A stretch of 64,000 nucleotides of DNA from a virus (taxonomy: Duplodnaviria; Caudoviricetes). A model generated the notes under the pieces. It worked only from the letters and a program-made list of their open reading frames with translations. It did not search any database and was not told where the DNA came from. Position numbers and translations under genes: made by a program. Position 1 is the first letter of the stretch. Every line of letters starts with the position of its first letter. Location of the stretch: IMG/VR virus record IMGVR_UViG_3300045599_000040, positions 8,158 through 72,157 of that record, one strand, 5' to 3'. Positions 1-64,000 of this stretch are shown one piece after another.

Positions 1-2
1 CA

Positions 3-803
3 AACATTAGAAACAGACAAAATACAATTATCAAAAAAGCTGTAAAAAAGCTTAACGAAAGGATAAAAGAAAAGGAACTAGATAAAAATAAAGTATTAAT
101 AGTAGACACAACTGAAACATTGGAGAAAACTTACACAGGACTAGTTGCAAATAAACTAGCAAACGAATATAAGCGTCCAGTGATTTTACTGAGAGAAATG
201 TGGCGTGGTACTTATGGTGGAAGTGGACGCAATTATAATTTGTCACCTGTAGTAGACTTTAAAGATTTTTTATTGAAGCTCAATACATTTAATTATATCC
301 AAGGACACCCTGATGCATTTGGATTTAGTATTAACAGTGATAAGCTAATTCCGACAAGAGACAAAATAAACGAGATTCTAAAAGACATCACAATTGAGGA
401 TATGTATAAGGTTGACTATGAGATCCCCATTGGAAGGCTCAAGCAAGCGCATATTAAACAAGTTGGTGAGTGGGAAGATTTGTGGGGAGGGGCATTAGAT
501 GAACCACTTTTCGCTATCACTGACATTTATATTCCAGTAGAAAATATTCGCTTACTAGGGAGTAGAAAGAGTTTCATTCGTTTTGAAGCAAGGGGCATTA
601 CATTTGTTAAAAAGTACACTAGTGAAGATGAATACAATAGAATGATACTCAAACAATCTAAGGGATTAAAAAAAAGAAGTGTCAAGTCTTTAAAGCTTGA
701 TGTTATTGGTAAATTTAAAATGAATAAATATGAAGAGAATGTTTATCCACAAATTGAAATAATTGATTTTAACTCATCAGAGGGGCAGAATTTTATTTTT
801 TGA
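3..803 (+). CDS. recJ: RecJ-like ssDNA exonuclease (DHH/DHHA1), C-terminal part; 5' end lies before the window
   Basis: Frame open from position 3; GLVANKLANEYKRPVILL, GSGR, GHPDAFG and WGGALDEPLFAI match the RecJ DHHA1/OB region; sits directly upstream of dnaE as in SPbeta-like phages. Confidence 0.75.
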   Translation, partial: NIRNRQNTIIKKAVKKLNERIKEKELDKNKVLIVDTTETLEKTYTGLVANKLANEYKRPVILLREMWRGTYGGSGRNYNLSPVVDFKDFLLKLNTFNYIQGHPDAFGFSINSDKLIPTRDKINEILKDITIEDMYKVDYEIPIGRLKQAHIKQVGEWEDLWGGALDEPLFAITDIYIPVENIRLLGSRKSFIRFEARGITFVKKYTSEDEYNRMILKQSKGLKKRSVKSLKLDVIGKFKMNKYEENVYPQIEIIDFNSSEGQNFIF

Positions 804-816
804 TAGGGGTGATTAG

Positions 817-2226
817 TTGATAAAAAACAGTGATTTTGTCCATTTGCATGTGCATAGTGAATACTCGAATATCCGTTTACTCGACTCTATTAATAAAATT
901 CCCAACATGATTAAATATGTTGTTTCTCTCGGACAAAACGCCTTAGCATTAACAGATCATGAAAGTGTAAGTGGGCATGTAAAATTTCTTAAAGAAATCA
1001 AAAAGCTTAAGAAAGATAAAAAAATTCCACAGGATTTTAAACCTATTCTTGGAAATGAGATATATTTAATTTCCGAAGATGAAATGAATGAGAAGTTTGA
1101 AAAAGGAGAAAGTATAAAGTTTTATCACTTTCTTCTTTTAGCGAAAGATGCAAAGGGACATAAGATACTTAGACAGCTTTCATCAAGAGCTTGGGAAAGA
1201 ATGTTTAGTTATAGGGGTCTAGACCGTGTCCCAACCTTTTACTCTGATATTGAAGAAATACTTGAAGGTAATAAAGGGCATATTATTGCATCTACAGCGT
1301 GTCTAGGCTCCTATTTTGCTCAAAACGTATTAGCACTAATAAGTGAAGAATGCGAAGACGAGATGTTTTACAAGCAGAAAATACATGATTTTGTTACATG
1401 GTGTATTGATGTTTTTGGAAAAGATAATTTTTACATAGAAATACAACCAAGCAAAGAGTCACTAGAGCAAATTGAGTACAACAAAATGGCTATAAAAATT
1501 GCAAAGGCATATGGTTTAAATTTTGTAGTCTCGACTGATGCACATTATATTCAAATGGAAGATAGAAGTGTGCATAAAGCTTATCTTACTTCTGATGAGG
1601 AAGATGGTGGTGATAGAGAGGTTGATGCTTTTTATCACAGCACCCATTTCTTTACAGCAGATATGCTAGTAAATTATCTTGATTATTTAGACGATGAAGA
1701 TATACTTCATGCTGTAAAAAGCACGAAAGAAATTGCTGATAAAATTGAAGAGTATGACTTAGCCCACAGACAAATTATACCGAAAATAGCTCTCCCTGAT
1801 GAAGATGAATGGTTTTATGATCATGAGTTATATGAAATGGCTCAACACTACCCATCTGTAAAAGCAATGATTGAGTCTAGAGAGATTTTTGATAGGTATT
1901 TAATAAGCCTTACTTTGAATGGCTTTAAAAACAAAATCTTAAAAAGAGATTATGAAGTTACCATGGACAGAATAGATGCTGAGTGCAAAGAAATTATCGA
2001 AATCAGTATTGCACAACAAGAGCCAATCAGTAGCTATTTTGTCACTATGGAAAAAAATATCAATATTATTTGGGATGAAGCTCAAAGTGTGGTTGGTACA
2101 TCTAGGGGAAGTGCTGCTGGATTTATAATTAACTATCTAATTGGAATTACCCAAATTAATCCTTTGAAACAGGGCGTAGAGATGCCACATTGGAGATTTA
2201 TTTCTGGAAAGCGTCCAGAACTCCCT
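817..2226 (+). CDS. dnaE: DNA polymerase III alpha (DnaE), exon 1 (PHP domain and palm start)
   Basis: FVHLHVHSEYS, ALTDHE, GNEIY, STDAHY, SRGSAAG and RPELP motifs; splicing joins it to exon 2 to give PELP|DIDID. Confidence 0.92.
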
Positions 2227-2737
2227 AAATATTGGGGTTTGATGGTGAACCTTGCTCAAGGGTGTGTAGCTTAATTGCTATGCTAACGGTATCAGTTAAA
2301 TAAGGCATTAGCACGAATACACTGACTAAGAGAGCCTACGGTCTATTTTAAAACATAGATAGCAGGTAATACCGTGCCAAGTCTTTTCCTTGTTCCTAGT
2401 TAATTACAAATTATGAAAGGAGGGAATAAGTAGTACGAGGTGAAAACTCAAATAGAACCAGTGGGTTTTATATATATGACAATTAATAAAATAAGGTCAT
2501 GCTGGACTGAATAAAGCTATTAAAAATGGTACATTATACAAAAATTATTATTGGAACAAGGAAAAGAAAGGTGTAGAGACTATTTGAAAACACAGCAATT
2601 GTGCGAGTAAAAGTAGGGATGGAGATAAGCACCATCCCGAAGCGCCATCACTACTTATGTTTTCATAAGTGGAAGAGATAGTCCAATCCGACTTCTTTAA
2701 GGAGTGTTAAAGTATCCCGAAAGGGACGGTAGAAATG
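2227..2737 (+). ncRNA. Group I intron in dnaE (511 nt, no intact ORF)
   Basis: Exon ends in U (CTCCCT) pairing with GGGG just downstream (P1); intron ends in G; core-like elements GGTAATACCGTGCCAAG, GTAGAGACTAT and GAAGAGATAGTCC; removal restores the frame and catalytic motif. Confidence 0.88.
2440..2587 (+). pseudogene. Internally deleted GIY-YIG homing endonuclease remnant inside the dnaE intron
   Basis: N-terminal piece VKTQIEPVGFIYMTINKI joined out of frame to a C-terminal piece GLNKAIKNGTLYKNYYWNKEKKGVETI-stop running into P7; enclosed by stem CTTTTCCTTGTTCC/GGAACAAGGAAAAG. Confidence 0.65.
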
Positions 2738-5398
2738 GATATCGATATAGATGTCAGTTCACATAAAAGAGATATTGTTTTTCAATGCCTCTCGAATTAT
2801 TACGAGTCAATTGGCGGAAAGATTGTTAGGGTGTCTACTTTTGGCACAGAGACAGCTAAATCAACAATCTTAACAGCTTGTAGAGGATTAAAAATTAACA
2901 ATGATGTTGGATTGTATTTAAGCTCATTAATTCCTGTTGAGAGGGGCTTTGTGTGGAGTATAGAAGATTGTTATTTTGGTAATGAAGAACTTGGTAGAAA
3001 TCCTATTGCTGAATTTAAAAAAATAATTGATAAATATCCAGGGTTATTGGAAATCGCTTTAGGAATTCAAGGTCTTATAAACAAAAGATCAAGTCATGCT
3101 GCTGGAGTATTGATTGTTAATGAAGATTTTACTGAGCACAATGCTATTATGAGAACTCCATCAAAAGAGATTGTGTCGCAATTTAATTTGGAGGATAGTG
3201 AGTACGTTGGTAATGTAAAATATGACATACTTAACACTAAAACATGTGGAATGATTCAAAAAACATTAGAAATGTTAGTGGATCATAGGAAGATGGAATG
3301 GCAAGGAACGCTGAGAAAAACTTATGATAAGTATTTGCATCCTGATGTAATTGACAAAGAATCATCTGAGCTATGGGAATTGCTACATAAAGGTGAATTA
3401 GTTTCTGCCTTCCAATTTGACTCTCCTGTAGGAGCGCAGGCATTGCGATTAATTAAACCAACTAACTTACTTGAGGCAACTAATGCCAATAACTTAATGA
3501 GGTTAATGGGTGAAGAAGGACGAGAGTTGCCATTAGATATGTATGTAAGATATAAAAACAACGTGAATGAATGGTTTAATGACATGAAAAACTTTGGTTT
3601 AAATGAGAAAGAAATCAATATCATGAAGCGACACTTGCTTGAAGACTATGGGGTATGTTCATCTCAAGAGAGAATGATGTTGATTTCTATGGATGAAGAG
3701 ATTGCTGGTTTTGATGTCGTAGAAGCGAATGTGCTTAGAAAATCAGTAGCAAAAAAGATTAAAGAGTTATTGGAAGAAAGTGAAAAGAAACTATTTGAAA
3801 AAGGATTAAAAAACAATGTGTCAGAGAAGCTATTGAAATATGTGTGGGATGTTCAAATAGCTATGCAGCGTGGATATGGTTTCTCAGTGCTTCATGGAGT
3901 TGGATATACTTATATACTAATTCAGCAATTGAATTTGGTTTATTATTATCCTACAATATATTGGAATACAGCGGTATTACTAGTTGAATCTGGAGCATTG
4001 GAACAAGATGCACTTGATGATGAGGATTCTCTTGATTCATTAAATCAACGAAAAGAAAAAACAACAAACTATGGTACAGTTGCTAAGGCCATTGGGAATA
4101 TGCAGTCACAAGGCGTACATATCGCACTACCAGATATAAATAGAGCTGATTTGGGGTTTAAACCTGATGAGTTAAATAATCAAATTATCTTTGGATTAAA
4201 AGGGATAATGAAGATATCAAACGAGACGGCTAGGGTAATTATTGAAAACAGACCTTATAAAAGCCTGAATGACTTCTATAAGAGAATGGTATTGACTAAA
4301 CAAACAGTTACACTTAGCACAGGGAAAAAGCAAAACAGATCTCTTGTCACAGATAGCCAATTAATTACTTTAATAAAGGCGGGGGCGTTTGATGAAATTG
4401 AAGGAAAACCAAGAGAGGAAATACTACTGGAATTTCTAAGAACGACTAACACTGATAAAAATAAAATTAATTCAAGAGGCATTGAGCAAGTTATTGAAAT
4501 GGGAATAGTTCCGAATGAGTTTAAAGACGAAATAAGATTATATAGATTCCGACAATACATACTAGACAACGAATACTTCCCCGATCAGTCAACCAAGTCT
4601 GTTAAATGGCATTCTATTTCAAATGGCGAAGATAATGTAATTGAATACGCAACTAATTTCTTTTTTGAGTATTTTGGTAACGAAATGGCAGAGGGGCAAG
4701 GTTATTATTATGATAGTGAAGGAATAGTATATATAGCAATGGGAACTGCTCGGAAAGGCTCTTTTGAAGATATTTATAAGAAAAAAATGTTGAAGTTTAA
4801 CGCATGGCTAAACAGTGAAGATTGTTTAAATAAATATAATGAGATTTTATTTGATGATGTGAAAAAATTACATATGAGCGGCAATATTAGTACTTGGGAA
4901 ATGGAATCAATGAATTTTTATTATCATGAGCATGAGTTACTCTCTGCTGATTTAGAAAGGTATGATGTGCAAAGTTTCTTTGATCTTGAAGAAGAACCAG
5001 TAATTGTTGATTTTACATACTATAAAGGACTAGAATACCCCAAATTTAAATTGTCAAGAATTGTGGGAACTGTATTAGATAAAGACAAGAATAAGCATAT
5101 TGTATCCATTTTAACTCCTAATGGGGTGGTGCAGGTAAAGCTTTATAGTGGGCAATTTGCTTTCTATGACAAAACTATTTCTGTGCAACGTGATGATGGT
5201 AAAGGGAAAATGGTATTGGAAGACAGTTGGTTTAAAAGAGGTAATAAGCTTTTAATTACTGGATTTAGACGTGGAGATCAATTCCGCCCCAAGCGGTATA
5301 GAGATTCAGTTTATCCGCATACAATTCAAAAAATTGTTGATATAGGTGAAGATGGAAGTCTAATCTTGCAGAGCGAAAGAAGGAGTGAAGAAGAGTAA
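2738..5398 (+). CDS. dnaE: DnaE exon 2 (catalytic, HhH and OB domains); spliced product about 1356 aa
   Basis: DIDID, SSHAAGVLI, KYDIL, FQFDS, GYGFSVLHGVGY, LPDIN, FGLKGI, LIKAGAFD motifs. Confidence 0.93.
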   Translation, partial: DIDIDVSSHKRDIVFQCLSNYYESIGGKIVRVSTFGTETAKSTILTACRGLKINNDVGLYLSSLIPVERGFVWSIEDCYFGNEELGRNPIAEFKKIIDKYPGLLEIALGIQGLINKRSSHAAGVLIVNEDFTEHNAIMRTPSKEIVSQFNLEDSEYVGNVKYDILNTKTCGMIQKTLEMLVDHRKMEWQGTLRKTYDKYLHPDVIDKESSELWELLHKGELVSAFQFDSPVGAQALRLIKPTNLLEATNANNLMRLMGEEGRELPLDMYVRYKNNVNEWFNDMKNFGLNEKEINIMKRHLLEDYGVCSSQERMMLISMDEEIAGFDVVEANVLRKSVAKKIKELLEESEKKLFEKGLKNNVSEKLLKYVWDVQIAMQRGYGFSVLHGVGYTYILIQQLNLVYYYPTIYWNTAVLLVESGALEQDALDDEDSLDSLNQRKEKTTNYGTVAKAIGNMQSQGVHIALPDINRADLGFKPDELNNQIIFGLKGIMKISNETARVIIENRPYKSLNDFYKRMVLTKQTVTLSTGKKQNRSLVTDSQLITLIKAGAFDEIEGKPREEILLEFLRTTNTDKNKINSRGIEQVIEMGIVPNEFKDEIRLYRFRQYILDNEYFPDQSTKSVKWHSISNGEDNVIEYATNFFFEYFGNEMAEGQGYYYDSEGIVYIAMGTARKGSFEDIYKKKMLKFNAWLNSEDCLNKYNEILFDDVKKLHMSGNISTWEMESMNFYYHEHELLSADLERYDVQSFFDLEEEPVIVDFTYYKGLEYPKFKLSRIVGTVLDKDKNKHIVSILTPNGVVQVKLYSGQFAFYDKTISVQRDDGKGKMVLEDSWFKRGNKLLITGFRRGDQFRPKRYRDSVYPHTIQKIVDIGEDGSLILQSERRSEEE

Positions 5399-7639
5399 AT
5401 GGATTTTGTAAAATGTAAAGTGAAATTGAATCGCAAATTATTCCCTAGAGATTTTCATAAATCAGGCGAATTCGCAATCATGAAGTTTAACATAGTAGAA
5501 ATCATTGAGGGGAATTCCTTGCTAGAAGAAAATGAAATATTTAAAGGGAACATGTGCGAAATTGAGTATGGGGAAATATACACAGTTACAGCAGAAGAAA
5601 TTGTTGATGAAAAATGGGGGAAGCAATATCAAATAAAATACATTGGTCAACCTGCGCCCCTAAACTCAGAAGAAGAACAGAAAATTTTCCTTTCAAGAAT
5701 ACTTACCGAAAACCAGGTAGAAATGCTTTATAGTACTTTTAAAAACCCAATGGAAATAATTAGATCAAGAGATATCGAGGCTTTGTGTCAGGTCAAAGGA
5801 ATAGGAGTTTTCACAGCAGAAAAAATTATAGATAAAGTTTTTTCTGCTGTGGACTATTCACAAGCATACGTTGAACTTGATAAATATGGATTAAGCAACA
5901 ACTTGATTGAAAAATTAATTGGTGTTTATAAAAGTCCTGAAGTGGTTATTAACAAAATAAAGGAGAATCCTTATATACTAGCTGATGAGGTTTCTGGAAT
6001 TGGTTTTAGAAAAGCTGATGAAATCGCTCTGGCAAATGAATATACTTTAAATGATCCAAGAAGATTGCTGCATTTATCCAAATACATTCTCACTGAAGAA
6101 GCCAACAATGGACATAGTTATATTCACGCTTATGATTTTATGGATAGAATTGAACAGGAAACTGATGATTTAAGCAGTGAAATTTTGGGGGATGTTATCA
6201 AAGAAAATAATGATTTTTATGCTTTTGATTTGGATGGAGAAAGGCATATCTCTTTAACTAAAATATACAATTTAGAAAAGAAAGTGGCTACAGAACTAAT
6301 CAGGATTAATAACGGTGAAAATAATTTTGATTATGGTGATTGGGAGTTAAAAATAAAAAAATTAGAAGAACGCCAAGGATGGAAATACACTGATGAACAA
6401 TACAATGCTATAAGAGAACTATTAACAAACCAAGTGCTTTTAGTTACAGGCTATGGTGGAACAGGTAAATCAAGTACAGTCAGCGCAATGACTGAGGTTT
6501 TGTCTGGATATGGCTTTGCACAAACGGCTTTGAGTGGTAGGGCTTCATCAAGGATGCAAGAAATCACAGGGGAAGCTGGTTATACCATCCATAGACTACT
6601 TGGCTACAACCCAAGAACCGGATTCTTCTATAATTCCAAAAATCAATTAGATGTGGATATTGTTGTAGTTGATGAAGTATCAATGATTGGCGGTGAAATC
6701 TTTTTACGACTACTGGAAGCAATTAAAACTGGGGCAAAATTAGTATTATTAGGGGACGAAGGCCAACTAGAGAGCATTGGAACCATGAATATTCTACATG
6801 ACCTTTTAAAAAGTGATGTCATAAAATCATGCAGACTTACAAAAATTCATCGCCAAGCTCAAAAGTCAGGCATCATCGAAACAAGCATGAAAGTGAGAAA
6901 CGGAGAGCAGTTGTTTGATAGCAGATTTACTGGGCAAAAAATTATTGGAGAGTTAGAGGATTTTGTTTTGAATGTTGTTAAAGATTCAACTGATTTACCA
7001 GGGTTAATTGAAAGACAGTTTGAAGAGCAGATGCAAAACATTAGTAATATTTGTGAGTTGCAGGTTATTGTTCCCCTAAAAGACAGAGGGAATATCGGAT
7101 GTTTCCAGTTAAACATTAAATTACAAGATATATATAATCCAATTAAAGAAGGAATTAAAACTAAAAGGATATCTCTAAAGAAAAACAAGAGAGAATTTGA
7201 AATTAGGATTGGTGATAAAGTTATTAATAGAAAGAACAACTATAAAACATTTAATATCAATGGAGAAAACACACCAATTTTTAATGGAAATATAGGTATT
7301 GTTCAAGATATAAATGAGGAAAATAAAACTATGGTTGTTGACTTTAATGGGATTGGTTTAGTTTATATTTCTAAGGATGCCATAGATGGAATTGAGCTTG
7401 GCTACTGCATCACAACTCATTCATCCCAAGGTAGTCAATTTGATGTTGTGATTTATGCTCTTGATCATTCTGCATTTATGTTGCTTAACAAGGAGCAAGT
7501 TTACACAGGGATCACAAGAGCAAAGAAATTTGGCATCATGAATGTTGAAAACAGATCACTTAGACACGCTATTTCTACAAGTGAAGTGAAAAATAAGCAA
7601 ACATTCCTTGCTCAGTTGCTTGAAGAAATAAAAACATAA
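5399..7639 (+). CDS. recD2: RecD2/YrrC-like SF1B helicase
   Basis: HhH (VKGIGVFTAEKI), Walker A GYGGTGKS, VVDEVSM, GDEGQLES, HRQA, TTHSSQGSQF, YTGITRAK. Confidence 0.9.
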   Translation: MDFVKCKVKLNRKLFPRDFHKSGEFAIMKFNIVEIIEGNSLLEENEIFKGNMCEIEYGEIYTVTAEEIVDEKWGKQYQIKYIGQPAPLNSEEEQKIFLSRILTENQVEMLYSTFKNPMEIIRSRDIEALCQVKGIGVFTAEKIIDKVFSAVDYSQAYVELDKYGLSNNLIEKLIGVYKSPEVVINKIKENPYILADEVSGIGFRKADEIALANEYTLNDPRRLLHLSKYILTEEANNGHSYIHAYDFMDRIEQETDDLSSEILGDVIKENNDFYAFDLDGERHISLTKIYNLEKKVATELIRINNGENNFDYGDWELKIKKLEERQGWKYTDEQYNAIRELLTNQVLLVTGYGGTGKSSTVSAMTEVLSGYGFAQTALSGRASSRMQEITGEAGYTIHRLLGYNPRTGFFYNSKNQLDVDIVVVDEVSMIGGEIFLRLLEAIKTGAKLVLLGDEGQLESIGTMNILHDLLKSDVIKSCRLTKIHRQAQKSGIIETSMKVRNGEQLFDSRFTGQKIIGELEDFVLNVVKDSTDLPGLIERQFEEQMQNISNICELQVIVPLKDRGNIGCFQLNIKLQDIYNPIKEGIKTKRISLKKNKREFEIRIGDKVINRKNNYKTFNINGENTPIFNGNIGIVQDINEENKTMVVDFNGIGLVYISKDAIDGIELGYCITTHSSQGSQFDVVIYALDHSAFMLLNKEQVYTGITRAKKFGIMNVENRSLRHAISTSEVKNKQTFLAQLLEEIKT

Positions 7640-7645
7640 AATATA

Positions 7646-7674
7646 TTGAAATATGTGTTTAGATATGGTAAATT
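7646..7674 (+). promoter_or_regulatory. SigA-like promoter for the accessory gene cluster
   Basis: TTGAAA-17 nt-TAAATT with TG extension. Confidence 0.55.
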
Positions 7675-7765
7675 AATTTAGCACACATTTCTTATGGGGT
7701 GATGTCATGAAATAATGTTAATAAATGTAGTTTGATAAATAAAATATAAAAAAGGGGACATACAT

Positions 7766-7990
7766 ATGGAATTCTATGCAATTGGAACAGACAAAAACGG
7801 AGAATCTATAGTAATTTCTATTCAATCTAATAATCGACTAGAAGCAAAACATCAAGCGATTGAATATTGCCAGAACAATAATCTACGATTCAAAGGATTG
7901 CGTACATTTGAAGGATCTGGGCGTCAAAATGCAATTCTAACAAAAACTATTAAAGAAAAACGTGGGCGTAAAGTTTTTTGGCAGTGGTGA
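7766..7990 (+). CDS. Hypothetical phage protein
   Basis: ORF with GGGGA RBS. Confidence 0.6.
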   Translation: MEFYAIGTDKNGESIVISIQSNNRLEAKHQAIEYCQNNNLRFKGLRTFEGSGRQNAILTKTIKEKRGRKVFWQW

Positions 7991-8198
7991 GACTGTGAAC
8001 ATTGAAATTGGGGATACACTTTATCATCGACACTATGGCATCTCAGATAAATTAGAAATAGCTGACATTCATTATGAAGAGAACGTAGTGATTGGATATG
8101 ATGTTATTTCTTATACTAGTGACAGCAAGGCAGTAATCTTTCCAATTGATAAGGATAATTTATTAGACTTGTATAAACCATTAGAATGGTTTGAGTAG
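7962..8198 (+). CDS. Hypothetical protein (likely start GTG 7995)
   Basis: ORF in dense + strand cluster; GGTGAG before 7995. Confidence 0.55.
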   Translation: MGVKFFGSGETVNIEIGDTLYHRHYGISDKLEIADIHYEENVVIGYDVISYTSDSKAVIFPIDKDNLLDLYKPLEWFE

Positions 8199-8421
8199 AA
8201 AATCATATAAAATATTACTTTTATCTATATTAAATCGAGGTGAGAAAATGAGTTCTATTGCACGAGATGTACAATTCTACACTGAAGTAGATATTGATGG
8301 TGTTAAACGTGAGATTTTAGTGTCAATTAAAAAAGCAAAACTTGAAGAAAAAACAGGTGTTTTTCAACTGAAGCCGATTTGTGTAGATGATATATATTAT
8401 GAAAAAATTATTATTAAGTAA
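8191..8421 (+). CDS. Hypothetical protein (likely start ATG 8248)
   Basis: GAGGTG RBS before 8248. Confidence 0.5.
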   Translation: MSRKSYKILLLSILNRGEKMSSIARDVQFYTEVDIDGVKREILVSIKKAKLEEKTGVFQLKPICVDDIYYEKIIIK

Positions 8422-8467
8422 AAAATTTATAAAACAATCCTTTTAACTGGATACAGGAGGTGAAAAT

Positions 8468-8638
8468 ATGTTTGGTGTTGACATTGGTGAAATTGTTGAT
8501 GAGTTAACAAGGCGAATTGAGAACTTGGAGCGTATTCAAAAGAAGAAAAATATTGAATATAGAGAGGATGATTTGCTTCAAGGAAAAATCATGGCATTAG
8601 AGGAATTTCGTGCCTGGTTGTCTATTGAGTATTTATAA
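8468..8638 (+). CDS. Small hypothetical protein (56 aa, not in ORF track)
   Basis: AGGAGG RBS; MFGVDIGEIVDELTRRIENLE...SIEYL. Confidence 0.65.
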   Translation: MFGVDIGEIVDELTRRIENLERIQKKKNIEYREDDLLQGKIMALEEFRAWLSIEYL

Positions 8639-8664
8639 AACAGAATTTTATAAGGAGGGATAAA

Positions 8665-9114
8665 TTGATCTTTTTAACAATTGTTTTTATTGCATACTAT
8701 CTGATTGTACTTGTTAAAGGTAGTTTTTTATCAGATTTAATTATTAAAGCTGGTGAAGATGAAATTAAGAGGGTAGAGACAGGATCAAAAAATGTTGACG
8801 AGTCCACTTATAAATTAGCTGCTACAGGATGCTTTTTCATTGTATTGTTGGTCTTAGAGCTTATTTACTTAGTTCTTGCTATTAGCCACGATATTTATAA
8901 GTATCCTACATTGATATTAATTCTATATGTTATTTTAACTTTTGCTTTTACCAAGTGGGGAAGAAAAAAAGACCTAACTACTGATGATGGTAGAAATGCA
9001 TATCGAAAACAACTCTACCAAAAAAATAAACGATATTCGTTTAAAGGTTTTATGATTCGACTTTTGTTTCTTACATATTTTTGCTACATGTTTTATATTC
9101 TAGTGTTTCAATAA
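8665..9114 (+). CDS. Hypothetical membrane protein
   Basis: AAGGAGG RBS; about 4 hydrophobic segments. Confidence 0.7.
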   Translation: MIFLTIVFIAYYLIVLVKGSFLSDLIIKAGEDEIKRVETGSKNVDESTYKLAATGCFFIVLLVLELIYLVLAISHDIYKYPTLILILYVILTFAFTKWGRKKDLTTDDGRNAYRKQLYQKNKRYSFKGFMIRLLFLTYFCYMFYILVFQ

Positions 9115-9152
9115 AACAAATCCCTTTAAACTGACTGAGGGGAGGTGGAAAG

Positions 9153-9323
9153 ATGCGAGTTAATGTAACTCTAAAAAATGGGGATGTATATACAACGACA
9201 ATTGAAGAAAGCGATTTTCGAGATTTTTTCAAGAAATTTGCAGAGACAAACAGCTGTTACGTCTGCTTTAAAGATTTAATTGTGATCAAAGATGAGATTT
9301 CTTGTATTACCACTTTATCATAA
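9153..9323 (+). CDS. Small hypothetical protein (56 aa, not in ORF track)
   Basis: GGAGGTGG RBS; MRVNVTLKNGDVYTTTIEE. Confidence 0.6.
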   Translation: MRVNVTLKNGDVYTTTIEESDFRDFFKKFAETNSCYVCFKDLIVIKDEISCITTLS

Positions 9324-9362
9324 AGAATAAATTTATAAATAAATCCAAATAGAAAAGGAGAA

Positions 9363-9764
9363 ATGGGAATGAATAATAGTGCGAGTGTGTATAGTGAGAG
9401 TGTAGAAAAGAAATATCAAGAGTATATGGATAAATACGAGATTCCAGAGTATTACGAGTTTCAACTTAAAACATTGCTATCACTACAAGAAGAGTATAAT
9501 GAGGCAACTAAAAAAACACCTGAACACACGAAAAGTCGTGAAAGTTTATTACATATGATTCAGAGAATGCAGCTACCCTTAAATGTATTAAAAGAAAGAA
9601 ATGAAAATATAGTTAAAATCAGCATTGAGGAATTTTGCTACTATGTTGATAAACCATTTATTAAAGAATTATGGGATGAATACCAGAGTATTGATGGATA
9701 TATAAGAGCATTAGCGACACTTCCGCAATACAAGGACTTAACTCACAAAGATAGCAAATTCTAA
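9363..9764 (+). CDS. Hypothetical protein
   Basis: AAAGGAG RBS. Confidence 0.65.
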   Translation: MGMNNSASVYSESVEKKYQEYMDKYEIPEYYEFQLKTLLSLQEEYNEATKKTPEHTKSRESLLHMIQRMQLPLNVLKERNENIVKISIEEFCYYVDKPFIKELWDEYQSIDGYIRALATLPQYKDLTHKDSKF

Positions 9765-9782
9765 TTAAAACAGTAATTTTAA

Positions 9783-10358
9783 ATGGTTGGGGATGATAAT
9801 TCGATGTTGAACTTAGAATTTATCGCAAAATTGTGCCATGAAGTAAACAGAGCATATTGCAGTAGTATTGGGGATGAGTCACACACATCATGGGATGAAG
9901 CCCCTGAATGGCAAAAGAAAAGTGCAATAAATGGAATAAAGTTTCATATCGAAAATGAAACTAAGCCAGAGGATAGTCACTATAGTTGGATGAAAGAGAA
10001 GATCGAAGATGGTTGGATTTATGGTGAGGTTAAAGACGCAGAACAGAAAACTCATCCCTGCATTGTTTCATACGATCAACTTCCTCAAGAGCAACGCAGC
10101 AAAGATTACATCTTTAAGGCAATTTGCAATTTCTTTAAAAATGAGAAAATGGTTACAGAAGAAAAAGGAAGTTACCATGTTGGTCAAGAGGTTATAATTA
10201 AAGATTGTAGCTATGCGAGAATGGAAGGGATCGTAGGGAAAAGAGCAACTATCGTTGAAGTGCGAGACGGTGAATTTGATTACGAAGTTAAGACAGAGGA
10301 TGGCATTGTGGATTTACTTAACTATGATGAAGTAGAGTTAATAGAAAACAATCAATAA
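9783..10358 (+). CDS. RyR-domain protein fused to an SH3/KOW-like C-terminal domain
   Basis: HEVNRAYC, SHYSWMKEKIEDGWIYG, KTHPCIVSYDQLPQEQRSKD match the RyR repeat pattern; YHVGQEVII...GKRATIVEV is KOW-like. Confidence 0.7.
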   Translation: MVGDDNSMLNLEFIAKLCHEVNRAYCSSIGDESHTSWDEAPEWQKKSAINGIKFHIENETKPEDSHYSWMKEKIEDGWIYGEVKDAEQKTHPCIVSYDQLPQEQRSKDYIFKAICNFFKNEKMVTEEKGSYHVGQEVIIKDCSYARMEGIVGKRATIVEVRDGEFDYEVKTEDGIVDLLNYDEVELIENNQ

Positions 10359-10472
10359 ATCATCTCTATTTTTCTCTATTTTCCTTCTATTTACTTCGTT
10401 TTTTAAGGTTAAGAATCCATTAAAAGAGGGATTTTAAAACGAAATATAAAAGAATGGAGAGGATATGTCGTA

Positions 10473-11327
10473 ATTGTTAATATTGATGGATTTGATATTA
10501 GAGCAATAAATGATAATGCAATTATAGAAGAAGATTGGTATGGATTTATTTACATTACATTAAATCTCATAAATAACAAAAAGTACTTGGGACAAAAGAA
10601 ATTCGACAATGGGAGATGGAAAAAATATCTGGGAAGTGGAAAGGTTCTTAAACAAGCTATTAACAAATATAAAAAAGAAAATTTTAAGAGAGTGATTGTT
10701 TACTTGGCCTCATCAAAAAAAGAATTAGATTATAAAGAAAAAGAGTTAATAGGCTTTTTTGATGCTGTGCAAAACGAAGATTGGTATAACGTTGCAGAAG
10801 GTGGGACTGGACTAACATTCTCAAATGAGTGTAATGAAGAACTGTTAAAACAGCGCAATAATAAAATAAGTTTAGCATTAAAAAGGTTTTGGAGTAGTTC
10901 AGATAATAAACAAATGATGAGAGATTCTATGAGTGGGAAATTAAGTTCTATGAAAGGGAGAAAACTCACTGAAAAGCATAAGCAAGGGATTAGCCAAGGG
11001 AACAAAGGGAAAAAACGATCTGATGAACAATTAGAAAAACTTAAAGAAAGTCAAAGAAGAAGATGGGAGAAAGATGAGGAACGCGAAAAGATAAGTAGAC
11101 GGAATAAGGGAAAGATTCCTTGGAACAAAGGAAAAGTTACCCCTGATGATGTCAGAAGGAAACAAAGCGAGGCAGCCAAGAGAAGGTTTCAAAATAAAGA
11201 AGAGAAAGAAAAAATAAAAAACAGAAAATATATTAACAAATGCGTTGCCTGTAGCAAGGAGTTTGAATCTCGTAGCAATCGTACTTTGCGATGCCAGGAG
11301 TGTAAAGAGGTGAAAATAAATGCTTAA
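10473..11327 (+). CDS. Free-standing GIY-YIG endonuclease with NUMOD3-like repeats; start uncertain
   Basis: Frame is open from 10413 and holds YGFIYITLNLINNKKYLGQ upstream of the called TTG at 10587; YLGSG, YNVAEGG, HKQGISQGNKGKK, PWNKGK; C-terminal CxxC pair. Confidence 0.8.
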   Translation: MVNIDGFDIRAINDNAIIEEDWYGFIYITLNLINNKKYLGQKKFDNGRWKKYLGSGKVLKQAINKYKKENFKRVIVYLASSKKELDYKEKELIGFFDAVQNEDWYNVAEGGTGLTFSNECNEELLKQRNNKISLALKRFWSSSDNKQMMRDSMSGKLSSMKGRKLTEKHKQGISQGNKGKKRSDEQLEKLKESQRRRWEKDEEREKISRRNKGKIPWNKGKVTPDDVRRKQSEAAKRRFQNKEEKEKIKNRKYINKCVACSKEFESRSNRTLRCQECKEVKINA

Positions 11328-11802
11328 TAAATGGTCTGGTAAAGCCTTGTCTATTGCCATCGTGATTATTCTGATAGTTGTTGGAGTTGGTATAAAGATC
11401 TTTTGGTTTCCAGTACATACATCGTTAAAATCAATTAATTCTACATATGAAATAATAGATAAAACATTAGATAGCAACAATATACTAGCAAATTACGAGT
11501 GGTTTAAACGTCAGGAAGAAGGAATTCAAGCCCTTTACAAAAAGGAGGCAAGAGCCAAAGAAGAGATTGCAGCTTTCGAAGAAGCTTATCCTGATAAAGA
11601 TAAATGGAGCAAATTTGATAAGGATGAATATGCAAGATTACGCTCTAATTTAACAGGAGTGAGCAATATTCTTGATGAGGCAATTGCTGAATATAACGCC
11701 AGAAGCTCTATGGCTAACCGTGCAATATTTAAAGAGAATCTTCCAGTAAATATCAGTCGTGCATTTTATACTGGATTAGACTTAATCGATGGAGGGGAAT
11801 AA
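11320..11802 (+). CDS. Membrane-anchored helical protein
   Basis: Single N-terminal TM segment, then coiled helices; GAGGTG RBS. Confidence 0.7.
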   Translation: MLNKWSGKALSIAIVIILIVVGVGIKIFWFPVHTSLKSINSTYEIIDKTLDSNNILANYEWFKRQEEGIQALYKKEARAKEEIAAFEEAYPDKDKWSKFDKDEYARLRSNLTGVSNILDEAIAEYNARSSMANRAIFKENLPVNISRAFYTGLDLIDGGE

Positions 11803-12351
11803 ATGAAAAAAAACATTTTAATTATTTTAATGGTCATTCTTATGCTAGGCACGTCTGCTTGCGGATCAATGGACATCCCAACACCCGCTGATAAACAACA
11901 GACAAAACAACTTGAAAAACTGCAAAACGACTTTATTACTCGTCAACCTATTCCAGAAGTTGAGTTTAGCGTTGAAAGACAAAATGTTATTGACCGTATT
12001 AAAAGATGGAATGACCCCAATAAAGTTAGCTATATTTACTTAATTAGCGAAAATGGAATCATATTAGCGTACTTTCCAATTAAAGGGAAGGTCACGGCAT
12101 TAAATACTTATGCAACACCTGACTTACAAATTGTTGATGATCCATATGCTCGTTCTTATGAGGGTTCTCAAGGTCAAGTTGTTGATGCGCCTGATGAACT
12201 TGGTACATATGGAGAAAATAATGATGGAGTATTCTTCTTTTTGACCGATGGCACTTATGTTGAATGGACTGGTCATTACTTACTTGCAGATCAGCCTATT
12301 AAATTAACTCAGCAGCCGATCATGTTATATGAAATAGAATCTGAAAAATAA
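11803..12351 (+). CDS. Putative lipoprotein
   Basis: MKK, hydrophobic stretch, lipobox-like TSAC; GGAGGGG RBS. Confidence 0.7.
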   Translation: MKKNILIILMVILMLGTSACGSMDIPTPADKQQTKQLEKLQNDFITRQPIPEVEFSVERQNVIDRIKRWNDPNKVSYIYLISENGIILAYFPIKGKVTALNTYATPDLQIVDDPYARSYEGSQGQVVDAPDELGTYGENNDGVFFFLTDGTYVEWTGHYLLADQPIKLTQQPIMLYEIESEK

Positions 12352-12363
12352 ATTTAATGAAAG

Positions 12364-12567
12364 TTGGATTGGGGTGTGGCTTTGTTTCTAAGCACAATAC
12401 TTTTAATTTTAAATGCGTATATCATATTCTTTTTATGCAAAAACTTCATTGGTTTTGTATTTTATAAAAAAGAATTAGAAAGAGAAGAAATAGGTATGTC
12501 TATTTTAGCTTTAATAGGATGTTTTATTGTTTTCTTTTGCCAACTTCTTTTTAAAATAATTTATTAA
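12364..12567 (+). CDS. Small membrane protein
   Basis: Two hydrophobic helices. Confidence 0.45.
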   Translation: MDWGVALFLSTILLILNAYIIFFLCKNFIGFVFYKKELEREEIGMSILALIGCFIVFFCQLLFKIIY

Positions 12568-12579
12568 ATAATTAAGGAG

Positions 12580-12897
12580 GTGAGTCATTTAATGCACTTT
12601 AAAACAACAGATGCCTTAATAAAATCTGCTTTTGCCGAAGCTGACTTAGATAAAATTTTGGTTGACAGCATAAAAAAGACCATTCAAAAGGAGGATAAAA
12701 ATATGGAATATCTATATGAAGTTTTCTTGGTTGATTCAAAAAGAACAATTCAATTGAATGAAGTAACTGTTGCAGGCAATGAAGAAGAAGCCAAATTCAA
12801 TGCAGGTGTATATGATTTGCTGAGGGATAACGGCACAAAGTTATCAAATGTAACTATTATCGTTAATAGATTAGGTTCTGTTAAAGTTGAATATTAA
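12580..12897 (+). CDS. Hypothetical protein
   Basis: AAGGAGG RBS; a second in-frame RBS/ATG near 12703. Confidence 0.55.
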   Translation: MSHLMHFKTTDALIKSAFAEADLDKILVDSIKKTIQKEDKNMEYLYEVFLVDSKRTIQLNEVTVAGNEEEAKFNAGVYDLLRDNGTKLSNVTIIVNRLGSVKVEY

Positions 12898-12921
12898 AAA
12901 TAAAATATACTACATAGGAAG

Positions 12922-14208
12922 ATGAGGGAAGGAATTACATTGAAACTACCCAAGACAATTATTAAGCGCAATGGCAAAACTGTTGAATTCCAAACGGGGA
13001 AAATTACACAAGCAATTAAAAAAGCTGGAGAGCAAACAGGTGAATTTGACATTCTCGAAGCGGAGCGACTTACCCAAGAAGTGCTAAAATTAATCGAGAA
13101 TCGTAACAATTATGAGGGTTTGACAGTTGAGGGAGTTCAAGACTTGGTAGAAATGGTTTTGCTAGAATCAAAATACAAGACTACAGCAAAAGAATACATT
13201 ATCTATCGAGAAAAAAGAAATCAGGCTAGAGTGCCAGACATTTTTAAATTTCGCCTCAACTTAAAACCGTATGAATATCCAGAGCTTGCTAAATATAAAG
13301 AGGCCATCCAGCACTCTTATTGGCTGCACACTGAATTTAATTACACATCAGATATTCAAGACTTTAAAGTGAATGTATCAGATGTGGAGCGAAATGCTAT
13401 TAAAAATGCAATGCTTGCAATTGCACAAGTAGAGGTTGCGGTTAAAACATTTTGGGGCGACTTATATCATCGATTGCCTAAGCCAGAGCTAGGGTCTGTG
13501 GGCTATACATTTGCAGAAAGTGAAGTGCGACATCACGATGCATATTCTCACTTACTTGAAATTCTGGGGTTAAATGAAGAATTTGAAAAGATTAAAACAA
13601 TTCCTCAACTGATGCAACGTGTGGATTATTTAACTAAAAGTGTTGCTTTATCCCGAACAGGAAGTGACAAAGATTACGCATTGTCATTGTTGTTATTTTC
13701 CTTGTTTATTGAGCATGTATCATTATTCTCGCAGTTTTTAATTATTATGTCATTTAATAAATATCGAAATATATTTAAGGGTATGTCGAATGTAATCGAA
13801 GCAACTTCTAAAGAAGAGCAGATTCACGGGCTATTCGGCATCGAACTGATTAACACTATTCGTCAAGAACGTCCAGATTGGTTTGATGATCACATGGAAC
13901 ATCTGGTAATTCAAGCGTGTAAGGAAGCTTATGAATCTGAGCAGCTTGTTATTGATTGGATCTATGAAGCAGGAGATTTAGATTTTTTACCAAAAGCGAC
14001 AGTCAAGGAGTTTGTTAAGAACCGCTTAAACAACTCGCTTCAAAGTGTGGGTTATAAGCCAATATTTGAAGTGAATGAAATGGCAGTTGAAGCAACAGAT
14101 TGGTTTAACGATGAATTGTATACCACGAAGCATGTGGATTTCTTTGTAAAACGTTCGGTTAATTACAGTAAACGCACACGAAGCATCACTAGCGATGATT
14201 TATTCTAA
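12922..14208 (+). CDS. nrdB: Class I ribonucleotide reductase beta subunit with N-terminal ATP-cone
   Basis: ATP-cone IIKRNGKTVEF...VEGVQDLVE...AKEYIIYR; metal ligands IAQVEV, ESEVRHHDAY, IEHVSLFSQF, KEEQIH; tail HVDFF...DDLF. Confidence 0.92.
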   Translation: MREGITLKLPKTIIKRNGKTVEFQTGKITQAIKKAGEQTGEFDILEAERLTQEVLKLIENRNNYEGLTVEGVQDLVEMVLLESKYKTTAKEYIIYREKRNQARVPDIFKFRLNLKPYEYPELAKYKEAIQHSYWLHTEFNYTSDIQDFKVNVSDVERNAIKNAMLAIAQVEVAVKTFWGDLYHRLPKPELGSVGYTFAESEVRHHDAYSHLLEILGLNEEFEKIKTIPQLMQRVDYLTKSVALSRTGSDKDYALSLLLFSLFIEHVSLFSQFLIIMSFNKYRNIFKGMSNVIEATSKEEQIHGLFGIELINTIRQERPDWFDDHMEHLVIQACKEAYESEQLVIDWIYEAGDLDFLPKATVKEFVKNRLNNSLQSVGYKPIFEVNEMAVEATDWFNDELYTTKHVDFFVKRSVNYSKRTRSITSDDLF

Positions 14209-14241
14209 GCAATACTACACGGAAAGGAAAAGATATAATAA

Positions 14242-15444
14242 ATGACATTTAAATGGCTCAATGAAAATAGTCGCAAATTTTTAGAGAGTGGGTATTTAAC
14301 TGAAGGAGTCACACCAGAGCAGCGCATTCGGACAATTGCAGATTCAGCAGAATCTATTTTAGGAATCGATGGCTTTGCTGATAAGTTTTATGATTATATG
14401 AGCAAAGGTTACTACTCACTATCATCACCTGTCTGGTCTAATTTCGGTATGGATAGGGGTCTGCCTATTAGCTGCTTCAATTCCTATGTTCCAGACACTA
14501 TGGGAGGTATCTTGTACGCGCAATCCGAAGTTGGAATGATGAGTAAGTTTGGCGGTGGAACATCTGGATATTTTGGCGATCTACGTCATCGGGGAGCAAC
14601 AATCAAAGACAATGGACACTCTTCAGGAGCTGTTCATTTTATGAAGTTGTTTGAATCGATGATCGATGTTGTTTCGCAAGGCTCAGTTCGTCGTGGAGCC
14701 TTCTCACCATACTTGCCAATTGATCATCCTGACATTGAGGAATTTTTAAATATTGGCACAGAGGGAGATCCCATTCAAAAACTTACTCACGGCGTAACTG
14801 TGACAGATGAATGGATGAAAGACATGATTGCAGGAGACACGGAAAAGAGAGCGTTGTGGGCGAAAGTTATTCAGAGACGTGTTGAAATTGGTTATCCATA
14901 TATTTTCTTTACGGATACGGTGAATAACAACACAGTGGATGTTTATAAAGATAAGGGGTTGAAGATAAAATCGGGGAATTTATGCAATGAAATAGCCCTG
15001 CCAAGTAACGATGAATGGTCATTTGTTTGTAATTTATCTTCCATGAATTTATTGCATTATGACGAATGGAAAGATACTGACGCAGTAGAGACTATGGTGT
15101 TTTTCTTAGATGCTGTGATGACTGAGTTTCTAACTAAACTTGAAAGATATCGTGATTCTGACTCTAAGGAAGATCAGTTGGCTTTTTACTTCATGGAGCG
15201 AGCATATAACTTCGCAAAAGAAAATCGAGCACTGGGTCTTGGAGCATTGGGGTGGCACTCCTATCTTCAGTCTAAAATGATTCCATTTGAAAGTATGGAT
15301 GCTGCTAAACTGAATTCGCGTATTTTCAGCTTCATTCAATCCAAGGCGCACGAAGCGTCTAAAGAATTGGCTAAATTATATGGAGAACCAGAGGTTTTGA
15401 AAGGATATGGGCGCAGAAACACAACGCTGACAGCAATAGCACCT
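14242..15444 (+). CDS. nrdA: Ribonucleotide reductase alpha subunit, exon 1 (no ATP-cone)
   Basis: SSPVWSN, PISCF, GGGTSG, SGNLCNEI, FVCNLSS, RALGLG, TAIAP. Confidence 0.92.
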
Positions 15445-16485
15445 TAAAATATAGGGCGTTAATAAATTAATATTAACGATAACACTTTCGAATTGCTGGG
15501 AACCCCTAACGTAAAGTCGAGGGCGATCAGCAGCCAAGACTTACCAGTATAACTTATAAATAAAAAAAACAAGGAAGGAGGGATTTTGTGTGGGGGAAAT
15601 GCATTAGTTTTCCCAAGCTAGAAGTGACAAGGGACGGAAGAGTAAGAGCATGGCATAACTCTTGGAAAAGATATGTAGAAAAGAAACCAAGATACGATAA
15701 GGATGGATATAAAATAATTTCTACAAGACGTGATGATGGAAGATCAACGACAGTTAGAGTCCATCGATTGATAGCGGAAGCTTATATACCCAATCCAGAA
15801 AATAAACCAGTGGTAAATCATAAAAATGGAATAAAGGATGACAATCAAGTAGAAAACTTAGAGTGGGTTACTGTTTCTGAAAACACACAACATGGTTACG
15901 ATGTTTTAGGAAACATATCAGCAAAATCTCAAAGAATGCTATTATATATTGATGAAAAACCTTTTTCGACTTATGATTCAATAAATAAGGCTTGCAAAAT
16001 AATAGGAATTGATCGGGGTGCTCTAGATTTTTTAGTAAAAATGTCTGAAAGATATATTTCATATAAAAAAGTGAAAGAAAATTTTCAGGCAGTTTCCCAT
16101 AACAAAGAAATATGGGAATCAAGGATAACTTTAAATATTCGTGGTAAATTTTATAAGATTGGGAATAAGTATTACGACAAGATAAAAGATATTGCAAAGG
16201 ATTATGGTAAAGAGAGAAGTACAATACACAGATGGATTAATAAAAGTCATCCAAAAGGAATTCAAATAGAAATCATAAGTTGCAAAGAGTTTTTAAAAAA
16301 TAAAATAAAAAATACTGGTGAGTAAGGTTCAACGACTATCCCGTTGCGGGGAGTACACTCAAGCGAGTGGAAGCGGAAGTGGTCTTACATAAAGTAAGAT
16401 GTGATATAGTCTGCTCTTTATGGAAACATAAAGCAGTTCATAAGAGAACGCACACAGAAGTAGCGAGCTGTGTGGAACACAAAGG
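15445..16485 (+). ncRNA. Group I intron in nrdA (1041 nt) carrying an HNH endonuclease
   Basis: Exon ends CCT, intron ends G; AATTGCTGGGAA...ATCAGCAGCCAAG, TTCAACGACTAT, GATATAGTCT core elements; splicing gives AIAP|TTSSAFILG. Confidence 0.92.
15588..16325 (+). CDS. Intron-encoded HNH homing endonuclease
   Basis: VHRLIAEAYIPNPENKPVVNHKNGIKDDNQVENLEWVTVSENTQH. Confidence 0.88.
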   Translation: MWGKCISFPKLEVTRDGRVRAWHNSWKRYVEKKPRYDKDGYKIISTRRDDGRSTTVRVHRLIAEAYIPNPENKPVVNHKNGIKDDNQVENLEWVTVSENTQHGYDVLGNISAKSQRMLLYIDEKPFSTYDSINKACKIIGIDRGALDFLVKMSERYISYKKVKENFQAVSHNKEIWESRITLNIRGKFYKIGNKYYDKIKDIAKDYGKERSTIHRWINKSHPKGIQIEIISCKEFLKNKIKNTGE

Positions 16486-16959
16486 ACAACAAGTTCAGCA
16501 TTCATCTTAGGCCAAGTGTCACAAAGTATTGAGCCTATTTGGTCTAATACCTATGTAAAAGACGTTGCGAAAATGAAGGTGACGATTCGCAATCCATACT
16601 TACAAGAGGTTTTAAAATCATATGGCAAGGATACACGAGAAATTTGGAATAGTATCCGTGATCATGACGGCTCTGTGCAACATCTAGACTTCTTGACCGA
16701 GCATGAAAAAGAAGTATTCAAGACATTTAGTGAAATTGACCAATATGTAATTTTAGATCAAGCTTCAACTCGCCAACAATTTTTGGATCAGAGTCAATCA
16801 CTAAATCTTATGATTAATCCTACAATGTCTGCGAAAGAAATTAATGAATTATATCTATTTGCTTGGGAAAGCAACATTAAAACTTTGTACTATCAACACA
16901 GCACAAATGCGGCACAGCAATTTAGCAAAGACAAGTTGTGTACTGTATGTGAGGCATAA
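16486..16959 (+). CDS. nrdA: NrdA exon 2; spliced product about 558 aa
   Basis: SIEP, DQSQSLN, KTLYY and C-terminal CTVCEA. Confidence 0.92.
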   Translation, partial: TTSSAFILGQVSQSIEPIWSNTYVKDVAKMKVTIRNPYLQEVLKSYGKDTREIWNSIRDHDGSVQHLDFLTEHEKEVFKTFSEIDQYVILDQASTRQQFLDQSQSLNLMINPTMSAKEINELYLFAWESNIKTLYYQHSTNAAQQFSKDKLCTVCEA

Positions 16960-17008
16960 TAAGTCTAGCCTTTACACTAAAACATGAATCCTTAAGAAGA
17001 TAAAAATG

Positions 17009-17056
17009 ATACTATATGTAGTGTTCATTTACGCAATATAGCACTACATATAGATG
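17009..17056. promoter_or_regulatory. Tandem NrdR-box-like sites
   Basis: ATACTATATGTAGTGT (17009) and GCACTACATATAGATG (17041), 32 bp apart; consensus acaCwAtATaTwGtgt. Confidence 0.6.
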
Positions 17057-17087
17057 TAAAATACCAATAAAAGGGGAGTTTTAACGG

Positions 17088-17645
17088 ATGTTTAAAGTTG
17101 AAGATCGAGTTTTTATTAAAGGACTTAATAAAAAAGGTGTAGTGAAAGAAGTTGATATTAAAGAAAACAAATCCAAGGTTACACATTTTAATCAATCTGA
17201 TCAAAGAATTACAGCATGGTTTGATAATAACCAACTGAGGAAGTATTTGAAACCAAAAGATAATAAGTATTACCATATGGTATATGAGTTTCATAAAGCA
17301 TTTGACCATCCTACATCAACTAAACCGACTCGATTAACTAAAGAAAAAAAGAAAAGCCATATTGATTGGATGCTTGAAGAATTGAATGAATATAAAAATG
17401 CTAACACTCTTGTTGATGAAGTTGATGCCTTAATTGATCTTCAATACTTTCTGACTGGAACCTTTGTTTTACATGGAGTAAAACCAGATAGAATTTTTGA
17501 AATCGTACATAATGCGAATATGAGCAAATTATGGGAAGATGGCAAACCCAGATATAGAGAAGAAGATGGCAAAGTAATCAAACCACCATCTTGGCAAAAT
17601 CCAGAGCCTTTAATTGCAAAAGAAATTGAGAATCAAAGCAGATAA
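17088..17645 (+). CDS. MazG-like (all-alpha) NTP pyrophosphohydrolase with N-terminal KOW-like domain
   Basis: VYEFHKAF, MLEELNE, EVDALIDLQY, VHNANMSK, GKVIKPPSW. Confidence 0.8.
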   Translation: MFKVEDRVFIKGLNKKGVVKEVDIKENKSKVTHFNQSDQRITAWFDNNQLRKYLKPKDNKYYHMVYEFHKAFDHPTSTKPTRLTKEKKKSHIDWMLEELNEYKNANTLVDEVDALIDLQYFLTGTFVLHGVKPDRIFEIVHNANMSKLWEDGKPRYREEDGKVIKPPSWQNPEPLIAKEIENQSR

Positions 17646-17653
17646 TAAAAAAA

Positions 17654-17683
17654 ATGTGGACGGTGAAAGCTCATCGTCCACAT
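17654..17683 (+). terminator. Stem-loop between MazG-like gene and thyA
   Basis: ATGTGGACG...CGTCCACAT; weak U-tract. Confidence 0.35.
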
Positions 17684-17705
17684 GTATTTCTGGAGGAGAA
17701 AACAT

Positions 17706-18491
17706 ATGTCAAATTTTGATATTCAATATATGAATTTAATTATGGATATCTTAGATAATGGATATTATGATTCAAATCGAACAACAGATAAGACTAAAAA
17801 AGTATTTGGGAAAACTCTTCGCTTTAATCTTCAAGAAGAATTTCCAATACTAACTCTTAAGAAAACTGGCTTTAAAACATTAACTCAAGAAATGATGTGG
17901 ATTTATCAAGTAGGTTCTAATGATGTGAAATGGCTAAATGATCGAGGTATTACAATCTGGGATGAATGGAAATTTGCAGATAATACAATTGGAAAGGCAT
18001 ATGGATACCAAATAAAAAAGTATGATCAAGTTGGCAAATTGATTGATTCATTGAAAAACAATCCTCAGTCAAGGCGAATGGTGCTAAATTTGTGGAATGT
18101 AGAGGATCTAGATGAAATGGCACTTACTCCTTGCATGTATAATCATGTAGCTGATGTTAGCAATGGCAAATTAAACTGGCACACTACAATCAGATCTTCG
18201 GACGCCGCACTTGGTTTGCCATATAATGTAGCGCAAACGGCAGTTCTTGTACATATGCTTGCACAAGTTGCAGGTTTACAAGTGGGAGAACTATTATTTA
18301 CTCTTGTCAATGCACATTTGTACGAGCAGCATTTTGAACCAATTGAAGCAATATTTGAACGAAAGCCATACCCTGCACCGAAGCTGTGGATCAATGAGTC
18401 AATTACTAACTTTTATGATTTTACAATTGATGATATAAAACTTATTGACTATAAATACCATCCTCATATTTCAATGAGAGTGAGTGTGTAG
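17706..18491 (+). CDS. thyA: Thymidylate synthase
   Basis: GGAGGAG RBS before ATG 17706; SRRM, LTPC, RSSD, LPYN, NAHLY. Confidence 0.92.
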   Translation: MSNFDIQYMNLIMDILDNGYYDSNRTTDKTKKVFGKTLRFNLQEEFPILTLKKTGFKTLTQEMMWIYQVGSNDVKWLNDRGITIWDEWKFADNTIGKAYGYQIKKYDQVGKLIDSLKNNPQSRRMVLNLWNVEDLDEMALTPCMYNHVADVSNGKLNWHTTIRSSDAALGLPYNVAQTAVLVHMLAQVAGLQVGELLFTLVNAHLYEQHFEPIEAIFERKPYPAPKLWINESITNFYDFTIDDIKLIDYKYHPHISMRVSV

Positions 18492-18493
18492 CT

Positions 18494-18997
18494 TTGACAA
18501 TCTCAATCATCGTAGCTATGGATAAGAGAGGATTAATTGGGAATAGAAATTCCCTGCCCTGGCATATCCCAGCAGACTTAAAATACTTTAAAGAAGTAAC
18601 TGAAGGTAACACAGTAATCATGGGAAGAAAAACATTTGAGTCAATCGGTCAACCTTTACCAGATAGGAAAAACATAGTCCTAACAACAAATGAGTCATTT
18701 AATGCTGATAATGCTGAGGTGCATTATTCCTTTGATGAGTTATTGGCAAAAATTAAAAGTGAAGAGGATGAGGAATTTATCGTTATTGGTGGAGCAGAAA
18801 TATATAAACAATTTTTACCCTTTGTTGATACTCTCTATATAACTCATATTGATCATGATTTTGAAGGAGACATACACTTCCCAGTTTACAACAAAGAAGA
18901 TTTTGTACTTAGCTCTTATTCCACTTTGGGTATATCTAAAGAGACAAATTACAATTTAAAATTTGCAATCTACGACAGAGTCAAAAATAAAATATAA
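18494..18997 (+). CDS. dfrA: Dihydrofolate reductase
   Basis: IIVAMD, LPWHIPADLKYFK, IMGRKTFESI, VIGGAEIY, GDIHFP. Confidence 0.95.
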   Translation: MTISIIVAMDKRGLIGNRNSLPWHIPADLKYFKEVTEGNTVIMGRKTFESIGQPLPDRKNIVLTTNESFNADNAEVHYSFDELLAKIKSEEDEEFIVIGGAEIYKQFLPFVDTLYITHIDHDFEGDIHFPVYNKEDFVLSSYSTLGISKETNYNLKFAIYDRVKNKI

Positions 18998-19003
18998 AAG
19001 TTA

Positions 19004-19032
19004 TTGACACGATTTAACAATGGTGTTACCCT
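19004..19032 (+). promoter_or_regulatory. SigA-like promoter followed by a palindrome
   Basis: TTGACA-17 nt-TACCCT; AGTGTAGTC-TATACA-GGCTACACT immediately downstream. Confidence 0.55.
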
Positions 19033-19082
19033 AAGTGTAGTCTATACAGGCTACACTATTTTTTATAACGAGGTGAGTATAT

Positions 19083-19652
19083 GTGATTGTTGAGGTTAAT
19101 ACCAAAAATCCAGAATTGAAAACAAAAAAAATTCACATGTCAGATCATGCATACCAAAGAATGAGTGAGCGATTTGGGATCAAAGAAAAAACCCAAGCCC
19201 TTGGCAGAGTCAGAGAATGGTTGAGAGAGGGTCATAAAGTTGGTTTAGTGACAGATGAAAATGGCAAGGATGCTATTTTATACGCATTTGGAAGAAATGC
19301 GGTTTATCTTTCACTCGATTTATCAACTGTTTTAACAGTAAAGCGTGAAGAGCATGTTACATATAAGCCAATTAAAAATAGATTATATGAAATGCATAGG
19401 AAAGAATTTAATAAATTAGATAGGCTGGAAAAAAGAAAAATTAAAAGGAAGAATCTTGAACAGTTACGAGTAAATGCAGAAATCTCTCACTTGGAGTATC
19501 GAAAAGCAAAAACAAGATCAGAAAATGTAAGGGTATATTGCGACACAAGAATAGCAGAATTGAAAAACTACATAAATAAACTAAAAAATGAAATACGAAG
19601 CATTAAAGCAGAAAAGAATCAAGTTGCAAATTCAATGGTTTCAATTTTATAA
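19083..19652 (+). CDS. Hypothetical protein: DUF4258/RelE-like N-terminus plus coiled coil
   Basis: MSDHAYQRMSERFG motif; basic heptad-rich C-terminus. Confidence 0.55.
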   Translation: MIVEVNTKNPELKTKKIHMSDHAYQRMSERFGIKEKTQALGRVREWLREGHKVGLVTDENGKDAILYAFGRNAVYLSLDLSTVLTVKREEHVTYKPIKNRLYEMHRKEFNKLDRLEKRKIKRKNLEQLRVNAEISHLEYRKAKTRSENVRVYCDTRIAELKNYINKLKNEIRSIKAEKNQVANSMVSIL

Positions 19653-19684
19653 ATTTTATAAAATAAAATATAATAGGTGATAAT

Positions 19685-19963
19685 ATGAATTTGATAAGGG
19701 ATTTTTTTAGAGATAAACCAATTATACTACACAAGTCGGAAAAGCTAGTTATTTTATCTATGGTGTGTTTAGTTTCACTTTTTCTGTTAGTCTCAGGTTA
19801 TACGCTTGTATTTGAAACAGAGTTTAAAGAATTTACTATGCTTATGACTGGGATTGGATTCCTCATTATTGGTGCTTTTGCTCCAATAACAACATTTACA
19901 TCCTTTGCAGACTATGGAATTATGAAAGAAGAAATCCAGAAATTAGAGGCTAAAAAACATTGA
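19685..19963 (+). CDS. Two-TM membrane protein
   Basis: AGGTGA RBS, two hydrophobic helices. Confidence 0.6.
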   Translation: MNLIRDFFRDKPIILHKSEKLVILSMVCLVSLFLLVSGYTLVFETEFKEFTMLMTGIGFLIIGAFAPITTFTSFADYGIMKEEIQKLEAKKH

Positions 19964-20054
19964 TAGGACGCGATTATTAAGATGAGATTTTCCGATAAAA
20001 CACTTGTTTTAACTGATTTGCTACTCATCATAAATTAACAGGGGGAGATGGAGA

Positions 20055-20279
20055 GTGTACGTTATCAAAGAAGTTGCAGTTGGAAGGAAATATTTTAAAG
20101 ACCCATCTTTTGATCGCTGGGATTTAGTTAACAATATAGAAGAAGCTACAAAATTTGAAACTTATGAGAAAGCTAAGAAAATAGAAGAAGCAATCAATCT
20201 TGCTTCCCTATTCACCTATTGGGACTTTGATGAAATTCCTCCGAAAGCGGAAGCCATTCTTTACAAAGTCGAAGAGTGA
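20055..20279 (+). CDS. Hypothetical protein
   Basis: GGAGA RBS. Confidence 0.55.
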   Translation: MYVIKEVAVGRKYFKDPSFDRWDLVNNIEEATKFETYEKAKKIEEAINLASLFTYWDFDEIPPKAEAILYKVEE

Positions 20280-20650
20280 AGAGGTATAAAATGGAAGAAT
20301 TACTCATTACTGATGCAGCAGATGCTTTAAGTCGGCTCGGTGATAAATACATCATTAGAAGTCACCTTGACAACTATTATTATTTGGAGCATAGGGGTGG
20401 ATTCATTCAAAAGCTTATCCGCTTAGAAGAAAAATCCTGGCTAGTATACAAGGGTGATTGGTCAATCAGCAAAGAAGAGTTAAATGGACTTTGGCAATGT
20501 ATTAACTCTGTTGGTCAATCAATCTCTCTTCCTTCAGATCCATTAGACGAAAGAAGAAAACGATTCGATCAAAAAATAGCGACTGAAGATAAGTGGCGCT
20601 TTGAACGTTTAAAACAAATTAGACAAAGGATAGAAAACAAAAATTATTGA
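20276..20650 (+). CDS. Hypothetical protein
   Basis: GTGA-type overlap with upstream ORF. Confidence 0.55.
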   Translation: MKRYKMEELLITDAADALSRLGDKYIIRSHLDNYYYLEHRGGFIQKLIRLEEKSWLVYKGDWSISKEELNGLWQCINSVGQSISLPSDPLDERRKRFDQKIATEDKWRFERLKQIRQRIENKNY

Positions 20651-21276
20651 CTCCTTCTATAACTAATATGTTCCACGATGGTTTTCGTTAAAATATTCGA
20701 AATTAGGAACGGAAAGCTAATTAGAACAATACTTTTCTCGATCAGATCGGGTCGATCTAGTTTCTTTATAGAACTATCAAAGGTATTGAAAAGATGGGAA
20801 AAGTCATTATTCATGTAAGAGTAAATTATCACTGAGGAAACTAATATCGTTAATATGGCTGAATTATACTCTAAAGCCACTTTAAGCTGATTTAAATTGA
20901 TATTTTCTTTGATAATTATATAGAGTGTTAAAGCAAAAATACTGATTAAATAATAAAAGAACACGAAAATTCCATTAATGCTGAATAATATATTAGCAAG
21001 TAATAAGCCAAATGTAGCAACCGCTAATGGGCAAATTAGTAGTCCCAATGTAAGAAAAAATACATTTTCTTTGATAATATCCCTGTCAAAAAAAACATAG
21101 TAAATTGTGAAGTAGAAAGATATTAAACATATCATAGATGCAATTGATACAGCAACACCTGAAGAAAGCAAAATTAAAATGAATATATAAAATAAATATA
21201 AAATAAACTGAACTATCATGCTTTCTTTAGCGAAAAGGTATAACTCTTTTATAATACGCATATCATCACCTGACAT
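20644..21276 (-). CDS. Multi-pass membrane protein, oriented against the operon
   Basis: About 6 hydrophobic segments, very AT-rich. Confidence 0.65.
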   Translation of the reverse strand: MSGDDMRIIKELYLFAKESMIVQFILYLFYIFILILLSSGVAVSIASMICLISFYFTIYYVFFDRDIIKENVFFLTLGLLICPLAVATFGLLLANILFSINGIFVFFYYLISIFALTLYIIIKENINLNQLKVALEYNSAILTILVSSVIIYSYMNNDFSHLFNTFDSSIKKLDRPDLIEKSIVLISFPFLISNILTKTIVEHISYRRSQ

Positions 21277-21317
21277 CTTATACGCTACATTATTTCCAAA
21301 GTTTCACACAGAAGGAA

Positions 21318-21503
21318 GTGTTGTATATAATCATTCTCCACTGGTTTCGTCACAAATGGCATCGAAAGAAAGAAAACAAGTATTCTGATCTTCTATTCAC
21401 ACTTAGAAACTGGAAGTTTTCTGAAGTCTACAGTTTCTATTTAGTAAAGTATAAGTATCATAGTTTCATGAGTGACTGGATTAAAAATAAGTATTTAAAA
21501 TAA
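21318..21503 (+). CDS. Small hypothetical protein
   Basis: AAGGAAG RBS. Confidence 0.4.
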   Translation: MLYIIILHWFRHKWHRKKENKYSDLLFTLRNWKFSEVYSFYLVKYKYHSFMSDWIKNKYLK

Positions 21504-21520
21504 AATATATTGAAATAGAG

Positions 21521-21808
21521 GTGTTGTTTGTGATACTGTCATTTCACATTACTAATCCAGAAGTTAAACGATATCATGACGTGCTCGTTGATATTTATAA
21601 AAATGTTCAAAATGAAAAATCTGCAAGATATGAAGCAGCTAGGAAAATCAGTCTGATACAAAACCTAGTTGAAATATACGAACAAGGAGAAAATATTGTT
21701 TATGAAGATTTGTTATGGGACGAATTCGGCAGACATTTATTACCCGAAGAGCTTAAAAGCTTAGCACAAAAAATTAACCAGTCATTACATAAAAAAGAAA
21801 AGGTTTAA
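21521..21808 (+). CDS. Hypothetical protein
   Basis: AGAGGTG RBS. Confidence 0.5.
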   Translation: MLFVILSFHITNPEVKRYHDVLVDIYKNVQNEKSARYEAARKISLIQNLVEIYEQGENIVYEDLLWDEFGRHLLPEELKSLAQKINQSLHKKEKV

Positions 21809-21819
21809 TGGTATAGCAA

Positions 21820-22395
21820 ATGGCAAGTTTAACATTTAAATATGGCGCAATGAATGCATCAAAATCAATTCAATTATTAACCACAGCGCATAACTACGAG
21901 CAATCTGGTAAAAAAGTAATGATTTTTACTCCATCCATTGATGATAGATATGGAGTTGGCAAGGTAACTTCCAGGGTAGGAATTAGTCAAGAAGCTTTTA
22001 CAATAAACAATGATACAGATTTATATATAGCGATAGGAATTAATTCACCTGATCATGTTTTCATTGATGAAGGTCAATTTCTATCACCACAACATGTGCT
22101 TCAACTAGTGAAGATAGTAGACGATCTTAATGTTCCTGTAACTGTTTACGGATTACTGAAGAACTTTAAAAATGAATTATTTGAAGGTAGCAAGAGCTTA
22201 CTATGTGAAGCAGACATAATAGAAGAAATCAAAACAGTATGCTTTTATTGTAACGACAAAGCAACTCATATTTTGAAATTTAAAGATGGAATACCAATTT
22301 ATACTGGGGAGTCAATTGAAATTGGCGGTAATGAAACATATACGTCAGTGTGTAGAAAACATTGGTATTCTGGAAAAGGAAGTGTGTTTAACTGA
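21820..22395 (+). CDS. tdk: Thymidine kinase
   Basis: YGAMNASKS, VFIDEGQFL, YGLLKNF, VCFYC, IEIGGNETYTSVCRKH. Confidence 0.95.
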   Translation: MASLTFKYGAMNASKSIQLLTTAHNYEQSGKKVMIFTPSIDDRYGVGKVTSRVGISQEAFTINNDTDLYIAIGINSPDHVFIDEGQFLSPQHVLQLVKIVDDLNVPVTVYGLLKNFKNELFEGSKSLLCEADIIEEIKTVCFYCNDKATHILKFKDGIPIYTGESIEIGGNETYTSVCRKHWYSGKGSVFN

Positions 22396-22415
22396 TAAGA
22401 AGGTTTATTTCTTAC

Positions 22416-22673
22416 TTGTATCATAAATTTGTTTGTAAGCCCTTTGATATTACCGATCTAACAAAAGAAGAGTATATGAATGTAATGGGAATGATGTATG
22501 AGTATAAACTAAAGAAAAAACTCTCCAAATATGGAGAGGAGCGAGCTTATTTTGCAATTGCAAAACTAGATGTTAAAAGCAATGGTAAATTTACTAGCTT
22601 ATTAAAAGAATCATCAGAAAGAATGGCAAATGTTTTAGTAGAAGTATTTGGAGACATAAAAAATAAATTATAA
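22416..22673 (+). CDS. Hypothetical protein
   Basis: ORF with AAGG RBS. Confidence 0.45.
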   Translation: MYHKFVCKPFDITDLTKEEYMNVMGMMYEYKLKKKLSKYGEERAYFAIAKLDVKSNGKFTSLLKESSERMANVLVEVFGDIKNKL

Positions 22674-22675
22674 TA

Positions 22676-23254
22676 CTACTCTGAATTCCAGTCTTTAAAA
22701 TCTCCCGCACGAAAGAAGTTGCCAAATGTATCTCGTGCTGGGAAAGGCTCACTTGTAGCAGGATAAACAAACAATTTGTGTTGGCACTTGTGACACCAAG
22801 TAGTTGCGGAGTTTTCAAAAACATAATGAGTCCCAGTGTTCCAGCAAGCGTTACATTTATAGTGCAATCTATATAGTTTCGTACCATCAGGTCGAATTTT
22901 TATCCCAGTTGTCACAAAATCTGGCTGATCTTCTGTTGATTTATATGTACTCTCTAATTCTTCTTTGTCTAGTGTTAGGCCATGAATCATTTGTTGTCTA
23001 ATCTCATCATTTTTAATTTCTGTTTCTTCATTGGATGACTGAATTTCATCTGTCTCAATTTTATTAAAGAATGAGCTATAAGCTTTTCCAATTCTGTTGT
23101 ACTCTTGAACCATCTCTAATACGTCATTCTTAATGTCAAACAAATTAAATACATTTTGAATTATTACTAATTTACTCAGATTGTCAGTCTCAGATAAATT
23201 AACTTCTGCTTTTTTACCTTTGCCATCATCTATTGTAATTTTCACATTCAACAT
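22676..23254 (-). CDS. Hypothetical protein with C-terminal zinc ribbon, oriented against the operon
   Basis: YKCNACW...WCHKC; GGAGAG RBS. Confidence 0.7.
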   Translation of the reverse strand: MLNVKITIDDGKGKKAEVNLSETDNLSKLVIIQNVFNLFDIKNDVLEMVQEYNRIGKAYSSFFNKIETDEIQSSNEETEIKNDEIRQQMIHGLTLDKEELESTYKSTEDQPDFVTTGIKIRPDGTKLYRLHYKCNACWNTGTHYVFENSATTWCHKCQHKLFVYPATSEPFPARDTFGNFFRAGDFKDWNSE

Positions 23255-23516
23255 TAAACCACTCTCCTTGGAGAATATTATATCAAGAACGGGAGGTGAA
23301 TTGTGGTATCAAAGGAAAAGTATGTTCTTGATCGAATTGAATACTTCATATTGGATAAAATTAATGGGGGTGGTGATATAGATCCATATTTATTAGATAA
23401 AGTGGAAATTTGATTATGAAGTTGAAGAATTGTATGTAAAATTAGATCAAATGAAGTATCGTGATTAAATACTCTTTAATAAGAGATAAAAAATTTTTAA
23501 AGGGAGAAATTTAAAA

Positions 23517-25559
23517 ATGGAATTTAAAGAATTTAAGAAACTACTTCAAGAAAATTTTTTACAAATGTCAAAAGATGCAAGTCATTTATTTGAAGTTGAT
23601 TTAGATAAAGATGAATTGTGGAGCCTATATCTAGAAAGTTTCCCTGAAGGAACAAACGAATTTTTTAGAGAGAGGAGAGAGTACGATTGCAGTTGTTGCA
23701 AACAATTTATTAGAAACATTGGCAATGCAGTTGTTATTTCCAATAATAAAGTTAAAACCATATGGGATTTTAAAACTAGCGACACAACTTTTCAACCAGT
23801 AGTAAATGCTTTATCTAGCTATGTAAAATCACATATTGTTTCTGATGTGTATGTTAATAAAATCAAAAAAATTGGCACTGACAAAAACTTCGAGGATTTA
23901 GGTAATGGCAAGATTAATGAATGGCATCATTTTTACTTAGAATTACCAGAGCGATTCGTTAGTAAAGGTAGTAGCTCAGAAGGGGAAATCAAAGGTTCTT
24001 TCAGAGATACTAGAAATGTATTTAAAAGATCACTAGATGAAATTACAGAGGAAAGTCTGCTCACAGTATTAGAATTAATTTCTCAAAACTCACTGTATAA
24101 AGGAGAGGAGTGGAAATCAGTTCTAACCGAGTTTCTTAAACATAAAAAAGAATATAATAAATTGAAGTCCAGTTCAGACAAAGAAAATTATACTTGGGAA
24201 CAGTCTGTTAAAGTAGGTGTCGCAATTCGCAGGATTCGTAATCTCAGCATCGGAACACTGCTTACCAATGTTAGTGAAGGAATGGATTTGGATGAAGCAG
24301 TTAAAAAATATGAGGCAATTGTTGCACCCGAAAACTATAAAAGATCAAAACCAATTTACACCAAGAAGATGCTAGATGATGCCAAAAAAACAATTGAAGA
24401 GCTTGGATATATGGATTCTTTAGGCAGAAGATACGCTACTCTAGATGATATTACAATCAACAATATTCTTTTCTCTAACAAAGATTCTGCGAAACGAATT
24501 GCTGGTACAGATATTTTTGACGAAATGTTAGGCGGAGCAGCTATCAATCCAAAACAATTCTCTAGAGTTGAAGAGATTTCAATTGAAGGTTTTATCAACA
24601 ATGTATTGCCAACGGCAAAAGAAATTGAAGTATTTTTAGAAAACAAACATTCTAGTAGTATGGTTTCACTAATTGCACCTGAGAATAAAGACAGTAAGAC
24701 CATGTTTAAATGGGATAATGGATTCAGTTGGGCATACTCTGGGAACATTACAGATAGCTCAATGAAAGAAAGGGTTAAGTCTGCTGGTGGCAATGTTGAA
24801 GGCATATTGAGATTTTCAATTCAGTGGAATGATCAAGAATATAATGGGAATGATTTTGACGCCCACTGCATTGAACCTAGCGGCAATGAAATTTATTATG
24901 GGAATAAACACAATAGAGATACAACGGGTCAATTAGATGTAGATATTATCCGCCCAGAAAGAAATAAACCAGCAGTTGAAAATATTACTTGGACAGACAA
25001 AAACAAAATGGGTTACGGCACTTATAAATTCTTTGTCCATAACTATTCACATAATGGTGGCAGAGATGGTTTCAAGGCAGAAGTGGAGTTTGATGGACAG
25101 ATTTATTCCTTTGAATACAACAAAGAGCTTAGACAAGGTGAAAAAGTTCATGTCGCAGAAGTTGTGTTTGATGGTAATGGATTCGCAATATACGAAAAGC
25201 TACCATCAAATGTTTCTTCAAAAGTAGTTTGGGGCTTAAACACTAATCAGTTCATCCCAGTCTCAGTGATGATGTATTCTCCGAATTATTGGGATGAGCA
25301 AGATGAAATTGGCAATAAGCATTATTTCTTTATGCTTAAAGGCTGCACTAATCCAGAGCAGCCGAATGGATTCTATCCTGAATTTTTGAAAGAGGATCTA
25401 ATGAAACATAGACGGGTTTTTGAGGCACTAGGTGGCAAAATGGCTGTAAAGGATCATCCAGATCAGCTAAGTGGGTTAGGCTTTAGCTCAACAAGAAGAA
25501 ATGAATTGTTAGTAAAGGTAAAAGGTCAAACTGAACGAGTAGTTAAAGTCAAATTTTAA
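23517..25559 (+). CDS. Large hypothetical phage protein with YfaP/DUF2135-like domain
   Basis: YDCSCC near N-terminus; LRFSIQW...DFDAHC...GQLDVD...AVENITW in the C-terminal half. Confidence 0.75.
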
Positions 25560-25597
25560 AAAAAATAAAAAAACAATCGAAGGAGAAGTGATTTAAG

Positions 25598-25984
25598 ATG
25601 ACAGAAAACATTTTTGAGTATGCGGTAAAAAACAAATTACGATTCCCCTTTAAGGGGATGGCAACTGTTGAAGATCTATTTGATTTATCTGTGGAGACTT
25701 TGGATCACATTTTCAAAACTCTCAATCATGAATTGAAAAATGTACAGGAAGAAAGTCTACTTGGAACAAAAACAAAAGAAGATAAAGAATTGGATATTAA
25801 GATTGCTATTGTTAAACATATTGTTAGCACAAAATTAGAGGATCAAAAACAACGGCTAAAAGCCAAAGAACAAAAAGAAAAGAAGCAAAAGATTTTAGAA
25901 ATTTTGTCAGCAAAGCAAGATCAAGATTTACAGAATAAAACAATTGATGAACTTCAAAATATGCTGAATGAGTTAGATAATTAA
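25598..25984 (+). CDS. Coiled-coil hypothetical protein, paired with the upstream gene
   Basis: KNKLRFPFKG...TVEDLFDL; charged helical C-terminus. Confidence 0.75.
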   Translation: MTENIFEYAVKNKLRFPFKGMATVEDLFDLSVETLDHIFKTLNHELKNVQEESLLGTKTKEDKELDIKIAIVKHIVSTKLEDQKQRLKAKEQKEKKQKILEILSAKQDQDLQNKTIDELQNMLNELDN

Positions 25985-25994
25985 ATAAGAAGTT

Positions 25995-26023
25995 AGGCAG
26001 AGAGAATGTTTTTCTCTCTGCCT
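25995..26023 (+). terminator. Stem-loop terminator
   Basis: AGGCAGAGAGAA-TGTTT-TTCTCTCTGCCT. Confidence 0.6.
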
Positions 26024-26058
26024 ATAAAACAACTATTTTAAATGAAAGGAGATTAATT

Positions 26059-26289
26059 TTGGACAAGGAAAAATTGAAAGAATTTTTAAGAGAGCTAGCT
26101 AAATTAGAAAATAAATATGGTATCTGGGTTACAGCGAGCTATGAAGAAAATATTGATTACGACTATGGAGAAAATCCTTATGTGTGTGGTGTGTCTGCCT
26201 ATCTTGTTTTTTCAGATAGTGAAGGCAATGAAATGACATTAGACAATCTTGATATTGATGAACTAAAAGAGCTGCACGAAGGAGAATAA
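26059..26289 (+). CDS. Acidic hypothetical protein
   Basis: AAAGGAG RBS. Confidence 0.65.
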   Translation: MDKEKLKEFLRELAKLENKYGIWVTASYEENIDYDYGENPYVCGVSAYLVFSDSEGNEMTLDNLDIDELKELHEGE

Positions 26290-26434
26290 AATATAACAAC
26301 AAACAACACAGAAGATATATAAAAGTTAGTTAATTAGAAAATTTATTAAAGGTAGAAGAGAGTAATTGACAGCTAATTTCCGTTGTAACTTTAGACTTTA
26401 TTTCCTAGATCATTTATCCTAATATGGAAGTGAG

Positions 26435-27337
26435 GTGAAAATTATGACAGATTTTTATGAGATTGTTAACTTAGATAGAGACATCGACAGGAGGCATAGA
26501 TGGAGGAAGCACCGTGAACAAACGAGTAAATTCATAAATGAAGTAGTGAGCTTGATGAAAAATAGAAAAAGTGTTGGAGTATTTGGAGCAGGAAATTGTG
26601 ACGACTTTGATGTTGAGTTGTTAACTGCAAACTTTGAAAAAGTTTATTTGCTTGATATAGATACAGAAGCAGTTGAGCGTGGAATAAGTCATTTAAATGA
26701 AGATCATAAAAAGAAGATACAGATTATTGAAGTAGATTTTGTTAACATGAGTGATTTCAGAAATGAATTTGTTAGAAAACTAAATTCAGAAGAATCAAAG
26801 AAAAAGATAGTGAAATACTTACGTAGTGTCCACCTCGTAAATGAGGAGTTTCTTAAAAATTTTAAAGAGATATTTAATGTTACTATAGTTTCCGCAATTT
26901 ACACACAATTATTCTATAACGAGTGCTTAATCATACTTGAGGAACATGGCACTTACCTTACCCAGAAAGAAATTAAGGACATAATTATTGATTTGGCATA
27001 TGTTCGGGATCAAGTAGTTAAATCTTTTAATGAATTGGTTCACAGTTGTACTTGTGAAAAAGGCTATATGATACAATGGACTGACCTTATTGAAGTTAAC
27101 AAAAATAATACCTGGATACTATTAGAGTTTGAAAAAATACACAACCAAAAAGAAAAAATCGATTATATAGGTAAACTATGTGGAACATATGGAATTCCTT
27201 CAGGCGTTAATGGTTGCAAACAATTTATTAAATTAATCGATAAAAATGAAGAAATACTTTTAAGCTATTGGAGATGGAGATTTTCAGATCAGAAAAATTA
27301 TATAGTAGCTGGGATATATGGGCAAAAAGGAGTTTAA
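26435..27337 (+). CDS. Putative class I SAM-dependent methyltransferase-like protein
   Basis: VGVFGAGNCDD (motif I-like), VYLLDID (motif II-like), IEVDF. Confidence 0.5.
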   Translation: MKIMTDFYEIVNLDRDIDRRHRWRKHREQTSKFINEVVSLMKNRKSVGVFGAGNCDDFDVELLTANFEKVYLLDIDTEAVERGISHLNEDHKKKIQIIEVDFVNMSDFRNEFVRKLNSEESKKKIVKYLRSVHLVNEEFLKNFKEIFNVTIVSAIYTQLFYNECLIILEEHGTYLTQKEIKDIIIDLAYVRDQVVKSFNELVHSCTCEKGYMIQWTDLIEVNKNNTWILLEFEKIHNQKEKIDYIGKLCGTYGIPSGVNGCKQFIKLIDKNEEILLSYWRWRFSDQKNYIVAGIYGQKGV

Positions 27338-27409
27338 TAGCTCCTTTGGTAAGAGATAAAATATAATTAAAATTATGATATTACAGAAAGCGAGTAGTGA
27401 TATGTAGAA

Positions 27410-27688
27410 ATGAAATTACTATATTGCAAAAAATGCGGCGATGTATTTAATTTAAAATTTCACATCAAAAAATGTTATTGTGCTGAATCAGAAGGTTATT
27501 ATATTGATGAAATAAATGCCAAATATAATGGTGACTGTATACCTATAGGAATAGATAATCATAGCTTTAGATCCGCAATAAACCTTCAGCCACAACAAGG
27601 GCTTGGTAAGAGATTTGATGCATTCGTTATTCCAAAAGAATGTGAAACATTTACGAAAGTTGAGATATTTAATGAAAATAAACTATAA
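27410..27688 (+). CDS. Cys-rich hypothetical protein
   Basis: CKKCGD...KKCYC. Confidence 0.6.
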   Translation: MKLLYCKKCGDVFNLKFHIKKCYCAESEGYYIDEINAKYNGDCIPIGIDNHSFRSAINLQPQQGLGKRFDAFVIPKECETFTKVEIFNENKL

Positions 27689-27893
27689 GGATTTTGAAAT
27701 AGAAGTAAAAAGAGAACAATGCTTAGGTGGATGGTCAATGTTGTATTTTACAGTAATCACCCCAACTGGATATTATTTAATTGACACCTTTGAAGATTCA
27801 AGTGAAAAGGTAAGGGACAAAATTTCACAGTTAAAAGAAGTAGTCAATGACTATCTTGAGAATCCACAAAATTATGAAGATATTACTGATTAA
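27672..27893 (+). CDS. Hypothetical protein
   Basis: ATG 27672 overlapping the upstream ORF end. Confidence 0.55.
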   Translation: MKINYKDFEIEVKREQCLGGWSMLYFTVITPTGYYLIDTFEDSSEKVRDKISQLKEVVNDYLENPQNYEDITD

Positions 27894-27911
27894 TTTTAAG
27901 GACGTGATCTT

Positions 27912-28439
27912 GTGTACAAAGGTTGGATAAAAAGTAGTTTAGCATTTCAAAAAACTATCGGGTTTTCTTATCAGGGCAAGCATCACCGCAGAAATAAATA
28001 TTATAAATTCTTCAATGTCGAAGTGACAGATGACCAATACCTAGAAATGAAAAGTAAGTGGAAACATTTCAAGGAAGATATTCAATGGGATCTTCGTAAA
28101 AAGGTTGATGAGGCTTTTGGGATTAAAGAAGGAGATTTGACTGCCTCGATCTTAAATGGTAAAAGGTATTTTTTTAATAGGTATAGCAATTTAAATTATA
28201 CTAGTAAGCTTCGTGAATGGACAAAAAACAATGGTCTTTATGTATACAATAGAGAAAAGTATATTTATGAAGGTTATATAGCGCTTAAGGCACACATTGC
28301 ACAGGATGGCAGCACTTGTTCGGAACATGAACAATATATTGAAAAGTTAACAAGAAGATGTGATTTTGATGAAAGTGATATTGATACTTATATAGATGAT
28401 TTGTTAATTATAAAAAATAAATTGAAGGAATTTAAATAA
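27912..28439 (+). CDS. Hypothetical protein
   Basis: ORF; stop codon starts a junction palindrome. Confidence 0.55.
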   Translation: MYKGWIKSSLAFQKTIGFSYQGKHHRRNKYYKFFNVEVTDDQYLEMKSKWKHFKEDIQWDLRKKVDEAFGIKEGDLTASILNGKRYFFNRYSNLNYTSKLREWTKNNGLYVYNREKYIYEGYIALKAHIAQDGSTCSEHEQYIEKLTRRCDFDESDIDTYIDDLLIIKNKLKEFK

Positions 28440-28474
28440 GATTACGATTTTAAACTGAAAGGATTTGTTCTTGA

Positions 28475-28690
28475 ATGGTTCTATATGCAATTAAAGTGTG
28501 CTACGGAGAGTATGAAGGTTATTTAAGCAGTTGGTGGAATCCAACAAAAGATCTTAATGATGCAATGATCTTTATTGGCTTAAACGAAGCAAAAGAAATG
28601 TTAATTCGATATTCAGATACCTTTGATTATGAATCCACACCAAAGATAGATTTAGTTAAATGGGATGTAAAAGAAACTATAATAAGATAA
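28475..28690 (+). CDS. Hypothetical protein
   Basis: AAAGGA RBS. Confidence 0.55.
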   Translation: MVLYAIKVCYGEYEGYLSSWWNPTKDLNDAMIFIGLNEAKEMLIRYSDTFDYESTPKIDLVKWDVKETIIR

Positions 28691-28722
28691 TATTATCATT
28701 TTAAGAGGAGGTGGGATGATAT

Positions 28723-28932
28723 ATGATTAAAACTCTAATTTCTAAATTGTATCACAAATATGTGTGTAAGCCTGATTTTGATCCGCATCAAACTTTGGAA
28801 CATTTTCTGGAAATAGCCAAGGAGGAATATGAACTTCGCAAATATTCCACTATAGACACCTTTGAGAAATTGCAACTTATACAAAAAGCTGCTTTAATCA
28901 ACTGGAAAATGAAAAACTGGGGAAGAAGATAA
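28723..28932 (+). CDS. Hypothetical protein
   Basis: GAGGAGG RBS. Confidence 0.6.
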   Translation: MIKTLISKLYHKYVCKPDFDPHQTLEHFLEIAKEEYELRKYSTIDTFEKLQLIQKAALINWKMKNWGRR

Positions 28933-28980
28933 AACCTTCGTTTTAACTGGTTTATAGAAATCAAATATAATATAATAGAG

Positions 28981-30255
28981 GTGAAATATAAAATGTCTAT
29001 ACTTCAATTAAAATCATCAAATCCTGAATTCTCATACATTATTAAAAAGAACCCAAACTCAGGAATGATTATTAAATCAATCCGCAAAGGTCATGCCTTC
29101 GGTTGGTATTCAAACGATGATACATACAACATCTATTTTAAAGATGCAGAAAACGACATTTCATACAAAGAAGATAAAGATCAGCAATTTGAATACTTAA
29201 ATGTATCAAGATATAACACCCCGTTATTTCCTTTGAATGCAATATCCGAGTTTTTAAAGTCAACATTAAACGAGCAAACTGAGCAAGATCAGAATGGTTA
29301 TCTGAATGTCTTAACCGTGAACATGCTTCATATTGAACTGGTAAGGTACATTGATTTTTTTAAAAAGCATTACCCAGACTACAACTTTGAAACAAAACAC
29401 TTAGCACATAAAAGCTATACCTTGACTATTTCAACAAATCAATCTGTGTATAAGCTTCTAAATGTTGCAAGCTCATTGTTTATTTTCTTAGCTATGTTTG
29501 GCAAGGAGTATCTAGATGTATCCGACAATTTAATTGCAAAATACATTCAATGTATTAATGTAACAGATGCTCCTTATTATATTCGCAGCCTATTCGTTAG
29601 AAACTTCCTATCAACAAAAGCAAGACTCAATAAGTTTAAAAATGAGATTGAAGCTACAAACAAATACAAAATAGACTTTGAATTTGGAAATACAGCACAG
29701 CAACGTAGAAACTATATAGAAAAAATCATTTCATTTAACAAACCTATTATTGATATTGGATGTGGCGAAGGCTTTTACATGTTTCCTTTTTCAAAAAGAA
29801 TCAAAGATCACGAGTACCATGCAATTGACACCAATAAAGAAATTGTTGAAATTCTAGAAGCAAAAATTAAGGCCAGAAACATAAAGAATGTTCTAACACA
29901 TAAATCAGTTGAAGATTTTTTAGAGTCTTACCAAGAGGAACTTTCTGATGTAATTCTTACAGAGGTAGTTGAACATTTAGAGTTAGATGAGGCTAAAAAA
30001 CTAATTAAAAAAGTTTATGACAACATAAACTTTGACAAGTTTATTATCACAACACCGAATTTTGATTTCAATAAGTTCTACGATATTGACATCAGACATG
30101 ATGACCACAAATGGGAAATGACATCTGCTGAATTCAAGGGTTGGATCTTGACTATGTTTCAAAACGATACTTGCAAATTGGACTTCTTTGGTATTGGAGA
30201 TAGGGTAAATGGTATTCAAACAACTCAAGGAGTAATAATTAGAAAAGAGGGTTAG
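28981..30255 (+). CDS. hen1: Hen1-type RNA 2'-O-methyltransferase (bacterial Pnkp partner)
   Basis: N-domain FSYIIKKNP, YLNVSRY; MTase IIDIGCGEG, LTEVVEH, ITTPN, RHDDHKWEMT..EF..W; adjacent to Pnkp. Confidence 0.85.
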   Translation: MKYKMSILQLKSSNPEFSYIIKKNPNSGMIIKSIRKGHAFGWYSNDDTYNIYFKDAENDISYKEDKDQQFEYLNVSRYNTPLFPLNAISEFLKSTLNEQTEQDQNGYLNVLTVNMLHIELVRYIDFFKKHYPDYNFETKHLAHKSYTLTISTNQSVYKLLNVASSLFIFLAMFGKEYLDVSDNLIAKYIQCINVTDAPYYIRSLFVRNFLSTKARLNKFKNEIEATNKYKIDFEFGNTAQQRRNYIEKIISFNKPIIDIGCGEGFYMFPFSKRIKDHEYHAIDTNKEIVEILEAKIKARNIKNVLTHKSVEDFLESYQEELSDVILTEVVEHLELDEAKKLIKKVYDNINFDKFIITTPNFDFNKFYDIDIRHDDHKWEMTSAEFKGWILTMFQNDTCKLDFFGIGDRVNGIQTTQGVIIRKEG

Positions 30256-30259
30256 GTTA

Positions 30260-32842
30260 ATGGAGATAAAAATTAAAGTACATACAATTTTTCTAATGGT
30301 GGGGGCAACTGAATCTGGCAAAACCACATTTGCAAAAGAAGTTCTTATTCCACAGTTGCGATTTAGTGATATAAATAAAAATTATATTTCTAATGTTCAA
30401 TATATCTCATCTGATGAGATTAGGCAGGATATCCTTGGTTATAAATATGATAAACATGATCGAGTTATGCTTGAGTCAAGTGAACATGCATTTAATCTTC
30501 TTTTTGAAAAACTTAGAGCTGCAACATCTTTTCCCATCAATGCAGAGTTTGTTATTGTCGATACAACGGGGCTATCTGAAGAGTTCAGAAACAAAGTAAT
30601 CCAAATTGCCAAAGAGAATCATTATAATATTGAATGTGTCTTGTTTGACTATAAGGATAGGAATGATTATTTCACCACTGAAACATCCAAAGCACTGATC
30701 AGTAATCATTTGACAAGACTGAGAAAAGAAGTAGTTGCGGATATAACGAGAAAAAAATACAGCCAAATTCATAAAATTAGAAACAAGAATTTCTACGATC
30801 CAGTTAGCGGAAAAGCAAATTCTGAATATAAGGTCATTGTTGAAAACATGGGAGAGTATTTGAATCATATTCTTCCTACCCATAATAAGTATATTGCAAT
30901 AGGCGATATTCATGAAAAAGTTGAGGAATTAAAATCTTTATTAATCCAACATGGATTTAATATAGACAATAACAAACTAGAGCATAGCGATAAACGATAT
31001 AGGATAATTCTTGTTGGCGATTATATTGATAAAGGCCATAATACGAAAGAGACAATTGATTTTATTTATAACAACAAAGAATGGTTTTATATTGTACTAG
31101 GTAACCATGAAAACTTTGTATACAAATATATTAATGGCGAAATATCTAAAACAGAAGCATCGGTAATGAAATATTTTGACTCAATAAATGCCATCCAAGC
31201 AGATAAAGAACTAAAAGATAAATTTTTTGAACTTGTTAATATATCTAAAAATTTTTACAGGCACATTGGAACACAAACGCCATCATTTTACGTAACACAT
31301 GCCCCTGTTCAAAACAAATACCTTGGCAAGATTGACAACGTTTCACAGAGAAATCAAAGGAGATTTGCCATTGATAGAGATAAACCAGTTGAAGGGCAAC
31401 TTCAGTTCTTAGTTGATGAAGCTGTATCAAATAATCCATTTCATGTATTTGGACATGTGGCAGTTAAAGGAATTGCTCGAATAAAAAATAAGATCAACAT
31501 TGATACTGGATGTGTTCATGGAAACTATCTCTCGTCCGTAACTCTAGACTCATGGAAACCTTTTTACAGAAAGCAAAAAACATCAGGGTTTTATATTGAG
31601 GAAGATTTGCCGCTACTGTTCCAAAAAGAAGAGAATGTTTCATTGAACGATCTAAGCGATGACAACAAGAGAAGGTTAAGATATGCTCTTAAAAATAAAA
31701 TCAACTTCATTTCAGGTACAATGTCTCCATCTGATAAAGATGTTGAATCGAATGACCTAGAATCATTAAAGAGTGGGCTAATGTATTACAAAAACAAGGG
31801 AGTGGACAGCGTAGTTCTACAACCAAAGTACATGGGGTCGCGCTGCAATATTTATCTGGATAGAAATATTGCAGAGTGCTTTGCTGTTAGCAGAAATGGA
31901 TATAAGATAAAACAGGTTGATTTGACTCAAGTTTATGAAAAATTACTTCAAAAATTTAGCCACTACATGAAAACTAATAATATCAAAACCTTTGTACTGG
32001 ATGGAGAACTTCTTCCTTGGAGTATTTTAGGAAAGGGATTGATTGAAAGGCAGTTTAGAACAATAGGTGTTGCATTAGAAACAGAGCTAAGTTTTTTAAA
32101 GCAGAATGATTTTGAAAATCAATTTCTAAGCTTGGTTGAGAATTATAACAATAGCGGATTTGAAAAGGATAGCTTTAGCACATCCAACAGTGAACTGAGT
32201 AAAAAATACGGGAATACGAACTACCAAAATTATAAAAACGTAAAAGACATCGTAAACATTTATACTTCAGTAAGTGATCATTATGAAGCCTATCAAAATT
32301 ATAAAAAGCAAGTTGAGCTATACGGCTTTGAAGGAGAGGCAACATATAAACCCTTCTCAATTCTGAAAGAAATTTATAATGATGGGAGCGAAAAGGTTCC
32401 CAACGAAAAAACATCTGAAATTTTTAATCTGGTCTCAGATGATGATTCTCTTTTGATTGATTTTAATAAGAATCCAAAATTTTATGAAGAAGCTTTGCAA
32501 TTCTATAACAATGTCACAACTGAGAAGAAGATGGAAGGTGTAGTTATCAAACCAGAAATAATGGTGGATGGAGTTGCTCCATATCTAAAGGTGCGTAATC
32601 CTAATTACCTAATAATAGTATATGGATACGACTATAAATTTCCTCATAAGTATGAGAAACTGATGGAACAAAAAAATATCAGAGGAAAGCTTGAAACATC
32701 GATCAAAGAATATAAGCTAGGAGAAAAGATGTTGTCATTCTGCTTGGATAGTATAGATGTTAACAACAAGGATTATATGCAGGTTGTAGCAAATATGCTT
32801 TTTGAAGTAGAGAAAGAAAGAGATATTGATCCAAGGCTGTAG
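30260..32842 (+). CDS. pnkp: Pnkp: polynucleotide kinase, phosphatase and RNA ligase
   Basis: Walker A GATESGKTT; GDIH, GDYIDKG, GNHE, IDTG; ligase motifs QPKYMGSR, DGELLPW, EGVVIKP, LKVRNPNYL. Confidence 0.9.
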   Translation: MEIKIKVHTIFLMVGATESGKTTFAKEVLIPQLRFSDINKNYISNVQYISSDEIRQDILGYKYDKHDRVMLESSEHAFNLLFEKLRAATSFPINAEFVIVDTTGLSEEFRNKVIQIAKENHYNIECVLFDYKDRNDYFTTETSKALISNHLTRLRKEVVADITRKKYSQIHKIRNKNFYDPVSGKANSEYKVIVENMGEYLNHILPTHNKYIAIGDIHEKVEELKSLLIQHGFNIDNNKLEHSDKRYRIILVGDYIDKGHNTKETIDFIYNNKEWFYIVLGNHENFVYKYINGEISKTEASVMKYFDSINAIQADKELKDKFFELVNISKNFYRHIGTQTPSFYVTHAPVQNKYLGKIDNVSQRNQRRFAIDRDKPVEGQLQFLVDEAVSNNPFHVFGHVAVKGIARIKNKINIDTGCVHGNYLSSVTLDSWKPFYRKQKTSGFYIEEDLPLLFQKEENVSLNDLSDDNKRRLRYALKNKINFISGTMSPSDKDVESNDLESLKSGLMYYKNKGVDSVVLQPKYMGSRCNIYLDRNIAECFAVSRNGYKIKQVDLTQVYEKLLQKFSHYMKTNNIKTFVLDGELLPWSILGKGLIERQFRTIGVALETELSFLKQNDFENQFLSLVENYNNSGFEKDSFSTSNSELSKKYGNTNYQNYKNVKDIVNIYTSVSDHYEAYQNYKKQVELYGFEGEATYKPFSILKEIYNDGSEKVPNEKTSEIFNLVSDDDSLLIDFNKNPKFYEEALQFYNNVTTEKKMEGVVIKPEIMVDGVAPYLKVRNPNYLIIVYGYDYKFPHKYEKLMEQKNIRGKLETSIKEYKLGEKMLSFCLDSIDVNNKDYMQVVANMLFEVEKERDIDPRL

Positions 32843-32901
32843 TATGGGGAGAATTACTCCCTCCATATATCTCAAATCTTATTGAGAAAGAAGGAGAATA
32901 A

Positions 32902-33711
32902 ATGAAAAAAATTATAAAAAAACTAAAGCATCAAAAATCGACCATTGAATCACAAGGTCACAAGGTAGCCTATATTTGTTTATATGGTTCTCAAAATTAT
33001 GGACTTGATATCTATACAGACGACTATCAATCAGATCTTGACATGAAAGCTATTTTAATTCCCACTCTTGATGATTTAATAAATAACAACAAACCAATTT
33101 CCACAGTTATTGAAACAGAGTGGGGAGAGTGTGACCTAAAAGATATTCGCAGCTATTTTGAAACTTTACTTAAGGGCAACCCTGCGTATCTCGAAACACT
33201 TTTTACAAAATACTATATTGTTGATGATGGTTTTGAAACAGAATTCAAAGAAATCCTATCCTTTAAAGATGATTTGGTTCACACACTTAGAGCACAAATG
33301 ATTCGTGCAATGTATGGAATGATGCTAGAAAAAGAAAAAGCATTGTGTCACCCATACCCATCAATTGCTCACAAGATTGAAAAATTTGGCTATGATGGTA
33401 AACAAGCTCATCATGTTTTAAGAATGTGGCTAATGATGAAAGACTATTTCAAGTTCAAAAAGCCTTTGAGTGACTGTTTCTATCCCTCATCAGAATACAA
33501 ACAGTCACTGATTAACCTAAAACTTAGCATTCCTTCTTTAGATTATGTTAAAAATAATGTTCAAGAAATTATGACTAAAGCCAACCACCTCAGAGATGAA
33601 GTGATTGAAAGCACCAATGAAAACACATTTGATTATTCGATTAAAAATGATTTCATCAACTTATCACGCAAAATTATTAAAGATAAAATAATTAAAGATA
33701 TAAGGGGATAA
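32902..33711 (+). CDS. Pol-beta superfamily nucleotidyltransferase (RlaP/YcgL-like) 1
   Basis: LYGSQNYGL...SDLDMK; GNPAYLETLF; YDGKQAHHVLR. Confidence 0.75.
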   Translation: MKKIIKKLKHQKSTIESQGHKVAYICLYGSQNYGLDIYTDDYQSDLDMKAILIPTLDDLINNNKPISTVIETEWGECDLKDIRSYFETLLKGNPAYLETLFTKYYIVDDGFETEFKEILSFKDDLVHTLRAQMIRAMYGMMLEKEKALCHPYPSIAHKIEKFGYDGKQAHHVLRMWLMMKDYFKFKKPLSDCFYPSSEYKQSLINLKLSIPSLDYVKNNVQEIMTKANHLRDEVIESTNENTFDYSIKNDFINLSRKIIKDKIIKDIRG

Positions 33712-33715
33712 TCTG

Positions 33716-34695
33716 ATGAAACAACCGAAATTTATTATGATGTGTGGACTTCCAGCAAGCTCAAAATCCACCTTCGCCCAAGAGTTAGCAAAAGTTGAGA
33801 ATGCTATTGTTCTATCGTCTGATCAGATGCGATTAGAATTATATGGAGATGAAACAGATCAAGAGCATAATGGTGAAATATTTAATGAAATATACAGAAG
33901 AGCTATTAGACATTTGAAAAATCAGAAAAGCATCATCATTGATGCAACAAATATTGCCTCGAAAAAAGAATGAATGCATTGGAACGTCTAAATTTTAATA
34001 AAGATATTCTAAAGGAAGTCTACTATTTTAGTGTGTCCCTAGAAGAATGTGTAAGGAGAGATCGAGATAGAAATAGGACAGTTGGTAGCAAAGTGATTGA
34101 CAAGATGTATCGTCAATTGCAAATCCCAACCTATGCTGAGGGATGGAGTAAAATTCATTTAATACATCAATCCAATGCTAATTATAGTCTAGCAATTAGA
34201 GAATACTTTGATAATACAATAAACTATGCAGCAAATTATGAGTACATATTTGAAAATGTTTTTTGTGATATTCCTCCATTCAGCAAAATCAGAGACTTGC
34301 CACATGATTCAAAATATCACTCCTTTAGCGTGAGTAGGCATACATATCATGTCTGGCTAGAGATACAACAAAAATATGATGATCCTGTTTTGATTTGGGC
34401 TGCGCTACTTCATGACGTGGGAAAGGCGCACTGTAAAGAGTTTAAAGAAGGCGCAAAATACGCTCAATTCTTGGGGCATGAATTTGTAAGTGGGCAATTG
34501 GCATGTCAATTTTTAAATTCTCTTGGCTACGATGATGATTTTATTTTAAAAGTGGTTGAGCTAGTTCAACTACATATGAGGCTGATGGGCGCAGGAAATA
34601 GTGAAAAAGCAATCAACAAATTAAAAAGTTTTGTTGGCGAAGAAACTTTCCATAGGCTACAAGCACTTTATGACGCTGATTTAAAAGCAAAATGA
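33716..34695 (+). pseudogene. P-loop kinase (AAA_33/PNK-like) plus HD domain, split by a -1 frameshift near 33962
   Basis: GLPASSKST, LSSDQMR, IIDATN; an extra A in the A6 run gives ASKKRMNALERL; HD part HSFSVSRH, ALLHDVGK, GHEFVS, HMRL, DADLKAK. Confidence 0.75.
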
Positions 34696-34734
34696 ACTAA
34701 ATAAAATAATTCTTTTAACGGAAGGAGAAGTAAA

Positions 34735-34929
34735 ATGAGAAAGGGACAAACAGTTTTTGATTTTGAAGTTGGAGAGCTGGTGGAAGTTATTTCAACAAGT
34801 CATCCCCAATTATATGGAGAACTTGGAGTTATTATTGATAAACAGGATGGAATCCACGGTGGAAGTTTGAGACTGTCATTCAATAGTGGTGAATACATTA
34901 CATGGATGCCTGTTGAAGATGTTAGTTAG
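34735..34929 (+). CDS. Small SH3/KOW-like protein
   Basis: FEVGELVEV...GELGVII; AAGGAG RBS. Confidence 0.55.
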   Translation: MRKGQTVFDFEVGELVEVISTSHPQLYGELGVIIDKQDGIHGGSLRLSFNSGEYITWMPVEDVS

Positions 34930-34970
34930 ATTTAGATAATATCAAACTGAAATATATAAAGGAGAAATAA

Positions 34971-35885
34971 ATGAAAACAAAAACTATCAAATCTATTTTA
35001 TCTAAAGTACACAAACAATTTGTTGAATCAATTGAAGATGAACGTGTTAGAGAACTTGTAAAGAAAAACTCAATTATCACAGGTGGAAGTATTGCTTCAA
35101 TGCTTATGAAGGAGAAAGTAAATGATTACGATTACTATTTTACGAATAAGGAAACGGTAGAAGCAGTTGCTCATTACTATGTAAATAAATTTAATCAACT
35201 AAATCCAGACAAGAAGATCAAACCATCAGTTGTTGTTGAAGGTGACCGAGTAAGAATTAGAATACAATCTGCTGGAATTATATCAGAGGGAGTGGATGAT
35301 GAAAATTATCAATATTTTGAAATGATTCCAGATCCAACAGTAGCAGAATCGTATATTCAAGACATTATGGATAAACCAGTCGATGATGAGCAAGATGTAT
35401 CGAAGCCTAAGCACCGACCTGTATTCCTATCAGATAATGCAATTACTTTATCAGGTAAAATTCAACTTGTCATTCGCTTTTATGGCTCACCAGAACAGAT
35501 CCACGAAAACTATGATTTTGTTCATGCAATGTCGTGGTGGAGATCAGAGGATGGACATTTGGAAACACCGAACAAGGCATTACTTGCAATGATGACTAAG
35601 GAACTTGTTTATAATGGTTCAAAATATCCATTGGCATCTATTATTCGAGCAAGAAAGTTCATTCAACGTGGATGGAGCATCAATGCAGGACAATACTTGA
35701 AAATGGTGCTGCAATTGGGTGAAATGGACTTGAGTGACCCTAAAGTACTTGAAGAACAACTTACTGGAATGGATGTTGCTTATTTTCATGAGATTTTAAG
35801 TAAGTTACGAGAGCGAATGGAAGATGACACAGAGTTTAAAGTAACAAGTACATATTTAATTGAAATTATTGATCGATTATTTTAA
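34971..35885 (+). CDS. Nucleotidyltransferase with CCA/poly(A)-polymerase-like head motif
   Basis: ITGGSIASML..EKVNDYDYYF; NYDFVHA; IRARKFIQRGW. Confidence 0.65.
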   Translation: MKTKTIKSILSKVHKQFVESIEDERVRELVKKNSIITGGSIASMLMKEKVNDYDYYFTNKETVEAVAHYYVNKFNQLNPDKKIKPSVVVEGDRVRIRIQSAGIISEGVDDENYQYFEMIPDPTVAESYIQDIMDKPVDDEQDVSKPKHRPVFLSDNAITLSGKIQLVIRFYGSPEQIHENYDFVHAMSWWRSEDGHLETPNKALLAMMTKELVYNGSKYPLASIIRARKFIQRGWSINAGQYLKMVLQLGEMDLSDPKVLEEQLTGMDVAYFHEILSKLRERMEDDTEFKVTSTYLIEIIDRLF

Positions 35886-35891
35886 GGCTAG

Positions 35892-36626
35892 GTGATACAC
35901 TCAATGACACGAACCTTAGTAGTATCAGACATACATGGCTGTTATGATGAATTTAATGAGTTACTAAAAACCACCCAATACAACCCAGAAGAAGATAAAT
36001 TAATATTACTTGGCGACTATTGCGATAGAGGATTGAAAAGCAAGCAAGTTATCGAGCAAATAATGAATCTTGTAAGTGAATGGGGCATAGTCGCCATTCG
36101 TGGAAACCACGACCAGATGTTTTTAAATGCACTGTATAAAGACGAGGACTATATATTTTTGCATAACGGTGGAATACATACAATCGAAAGCTATGTTGGA
36201 TATGATTGGTTTGTTGATTATCAAGGTTTTGATTTCGATCAATATGTAAATGCGAAAGATTTTATCAAGCAACATTATGCCCACCACATTAAATTTTTAA
36301 GAAGTCTTCCGGTTTATCATGAGGACGATGACTACATTTACGTTCATGCAGGACTAAATCCGCTATATGAAAATTGGAAAGAGCAACCAACTGAGAATTT
36401 TCTTTGGATTCGAGATTTATTTATTGATAGCCCAACCGTGGTTGATAAAACTGTGATCTTTGGTCATACTCCAACTATTAACATGCAAGAGACTGAGGGC
36501 ATATGGTATGGCGGCGACAAAATTGGAGTAGATGGGGGATGTGTTTTTGGATTTAACATGCTTTGTTTAGAAATATCGGAAAAGGGATATAAGCAATACG
36601 CTGTTGAAAGGAGAGTTGGGAACTGA
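35892..36626 (+). CDS. Calcineurin-like metallophosphoesterase (PrpA/lambda-phosphatase-like)
   Basis: SDIHG, LGDYCDRG, RGNHD, VHAG, FGHT, GVDGG. Confidence 0.88.
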   Translation: MIHSMTRTLVVSDIHGCYDEFNELLKTTQYNPEEDKLILLGDYCDRGLKSKQVIEQIMNLVSEWGIVAIRGNHDQMFLNALYKDEDYIFLHNGGIHTIESYVGYDWFVDYQGFDFDQYVNAKDFIKQHYAHHIKFLRSLPVYHEDDDYIYVHAGLNPLYENWKEQPTENFLWIRDLFIDSPTVVDKTVIFGHTPTINMQETEGIWYGGDKIGVDGGCVFGFNMLCLEISEKGYKQYAVERRVGN

Positions 36627-37440
36627 CCTATGTTAAAGATCTAACTGGTTTAAAATTTGGAAAATTAACCGTTGTTAAGAGATTAGAGAATAATAAATAT
36701 GGGGTAGTGTCGTTTGGGAGTGTAGGTGTGAATGTGGCAATATAAAACAGGCAACCACAGGCAATCTAAATGCGGGGAATATAATTTCTTGTGGATGCAT
36801 TAGGGGTGGAGTAAGAAAAACAAAACACAACTTAAGCAAACATAAATTATATGATATTTATATTTCCATGAAGCAAAGATGTTATAACGAAAACAATCCC
36901 AGATATGATGATTATGGTGGTCGAGGCATACGTATTTGTAATGAATGGTTAAATGAAGAGAATGGATTTTTATCATTCTATAACTGGTCTATAAAAAATG
37001 GGTATAAAAAGGGTCTTACGTTAGATAGAAGAGATAACGATGGGAATTATGAACCTTCTAACTGTAGATGGGTAACACATAAAATTCAGCAAAATAACAA
37101 AAGAAATTCGGTATTAATTAATATTGACGGTGTGGAAAAGACTCCATCACAATGGAGCGAGATCACAGGTTTGAGTGCTAAAATTATATTGGATAGGTTC
37201 AATAATGGTTTTAATGGTGATGATATTGTTTCAACCGAAATAGATCAGTACGATCTTAAAATAGGTCAATCTGGACATCGTGGAATTGTTTGGGATGGTT
37301 CTAGATGTAGTTGGCAAGTCTATTATGGGGTCAATAAAGAGAGAAGTTATGTGGGAAGATATAAGAAATTAACTAACGCAATAAAAGCTCAAGAAATTTT
37401 TGTAATTACAGGAGAAAAAGTAAAAGAAAAAGACATGTAA
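36623..37440 (+). pseudogene. HNH-like endonuclease with AP2 domain; frameshift near 36702 and CTG start
   Basis: LTYVKDLTGLKFGKLTVV in one frame, WECRCECGN...SCGC...MKQRCY...YGGRGI...TLDRRDNDGNYEPSNCRW in another; AP2-like SGHRGIVW. Confidence 0.7.
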
Positions 37441-37470
37441 TGTGAATTATAATGTAAAGGGGTAAAATAT

Positions 37471-38148
37471 ATGAATAATCGACCAAAAGCAATTAACAGC
37501 TACAAAAACCTATGTTTTAAATGCTTGAATAAAAAGAAGATTACAAAATTCTCGTTATACAGAGGGTATGGTAGTAGTTTTGATAATTATCGTACATATT
37601 TACAAATTTGTGATGATTGTAAGCCAACTAATATTAAAGCATGGTTCGATGAAGAACCGGAAATGCAAGATAATTTTTATGAAGAATATAAGCATGAGAA
37701 AGATATTACTGATCTTGTAGACTCGTTCCCCTTGGAAGGACAGGAATTATTCTGGAACCGATGTGCATATGGTGCTCTTGCAGATTCAATGGGAAGTCAA
37801 GATTGGATTGATATGAAGTTAGGGATATTGCCTGATGAAAAGTATAAAGAATATGGTATGTATTCACCAACTGAAAAAAGGTTATATGAAGAAAGATATC
37901 CAACATGTAATCATCCCATTAATATAGTGCATAGCGATGAATCAAAAGGAAGCAGGTGCGTTTTTGGGGCAAGTGGTAAATATGGGCAGGAAGTAGGCTT
38001 GAATATCTCTGAAGAGTGTAGCAAATGTCAACGCTACACTCCAAGAAATGAACCAATTAAAGACATGTCATATGATGAATATAAATTGTATCATGCGTAT
38101 TACATAGGCAAACTAAATTATTTTAATTTGAAGGATAGGTTTGAGTAA
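37471..38148 (+). CDS. Cys-rich hypothetical protein
   Basis: CFKC, CDDC, CSKC motifs. Confidence 0.7.
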   Translation: MNNRPKAINSYKNLCFKCLNKKKITKFSLYRGYGSSFDNYRTYLQICDDCKPTNIKAWFDEEPEMQDNFYEEYKHEKDITDLVDSFPLEGQELFWNRCAYGALADSMGSQDWIDMKLGILPDEKYKEYGMYSPTEKRLYEERYPTCNHPINIVHSDESKGSRCVFGASGKYGQEVGLNISEECSKCQRYTPRNEPIKDMSYDEYKLYHAYYIGKLNYFNLKDRFE

Positions 38149-38884
38149 AAAGGGGGATATTTGCTTGAATGAATTCTGGAATGAGCGACTGATTCTAAAA
38201 GTGATTGCAGGAAGCCATAGCTATGGAACCAACACTCCTGAAAGCGATATGGATTTTAGGGGAGTTTGCATCCCACCAATTGAGAATTTGCTTGGATTGG
38301 ACAATAAATTTGAGCAGTATGAAACAAAAGATCCTGACAGTGTAATTTATTCATTAAAAAAATTTGTAAGATTAGCATTACAGAATAACCCTAACATTTT
38401 AGATGCTTTATTTGTAGATGATGAGCATGTTGTGTATGCAAATGAGTATGGAAGAGAATTGCGTGAATTAAAATATTCTTTCCTAAGCAAGAGGGTGTTT
38501 CATACTTACGGTGGATATGCACACTCAAGACTTAAAAACTTAACCGAAAAAGGAAAGAATCCCATTGGTTATAAAAAAGAATTGATTGATAAGTACGGAT
38601 TCGATAGCAAGGATGCCAGTCATCTTGTTAGGTTGATGCGAATGGGGATAGAAATTCTTAGGGATGGAGAAGTGAATGTGTACAGACCTGACAGAGAAGT
38701 ATTGTTAAAGGTAAGAAATGGAGAATTTACTTTAGATGAAATCAAAGAAGAGTACGAATGGTTAAATGAACAGCTAAACAAGGCATATAACGAGTCAAAA
38801 CTTCCAGATCAGCCAGATTACAATAAAATTAATGGTTGGTTAATTGATACGCACAGAAAGTCAATGGAATGGAATATTAATTAA
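38141..38884 (+). CDS. Pol-beta superfamily nucleotidyltransferase (RlaP/YcgL-like) 2
   Basis: IAGSHSYGTNTPESDMDFRGV; NNPNILDALF; DSKDASHLVRL. Confidence 0.82.
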   Translation: MSKKGDICLNEFWNERLILKVIAGSHSYGTNTPESDMDFRGVCIPPIENLLGLDNKFEQYETKDPDSVIYSLKKFVRLALQNNPNILDALFVDDEHVVYANEYGRELRELKYSFLSKRVFHTYGGYAHSRLKNLTEKGKNPIGYKKELIDKYGFDSKDASHLVRLMRMGIEILRDGEVNVYRPDREVLLKVRNGEFTLDEIKEEYEWLNEQLNKAYNESKLPDQPDYNKINGWLIDTHRKSMEWNIN

Positions 38885-38904
38885 AATGTAAAATATAAAG
38901 GAAA

Positions 38905-39168
38905 ATGAGTGAAGGTATATATTATATGGTGAAAATGTACAGGTTAAAATGCATAAAAGAGCTAGACTCCTTTTTCAAAGAGGAATGTACATATTACGGA
39001 CGAAAATCAAAGTCAGGAATGATCATGGCAAAAGATGAATTCGATAAGTGGTGGATAATCGAAGATTATAAAATGCACACGTACAATATATTAAACAACC
39101 ATTTTATAATCTTCGATGAATTTTTTGTGCGAAATCATAAGGAAGCAATCGGCTATAAATCACAATAA
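38905..39168 (+). CDS. Hypothetical protein
   Basis: ORF; stop codon starts a junction palindrome. Confidence 0.5.
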   Translation: MSEGIYYMVKMYRLKCIKELDSFFKEECTYYGRKSKSGMIMAKDEFDKWWIIEDYKMHTYNILNNHFIIFDEFFVRNHKEAIGYKSQ

Positions 39169-39202
39169 ATGAGATATTTTAAAGGAACTGAGGAGTGAGT
39201 AC

Positions 39203-39685
39203 ATGACAAAAGAAATCGAACGTAAATTTTTAATCAAAGATTTTCCATTTGGAGTGTTTGAAAATAATAAAAAAATCAAACCAACTGAATTCATCACTCA
39301 ATCCTATATTAGCATTACCGACCAATCTGAGGTTAGAGTTAGAGAGTCGTGGACTAAAACTGGGGAAAGTAAACATGTATTGACATATAAAAACGGAAAT
39401 GGATTAGTGAGAGGTGAATCAGAAATTGAAATTGACGGAGACACTTTTAAAAACCTACTTAAGTCTAGCGAACCGATTACAAAAGTAAGACATTACTTTA
39501 TGTTAAATGGTGTTCCGATATCAATTGATACTTACACTGGTAAATTATACGGTCTTGTTGTTGCAGAGGTAGAGTTCAAAAGTGAAGGAGAGGCATTAAG
39601 TTATGTTCCACCTGATGAAGCTTTTAGCGATGTGACTGATGACAAAAAGTATAAGAATAAAAATTTATGGCTGTCAATTCAGTAA
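39203..39685 (+). CDS. CYTH-domain triphosphate tunnel enzyme, copy 1
   Basis: EIERKF, RVR, LTYK, ITKVR, IDTY, AEVEF. Confidence 0.88.
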   Translation: MTKEIERKFLIKDFPFGVFENNKKIKPTEFITQSYISITDQSEVRVRESWTKTGESKHVLTYKNGNGLVRGESEIEIDGDTFKNLLKSSEPITKVRHYFMLNGVPISIDTYTGKLYGLVVAEVEFKSEGEALSYVPPDEAFSDVTDDKKYKNKNLWLSIQ

Positions 39686-39736
39686 ATGAAACCCGATAAA
39701 AACATACTTTTAAAAAGTCAACGGGAGGTGTGAGTC

Positions 39737-40216
39737 ATAGGAAAAGAAATTGAGCGTAAATTTTTACTGAAAGAATTTCCATTTAGTATTTTTGAAAGCT
39801 ATAAAAAAACAATGCCATCTGAGCATATCAAGCAATCATATATTAGTCTTACTGATCAATCAGAGGTTAGAATCAGAGAAATATGGAGTAAAAATGGGAA
39901 AAAATTTTATTTAACGTATAAAAACGGAACTGGATTAATTAGAGAAGAATTAGAAATCGAGATTGATGAAGATGTCTTTAAAAACCTATTAAAACTCAGT
40001 GAACCAATTACAAAAGTAAGGCATTATTTTGTATTAAATGGTTCACCACTATCAATTGATACTTATACTGGTAAGTTATATGGACTTGTGATTGCAGAAG
40101 TGGAGTTCAAGAGCGAAGAAGATGCACTAAATTATTCTCCACCAATGGAAAACTTCATCGAAGTCACGAATGAAAAGAAATATAAAAATAAAAATTTGTG
40201 GAAGTCAATTCAGTGA
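39737..40216 (+). CDS. CYTH-domain protein, copy 2, with apparent ATA start
   Basis: GGGAGGTG RBS, then ATA GGA AAA GAA ATT GAG CGT AAA in frame with the 39812 ORF. Confidence 0.8.
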   Translation: MGKEIERKFLLKEFPFSIFESYKKTMPSEHIKQSYISLTDQSEVRIREIWSKNGKKFYLTYKNGTGLIREELEIEIDEDVFKNLLKLSEPITKVRHYFVLNGSPLSIDTYTGKLYGLVIAEVEFKSEEDALNYSPPMENFIEVTNEKKYKNKNLWKSIQ

Positions 40217-40352
40217 GCATAAAGCCACAACAATATTATAAAGAAGGGGAGACACATGAATTGGACAAAAAATGAAAAAAGGTTTTATGGAGTAGTATGT
40301 GCAGTCTTAGGATTCATCGCAGGTTATTTAATAAATAACTAAATACATAAAG

Positions 40353-40556
40353 GTGGGTTTGAATAGAATGGATTTTCATACAATTGAAGGTTATGCCGAA
40401 ACAATATCAAATGGAATACTGGGTAATTTAAATACGAAGCTAATAGCTAAAGAAAACATAATGAATTTAATTGGTTTATCATGCTTGAATTACTCACATA
40501 ATGAGAAATTCAAAAAAGAAATGGATGCTTATTTGGCGCTAAAAGGCTTTTTATAA
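40353..40556 (+). CDS. Hypothetical protein
   Basis: ORF; stop codon starts a junction palindrome. Confidence 0.5.
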   Translation: MGLNRMDFHTIEGYAETISNGILGNLNTKLIAKENIMNLIGLSCLNYSHNEKFKKEMDAYLALKGFL

Positions 40557-40594
40557 AATACCAATTTTAAAACAACTAGGGAGGATGCATTTAT

Positions 40595-40783
40595 ATGTTA
40601 ATTACATACGAATTAAGCAAGTATGAAATAGAATTTCTTATTCTTAATGGATTGTCTGAATTAGGTATTAAAGCAGATGAGGTTATCTTCGAAGATTCAA
40701 AATGCAAAGTAATTTGTAATGATGATATTTATGGAATGGATGAATTTTTAAAAAGTAAAAGTAAAAAGGTGATTAAATCATGA
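40595..40783 (+). CDS. Hypothetical protein
   Basis: GGAGG RBS. Confidence 0.55.
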   Translation: MLITYELSKYEIEFLILNGLSELGIKADEVIFEDSKCKVICNDDIYGMDEFLKSKSKKVIKS

Positions 40784-41025
40784 CAAAATATTACGCTACA
40801 GTTAAAACAGAAATTGGGAAAATCATCTTAACGGTTAGAGCTATCGATGAAGTTCAAGCAGAAGAGAAGTTAAAAGAACAATTTAATTTTGATTCAATCA
40901 TAAAAATAAGTAAAACAGTTCCTAGCCAATATTATGGAATTACTAGTTCATCCCTTAATGGTATGTTGAGAGTGTTTGACTACTCTAAAACAACTAAAAG
41001 ATATAATAATTGGGTTATGAACTAA
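40780..41025 (+). CDS. Hypothetical protein
   Basis: ATGA overlap with upstream ORF. Confidence 0.55.
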   Translation: MTKYYATVKTEIGKIILTVRAIDEVQAEEKLKEQFNFDSIIKISKTVPSQYYGITSSSLNGMLRVFDYSKTTKRYNNWVMN

Positions 41026-41038
41026 AATATTTTAAAAA

Positions 41039-41650
41039 ATGAAGAGGAGTGTAATATTGGATCTAAAACTAACATCAAAGATTCCACCTTCGGTCAATCA
41101 TTATCTTGGATACCGAGCAATACCAAAAAAGAAAAAAGATGAAAAAACAGGCAAATGGAAAACAGTACATATAGTTGTTGCATATCATACAAAAGAAGCA
41201 AAAGAGTTTATTGAATATTTTACTAAATATGCAAAGGAACAAGTTGAAAAACAAAATTGGGAAATTGAACAAACGAGAGACATACATCACTACGCAGATT
41301 GTGTTTATTACTTTCCCAGAACTAATATGGATGATCAAAATTACCCAAAAGTGAGTTCTGACTGTTTAAATGGAATAGCATACATAGACGATAGCAAAGT
41401 TCTGTTTCGCACAAATCGCATATATTACGATTCAGTCAACCCAAGAGTAGAAATCAAAATTCATGCTGTTGATTATAGGGGTATTTTTAATAGCCAAGAA
41501 CACCTTGATCAATTTGAAGATAAATGTAAGACATGTAAAAGATACAGTAGAAATTGCTCAATCCTTAGAAAAGCTAAAGAGGGAAGGATTCAAGAGGAGA
41601 TAGATGATCAGTTTGTTTGTAGTAAGTATCAATATAAAAAAGAGCAATGA
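41039..41650 (+). CDS. RusA-like Holliday junction resolvase with Cys-rich tail
   Basis: PPSVNHY, MDDQNYPK...DCL, YIDDSKV, PRVEIKI. Confidence 0.65.
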   Translation: MKRSVILDLKLTSKIPPSVNHYLGYRAIPKKKKDEKTGKWKTVHIVVAYHTKEAKEFIEYFTKYAKEQVEKQNWEIEQTRDIHHYADCVYYFPRTNMDDQNYPKVSSDCLNGIAYIDDSKVLFRTNRIYYDSVNPRVEIKIHAVDYRGIFNSQEHLDQFEDKCKTCKRYSRNCSILRKAKEGRIQEEIDDQFVCSKYQYKKEQ

Positions 41651-41703
41651 GAATGAATAATATCCACATACATTAATCAAACTAAACAATGAGGTGCAAA
41701 TAC

Positions 41704-41844
41704 TTGAAAGAAGATACATATCATACTAAAACAATTAAGATGCCAGACGGAGGCACGCTAGTTATTAATGGAGATCCATCAATTGAGAACTGCCAAACTT
41801 TTATTAAAATCCTCGTTGATGCAGATCGAGCAAGTAAAACGTAA
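41704..41844 (+). CDS. 46-aa ORF ending the early operon (possible recombination directionality factor)
   Basis: GAGGTG RBS, TTG start, MKEDTYHTKTIKMPDGGTLVING...; function inferred from position only. Confidence 0.5.
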   Translation: MKEDTYHTKTIKMPDGGTLVINGDPSIENCQTFIKILVDADRASKT

Positions 41845-41848
41845 TCAA

Positions 41849-41890
41849 GAAGGCTGCAATGGTATTCATCATTGCAGCCTTCTTTGTTTT
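41849..41890 (+). terminator. Rho-independent terminator
   Basis: 13-bp stem GAAGGCTGCAATG/CATTGCAGCCTTC followed by TTTGTTTT. Confidence 0.85.
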
Positions 41891-41941
41891 GCACTATTAT
41901 TAATGTGTGAACAATAAACGAACCAAGGAGGTGAGCTTTTT

Positions 41942-43429
41942 TTGAGTCAGTATGTTATTAAACATGTGGCTATTTATCTTCGTAAATCAAGAGGAGATGA
42001 AGATTCAGACTTAGAAAAACACAGAGCAGAATTGATTGATTTATGTAGACAAAACGATTGGGCATATGTTGAATATGCAGAAGTTGGGACATCAGACTCA
42101 ATTTCTCTTAGGCCAAAAATGACTGAATTAATGCAAGACATTGAACAAAGAATGTATGATGCTATTGTCACGATTCACATTGACAGATTAAGTCGTGGTG
42201 ATGAAGTGGATCGTGCCACAATAAGCAAGCTCTTAGCTAGAACAGAAACACTATTGGTTACACCACATAGAGTTTATGATTACAATAATGATACGGATAT
42301 GCTCTTAGCAGAGTTTGAGGGCATGATGGCGAGAATGGAATATAAACAAATATCTCGCCGTTTTCGACAGGGTAAGGCAAGAAATGCCAAACAAGGGCTG
42401 TGGTCAAATGGTGTTCCACCATTCCCATATGTGAGAAACCCACAAACAGGCAAGGCTGAACCTGATGAAGCAAAGTTGCCAATATATCGCTTCATGATTG
42501 ATAAATGCCTAGAAGGTTGGTCATGCACAGACATTGCTTGGGAGCTTAACAAAATGGGAGTTCCATCTCCAAAAGATGGGCTATGGAGTCCAGGGGTAGT
42601 TAGAAGGTTAGTGCGAGATGAAGTCCATCTTGGGAAAATTGTTGTAGGCAAAAAAAGAAAGCTGACTGCTTCGGGAGACATTGTATATAAACCAAAAGAA
42701 GAGTGGATTGTTTATAATAACTGCCACAAGCCAGTGAAAACACAATTGGAGCATGATAAAATACTATTCATTATTAATAGACACATCAATACACCTAAAG
42801 CAAGTCGGTCAGGGAAAAATCAATTTTCAGGACTTATTGTATGTGCAAAATGCAATAGCACCATGCAAATACAAAAAAGGACTGGAAGAACATACGATTC
42901 ACTCAAGTCATGCAATCACCGTGATCCCTTCGGTGAAAGATGCGTTAATTTTGGTGGGCAGATTGAAACAATACAACAGTATGTTTTAGCCGCAATAAAA
43001 GATAAAGAAGAAAAACTATTAGAAGCTATCAAAAAGGGATTGGGTTCTGATGATTTAAATAACCTTCATGAGTTAGCAAATGCTAAGCTTGTAGAGATTA
43101 AGGAGCAAGAAAAAGCAATTGACCGCATATATGATTTTTTAGAAAAAGGAAGGTATACAGAAGAGCAATTCGATGAAAGGTTTGGGAAGGCGAACGCTGC
43201 ATTAAGTAAACTTGAAGAAGAGTACCAAATAATCAAAACTCAATTAAACAACACACTAAATGCTCGCAATGAAGACATGCTCATCAGCGTTAGAGATGTG
43301 ATCAACATCGCAGAAAACATAGACGATCCCAAAGAAGTAAATAGAGCATACAAAAGCATTTTACAAAATATTCAATGGCTAAGAGAGGAAATGGACACTC
43401 CTCCAAAAATAATTGTAAATTTTCTTTAG
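41942..43429 (+). CDS. Large serine recombinase (phage integrase)
   Basis: AIYLRKSR, EVGTSDS...RPKM, HIDRLSRG, recombinase domain, zinc ribbon CAKC...CNH...C, coiled coil. Confidence 0.95.
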   Translation: MSQYVIKHVAIYLRKSRGDEDSDLEKHRAELIDLCRQNDWAYVEYAEVGTSDSISLRPKMTELMQDIEQRMYDAIVTIHIDRLSRGDEVDRATISKLLARTETLLVTPHRVYDYNNDTDMLLAEFEGMMARMEYKQISRRFRQGKARNAKQGLWSNGVPPFPYVRNPQTGKAEPDEAKLPIYRFMIDKCLEGWSCTDIAWELNKMGVPSPKDGLWSPGVVRRLVRDEVHLGKIVVGKKRKLTASGDIVYKPKEEWIVYNNCHKPVKTQLEHDKILFIINRHINTPKASRSGKNQFSGLIVCAKCNSTMQIQKRTGRTYDSLKSCNHRDPFGERCVNFGGQIETIQQYVLAAIKDKEEKLLEAIKKGLGSDDLNNLHELANAKLVEIKEQEKAIDRIYDFLEKGRYTEEQFDERFGKANAALSKLEEEYQIIKTQLNNTLNARNEDMLISVRDVINIAENIDDPKEVNRAYKSILQNIQWLREEMDTPPKIIVNFL

Positions 43430-43565
43430 GGGTTTAGTATGTATAAAGGTTAAAAAGCCTTATGTATCAAGGCTTTGAAGCCTAGTTGATATTGGTTCGT
43501 TCATAGATAACTCACGGAAGTGTAGTCAGTAAACGAACCATATAGACTGTACTAAACCCCTAAAG
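43424..43565. other. att region with nested inverted repeats, probable intact attP
   Basis: Outer 16-bp perfect IR CTTTAGGGGTTTAGTA/TACTAAACCCCTAAAG; hairpin AAAGCCTT-N7-AAGGCTTT; inner 48-bp site 43493-43540 with TGGTTCGTT/AACGAACCA arms centred on GG. Confidence 0.65.
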
Positions 43566-43617
43566 GTTTGCTAATATAAATAGTACAATTCTAAAGAGAG
43601 GATACCTAAATTAAAAC

Positions 43618-44316
43618 ATGAAAAACACTAAGGCATATAGAGATAAAAAGTATATAGAAGCATGTGATATTGTTGCTAAAGAAGGCTATAAAATGCTATC
43701 CGATGAATGGACTGGTTATCGTTCATATTATATACTTCAATGTCCTAATGAGCATAAGTATACTGTTCAGTGGGCTGAGTTCAAAAGAGGTACAAGATGT
43801 CGAAAATGTCATAGCCAGAGTTTAATGATTAAAAATCCAAGTTTTAAAGGGAAAACAAGAGAAGAACATAGAAGAGAGATGACAAAATTATTTACGTCTG
43901 AGCTAACATCGGAAGGATATATGTATGGCGATGATTTTAAATATATAAATTCCTCAACTAAAATACCTGTTAAATGTATGAATCAACATGATTGGGAAGT
44001 CAGTTGGAATACTTGGACAAGCGGGAAGAGATGTCGAGATTGCTTTATTGAAAGAACAAGGAAATCCAATGAAGAGATTAAATTAGAACTTGAGTTAGAA
44101 GGATGCCAATTAATTGGACAATATTATGGTGCGGATAAACCTTTTAAATATATCTGCTCCTGTGGCAATAAAAGCACTATAAGAATAGGAGATTTTAGAA
44201 GAGGAGTTAGATGCTCAAGGTGTGTAGGAGACAGAACAAAGGAGTCTCGTAGACAAAAAAGAATGGAAGAGCTAAGGTTGTTTGACTTCAATGAAAAGAC
44301 ACCTCCTTCAAGATAA
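43618..44316 (+). CDS. Protein with three zinc-ribbon repeats, no evident nuclease domain
   Basis: CPNEH...CRKC, CMNQH...CRDC, CSCG...CSRC. Confidence 0.7.
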   Translation: MKNTKAYRDKKYIEACDIVAKEGYKMLSDEWTGYRSYYILQCPNEHKYTVQWAEFKRGTRCRKCHSQSLMIKNPSFKGKTREEHRREMTKLFTSELTSEGYMYGDDFKYINSSTKIPVKCMNQHDWEVSWNTWTSGKRCRDCFIERTRKSNEEIKLELELEGCQLIGQYYGADKPFKYICSCGNKSTIRIGDFRRGVRCSRCVGDRTKESRRQKRMEELRLFDFNEKTPPSR

Positions 44317-44332
44317 TTGCAGGAGGTGTCTT
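44296..44332. terminator. Terminator between convergent transcripts
   Basis: AAGACACCTCC...GGAGGTGTCTT. Confidence 0.75.
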
Positions 44333-44344
44333 AGTAATAATAAC

Positions 44345-44548
44345 TTAGAGGCAGAAATCGTTTATATCATGTATTCGTTTTTGAACATACCGCGCTTTTA
44401 CTCTTGCTTCTTCTTTTCTTTCCTTGCCAGATACTTCATCAAACATCATTCTAATTAATACCTCTTGCTCTTTGACCAAGTCACTAAGTAAATATGTGTT
44501 GTCAATTCTTTTCTTAAATTCCTCGCTCAACTCAACTTTATCATACAT
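44345..44548 (-). CDS. Small hypothetical protein at the end of the lysis operon
   Basis: ATG overlaps the holin stop (ATGTATGA); MYDKVELSEEFKKRID. Confidence 0.55.
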   Translation of the reverse strand: MYDKVELSEEFKKRIDNTYLLSDLVKEQEVLIRMMFDEVSGKERKEEARVKARYVQKRIHDINDFCL

Positions 44549-44903
44549 TTTTCCACTGCTCTCCAAATTCATTTTTAAACGACTTGAGAGCAGATTCAAT
44601 CAATAATTTGATTTCGTTTTCATTCAGTTTAATTTTATTTTGCACAGCAAGACTTACTAGTGCCTCAACTGCTTTATTGTACTTATCTTCACCGTTATAA
44701 TCTTTGTACACTTGTTGAATAAACAACACTGCAATTTTAGCTAATTTTTGTTTATTTTCGAGTTCTTGCTTAATCCTTTCCAATTTCTCAATACCAACCT
44801 TTTCCTTCAAAAAACTAAAGGTCAATGTCCCTAAAGCACCCATACCAACAATGATCAGCGAGTAAATAACATTAAGCAACATATCCATAATTTCTTGATT
44901 CAT
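44541..44903 (-). CDS. Holin, LL-H-like
   Basis: Single TM; AVLFIQQVY...GEDKYNKA...LIESAL. Confidence 0.75.
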   Translation of the reverse strand: MNQEIMDMLLNVIYSLIIVGMGALGTLTFSFLKEKVGIEKLERIKQELENKQKLAKIAVLFIQQVYKDYNGEDKYNKAVEALVSLAVQNKIKLNENEIKLLIESALKSFKNEFGEQWKNV

Positions 44904-44922
44904 TCAGAAACACTCCTTTTAT

Positions 44923-45195
44923 TTATTTTCTTTCTTTTGTTTGCTTGTAAGCTTGGTGAAAAAATACTGCTAAACCGCCAGCAAGAATACCTTGAATAAA
45001 CGCTTCAGCTGTTAGTCCCAGCAATAGAAAAGATAGGATTGTCCCTATTCCTGGCAGAATCCATACAATGAGCCAATCAGCAATTTTAGGAGACTTTTTT
45101 ATGAATAATCCAATTAGCATTAATGCCACAACAACAGGCATCATCTGCTCTAATAAATATTGCTGGATTAACTCAGCAACAATTGTAGCTTCCAT
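44923..45195 (-). CDS. Holin (three-TM type)
   Basis: PVVVALMLIGLFIK, DWLIVWIL, QGILAGGLAVFFHQ. Confidence 0.75.
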   Translation of the reverse strand: MEATIVAELIQQYLLEQMMPVVVALMLIGLFIKKSPKIADWLIVWILPGIGTILSFLLLGLTAEAFIQGILAGGLAVFFHQAYKQTKERK

Positions 45196-45199
45196 CTAT

Positions 45200-46594
45200 T
45201 TATTCCTCCTTTACGATTGGTGAATAACCTTTCATTTTTAATTCTTCAGCTAATTTTTCTGCATTTTCTCGAATGGAAAAAGCTCCAACTTGTACGCGAT
45301 ACAACACACTCTCTTTAGGCTTAGGATTGTCACCGACTGACTCAGGTGGTGAATATTTGTAGCCCAATTCTTCAGTTATCACTTTAACTACGGCCTCAGC
45401 ATAGGTCTTCCAGTTGTTTATTAAGTTGACCATATCTTCGTTGTTATCTATGAAAGCATATTCAATGATTGTAGTATCAACCTTCCCTGTATCGCGGTGC
45501 ATGTAATAGTAGTCTTTTCCATTAGCCCCTTGTCGTGAGAAGGCTCTACGTTTGTACTGACCAGCAGCAACAATAGCGTCTAAAAGCTTATTAGCCAATT
45601 TACCATCGCTAAATATACTGTAAATCGTTTCTACCCCACGCCCACCACCTGCATTAATATGATTGGAGATACAATACTTGGCTCCACTTTTTTTAATAAT
45701 TGCTGTACGAGTAGTGGAATCAAGACTGATATCTGAATCACGGGTTAATGCAACAGGAACTCCTAATTGTTTAAAACGTTCGTATTGGTAAAGGCTAATT
45801 ACTAATGTAAAATCCTTTTCTCTAAAACCATCAAAAGTTGCACCAGGATCTGTTCCCCCATGTCCAGCATCAATTACTAATTTTGGCTTATTTGTTACTG
45901 GAACTTCTTCTTTTGGTGTATTGTCAATTGGTTTTTCATTTTCATTTTTCAGCCAAATAGCAATTGCATTGGAAATTTTTCTTCTTTCAGGTTGAGTGTT
46001 AACACGTTGTCCTTTTACTAAGCAAAGAGAACTGCCGCCACCATCAAATCCTAAAAAGTGAGTGACACCATGCTTCTTTGCTTCTGTAATCATTTCTGGA
46101 TAAGTCATTTTCTTACTAGAATCTGTAACGAATATTTGATACTCCAATGTCTTCTCGTTTAAGCCAAAGGCTGTCCTCATATGCCTTCCATTTACTATTC
46201 CCTTATCTAACTGATTGCCTATAAATTGAGGAAGGAGAAGGGGAGAGGACTCAATTGCCCAATCATAGTCTTTTGCCACTTCAGAAAATGATTTATCTAC
46301 TGTTTTAAAATGAATTGAATCACCTTTGCCACATAGAGCGAAACCATACTTAACAGCACTTTTATCACGAATAATCGAACCATAGGATTTCGCTGCTCCA
46401 AGAGTCCAACCATCGACAAAATTAAAAAAACCTGCATTAAATATAATGTCAGGTTTAGAGGATAAGCGATTATACATTTCTTCTAAGGTTTCACCTTTGC
46501 CACGGCACATAATTAGTTGTGTATCTTTAATTTCATTTTTATTAAAACGGACTATATTTAACCCATTAGCTTTATCAGTTTTCATTTTAATCAA
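45200..46594 (-). CDS. Endolysin: phosphodiester-glycosidase-like domain, Amidase_3 and SPOR
   Basis: FNAGFF, HMRTAFG, FDGGGSS; IDAGHGG..E, ISNHIN, IIEYAF; YRVQVGAF..RENAE. Confidence 0.88.
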   Translation of the reverse strand: MIKMKTDKANGLNIVRFNKNEIKDTQLIMCRGKGETLEEMYNRLSSKPDIIFNAGFFNFVDGWTLGAAKSYGSIIRDKSAVKYGFALCGKGDSIHFKTVDKSFSEVAKDYDWAIESSPLLLPQFIGNQLDKGIVNGRHMRTAFGLNEKTLEYQIFVTDSSKKMTYPEMITEAKKHGVTHFLGFDGGGSSLCLVKGQRVNTQPERRKISNAIAIWLKNENEKPIDNTPKEEVPVTNKPKLVIDAGHGGTDPGATFDGFREKDFTLVISLYQYERFKQLGVPVALTRDSDISLDSTTRTAIIKKSGAKYCISNHINAGGGRGVETIYSIFSDGKLANKLLDAIVAAGQYKRRAFSRQGANGKDYYYMHRDTGKVDTTIIEYAFIDNNEDMVNLINNWKTYAEAVVKVITEELGYKYSPPESVGDNPKPKESVLYRVQVGAFSIRENAEKLAEELKMKGYSPIVKEE

Positions 46595-46616
46595 CTCCTT
46601 CTAAAAATGGTAAAAG

Positions 46617-47036
46617 CTATTGTATTAAAAGTTTTATACCTTCTTGAGCAGGAACGCCAATTAACGCACCTATCAATAAAAGAAAGGCAATCCAAAGGTA
46701 CTTTTTGTCATTAGAGTCAGAGTTTCGTTGAACCAAATTATTTGATTTATTTTCGTTATTTTTATTTTTATTAATGTCATATCTCAATGTTTGAACTTCT
46801 TTGCTAATCCCATCTAGTTTTTCATCTTGTTTGTCCATTCGCTTATCTCTCATATTTGAACGTTCTTCTTGTTGTTCCATAAGAGTTGTCATTTTTACAA
46901 TTGCTTCTCGAATTACTGTAATATTCTCACTGTCCTTTTCAGCTTTATCTTTTATTTTTTCAACATCTTTTTCTAGCTTTTCAATTTTTACATTGAGTAC
47001 TTCTAAAGGTGGGGTAGAGGACACATCTATACACAA
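46617..47036 (-). CDS. XhlA/BhlA-like lysis accessory protein
   Basis: Coiled coil plus C-terminal TM helix, first gene of the lysis cassette. Confidence 0.6.
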   Translation of the reverse strand: MCIDVSSTPPLEVLNVKIEKLEKDVEKIKDKAEKDSENITVIREAIVKMTTLMEQQEERSNMRDKRMDKQDEKLDGISKEVQTLRYDINKNKNNENKSNNLVQRNSDSNDKKYLWIAFLLLIGALIGVPAQEGIKLLIQ

Positions 47037-47051
47037 CCCTTCTTGAAATTT

Positions 47052-47077
47052 AAAAAGAGAGGAATTTCCTCTCTTTC
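47052..47077 (-). terminator. Terminator-like hairpin just upstream of the lysis cassette
   Basis: On - strand GAAAGAGAGG-AAATT-CCTCTCTTTTT. Confidence 0.65.
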
Positions 47078-47124
47078 ATACTATATATAGATATTTATTA
47101 CATTAAAAACACAATATATAGTGT
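47078..47124. promoter_or_regulatory. Tandem NrdR-box-like sites
   Basis: ATACTATATATAGATA (47078) and ACACAATATATAGTGT (47109, full consensus match), 31 bp apart. Confidence 0.6.
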
Positions 47125-47180
47125 AAAAAATCCATTAAAATGGCTCTTTTAACTGGAAAAAATCTACTTGTAATCTAATA

Positions 47181-47231
47181 TACCTATCCCCTACCAAGAT
47201 TTAATAAGTAGGGTAGAGGAGGGGATAGGTA
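47181..47231 (-). terminator. Stem-loop after the tail genes
   Basis: TACCTATCCCCT/AGGGGATAGGTA 12-bp inverted repeat. Confidence 0.5.
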
Positions 47232-47249
47232 GGGGAGAAGCTATTAAAA

Positions 47250-47537
47250 TTAAATAATACCTCTATGAAATGGAACATATTTATCAATAGATTTTCCATT
47301 TATAAATAAAACATAAACTTCTTCACCTTCAGCAAAAGTCACTTTAGGATTACATGGTATTTGTTGCTCTTTTTTTGATCCATCCACAAAAACATTTAAC
47401 AGCGTAGGGGAGATGACATCTTTAACCTTACCTAGATGCCAATCGGTTTTTAGTAAATTTTCATTCTCTAAGATAGTGTATACAACATCTTTAATAGTTG
47501 TATATATTTCATATTTTAATTGATTAGGATCAGACAT
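47250..47537 (-). CDS. Small baseplate/spike-like tail protein
   Basis: OB-like GKVKDV...VFVDG...PCNP...VYVL; position in tail module. Confidence 0.55.
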   Translation of the reverse strand: MSDPNQLKYEIYTTIKDVVYTILENENLLKTDWHLGKVKDVISPTLLNVFVDGSKKEQQIPCNPKVTFAEGEEVYVLFINGKSIDKYVPFHRGII

Positions 47538-47556
47538 TTTTTCATTACCTCCTTAA

Positions 47557-49506
47557 TCATTCAATGAAATCCCAATCAGTAATAACTTTTTTTTGTTTTA
47601 CACATTCACAAGTCATGATACTAGGATTGATTGGTAATGAAAATCTTTCAAGTAAGTATTTACCTTCAACACTGTTTTCTTCATCAACTATTTCAATTAT
47701 TTCTCCAGCATCATGTATGTAATTAGGAGTAATACTTAAACTAACTCTTTCAGCGTATTGCAATCGATGCATTAATTCATACTTTGCTCGCCATTTACAC
47801 TCGTCATCTGTAGTTAATAATCCGTCAGGATTTCCATTGTTATGAAAGTATGTAAGTGTTCCAATTTTTTGAATTGAATAGGGATTTCCTCTCCATATAG
47901 GATTTTCTTCATCAACAATTATTTCAAAAGAGCTAATAGCCGTTTGCCCAGAACCACCTAGAACAATTATATGATTTGCTAATTCAGTCTCGTCAAACTT
48001 TCTAATATTACCTGTATAAAATTTTTCATTGGGATCGTTATAGCGATAAAACCAATGAATAGGTTCATTATCATATGCATCTAAGTCAATTTTTTTAAAT
48101 CTAAGATAACCAAACACATCGTAATAGATTATCCCTTTTGCTAATAAACTTAATTCTTCTAATGCTTTATATATATTGTCACCAGCCTGATAAGTAAGAG
48201 TATAGGGGACTGTTTCAGTTATTTCGTCAAAGTTAAAAAGGGTTTCTCCAGACTTCATTGCGATTAATTTTAATGCTTCACCAATATTCAATCCTTCTTC
48301 AAGAGTAGTCTCATAAATGAATTTCCCTCTTCGGTCAGTCATTAACCACATTTTATCCTGACCAGTAATAACTGTTTTCTTTCCATCTGCTGTATGGGAA
48401 TCTTGTGGTTCAGAAATAATAAAAACTCCTTGGGGAGCATATTCAACACTGCCATCAGGAAGTTTTAATCCTATATACAGCTTTACACGTTTATCAATCC
48501 AAATTAAATTATTTTCTCCCCAATCAAATAGATTGTTATTGTTATTTAAACTAAAAGAGAATGTTCTTCGAACAGGTCTTCGTAAATCAACACTTACTTC
48601 TCCAAGATCTTTTTCACTTACTTCTTTTGTAAATTCACTTATATAGCTCATGTTGGAGTCATAAAACTCTAGTTTCACAAACAATTTCTTAGTTGAAGAT
48701 TGCATGACTCTAATAAAATCTTGGCTAACAGGGATAGACCCAATAAGAGTAGTTGGAGATTTATCTGGAGAGTCCTCTGAATAATCTACTGTGAACGTTC
48801 CAGTTTTAGTATCAGTTTTTGATCCAATGCTATCTTCTGCCCAAACATAAACTAAATGAGGTGTATGAGAGGTTAGTACGCCTGTTATTTCTTTTAAATC
48901 ATCAAACAACTTACCATTTTTGTATACTAAACGTTTATTAAAACTATTTTCAGTGCCACTTGAAATTATAGTTGTTAGTACACCCTCAAAGACATTATCT
49001 ATTTTATACTTGATAGTAATTACATTACCAACATAAGAGTCAAAAATCTTACCGCTAATATTTAGTGTCATCCCATCTTTTAACTCTACATCATCTGGAG
49101 AAGCTAACTCTATAGTAGGGGGGTGGTACTCAAAAATTTCAAAGTTGCTTTTATATGACGCATTTTGGGTTTTGTTATCAACTGATTTTATAGTGAAATT
49201 TTGTTTTACAGAAAAAAGGGCTGATTGATTAACTGATAAATTTACATTATCTCCATTATCAACAATAATGTATGGGGATTCAGTAAAGCCCCCAGAAGGA
49301 GTGAATCCTAGATTCCTAATAAAAACCTTATCTCCAATTTTAAGGGGGAAATTAGTAACAGTATATTTATGACCACCACTTCTTGCGTAGCTATGCTCTA
49401 CAAGCATTGTGCTTGACCTTGGGGTATTTTGTTCATACTGAACATATTCTAGAGTATTACTTACATATCTAGCCATTACAGTGCCATTCAATTTTTGCGC
49501 AGACAA
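47557..49506 (-). CDS. Baseplate hub-like tail protein with N-terminal extension
   Basis: VRRTFSFSL, PQGVFII, ITGQDK, YYDVFGYL, NHIIVLG; position in tail module. Confidence 0.6.
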   Translation of the reverse strand: MSAQKLNGTVMARYVSNTLEYVQYEQNTPRSSTMLVEHSYARSGGHKYTVTNFPLKIGDKVFIRNLGFTPSGGFTESPYIIVDNGDNVNLSVNQSALFSVKQNFTIKSVDNKTQNASYKSNFEIFEYHPPTIELASPDDVELKDGMTLNISGKIFDSYVGNVITIKYKIDNVFEGVLTTIISSGTENSFNKRLVYKNGKLFDDLKEITGVLTSHTPHLVYVWAEDSIGSKTDTKTGTFTVDYSEDSPDKSPTTLIGSIPVSQDFIRVMQSSTKKLFVKLEFYDSNMSYISEFTKEVSEKDLGEVSVDLRRPVRRTFSFSLNNNNNLFDWGENNLIWIDKRVKLYIGLKLPDGSVEYAPQGVFIISEPQDSHTADGKKTVITGQDKMWLMTDRRGKFIYETTLEEGLNIGEALKLIAMKSGETLFNFDEITETVPYTLTYQAGDNIYKALEELSLLAKGIIYYDVFGYLRFKKIDLDAYDNEPIHWFYRYNDPNEKFYTGNIRKFDETELANHIIVLGGSGQTAISSFEIIVDEENPIWRGNPYSIQKIGTLTYFHNNGNPDGLLTTDDECKWRAKYELMHRLQYAERVSLSITPNYIHDAGEIIEIVDEENSVEGKYLLERFSLPINPSIMTCECVKQKKVITDWDFIE

Positions 49507-49519
49507 TTAAATCACCCCC

Positions 49520-50392
49520 TTATGAATTCATGAAGTTATCATAATCATCAATCTCTAGTAAATCCAATGTGATTTCTAAATAATCAAAACCATTCCATAC
49601 ATTAAGTGGTTGACTCGTTCTTAAATTTGATACATCACAAACAAAAATACGACCATCTCCTGATTTTACAATCATAGGAATGTGTTTTTGAACAAACATC
49701 TGAAGCACTTTCTTATATTCCTTACCTGATCTGTCAAACTCAGAAGGAATGAGTACAGTTGAAAGCGAGAATGTAGTATATTCTTTATTGGTGTAATAAA
49801 CTTGAGGGTATTTATTCAGCGTCTCAAGAACAACTCGACCTTGATTCAATTGAGTATCAACATTTCCTACAGATCCAATAGCCTTATCAAAACTAAGCGT
49901 TGTATTAGCTGTTTTATCAACAATCCACCAACCAGTAAAATCCGAACTAGCTGTTACTTCATTAGGTAATCCTTCGATATTATTTTCTCCTATAGGCGTA
50001 ATCGAATAAATAAACTCATCATGTGGCTGTGTAATATCTAACCACTCGAACCTAGTGTTATTTACAAAATCCTTATACCCAAGTGTAAATGCATTTATTT
50101 CTCCTACATTTCTTCTTTTAATTGCAAATTTGATAATTTTCAAGTTTGAATTTTGTACGTTACCACCTTCAAGAGAGCCATCTGCAAAATCAAATAATGC
50201 TAAAGTATCTATTTGCCAAGGTTCTTTTTTATTTTCCATGCCAATATCGACACGACTTCTGACGTGAACTTCATCAAAAATTGCATTTTTCATTTCAATA
50301 TAATTCATTTTTCTTACTGGTGGAGTAGTTGAACGGAAATAACTTTCATAACCATAGAATGAAAGACCCATTAATGGAAGCAATTTTGTCAC
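49520..50392 (-). CDS. Tail/baseplate structural protein
   Basis: Position in tail module; beta-rich sequence. Confidence 0.55.
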   Translation of the reverse strand: MTKLLPLMGLSFYGYESYFRSTTPPVRKMNYIEMKNAIFDEVHVRSRVDIGMENKKEPWQIDTLALFDFADGSLEGGNVQNSNLKIIKFAIKRRNVGEINAFTLGYKDFVNNTRFEWLDITQPHDEFIYSITPIGENNIEGLPNEVTASSDFTGWWIVDKTANTTLSFDKAIGSVGNVDTQLNQGRVVLETLNKYPQVYYTNKEYTTFSLSTVLIPSEFDRSGKEYKKVLQMFVQKHIPMIVKSGDGRIFVCDVSNLRTSQPLNVWNGFDYLEITLDLLEIDDYDNFMNS

Positions 50393-50463
50393 CTCTCAAA
50401 TCAAAAATGGAACAGTCTAAAATTTTAGATTTTAGACTGTTCCATTATAAATATTGTTATATT

Positions 50464-50988
50464 TTAACTCTCTTTCCAAACTCCATCTACCTTACCCCAT
50501 ATACCCTCAATATTCTTCCAAACACCATCTACTTTTACCCAACCATTATCGCCTTCTTTCCAAACATCATCAATTTTCACCCTGATATCAGAAAATGCAG
50601 GGCCAACTAAAACATACCAATATCCACCTTGGATACCGTTGTTGGGGTATGTTCCTTGTTCAGCTATTACATTCTCGATAAAGCTTCCTCTAGATCTAGA
50701 AGATGTTTGATAGGAAGTCGTTGAATGTTGTTCCCATGTAGTACTATTAATCCACCCATCTCTGAATAGAACAGATCCTTGCAGAAGATAAACATAACCG
50801 CTTTGACCAGTATTCCGTGTAACATAAGATCCAGTTAGAGTAATTTGTCCAGTGCTAGAATTTAACGAATACGATGTGTATCCAGCAATTGGTGGTGATG
50901 TACTTGTTCCAGAAGATCGAAATGTCCAAGGGTTTAGGGTGTAGTAGTAAGAAGTATTGATGCTATATTTTCTCCATATATACCTCAT
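50464..50988 (-). CDS. Tail fibre-associated protein
   Basis: Ser/Thr/Gly/Tyr-rich; GTYPNNGIQGGYWYV; VKVDGVWK repeats. Confidence 0.6.
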   Translation of the reverse strand: MRYIWRKYSINTSYYYTLNPWTFRSSGTSTSPPIAGYTSYSLNSSTGQITLTGSYVTRNTGQSGYVYLLQGSVLFRDGWINSTTWEQHSTTSYQTSSRSRGSFIENVIAEQGTYPNNGIQGGYWYVLVGPAFSDIRVKIDDVWKEGDNGWVKVDGVWKNIEGIWGKVDGVWKES

Positions 50989-51000
50989 ATTACATCACCC

Positions 51001-53394
51001 CTAAGCCTTATACTTTATCCAGATATCGCCATTTTCACCATCAGCGCTTGCTGGATTAGCAGTGGAAAGGATAATATTACGTACCTGTTTAGTAGTGTAA
51101 TCAGTGTTATTTTGTGCAGTTAAGATGCCAGTCATGGTTCCACCGTTTATAGGTACAGATGCATTTCTTGCAGCATCAGCTTTTGCTTGTGCTCCTTCTG
51201 GTGTTTCTACTCCTGGTGGGACTGTTATTGTATTAGTGCCTTTATCTCTGATACCTGAAATGATTCCTGCCTCAAACAAATCATTGTTTGCAATAAAATT
51301 ATTCTCGCTACCAAAATCTATATATATTCCAAAGTCTTGCTTAACATCTCCATATCCAGCACGAAACGTGTTATTTTGTATATTAAAGTTTTTTGCTCCC
51401 ATTAGTAAAATACCTGAATATAAAACAAAACCATCGTTAATTTGACCATTTCCTATAATGAAGTTGCCAGAAATGACTGTATTTGCTCCTCCTAATACAT
51501 GAATCCCATTTTTCAAGCTACCCTCAATATGATTATTAGCAATGATATTGTCAGTGTTGTTGATATGTGGAATATAAATACCCATATTCCCTACATTAGA
51601 AATTTTATTCCCAATAATAGTATTCCTAGACCCTCCTAGATTAATACCATTTCCAGTAGCAGTGTTTGATATGATATTTGCACTGACAACTGTGTCATGA
51701 CAAGCAGCTATGACTATTCCATGACTAGTTGTATTCTTTATAACATTTCCAGTAATTAAATTGTGTTTAATTTGATTATCGGTGGTTCCTGACAAATAGA
51801 TTCCCGTTCCTTCAGAATCATCAATTATATTATTACTAAAAACGTTTTCAGAGTTTTTATTAGATATTGTTATTCCATTGTTGGAGAGATTTTTAAAATT
51901 GCTACCATTCACAGTAAGTCGCGAAGTGTCACTCAATCCCACCCCCCTATAAAGGTTTGAAAAATAACTACTGTCTATCCGAATATCTGTCGATTTTTCT
52001 GAATACACACCGTATGTCATGTTACTTTTAAATATACAGTTGCTTACCTGGATCTGCGCAGCATTCTTAATATTTATTCCACCTTGTCTTCTAGATAATG
52101 TAGTATTTCCATCGACAAGTATATTCTTAATTCCCACACTTTCAACCTCTACAATATCAAAGGCATATCCAGTTATAGCATCTTGTACATGTTTGACAAC
52201 TGTTCCTGTACCCATACCCTCCAAAATTACATTTGAGATTAAAACAATAGGTGCATTAATGTTATAAGTCCCTTCCATCAGAACTACTTTCCCACCATAG
52301 GAGGGGAGAGAGTTGATAGCTGCGTTAATGGTATCTTGGGCGTTATCTGCATCGTCAGGTACAATAAAGTCAGCACCTGCTTTGGATTTTTCGCTACTAT
52401 TGTTGGCTGCTACTACGACAGTTACTGACCGTGAAGTGCTAGATTCTATCCATTTACTACCGTTCCAATATTTAAATTTAGGCATATTTGGAATGCCAAT
52501 ATCCAACCAAATTTGATTTGCAATAGGAGATGGCGGAGGAGAGACGTTTACATAGACTTTATCTGCTAGCACCCAATATTCTGGATCTGTCGGTAAATTA
52601 CCAGTTGTAACTTTTTTAGCATAAAATATTTGGTTAGCATATACCACACCATCACCAACTTGATAGGTGGTTGAGTTATTGTAGTCACCTTTTAATGTAA
52701 CAGCAACACCTGCATCTCCTTTATCTCCTTTGCGAGAAAGAAGTCGCCAATAAGGATCAGTGTTGTCACCAATAGGTGTTTTGTTTAACGAATCTCTCTT
52801 GGCAATATAAACGTTTCCATTGAATTCAACCATGTTTTTTTGATAGTAAGCAATTTCTGGTGAATATGTGCCAACATCATCAAATTGATCTATTTCCGCA
52901 TCTAATTCGCCTTTTTTTAGATCTACGAAATTAGTAAAATCTTCTTGTTTTTGTACTATGTAACCTTCCACATTATTTTTAATAAACATTTGCATATTCG
53001 CTAATGCACTTTGCAACTTATTCCAATCATCTGGAAGAATTATTTTATCTCTTAAAGTATTTGTAAGTTGATTTAATTCATCATCCTCGGCAGGTGTACG
53101 ATTTGTTTTTAAAGTCAAATCTGTATATCTTTGAACTAATGGACGATCACTCGCTTGAATATTTGTGTGGGTGATAAAATCGTCAATACTATTTGGAAAA
53201 TTACTATTCGCATTAAGCACTCCCCAATAAGTTGTATCTCTATTAGGATTTGGCTCTTGTGGATTATCACTATTATGATCTGTAATACAACAAAATGAAC
53301 GTGTTGATTCATTGGTTGATCTTTTATACACAACAACATCTAATTTTTTATAACTTTTGGCTGGATCATAAGAACCTCTAAAATTATAATTCAA
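51001..53394 (-). CDS. Tail fibre/spike with right-handed beta-helix (putative depolymerase)
   Basis: Y-x6-Y CBM-like repeats, GDKGDAG, TINAAINSL...GGKVVLMEGTY, many ISNNII/ITGNVI repeats. Confidence 0.8.
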   Translation of the reverse strand: MNYNFRGSYDPAKSYKKLDVVVYKRSTNESTRSFCCITDHNSDNPQEPNPNRDTTYWGVLNANSNFPNSIDDFITHTNIQASDRPLVQRYTDLTLKTNRTPAEDDELNQLTNTLRDKIILPDDWNKLQSALANMQMFIKNNVEGYIVQKQEDFTNFVDLKKGELDAEIDQFDDVGTYSPEIAYYQKNMVEFNGNVYIAKRDSLNKTPIGDNTDPYWRLLSRKGDKGDAGVAVTLKGDYNNSTTYQVGDGVVYANQIFYAKKVTTGNLPTDPEYWVLADKVYVNVSPPPSPIANQIWLDIGIPNMPKFKYWNGSKWIESSTSRSVTVVVAANNSSEKSKAGADFIVPDDADNAQDTINAAINSLPSYGGKVVLMEGTYNINAPIVLISNVILEGMGTGTVVKHVQDAITGYAFDIVEVESVGIKNILVDGNTTLSRRQGGINIKNAAQIQVSNCIFKSNMTYGVYSEKSTDIRIDSSYFSNLYRGVGLSDTSRLTVNGSNFKNLSNNGITISNKNSENVFSNNIIDDSEGTGIYLSGTTDNQIKHNLITGNVIKNTTSHGIVIAACHDTVVSANIISNTATGNGINLGGSRNTIIGNKISNVGNMGIYIPHINNTDNIIANNHIEGSLKNGIHVLGGANTVISGNFIIGNGQINDGFVLYSGILLMGAKNFNIQNNTFRAGYGDVKQDFGIYIDFGSENNFIANNDLFEAGIISGIRDKGTNTITVPPGVETPEGAQAKADAARNASVPINGGTMTGILTAQNNTDYTTKQVRNIILSTANPASADGENGDIWIKYKA

Positions 53395-53396
53395 AT

Positions 53397-54434
53397 TTAT
53401 TCACCTTCTTCTTTAATTATGGATTCTGCATAAACATTGCAATCTAGGTCAATTTGCTGCAAACAAACAAAAAAAGAGTCTCCCAAAACTGGTTGACTAC
53501 GCCAGGAACTTACTATTGTGTTATTATTTAAATATTTATAAAGATAAAAACGACTATCAACAGCATCATATTGCAACTTAAAATATCCGTTATCTCCTTG
53601 AAGAGTAAGCAAATCAACTTTGCTAAGTGGTTTATCGATCCACATTTTAATAGTAAATGTTTTATCTACGGAAAACCCTTCATCAGTCCATACTCGACAT
53701 CCATTTGTTAAATCAATCCCTTTTTCTTCAAGAAACGGGGGAGGGTCACAAGAAGACTTTAAAATAATTTGTATGACATTCCAAGATAAATTAATTCCTG
53801 CAACTTCTGGAACGGGAGCAGCAATCAAACTTACATTTACTTTAGGTTGGGTGTACAAAACACTAAACATGACTTTCCCTGTAGTGTTTGTTAGTCCCTT
53901 ATTGCTAGTTACTTGAAACTCGATGTAATAATCTTTTTCACTAGATAAATTTGAAAATAAAAACTCAATTGTTGATTGGGTTTTTATCCCTGATTGCCCA
54001 ATTATACTTTTTTCTGAGTTGTATAAAATACAGTTCCATGAACGAAGTGGTATATCTTCAGCTTGTGAGTACACTGCACTAAAATTGTACGATGGAGCAC
54101 TTACCACATCGATTGGAGATAGTGTAATAATTGGTCTTGATGAAGTTTGGAAGATAACAAAGTCTGATGCAATAGATTTTCCAGCTTCATTGTAAATAGT
54201 AACTTGCCATTTAAATTCCATATTATTGTTTAAAACAAAAGATGGAAGTAAATAGCTGTTTGCGTAACTGTTAGTTTTATCTAATGACCATACTATTTCA
54301 TTGTCTGTATTGTTAAATATCTTAATTTCAAACGCTATTTGTACGTCACCTGAAACACTCCAAGAAAAAATGTTGTCTTCATTAGCATCAATAGCAACTC
54401 CACCTGTTGGAGACAGGTTATAAGGTTTTTGCAA
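53397..54434 (-). CDS. Tail structural protein (Ig/FN3-like)
   Basis: FSWSV, FKWQVTIYN, YYIEFQVT; follows the tape measure. Confidence 0.6.
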   Translation of the reverse strand: MQKPYNLSPTGGVAIDANEDNIFSWSVSGDVQIAFEIKIFNNTDNEIVWSLDKTNSYANSYLLPSFVLNNNMEFKWQVTIYNEAGKSIASDFVIFQTSSRPIITLSPIDVVSAPSYNFSAVYSQAEDIPLRSWNCILYNSEKSIIGQSGIKTQSTIEFLFSNLSSEKDYYIEFQVTSNKGLTNTTGKVMFSVLYTQPKVNVSLIAAPVPEVAGINLSWNVIQIILKSSCDPPPFLEEKGIDLTNGCRVWTDEGFSVDKTFTIKMWIDKPLSKVDLLTLQGDNGYFKLQYDAVDSRFYLYKYLNNNTIVSSWRSQPVLGDSFFVCLQQIDLDCNVYAESIIKEEGE

Positions 54435-54460
54435 GCTACCTTCACCTCCTAAAACAAAGA

Positions 54461-54482
54461 GGTGGGGAGAAATTTCCCCACC
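54461..54482 (-). terminator. Hairpin after the tape-measure gene
   Basis: GGTGGGGA-GAAATT-TCCCCACC. Confidence 0.55.
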
Positions 54483-54486
54483 CTTA

Positions 54487-55428
54487 TTATTTCTTATGCG
54501 AGTTTATAATTTGATTCATTTGCTGCCAAAATTCAGTTGGATTGTTTGCTTTAACAGTTACATCTCCGAAGTGATAATGTTGATCCTGACTAACTATTTG
54601 TGGAACCTGTCTGTTATTTCCTATTTTTAAAACTTGATCAGCAAACATTCTCATACTTCGTGGAAAATTAGTAGCAATATGTTGAGGTGGAATCTGTAAT
54701 TCTCCGATAAGTGACTTAATAACTGTTTCGTTTGCTTGAGTGTTAAACATTTTGTTTGCTATCTGAGTTACTTTAGGGACTGGTTTATTTCCAACAATTC
54801 CACCAGTATGTTTTTTGTTTTTATCTAGCCAATCAGAGATATCTTTAACGACATCTTTTGCTTTATCAACAATTTTTTCTCCTAGATTTTTATCTGCTTT
54901 GTCTTTTTCTTTATCTTTTTTATCTTTATTTACAAAAGTGTCATTATCTACTTTGAGGTAATCTGGCATGTCATCAGGATAATAATATTTTCCATCACCA
55001 GTTGGTTCATATCTACTACCACCACCGCCACCACCTGAAGATGGAGAAGGGGAAGGAGAGGGGGGATTGGCTTTAAGATTATTTAGTGTGCTATATAATT
55101 GCTTGATCTGTTTAACCTGGCTGTCTAGATTTTTAATAAAGCCATCCATTGAACTGATTTGTTCGCCATACCAACTATTCATTAAATCACTATAGGATGC
55201 AGTACCATTCCTTACTTCCTCAATGATCTGATCCCAATGTTCTTCTTCTTTTCTGGCATGGTTTTCTTGTAGTTCAGCTAATTTATCAAGGTGTTCATTT
55301 GTATTTCCAATAAGAAGATTGTATAGTTCTTCTAGTTTTCTAATATATAATTCTTTGCCGCCAATCTCGATTTGATGCAATTTCTCTTTTTCTTCAAGGC
55401 TTTTTTCTTGATCTTCAATTTCTTTATT
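54487..55428 (-). CDS. Tape-measure protein C-terminal segment, cut off by IS21
   Basis: In frame with the upstream TMP once the IS and one target copy are removed (DDLY|NKEIEDQEK); HTGG and YHFGDVTV tail motifs. Confidence 0.85.
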   Translation of the reverse strand, partial: NKEIEDQEKSLEEKEKLHQIEIGGKELYIRKLEELYNLLIGNTNEHLDKLAELQENHARKEEEHWDQIIEEVRNGTASYSDLMNSWYGEQISSMDGFIKNLDSQVKQIKQLYSTLNNLKANPPSPSPSPSSGGGGGGSRYEPTGDGKYYYPDDMPDYLKVDNDTFVNKDKKDKEKDKADKNLGEKIVDKAKDVVKDISDWLDKNKKHTGGIVGNKPVPKVTQIANKMFNTQANETVIKSLIGELQIPPQHIATNFPRSMRMFADQVLKIGNNRQVPQIVSQDQHYHFGDVTVKANNPTEFWQQMNQIINSHKK

Positions 55429-55499
55429 ATAAAGGTGTGTTTGGCAACTAGAAAATGTAGAATTCGGCAACCAATTTATGCATAAGACCTTGCCGTTTT

Positions 55500-56219
55500 T
55501 TATCGCCCCGACAAAGCATGCCGAAGACGGTAACTCTCACCGGAAAACGCCAATATATAAGCATGATGAACTAATCGATCAATAATGGCTGCCGTTAGCC
55601 GGTTATCACCAAATACACTTGTCCATTGTCCAAACTCCAGATTAGATGTAACGATGACGCTGTTTCGTTCATAACAATCAGAGATCAGGTGAAAGAGCAG
55701 TTCCGCGCCATCACGATGGAACGGAACGAAACCTAGCTCATCGAGAATGATCAAGTCACATTGATCTAGTTCCTTCTTAAATCGACCTAGCATCCCAGCC
55801 TGATGCTTATTCTGTAATAAGGAGACGAGTTCGGCTACTCGAAAGAATCGTACATTCATCCCTTGGCGGCATGCTTCAACCCCAAGTGCGGTTGCTAAGT
55901 GGGTTTTCCCCGTACCCACAGCCCCTAACATACACACATTCCGCTTTTGCGTAACGAATGCCAGGGAGGATAATTCCTCGCGTGTAAGATTTGTTGGAAA
56001 CGTAATCGACTCGTATGTATACCCCTCAAAGGTTTTGGGCTGGGTGAAGCGAGCTTTCTTCAGCAAGCGCCGAATCTTGCCGGCTTCTCGTTCCTCCTTC
56101 TCTGCAGATAACACGCCGATCAGAAACTGTTCCTTACTTTCAAATGGAATCTGTTCATAATGATCCATGACATATCCAAGGCGTAACGTTTTGCACAGGC
56201 GTTGCAGCTCTTCCTTCAT
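55500..56219 (-). CDS. istB: IS21 helper ATPase
   Basis: GAVGTGKT, LIILDELG, TSNLEF, AIIDRLVHH. Confidence 0.95.
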   Translation of the reverse strand: MKEELQRLCKTLRLGYVMDHYEQIPFESKEQFLIGVLSAEKEEREAGKIRRLLKKARFTQPKTFEGYTYESITFPTNLTREELSSLAFVTQKRNVCMLGAVGTGKTHLATALGVEACRQGMNVRFFRVAELVSLLQNKHQAGMLGRFKKELDQCDLIILDELGFVPFHRDGAELLFHLISDCYERNSVIVTSNLEFGQWTSVFGDNRLTAAIIDRLVHHAYILAFSGESYRLRHALSGR

Positions 56220-57712
56220 CGAGTCATCACCGCCTGGGTCAACCGATCATACGCGCCAACTTCCGGCTCTATGCCCGCAATGACCGCCGGCGTATAGGTT
56301 TCTGCTATGGGCGAAAAGGAATACTCCGGATGTAGCAAACGGTATAAGCGATGCTCCATTGCCGTTAGATCAGCTGTCGGTTGCTCTAATACTTCATTCA
56401 AGGTTTCCATAGGGTAGGTTTCCAACATCCGCAATAGCCATACTAAGCGTTCTTTTCGGGAACCGTCCGCCCCAAGCAACCATTCCTTCACGGCGCTCGG
56501 CAGTTGTTTGCAAATCGATGCATATTCCAGCGACCGGGGCTTGTAGCGAAAGGGCTGCAGTCTTTCTTTCCAATCGATGGGCACGGATTTATGCATATAC
56601 GGCCGCTGTATGGTTGTTAACTTCTTGTATTCGTGATCAAGAACCTCCGCCTTATCCCAACCGACACGGAGCCATACTTGTTGGCCGGGCTTTACTTCAG
56701 GAACGAAATGAAGCACGTCATCCAGTTTCACCTCTCCATACGAATTGACTTTCACCGGTTCTATGCGAACGGCTTCGAAAGGAATAGTAGGCAATTTCAG
56801 TAATTTTACCGATTCCTCCTCCCATAGCTGTCGGATCTGTGTTCCCTTGTCATGGTGTGGCCGATCCATATCTTTGTCGGCCTCCTTGTCTAAATAAAGC
56901 TGCAGTTCGTTTAGGTTCGCATGGATGGGGATTGGAACACACCAGTTCCGGCGTGTATACCCAACCTTGTTCTCGACATGGCCTTTCTCATTGCCCTTGC
57001 CAGGATTGCAGAATACGGCCTCAAATCGGTAATGCAGGCAAAACCGTTCGAATGCTTCCGTTACCTTTCGCTTGCCTCCAGATTCAACCGAAATGACAGC
57101 GGCTGACAGATTGTCGAACCATAACTTGGTGGGGACCCCTCCAATATGTTCAAATATTCGTTTTAGCCCCTCAAGGAAACATTCTGCATTTTCTGCCGGC
57201 AAGATACACGGAATGGCGGCGTTGCTGTAGGGGAAGGATACAGTCAGTTGTTTCAAAGTCTGTTGCTTTCCATCCAAAATGGCCTCCACCGTACCAAAAT
57301 CGACTTGCCCCTCACCGCCGGGGTGATCGAGCCTTGTGTAAGTTTCTGCTTTCTCCAACTTCAATTCTATCTTTCGCTTGGCGACATAATACCGTACCGT
57401 GCGCTCACTTCCCGTAAACTGATGTTCCTCAACCAGGCGATCGTAAATACGTTTGGCTGTATGACGCTGCTTTCGAGGAGCTGTCTGATCTTCAAGCAAC
57501 CAAGCATCTACAATCTCAACGTAGGGATCCATGATGGGCTGGCGCCTTTTGGGTCGTTCCATTTTCTTGTTCCAGTCTTCTTGATCCGCATATTTCTTGG
57601 CGGTCCGCCAATCGATATTCAGCTTTTTGGCAATTCCGCTAATAGTTTGATCTTCACAATCACGTAAATGTTTGATAAAGTTGATTTGAGCCATTGCTAG
57701 CATTCCTTTCAT
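56216..57712 (-). CDS. istA: IS21 DDE transposase
   Basis: HTH, QVDFG, WFDN, EKGHVE. Confidence 0.95.
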   Translation of the reverse strand: MKGMLAMAQINFIKHLRDCEDQTISGIAKKLNIDWRTAKKYADQEDWNKKMERPKRRQPIMDPYVEIVDAWLLEDQTAPRKQRHTAKRIYDRLVEEHQFTGSERTVRYYVAKRKIELKLEKAETYTRLDHPGGEGQVDFGTVEAILDGKQQTLKQLTVSFPYSNAAIPCILPAENAECFLEGLKRIFEHIGGVPTKLWFDNLSAAVISVESGGKRKVTEAFERFCLHYRFEAVFCNPGKGNEKGHVENKVGYTRRNWCVPIPIHANLNELQLYLDKEADKDMDRPHHDKGTQIRQLWEEESVKLLKLPTIPFEAVRIEPVKVNSYGEVKLDDVLHFVPEVKPGQQVWLRVGWDKAEVLDHEYKKLTTIQRPYMHKSVPIDWKERLQPFRYKPRSLEYASICKQLPSAVKEWLLGADGSRKERLVWLLRMLETYPMETLNEVLEQPTADLTAMEHRLYRLLHPEYSFSPIAETYTPAVIAGIEPEVGAYDRLTQAVMTR

Positions 57713-57851
57713 CCTCTCCTATCTGGTTGTCCCAAACAAGAGAGTAGAGTGTTTATAGGTTTGCTGGCAAGGTTTTTTTTATCACCGGAGCTTCTCCGGG
57801 GCTATGCATTTTTAGGTTACCGAACTCTGTATTTTTATATTGCCATAAACA

Positions 57852-60800
57852 ATAAAGGTCATCAAGATTACCAATGTGCTCTTCTAGATTGCCTTGTAAA
57901 ATGTTTTGTAATATCTTTGAGTATTCAAGATGCAGATTTAATGCATCTCGTTCCTTATTGTAGGCTTCTTTTATAGCAGCTACTTTGTTGTTTAGGATCT
58001 TAATTTGTTTGTCTTTAGCTTTTTCTAAGTTGTCAATTTCATCTTGAATAGCCTTTTTAACATCCTCACGTTTAAACTGCTCAAGCATTTTGTCACGTTC
58101 TTTTTCTAATTCTGCAACTTTTTCTTTGTTGTAGGTGAGGATTTTCTTTCCGTCTGCTGTAATATATTCAAATCGCTTATCATTCTTTGTCTTTTCTATT
58201 TCATCGTCTTTATCTCGAAGCTTTTGAATACGATCTTCCTTTTGATATTCTTCATCTAATAATTTTAATTTTTCTTTAAGCAGAGAAATCTGAGAATCAT
58301 ACATCTTATTTACATTTTCTACTTGTTGCTCAAGTTGACTCGTTTCTTTTTCATATAAGATTTCTCTATCACGAATTTCATTTGTTAAGCCTTTTTCTAG
58401 CTCTCTTAGTTTGTTAATTAGATCGATTTCTTGCTCAATGGCATCTTTAACAGAGTCTTTATCAGCGTACTTTCCATTTTTTAAATCTTCAATTAGTTTA
58501 TTTAGATCTAAAACATCCTTGGCAATATCATTTAAATCAGTAGAGGAGTCACCAATTTTGACTGTACCAAAATCAATTTCACCTTTGCTTAGGCGGTATA
58601 ATTCGTCATAAAACTTTTCTTGGTCAAAAGTAACATCTACTTTTAACTGATCTTTATAATAATCAATTTGCGCCTGACGTTCTTGTTGTAACAATTTAAT
58701 CTTTTCAGTAATAACCCTTACTTCTTGCTCATGAAGCGCTATTATTTGTTTTAACTCAGACCTAGCAGATGCTATTTGATCTCTCAGATTCTCAATGTAC
58801 TCTGATTCTTTGCGTATCGTTTTTTCTAATTCTCTTCTATTTTTAGTCGATGCATTTTGGAAATCTTCAAAGTCATATGCAACATCTCTAATAATATCTC
58901 TGAGATAATCTAATTCGTCTTCAAGATCTCGTATGGAGCGAGTAGGGGAGCTTGTATCAATATCTATAGTGATACCATTAGCTTTATTTTTTAATTCCTC
59001 TAATTCTTGATAAATTTGATCGAAGTCAAAGTTAAAATCGTCAAAATCAAATAAACTAGGTTCTTTTAGCAATCCACGTAATTCTTCAATTAACTTTTGA
59101 TTTTTCTCTCTAATACCTTGGATATACTGATTTTTTTGTTGTTCAATTACGCCAGCTATAGAATCTCGTATGCTTTGTTGTAACTGCTTGTGTGATGCAA
59201 TTTGCTGTTCGTATGCAAGAGAGAGTTGCATGGCATCTCTTTGTAACTGTTGATATAATTGTGATTCTTGAGATAGGCCTTGCATCTGCGCATAGCGCAA
59301 TTGTATTTCTCTAGCAAGACTTTCTTGGATTCGCTCCATCAGCATTAATTGAATTTGTAATTCGTTTGCATACTCAGCAGAAGTGTCTTTCATAGATGAC
59401 ATTCTTGTTTGAGAAAGCTGGAGTTGAGAGCGAAATTCTTCAGTTGCTTTGGATTGAGCACTGAAGGAACTTTCAATAAGTGAAAGTTTTTTGCTATCTA
59501 TGCTATTTTGAAATTGCAACCAAGACGATTGGAGATTTATAATTTTTTGTTCATAGTCGTCAAGTAATTTTAGTAATTCGTTGCGCTTTTCTTTGTCATT
59601 AGTTGTTGATAATTGCTTTTTAGTTTCTGCGACTAATTCTCGTATTCGATTCGCTTCATCATGTGTAGCATCTTGTTTCTGTTTTAATAAGTCAACTTGT
59701 TTTTGCAACTCATCACGGAAATGCTGAGATGTGTCGATATACTTAGACATTGCATGTTCAGATTTTTCTAGAGCAAGATTTAGAGAACTAATAGTCTCTT
59801 GATAGACATCTGAAACATAATCTTTAATCTCTTTTGCAGACTGTTTAGCCTTGGAGCCTGAAGCACCTTTGCCAGTGCCAAGATCAGGGGAGGAGATTGA
59901 TTTTTTTAGCAGTTCGATGAATTGTAATTGATTATGAATACTTTCGACTTCTGCTCTTGTATCACGTAGCCTTTGATTGAAGACTCCAGTGTCGAGTCCC
60001 ATCTCGTTTGCTTTTTGGTTTGCTTCTAGTTGTTTATCTATACCTGCCAAAGCAAGCATGGCATCTTTAACTGAGTTGATTGCTTGAATCTCAATACCAT
60101 AATTATTTAATTTTCCAATCAAAGTTTGTTGCTGATTTGTAAGAGTTTTTCTTTCAGCTTCTGCAATATCAGCAAATGCTTTAATTTTTTTATCTCTGAG
60201 TTCAGTAATAGCATCACGATTAACAGTGATCATACCATTCTCAAACTCAAACGCTTTAGCAAGCTCATGCTCTTTCATGACTAATTCTGCTGCTTTTTCA
60301 GCAGAGATAGATTTGCCTTCGCTTAAATCGGATAGGAGAGAGTTGAGTTCACCAATAATACTGGAAGATTCTTTATACTTGTCTGTAAGTTTTTCTATGG
60401 CGGTTTTATTACCTGTTACTAATTCTTCTTCTTCTCCTAATTCATCATTTAAATAAGAAGTAGAGGCTGCAAAATTATCTGTAGATTCTTTTGCTTTATC
60501 TTGCCCATTTTTAAAATTTTCTAATGCTATTTCAACTTTTTCTAATTCTTTTTCTTGATGTCCTAGTTCTTCTAATTCTTCAAATATTGTTATGTCACTA
60601 TTAAGTACTAAATTTTTTACTTTTGCATATTCATCTCTAGCAGCCATAACAGTTTTATATTGCTCAAGTAGTGCTTCTTTTAGTTCTTGATTTCCTTTTA
60701 TTCTTGCTATTCTTATTTCTTCGGCAATTTCTTCTAATTTTATTTTGGCTTTTTGCATTGCATCATCTACGCTTGACCAGCCGTATTTGTCTTCATAATC

Positions 60801-61639
60801 ACGAACTTTTTCTAATGCTTCTTTAACATCGCCAAGCAATGAGTCAACTTCTTTTTTCTTAGTTTCAATCTCATCTCTTACTTGCTGCAATTTTGTTTTA
60901 TTTATTACTTCAGCTAAATTAAGTTGCTCTTCTGATAATCTTCTTAAGCTAGATATATATCCGTCTACTTCTTTTGTATTGATACTGAGTGCATTTCCAT
61001 ACTCATCTACCTCAGTAACAAGTTGAGGCGCAATTCGTTTAATTGCCTCCATTACCTTTGCCAATTCTTCTTGCTTCTTAGTATTATTTTCTGCTTCTGG
61101 TTTTAATTTATTGTACTTTTCTATCAAAGATTCTAATGAATCTGCATCCGCTTTGGCTGCTTTAGCATTTTCTATTAAAGAATCTGTTGATTGAGCAGAG
61201 GCTTTCGATACTCCAATAAAAGCAGAGGCAATTAATTCGATAGCAACAATACCTGCGCCGATAAGCCCCATTGAAAGTTTTAAACCCTTAATAGATGTGT
61301 TTAGCGCAATCACAGCTTTGGTAGCAATTCCAAGTCCAACTGCTAATGCTGGTAAAAGAATGTTCCATCCATTTGTACTTTCTGTAACTTCAGAGAAGCC
61401 ACGAGTTATTGCTGTTAATGTTGCTACAATCCCTTTAAACAAATCAGTTAATAAAGCGTCTCCTAATACCAAGCTGAATTGCTGCCAAGTAGCCCGAAGG
61501 CGTTCAAGTCTAGCTTCTAATGATTTCATGTATTCCGCATTTTCTCGCATAGCAGAACCTTCAGAGTAGAGGGCTGCTTCTGTTGCATCTAATCCCATTT
61601 GATAGTTGTTCATTAGGGCTAAAAATCGGCTGAGTTGAT
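57852..61639 (-). CDS. Tape-measure protein, exon 3 up to the IS
   Basis: Y|QLSRFLALMNNY, SLEARLERLRATW, long coiled-coil heptads. Confidence 0.88.
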
Positions 61640-63110
61640 CAATTTTCTGTTACTTTCACCAATATGCATTGGCTACTGACTATGTATTAGTTTTAATACA
61701 TAGCGGAAATGGTACTTCCAAGAGTGTCTTTACACTCGACCATTTCTCTGCATCTTTTATAAAAAATTGGATTGTACATGCAGATCAGACTGTAACTTCA
61801 CCCCTTTTAATAGTAAATTAAAAGGGGGGTGTGCGTTCAGTCGTTACGGATTTCGGATTGTGAGAGATTTTTTATTATTTTATTTATTTTACGCAGATCT
61901 TTTCGGAACAGTTGAATTAATGTTATATTGTTATCATTGCATATATTAATTTTTTCGTTCATTTTATTTAAATAAAATGATTTTTCTGGCATTCCAAAGT
62001 ATTCCAAAACAATTTTATTGTTTATAAACCAATCACATCTTTTGTTCCCACAGCGATTATCATCAATAATATCTTTATAATATACTTCTTTTTTATAATT
62101 TATTTTATTTTTTATGAGGGCTTCAGTAATAATTAATTCTGCTTTTGAGAAGCAGATGTCACCATTGCTAGACAGATAAAATGACTCTTTGCCAAAAATA
62201 TTTATAGGATTTAATTCAAGTCCAGCTTTTAAACAAGCATTATTATATCCATTAAAATAACGATGATATGTTGCTAGCGCAGGTAAATCATCATTGTATT
62301 GCACTTCTTCAGAAGAAGGTGTCCTACCAAGCTTTTCTGCAAACTCCCTTAATTTTTCAATTAAATATTCTTCAGTATATTCTTTTCTTGATAAATTTTT
62401 TACTAGTCCAAGTTTATCTGCCTGACACTTTATTGCAGAAATAGTTCTATTAGGGAAAGATGTTTTTGACAAATCTTCGTTGTTATTACTAGAATAGAGT
62501 TTAATCAATAATTTATTTTCTTCATCTGTCCACTTTTCTCTAGAAACAAGCCCTAATCTATTTGCTTTTGTCATAATTGATGATTCAGTGCGACTAGGTA
62601 AGTATTTTTGTTTTAATTCTTCTATAGACATTGTTCCATAATATTTATTTAATATTTCAACTTCCTCTTTGGAGTATGTATTTCGTCTTGTTAAATTTAA
62701 TTCACAAGCCTTGTGTATTATCACATCTTTAGAGATAGGGTGGAGTTCTTTTAAAAGAATTTCCCATTCACAAGTAGCATAATTATTAAGAAGAAATTCA
62801 ATTTGTTTTTTATTCCATTTATTTCTCTTACGTGGAATGTTGTATTTATTTAATATTGAATACAATTTTCCAGATGATTTAAAATTATATTTTTCAATAA
62901 TTGCGCTAGGTTTCATACCAGATTTATAATCTTTAATTACTGATTTATCAATTTCTTTCACTTAATTCCTCCTTTTATATTTTGCTTTATTATATAATAA
63001 TATTGTCTCTCTCACAAGACGATCTTTCCTCGGTATTACCCATCCCTGGGCTTTCACCGATATGGCACACTAATAATCTAACCAATTACTTGATTAGACG
63101 GCATCATTTT
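61640..63110 (-). ncRNA. Group I intron in tape-measure gene (1471 nt) with endonuclease ORF
   Basis: Exon ends AGGT, intron ends ...AAAATTG; splicing gives LAGR-Y-QLSRF; ATATCGGTGAAAGC...GGTAATACCGAGG, AACGACTG, GTTACAGTCT core elements. Confidence 0.88.
61837..62961 (-). CDS. Intron-encoded endonuclease: Myb/HTH-like repeats, HNH-associated repeat, Vsr/PD-(D/E)xK-like domain
   Basis: KWNKKQIEFL, TYSKEEVEIL, KWTDEENKLL, EYTEEYL; LGRTPS...YFNGYNNAC..AGL; SKAE...CDWFI...VLEYFG. Confidence 0.7.
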   Translation of the reverse strand: MKEIDKSVIKDYKSGMKPSAIIEKYNFKSSGKLYSILNKYNIPRKRNKWNKKQIEFLLNNYATCEWEILLKELHPISKDVIIHKACELNLTRRNTYSKEEVEILNKYYGTMSIEELKQKYLPSRTESSIMTKANRLGLVSREKWTDEENKLLIKLYSSNNNEDLSKTSFPNRTISAIKCQADKLGLVKNLSRKEYTEEYLIEKLREFAEKLGRTPSSEEVQYNDDLPALATYHRYFNGYNNACLKAGLELNPINIFGKESFYLSSNGDICFSKAELIITEALIKNKINYKKEVYYKDIIDDNRCGNKRCDWFINNKIVLEYFGMPEKSFYLNKMNEKINICNDNNITLIQLFRKDLRKINKIIKNLSQSEIRND

Positions 63111-63463
63111 ACCTTCCAGCCAAGGAAACTGCTATATTTTGTTGTTGTTCGGTTGATAAAGTATTCCATTTTTTTGCTAATTCATCAATAATTAATGAAG
63201 CTGATTTCATTTCGTCAGAAGAATCTTTAACGCTAATACCAATGCTTGCTAATGCATCAATGGAACTATCCATAGTGGTTAGACGAGAGTAGATCGTTTT
63301 CAATGAGTTTCCAACAATATTTCCCGACTCACGAGTGGCGACTCCAATTGCGGTTATGTGTCCGACTAATTCCTCCAATTCAACACCGAAGGTCTTAGCT
63401 GTGGAACCAGCTTTCATGATTCCAAGAGCTAGGTCTTTAGTTGAGATTGCGAAGTTGTTATCT
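63111..63463 (-). CDS. Tape-measure protein, exon 2
   Basis: DNNFAISTKDLALGIMKAG, TRESGNIVGNSLKTIYSR (phage tape-measure domain). Confidence 0.88.
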
Positions 63464-64000
63464 CGATCTGTTACTTTCGGAATTTCGCCTATTCCTACTG
63501 ACTATATCAAGAATAGATATAGCGGAAATGGTACTTCCAAGAGTGTCTTTACACTCAACCATTTCTCTGCACCTTCTTTAAATAGGTTATAGTGCAGTCC
63601 AGACTGGATCTTCACCCCTCAAAGAGAGGGGGCTTGGCGTACAGTCGTTGCGGATTCTTGTTTATTAATTATCTGATTGATTATTTTCCCCATAAAATAA
63701 TCAATATCATTTTTAATTTCTGTTTCCCAAATTATATAGACATCATAACCCATTTTTCTTATATGAGCATTTCTTCTTTTATCTCTTTTAATATTACTAA
63801 TTTGAATTTCATTTAGTTCTGTTTTATTATTTGAGTAAATTTCAGGATTACCATGCCAATAATCTCCATAGACTTCAATAATAGAATTGAACTCCTTTAA
63901 ATAAAAATCTGCGAAGTATGTATTTTCTATAATATACTCTTGTATATATATGATATTATTTTGATCTAGATATTCTCTAACCATTTTTTCGGGCAAAGTT
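63464..64000 (-). ncRNA. Second group I intron in tape-measure gene, 3' part (5' end outside the window)
   Basis: CAACGACTG and GATCCAGTCT core elements; ends ...CAGATCG before A GAT AAC (consistent with GT|A = Val); 3' domain nearly identical to the other TMP intron. Confidence 0.82.
63619..64000 (-). CDS. Intron-encoded Vsr-like (EDxHD/DUF559-type) endonuclease, C-terminal part
   Basis: PEKMV, FADFY, IEVYGDYWHG, IIWE; ORF runs into P7/P8. Confidence 0.75.
   Translation of the reverse strand, partial: TLPEKMVREYLDQNNIIYIQEYIIENTYFADFYLKEFNSIIEVYGDYWHGNPEIYSNNKTELNEIQISNIKRDKRRNAHIRKMGYDVYIIWETEIKNDIDYFMGKIINQIINKQESATTVRQAPSL

Follow-up and report, generated by a model that had tools for sequence, protein, structure and literature searches.

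Heterospecific lox and FRT sites have identical arms and differing spacers, and in recombinase-mediated cassette exchange only sites with the same spacer recombine. Short dispersed sites of another kind, the stoperators of cluster A mycobacteriophages, lack symmetry, point in the direction of transcription and are occupied by the immunity repressor. Acinetobacter plasmids carry many pdif/dif sites of the 11-6-11 type per replicon, in accessory regions, where they flank discrete gene modules that differ between relatives and are read, through asymmetric C and D arms, by the host XerC/XerD heterodimer (PMC6449649). In T4-type phages, promoter-plus-terminator cassettes known as PeSLs are recombined by homology (PMC2839356). 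In SPbeta, MrpR, which has a tyrosine-recombinase fold but no catalytic residues, binds the repeated element SPBRE at ten promoters, ChAP-seq having given ten peaks and a derived 15-bp motif that matches SPBRE (PMC10516654).

Here we have analysed a 64,000-nucleotide stretch, the window, of a 72-kb contig (CheckV completeness 44%) from an SPbeta-like phage, in which the dyad TAAAA-N6-TTTTA recurs at gene junctions; we found no description of this dyad in the published literature. Like pdif sites, the copies are numerous on one replicon and lie in accessory regions, in the SPbeta group and in Mammaliicoccus phages they flank modules that differ between relatives, and an Xer-family recombinase is the candidate reader. 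The sites differ from pdif in residing on a phage, in having a phage-encoded candidate recombinase and a conserved centre specific to each position, and in the symmetry of their arms, from which a homodimer would follow, like that of the single-recombinase XerA, XerH or XerS systems. The lox/FRT systems resemble our proposal in giving ordered exchange without internal deletion, but they are engineered with one or two spacer variants, whereas here the spacers would be natural and number 13-40 in each genome. PeSLs are likewise short repeated elements that bound small non-essential genes and accompany modular shuffling between related phages; the 16-bp dyads, however, have neither a promoter nor a stable stem-loop. 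SPBRE is also a repeated intergenic element of this phage family tied to a tyrosine-recombinase-fold protein, but it differs in sequence, in its ten copies at promoters and in its repression function, and the YomM family, our candidate, largely retains the catalytic residues that MrpR lacks. Stoperators, too, are short, number in the dozens and occupy narrow intergenic gaps, in places on stop codons, but the sites described here are symmetric.

We hypothesise that the copies are dif-like, individually addressed crossover sites, the likeliest reader being a YomM-family recombinase, and we put the chance of this hypothesis, which for the window phage is argued from its relatives, at about even (roughly 0.5). 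Each copy would be a site on duplex DNA, its two inverted arms (~10 bp each) flanking an asymmetric, position-unique centre of 6 bp, and would be bound by a recombinase dimer in the manner of an Xer/dif or lox-type core site. The sites would serve as pivots for the exchange of adjacent gene blocks in related phages; since the position-specific centre is kept, the exchange would be confined to matching positions in two co-resident phages, so that gene order would be preserved and internal deletions avoided. Because, in better-sampled relatives, swap boundaries fall exactly at such sites and a conserved Xer-like recombinase is encoded, we regard the motif as a probable addressed crossover site, in preference to an integron site or an operator for a repressor.

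The dyad in the window

The preliminary description of this stretch had listed ten exact copies, all of which are present, and had missed two more, at 8208 and 17068. The enrichment it suspected holds against a dinucleotide-shuffled background, with 12 exact copies in the window and 1.21 expected (0/100 shuffles reached 12). Of the 13 exact copies on the 72-kb contig, 12 are intergenic; for this intergenic DNA, 5.7 kb in all, the expectation under a first-order Markov model is 0.18. Only the N6 spacing is enriched, the other spacers of 0-14 bases yielding 0-5 copies each, and on the shuffle counts and this spacer control we reject chance or base composition as the source of the motif. The sites lie at gene junctions, between the stop codon and the ribosome-binding site and 17-43 nt upstream of the start codon; they are found in both transcription blocks, and every gene has its own ribosome-binding site.

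From left to right, the exact site at 8430..8445 (centre CAATCC) follows the stop of ORF 8191-8421 by 8 nt, with an ATG at 8468, 22 nt downstream; that at 9766..9781 (CAGTAA) starts 1 nt past the stop of ORF 9363-9764; and that at 10421..10436 (GAGGGA), with outer left arm TCCAT, precedes a GIY-YIG homing-endonuclease-like gene at 10587-11327. The intergenic copy at 17068..17083 has a centre, GGGGAG, that is also the ribosome-binding site of ORF 17088-17645. The site at 19996..20011 (CACTTG) scores highest against a matrix derived from the exact copies, and that at 26025..26040 (CAACTA) is immediately 3' of a terminator-like hairpin (25994-26024). At 28930..28945 (CCTTCG), upstream of Hen1 and Pnkp genes, the TAA is the stop of ORF 28723-28932; the sites at 34702..34717 (TAATTC) and 39697..39712 (ACATAC) are followed by one at 40554..40569 (TACCAA) whose TAA ends ORF 40353-40556. 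The best extended dyad, TCCATTAAAA ... TTTTAACTGGA, belongs to the site at 47136..47151 (TGGCTC), between minus-strand lysis and tail genes. One exact core match, at 8208..8223, lies within ORF 8191-8421, has poor flanks and a matrix score of 13.6, and is probably not functional.

Three copies with one mismatch are as first described: TAAGA ... TTTTA at 28437..28452, TAATA ... TTTTA at 28688..28703 and TAAAT ... TTTTA at 39166..39181 (matrix score 19.3), their TAA being the stop of ORFs 27912-28439, 28475-28690 and 38905-39168, respectively. The proposed overlap with upstream stop codons is also correct for the variants at 8636, 9112 and 9321, where the TAA does end an ORF, but these three fall below the threshold of the exact-copy matrix and so are not supported as sites.

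The inner 5 bp of the arms are invariant, and beyond them the same outer bases occur on both sides, giving roughly a 10-6-10 arrangement that reaches about position -6, so that the symmetry is that of a duplex. In the contig the outer arm reads tC-n-n-(A/T)TAAAA symmetrically on both sides, and this accounts for two features noticed at the outset, a biased right flank and the TCCATTAAAA shared by 10416 and 47131, both of which are real. Outer arms are lineage-specific, being TcT.aATAAAA in SPbeta and TGGATAAAA in FADO. A site thus comprises a 16-bp core, or about 26-28 bp including the outer arms, and the Xer/dif-type core-site architecture, with inverted arms of ~11 bp around a 6-bp centre, is present in the window. 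Folded as single strands, the sites have energies of -0.2 to -6 kcal/mol and are for the most part no more stable than shuffled sequences.

The sole recombinase in the window is a large serine recombinase of SprA-like type (41942..43429, + strand), 28% identical to SPbeta YokA; it is likely the integrase of this phage and is not the kind of enzyme that would be expected to read a dyad with a 6-bp spacer.

Gene-block boundaries in related phages

Searches by exact-protein look-ups, in genome and metagenome collections and by a viral helicase scan returned no DNA-level relatives of the window phage, giving only the same phage (L016) or relatives with at most 76% polymerase identity. Among more distant relatives the dyad is abundant, with 34 copies in SPbeta, 30 in phi3T, 35 in SPR, 37 in BUCT082 and 40 in SPbetaL4, and with 36 in Mammaliicoccus phi6255, 28 in phi36, 30 in Geobacillus E3, 33 in FADO and 17 in Perkons; in all ten it is the top or near-top enriched palindrome. 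In Chewbecca 13 copies were counted, compared with 1 for the reversed control pattern. The Enterococcus, Enterocloster and Brevibacillus relatives lack the motif.

In five B. subtilis SPbeta-group genomes the ends of homology blocks coincide with the edges of the motif. Specifically, HSP ends are concentrated at motif offsets 15-16 where homology lies on the left and at -2 to 0 where it lies on the right, and the pattern is repeated between the Mammaliicoccus phages phi6255 and phi36. It is the exact register at motif edges, and not the share of all breakpoints, that constitutes the signal: HSP ends within 25 bp of a motif make up about 14% of the total, which against 12% for junction midpoints is a weak enrichment. 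When junction length and gene size are controlled, the excess is modest, at 61% versus 41% (odds ratio 2.3, p=0.03), a figure that is pseudo-replicated across related genomes.

Among non-redundant pivot pairs, 35 have the same left flank and a different right flank, with an identical centre in 27/35, and 52 show the reverse, with an identical centre in 40/52. A further 48 pairs share a centre although both flanks differ, where an arithmetic estimate gives about 11. Shared centres are 100% colinear, for example 22/22 compared with about 8 under shuffled order. In the few pivots whose centres differ, the break lies at the border of left arm and centre, a position that is only suggestive of strand exchange there. 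Across nine genomes, palindromic centres number 0/206 with 5.0 expected (P=0.004) and within-genome duplicate centres number 0 with 3.3 expected (P=0.03); fully palindromic 16-mers might, however, be avoided for some other reason, hairpin or cruciform formation for instance.

Laboratory-evolved hybrids of phi3Ts and SPbeta have their crossovers in blocks of 1.4-18 kb that are identical in both parents. Since the edges of these identical blocks are themselves motif copies, the crossover point is unresolvable, and the hybrids cannot separate site-specific exchange from homologous recombination. An identical 16-bp stretch could also be a substrate for relaxed homologous recombination without a site-specific enzyme, and we infer from the patterns above that exchange is site-specific rather than driven by short homology.

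YomM-family recombinases as candidate readers

A YomM-family Xer-like tyrosine recombinase is encoded in all motif-rich genomes examined. The family profile matches the archaeal XerA structure 4a8e with E=4.8e-16 and XerD with 2e-5, and the catalytic residues are largely kept (R, K, H-x-x-(K/R), H and Y conserved), the SPbeta clade having Lys in place of the second catalytic Arg. Between SPbeta and its relatives in Staphylococcus, Mammaliicoccus and Geobacillus, few proteins are as well conserved as YomM (53-82% identity); we found no described role for it in the literature. Using its presence to predict motif richness was borne out in E3, Perkons, FADO and Chewbecca. Lactococcus phiL47, however, has a YomM-like gene 54% identical to that of FADO, yet its genome is not enriched for the motif, and the association of YomM with the motif is confounded by common ancestry. 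That YomM binds the sites is a prediction. YopP and YopR were also considered as readers, and since their homologues also occur in the motif-free Brevibacillus phage Sundance, they fit less well than YomM.

The preliminary description had reported no tyrosine recombinase in the window, and we confirm that the 72-kb contig, 44% complete, has neither a YomM-family gene nor any match to PF00589. In SPbeta yomM is a tail-module gene located beyond the tape-measure gene, and it is at this point that the window contig ends; extension past the right end of the window in search of the recombinase produced only a 1.8-kb Logan contig. The crossover-site reading, offered as one of two at the outset, is supported indirectly, through the SPbeta-group and Mammaliicoccus relatives, where breakpoints at motif edges, conserved centres and an Xer-like recombinase point to it, and we infer that the same system would operate in the phage of the window.

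More tentatively, and with something short of even confidence, we propose that large Firmicute siphoviruses carry a dedicated gene-exchange system made up of one YomM-family Xer-like recombinase and 13-40 dif-like sites with address centres. The carriers would be SPbeta-like phages and phages of Joanripponvirinae type, Chewbecca among them; FADO has a similar YomM-like gene. Co-infecting relatives would trade modules position for position, the genome being neither scrambled nor deleted. If so, mosaicism in a large phage family would be organised in part by built-in site-specific exchange with positional addresses, and would not arise only from chance illegitimate or homologous events on which selection then acts. 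Such a system would explain the turnover of accessory genes, anti-defence genes included, under a fixed gene order, would give the conserved YomM a function open to direct testing in a model phage, and would amount to a natural multi-site cassette-exchange toolkit. Even if only the binding-site part were right, the dyad would be an undescribed dispersed element of SPbeta.

Other readings of the dyad

One possibility, which we consider unlikely though it deserves serious weight, is that the dyad is the site of a dimeric regulatory or architectural protein (an intra-operon roadblock, an activator or a nucleoid-type protein) and that swaps cluster there through annealing or homologous recombination on 16 bp of identity, the motif being the one short identity between otherwise unrelated junctions. 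This would suit a symmetric site placed strictly at junctions just 5' of ribosome-binding sites, the many breakpoints away from sites, the lab-hybrid crossovers in long identical blocks and the Sak4-like annealing protein annotated in TR-TP2 at the YorG position of SPbeta-like phages. However, the spacer of a transcription-factor site has no reason to avoid palindromes or within-genome duplicates, nor to keep a position-specific centre while both flanks are replaced. Moreover, apart from tyrosine-recombinase-fold proteins, the motif-rich genomes yielded no common candidate regulator, a Pfam scan of the opposite-strand and upstream small genes found none, and there is no enrichment of sigma-70-like promoters around the sites (76 versus 86 in shuffles).

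It is improbable that the motif acts in RNA, as a processing site or translational operator, or as the promoter of a phage-specific polymerase. Its distance from start codons and the copies whose centre is a Shine-Dalgarno sequence (17068 in the window, 50182 in SPbeta) would be compatible with such a role, but RNA hairpins from the arms are weak (z-scores mostly -1.3 to +1, the arms often being unpaired in the best fold), the outer bases have duplex symmetry and there is no Rfam match for the motif. In SPbeta a YonO start site has been reported upstream of yonK (PMC5467207); by approximate mapping of chromosome to record coordinates it is not at an exact copy, and the copy-rich phi6255 has a gene annotated as a sigma factor at the position of SPbeta's yonO, so we rejected a YonO promoter. 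A ComK box (A4-N5-T4) was rejected as well, N5 spacing not being enriched.

An operator role under a recombinase-fold repressor of MrpR type that silences the prophage, the second reading of the preliminary description, is very improbable and already contradicted. MrpR does have the appropriate fold and a repeated element (PMC10516654), and three SPBRE copies adjoin a motif copy, upstream of aimR, yosX and yorE, but SPBRE is a different sequence, most of the 34 SPbeta motif copies lie away from the ten MrpR-bound promoters, and Sundance has an MrpR homologue and 0 motif copies. All ten MrpR peak regions have k-mers in common, AAATATGTATAT being one example, and in SPbeta ATACA-N7-TGTAT forms an enriched dyad of its own.

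The integron-like array first suggested, taken strictly as attC-type folded single strands, an IntI-type integrase and promoterless cassettes, is hardly credible, for although short same-strand genes do lie between palindromic sites, some of which overlap an upstream stop, the contig has no IntI-type gene, attI or common promoter Pc, the genes have ribosome-binding sites of their own, copies of the dyad are found in both transcription blocks, and the sites are symmetric duplex-type dyads of 16-28 bp with almost no single-strand folding energy rather than long attC hairpins.

The TAAAA-N6-TTTTA dyad and its distribution

We counted 12 copies of the inverted repeat TAAAA-N6-TTTTA in the window, where 1.2 would be expected, and 13 in the whole contig; 12 of the 13 lie within 5.7 kb of intergenic DNA, for which the expectation is 0.18. 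Spacer lengths other than six give 0-5 copies each. On re-checking, the preliminary description proved correct in its coordinates, its one-mismatch copies, the overlaps with stop codons and the biased flanks, although its list of exact copies overlooked two (8208 and 17068), and the variants it had included at 8636, 9112 and 9321 score below the threshold for a site. When the arms of the contig are pooled, the outer bases are alike on both sides (tC-n-n-(A/T)TAAAA) and the site is thus a dyad of approximately 10-6-10, bearing out an extended geometry that had been suspected.

Using an unbiased screen for spaced palindromes, genome by genome, we found that the dyad ranks first or near first in this contig, in SPbeta and in other SPbeta-like and related phages. 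There are 34 copies in SPbeta (compared to 0-3 at other spacers), 30-40 in each of four further B. subtilis SPbeta-group phages, 36 and 28 in the Mammaliicoccus phages phi6255 and phi36, and 30, 33 and 17 in Geobacillus E3, FADO and Perkons, respectively. Its presence is weaker in a Staphylococcus SPbeta-like phage (17), Chewbecca (13), GR1 (8) and the IMG/VR genome G003 (18, 14 of them intergenic), and there is no enrichment in Brevibacillus Sundance, Enterococcus VRE9_3, EF1 and nattely, Enterocloster CB457P1, Thomasclavelia TR-TP2, Lactococcus phiL47, Lactobacillus Ldl1 and several IMG/VR genomes. The outer arm is lineage-specific and equal on both sides, being TcT.aATAAAA in SPbeta and TGGATAAAA in FADO, which is what a dimeric duplex-binding protein co-evolving with its site would leave. 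We consider it very likely that the motif is real and represents a family-wide putative duplex-binding dyad.

Other palindromes were also seen. In the Psychrobacillus phage Perkons the variant TGAAA-N6-TTTCA is enriched too (10 versus 1.25), which suggests tolerance at arm position 2. The motif-free VRE9_3 and IMG/VR genome G004 each have their own dispersed palindrome, TATAA-N4-TTATA, with 18-19 copies against approximately 2.5 and ATAAT-N2-ATTAT nested within it, while FADO additionally carries CGTTG-N1-CAACG (13 versus 0) and Sundance AATAC-N2-GTATT (8 versus 0.4).

Probable exchange pivots in related phages

Five B. subtilis SPbeta-group genomes were compared by all-against-all blastn. In a naive count, 14% of the ends of homology blocks fall within 25 bp of a motif copy, compared to 12% for junction midpoints. 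However, 70% of the gene junctions with a motif hold a breakpoint, compared to 35% of those without, and controlling for junction length, strand and gene size leaves 61% versus 41% (odds ratio 2.3, p = 0.03, from pseudo-replicated data). The register at the motif edges is a sharper signal than the breakpoint share, as block ends with homology to the left accumulate on the motif's final base and those with homology to the right on its first, and the motif is therefore part of both neighbouring blocks.

Comparing flank by flank, with pairs counted non-redundantly, we found 35 pairs of copies in which the left flank is the same and the right different, with an identical six-base centre in 27, and 52 pairs with the reverse arrangement, 40 of which have an identical centre. 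Nine of the remaining 12 are apparent exceptions caused by a second repeat, consisting of TTTAGAATAAAAATAAAAT with a ribosome-binding site after it, which is found downstream of several motif copies with differing centres (at 13664 and 32747 in SPbeta, and in relatives). The centre is shared even where both flanks differ in 48 pairs, against our own estimate of approximately 11. SPbeta site 92753, with centre TATTTA, pivots left against phi3T and right against SPR. Centres common to two genomes are all colinear (e.g. 22 of 22, compared to approximately 8 under shuffled order), and phi6255 and phi36 repeat the pivot pattern. It is likely, then, that the motif marks pivots of module exchange in these relatives. 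No nucleotide-level relatives of the window phage were found, so that such behaviour is extrapolated to it.

A putative Xer-like recombinase site

The best single mechanism, to which we give a probability of about 0.45-0.5, is that the motif may serve a phage-encoded Xer-like recombinase as its core site. Crossover sites for tyrosine recombinases require a central region that is asymmetric and unique, providing directionality and preventing internal deletions, and this is what the centres offer. Among 206 centres pooled from nine genomes picked as separate lineages none is palindromic (5.0 expected, P = 0.004), with the caveat that long perfect palindromes may be avoided generally, and no genome carries the same centre twice, whichever the orientation (3.3 expected, P = 0.03). 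The main rival, a putative regulatory site exploited by short-homology recombination, we regard as possible but rather unlikely; the spacer of a transcription factor has no need for an asymmetric or unique centre. Lab-evolved phi3Ts x SPbeta hybrids, in which recombination occurred inside long identical blocks with motif copies at the block edges, fit site-specific and homologous exchange alike and cannot separate them.

Two other readings raised by the preliminary description, a repressor operator and an integron-like system, are not supported: SPBRE, the operator of the SPbeta repressor MrpR, which has a tyrosine-recombinase fold, is a different sequence located at ten promoters, and the hallmarks of an integron are absent. 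We also rejected an RNA element (the arms hardly pair as RNA and no Rfam family matches) and a sigma-70 promoter element (sigma-70-like promoters are not enriched).

If the motif is a recombinase site, the candidate enzyme would be YomM. Of the SPbeta proteins whose homologues also occur in motif-rich phages from other genera, it is conspicuous for its identity of 53-82%, above that of the polymerase. Searched as a profile, the YomM family picks up two XerA structures (the archaeal 4a8e, E = 4.8e-16, and 5hxy) as well as XerD. In the alignment the first Arg, the hairpin Lys and a His are retained, as are the second Arg (replaced by Lys in the SPbeta clade), a further His and the nucleophilic Tyr. 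Motif richness was predicted from the presence of YomM and then counted: E3, Perkons, FADO and Chewbecca were motif-rich as predicted, GR1 has a distant homologue, VRE9_3, G004 and CB457P1 have neither gene nor motif, and phiL47 has a YomM-family gene but no enrichment. As the sample is phylogenetically structured, this association gives a lead rather than proof. YopP and YopR are poorer candidates for the reader of the sites, because Sundance carries both and lacks the sites. The SPbeta yomM gene belongs to the tail module and sits beyond the tape-measure gene, the point at which the contig ends, and no homologue was found on the contig at its 44% completeness. We found no paper that describes the motif or assigns YomM a function.

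Gene content of the window

The window takes in bases 8158-72157 of a source contig that is 72,157 bp long and, according to CheckV, 44% complete. Its replication module, within the window, matches that of SPbeta (yorF-yorL) in gene order, with amino-acid identities of 26-44%, and has a split DnaE-type polymerase. The closest relatives by polymerase are IMG/VR contigs (58-76% identity) and a Clostridium MAG prophage (61%), which, together with the SPbeta synteny, points to an SPbeta-like phage that is distant and probably clostridial. Further products encoded in the window are a RecD2-like helicase, ribonucleotide reductase, the RNA-repair pair Hen1/Pnkp and a large serine recombinase; a lysis and tail block on the minus strand comes next.

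The polymerase (817-5398) consists of two ORFs (817-2274 and 2735-5398) that jointly align with SPbeta YorL end to end. The 460-bp non-coding gap between them, at the position of which relatives have HNH genes, may be an intron; Rfam gave no match. The ribonucleotide reductase large subunit (14242-16959) is likewise fragmented, into 14242-15447 and 16516-16959 with a 245-amino acid ORF in between. Short megablast matches at approximately 15490-15543 and 16402-16451 are to Staphylococcus phage regions annotated as group I introns, and Rfam at gathering score had no match in this region.

The adjacent Hen1 methyltransferase and Pnkp kinase-phosphatase-ligase genes (28981-32842), with a motif copy directly upstream, may be a defence against host nucleases acting on tRNA or RNA. 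Within the tail block, 55500-57712 (minus strand) looks like an IS21-family insertion, having an IstB_IS21 gene (E = 1e-65) that adjoins an upstream 498-amino acid ORF lacking a Pfam match, and a G+C content of 47% compared to approximately 33% in its surroundings. The tape-measure region (57753-63417, minus strand) is apparently interrupted, with a gene containing homing-endonuclease-associated HNH repeats (61837-62961) lying between a 1286-amino acid ORF and a 102-amino acid PhageMin_Tail ORF (63109-63417) that matches a portion of SPbeta YomI at 62% identity.
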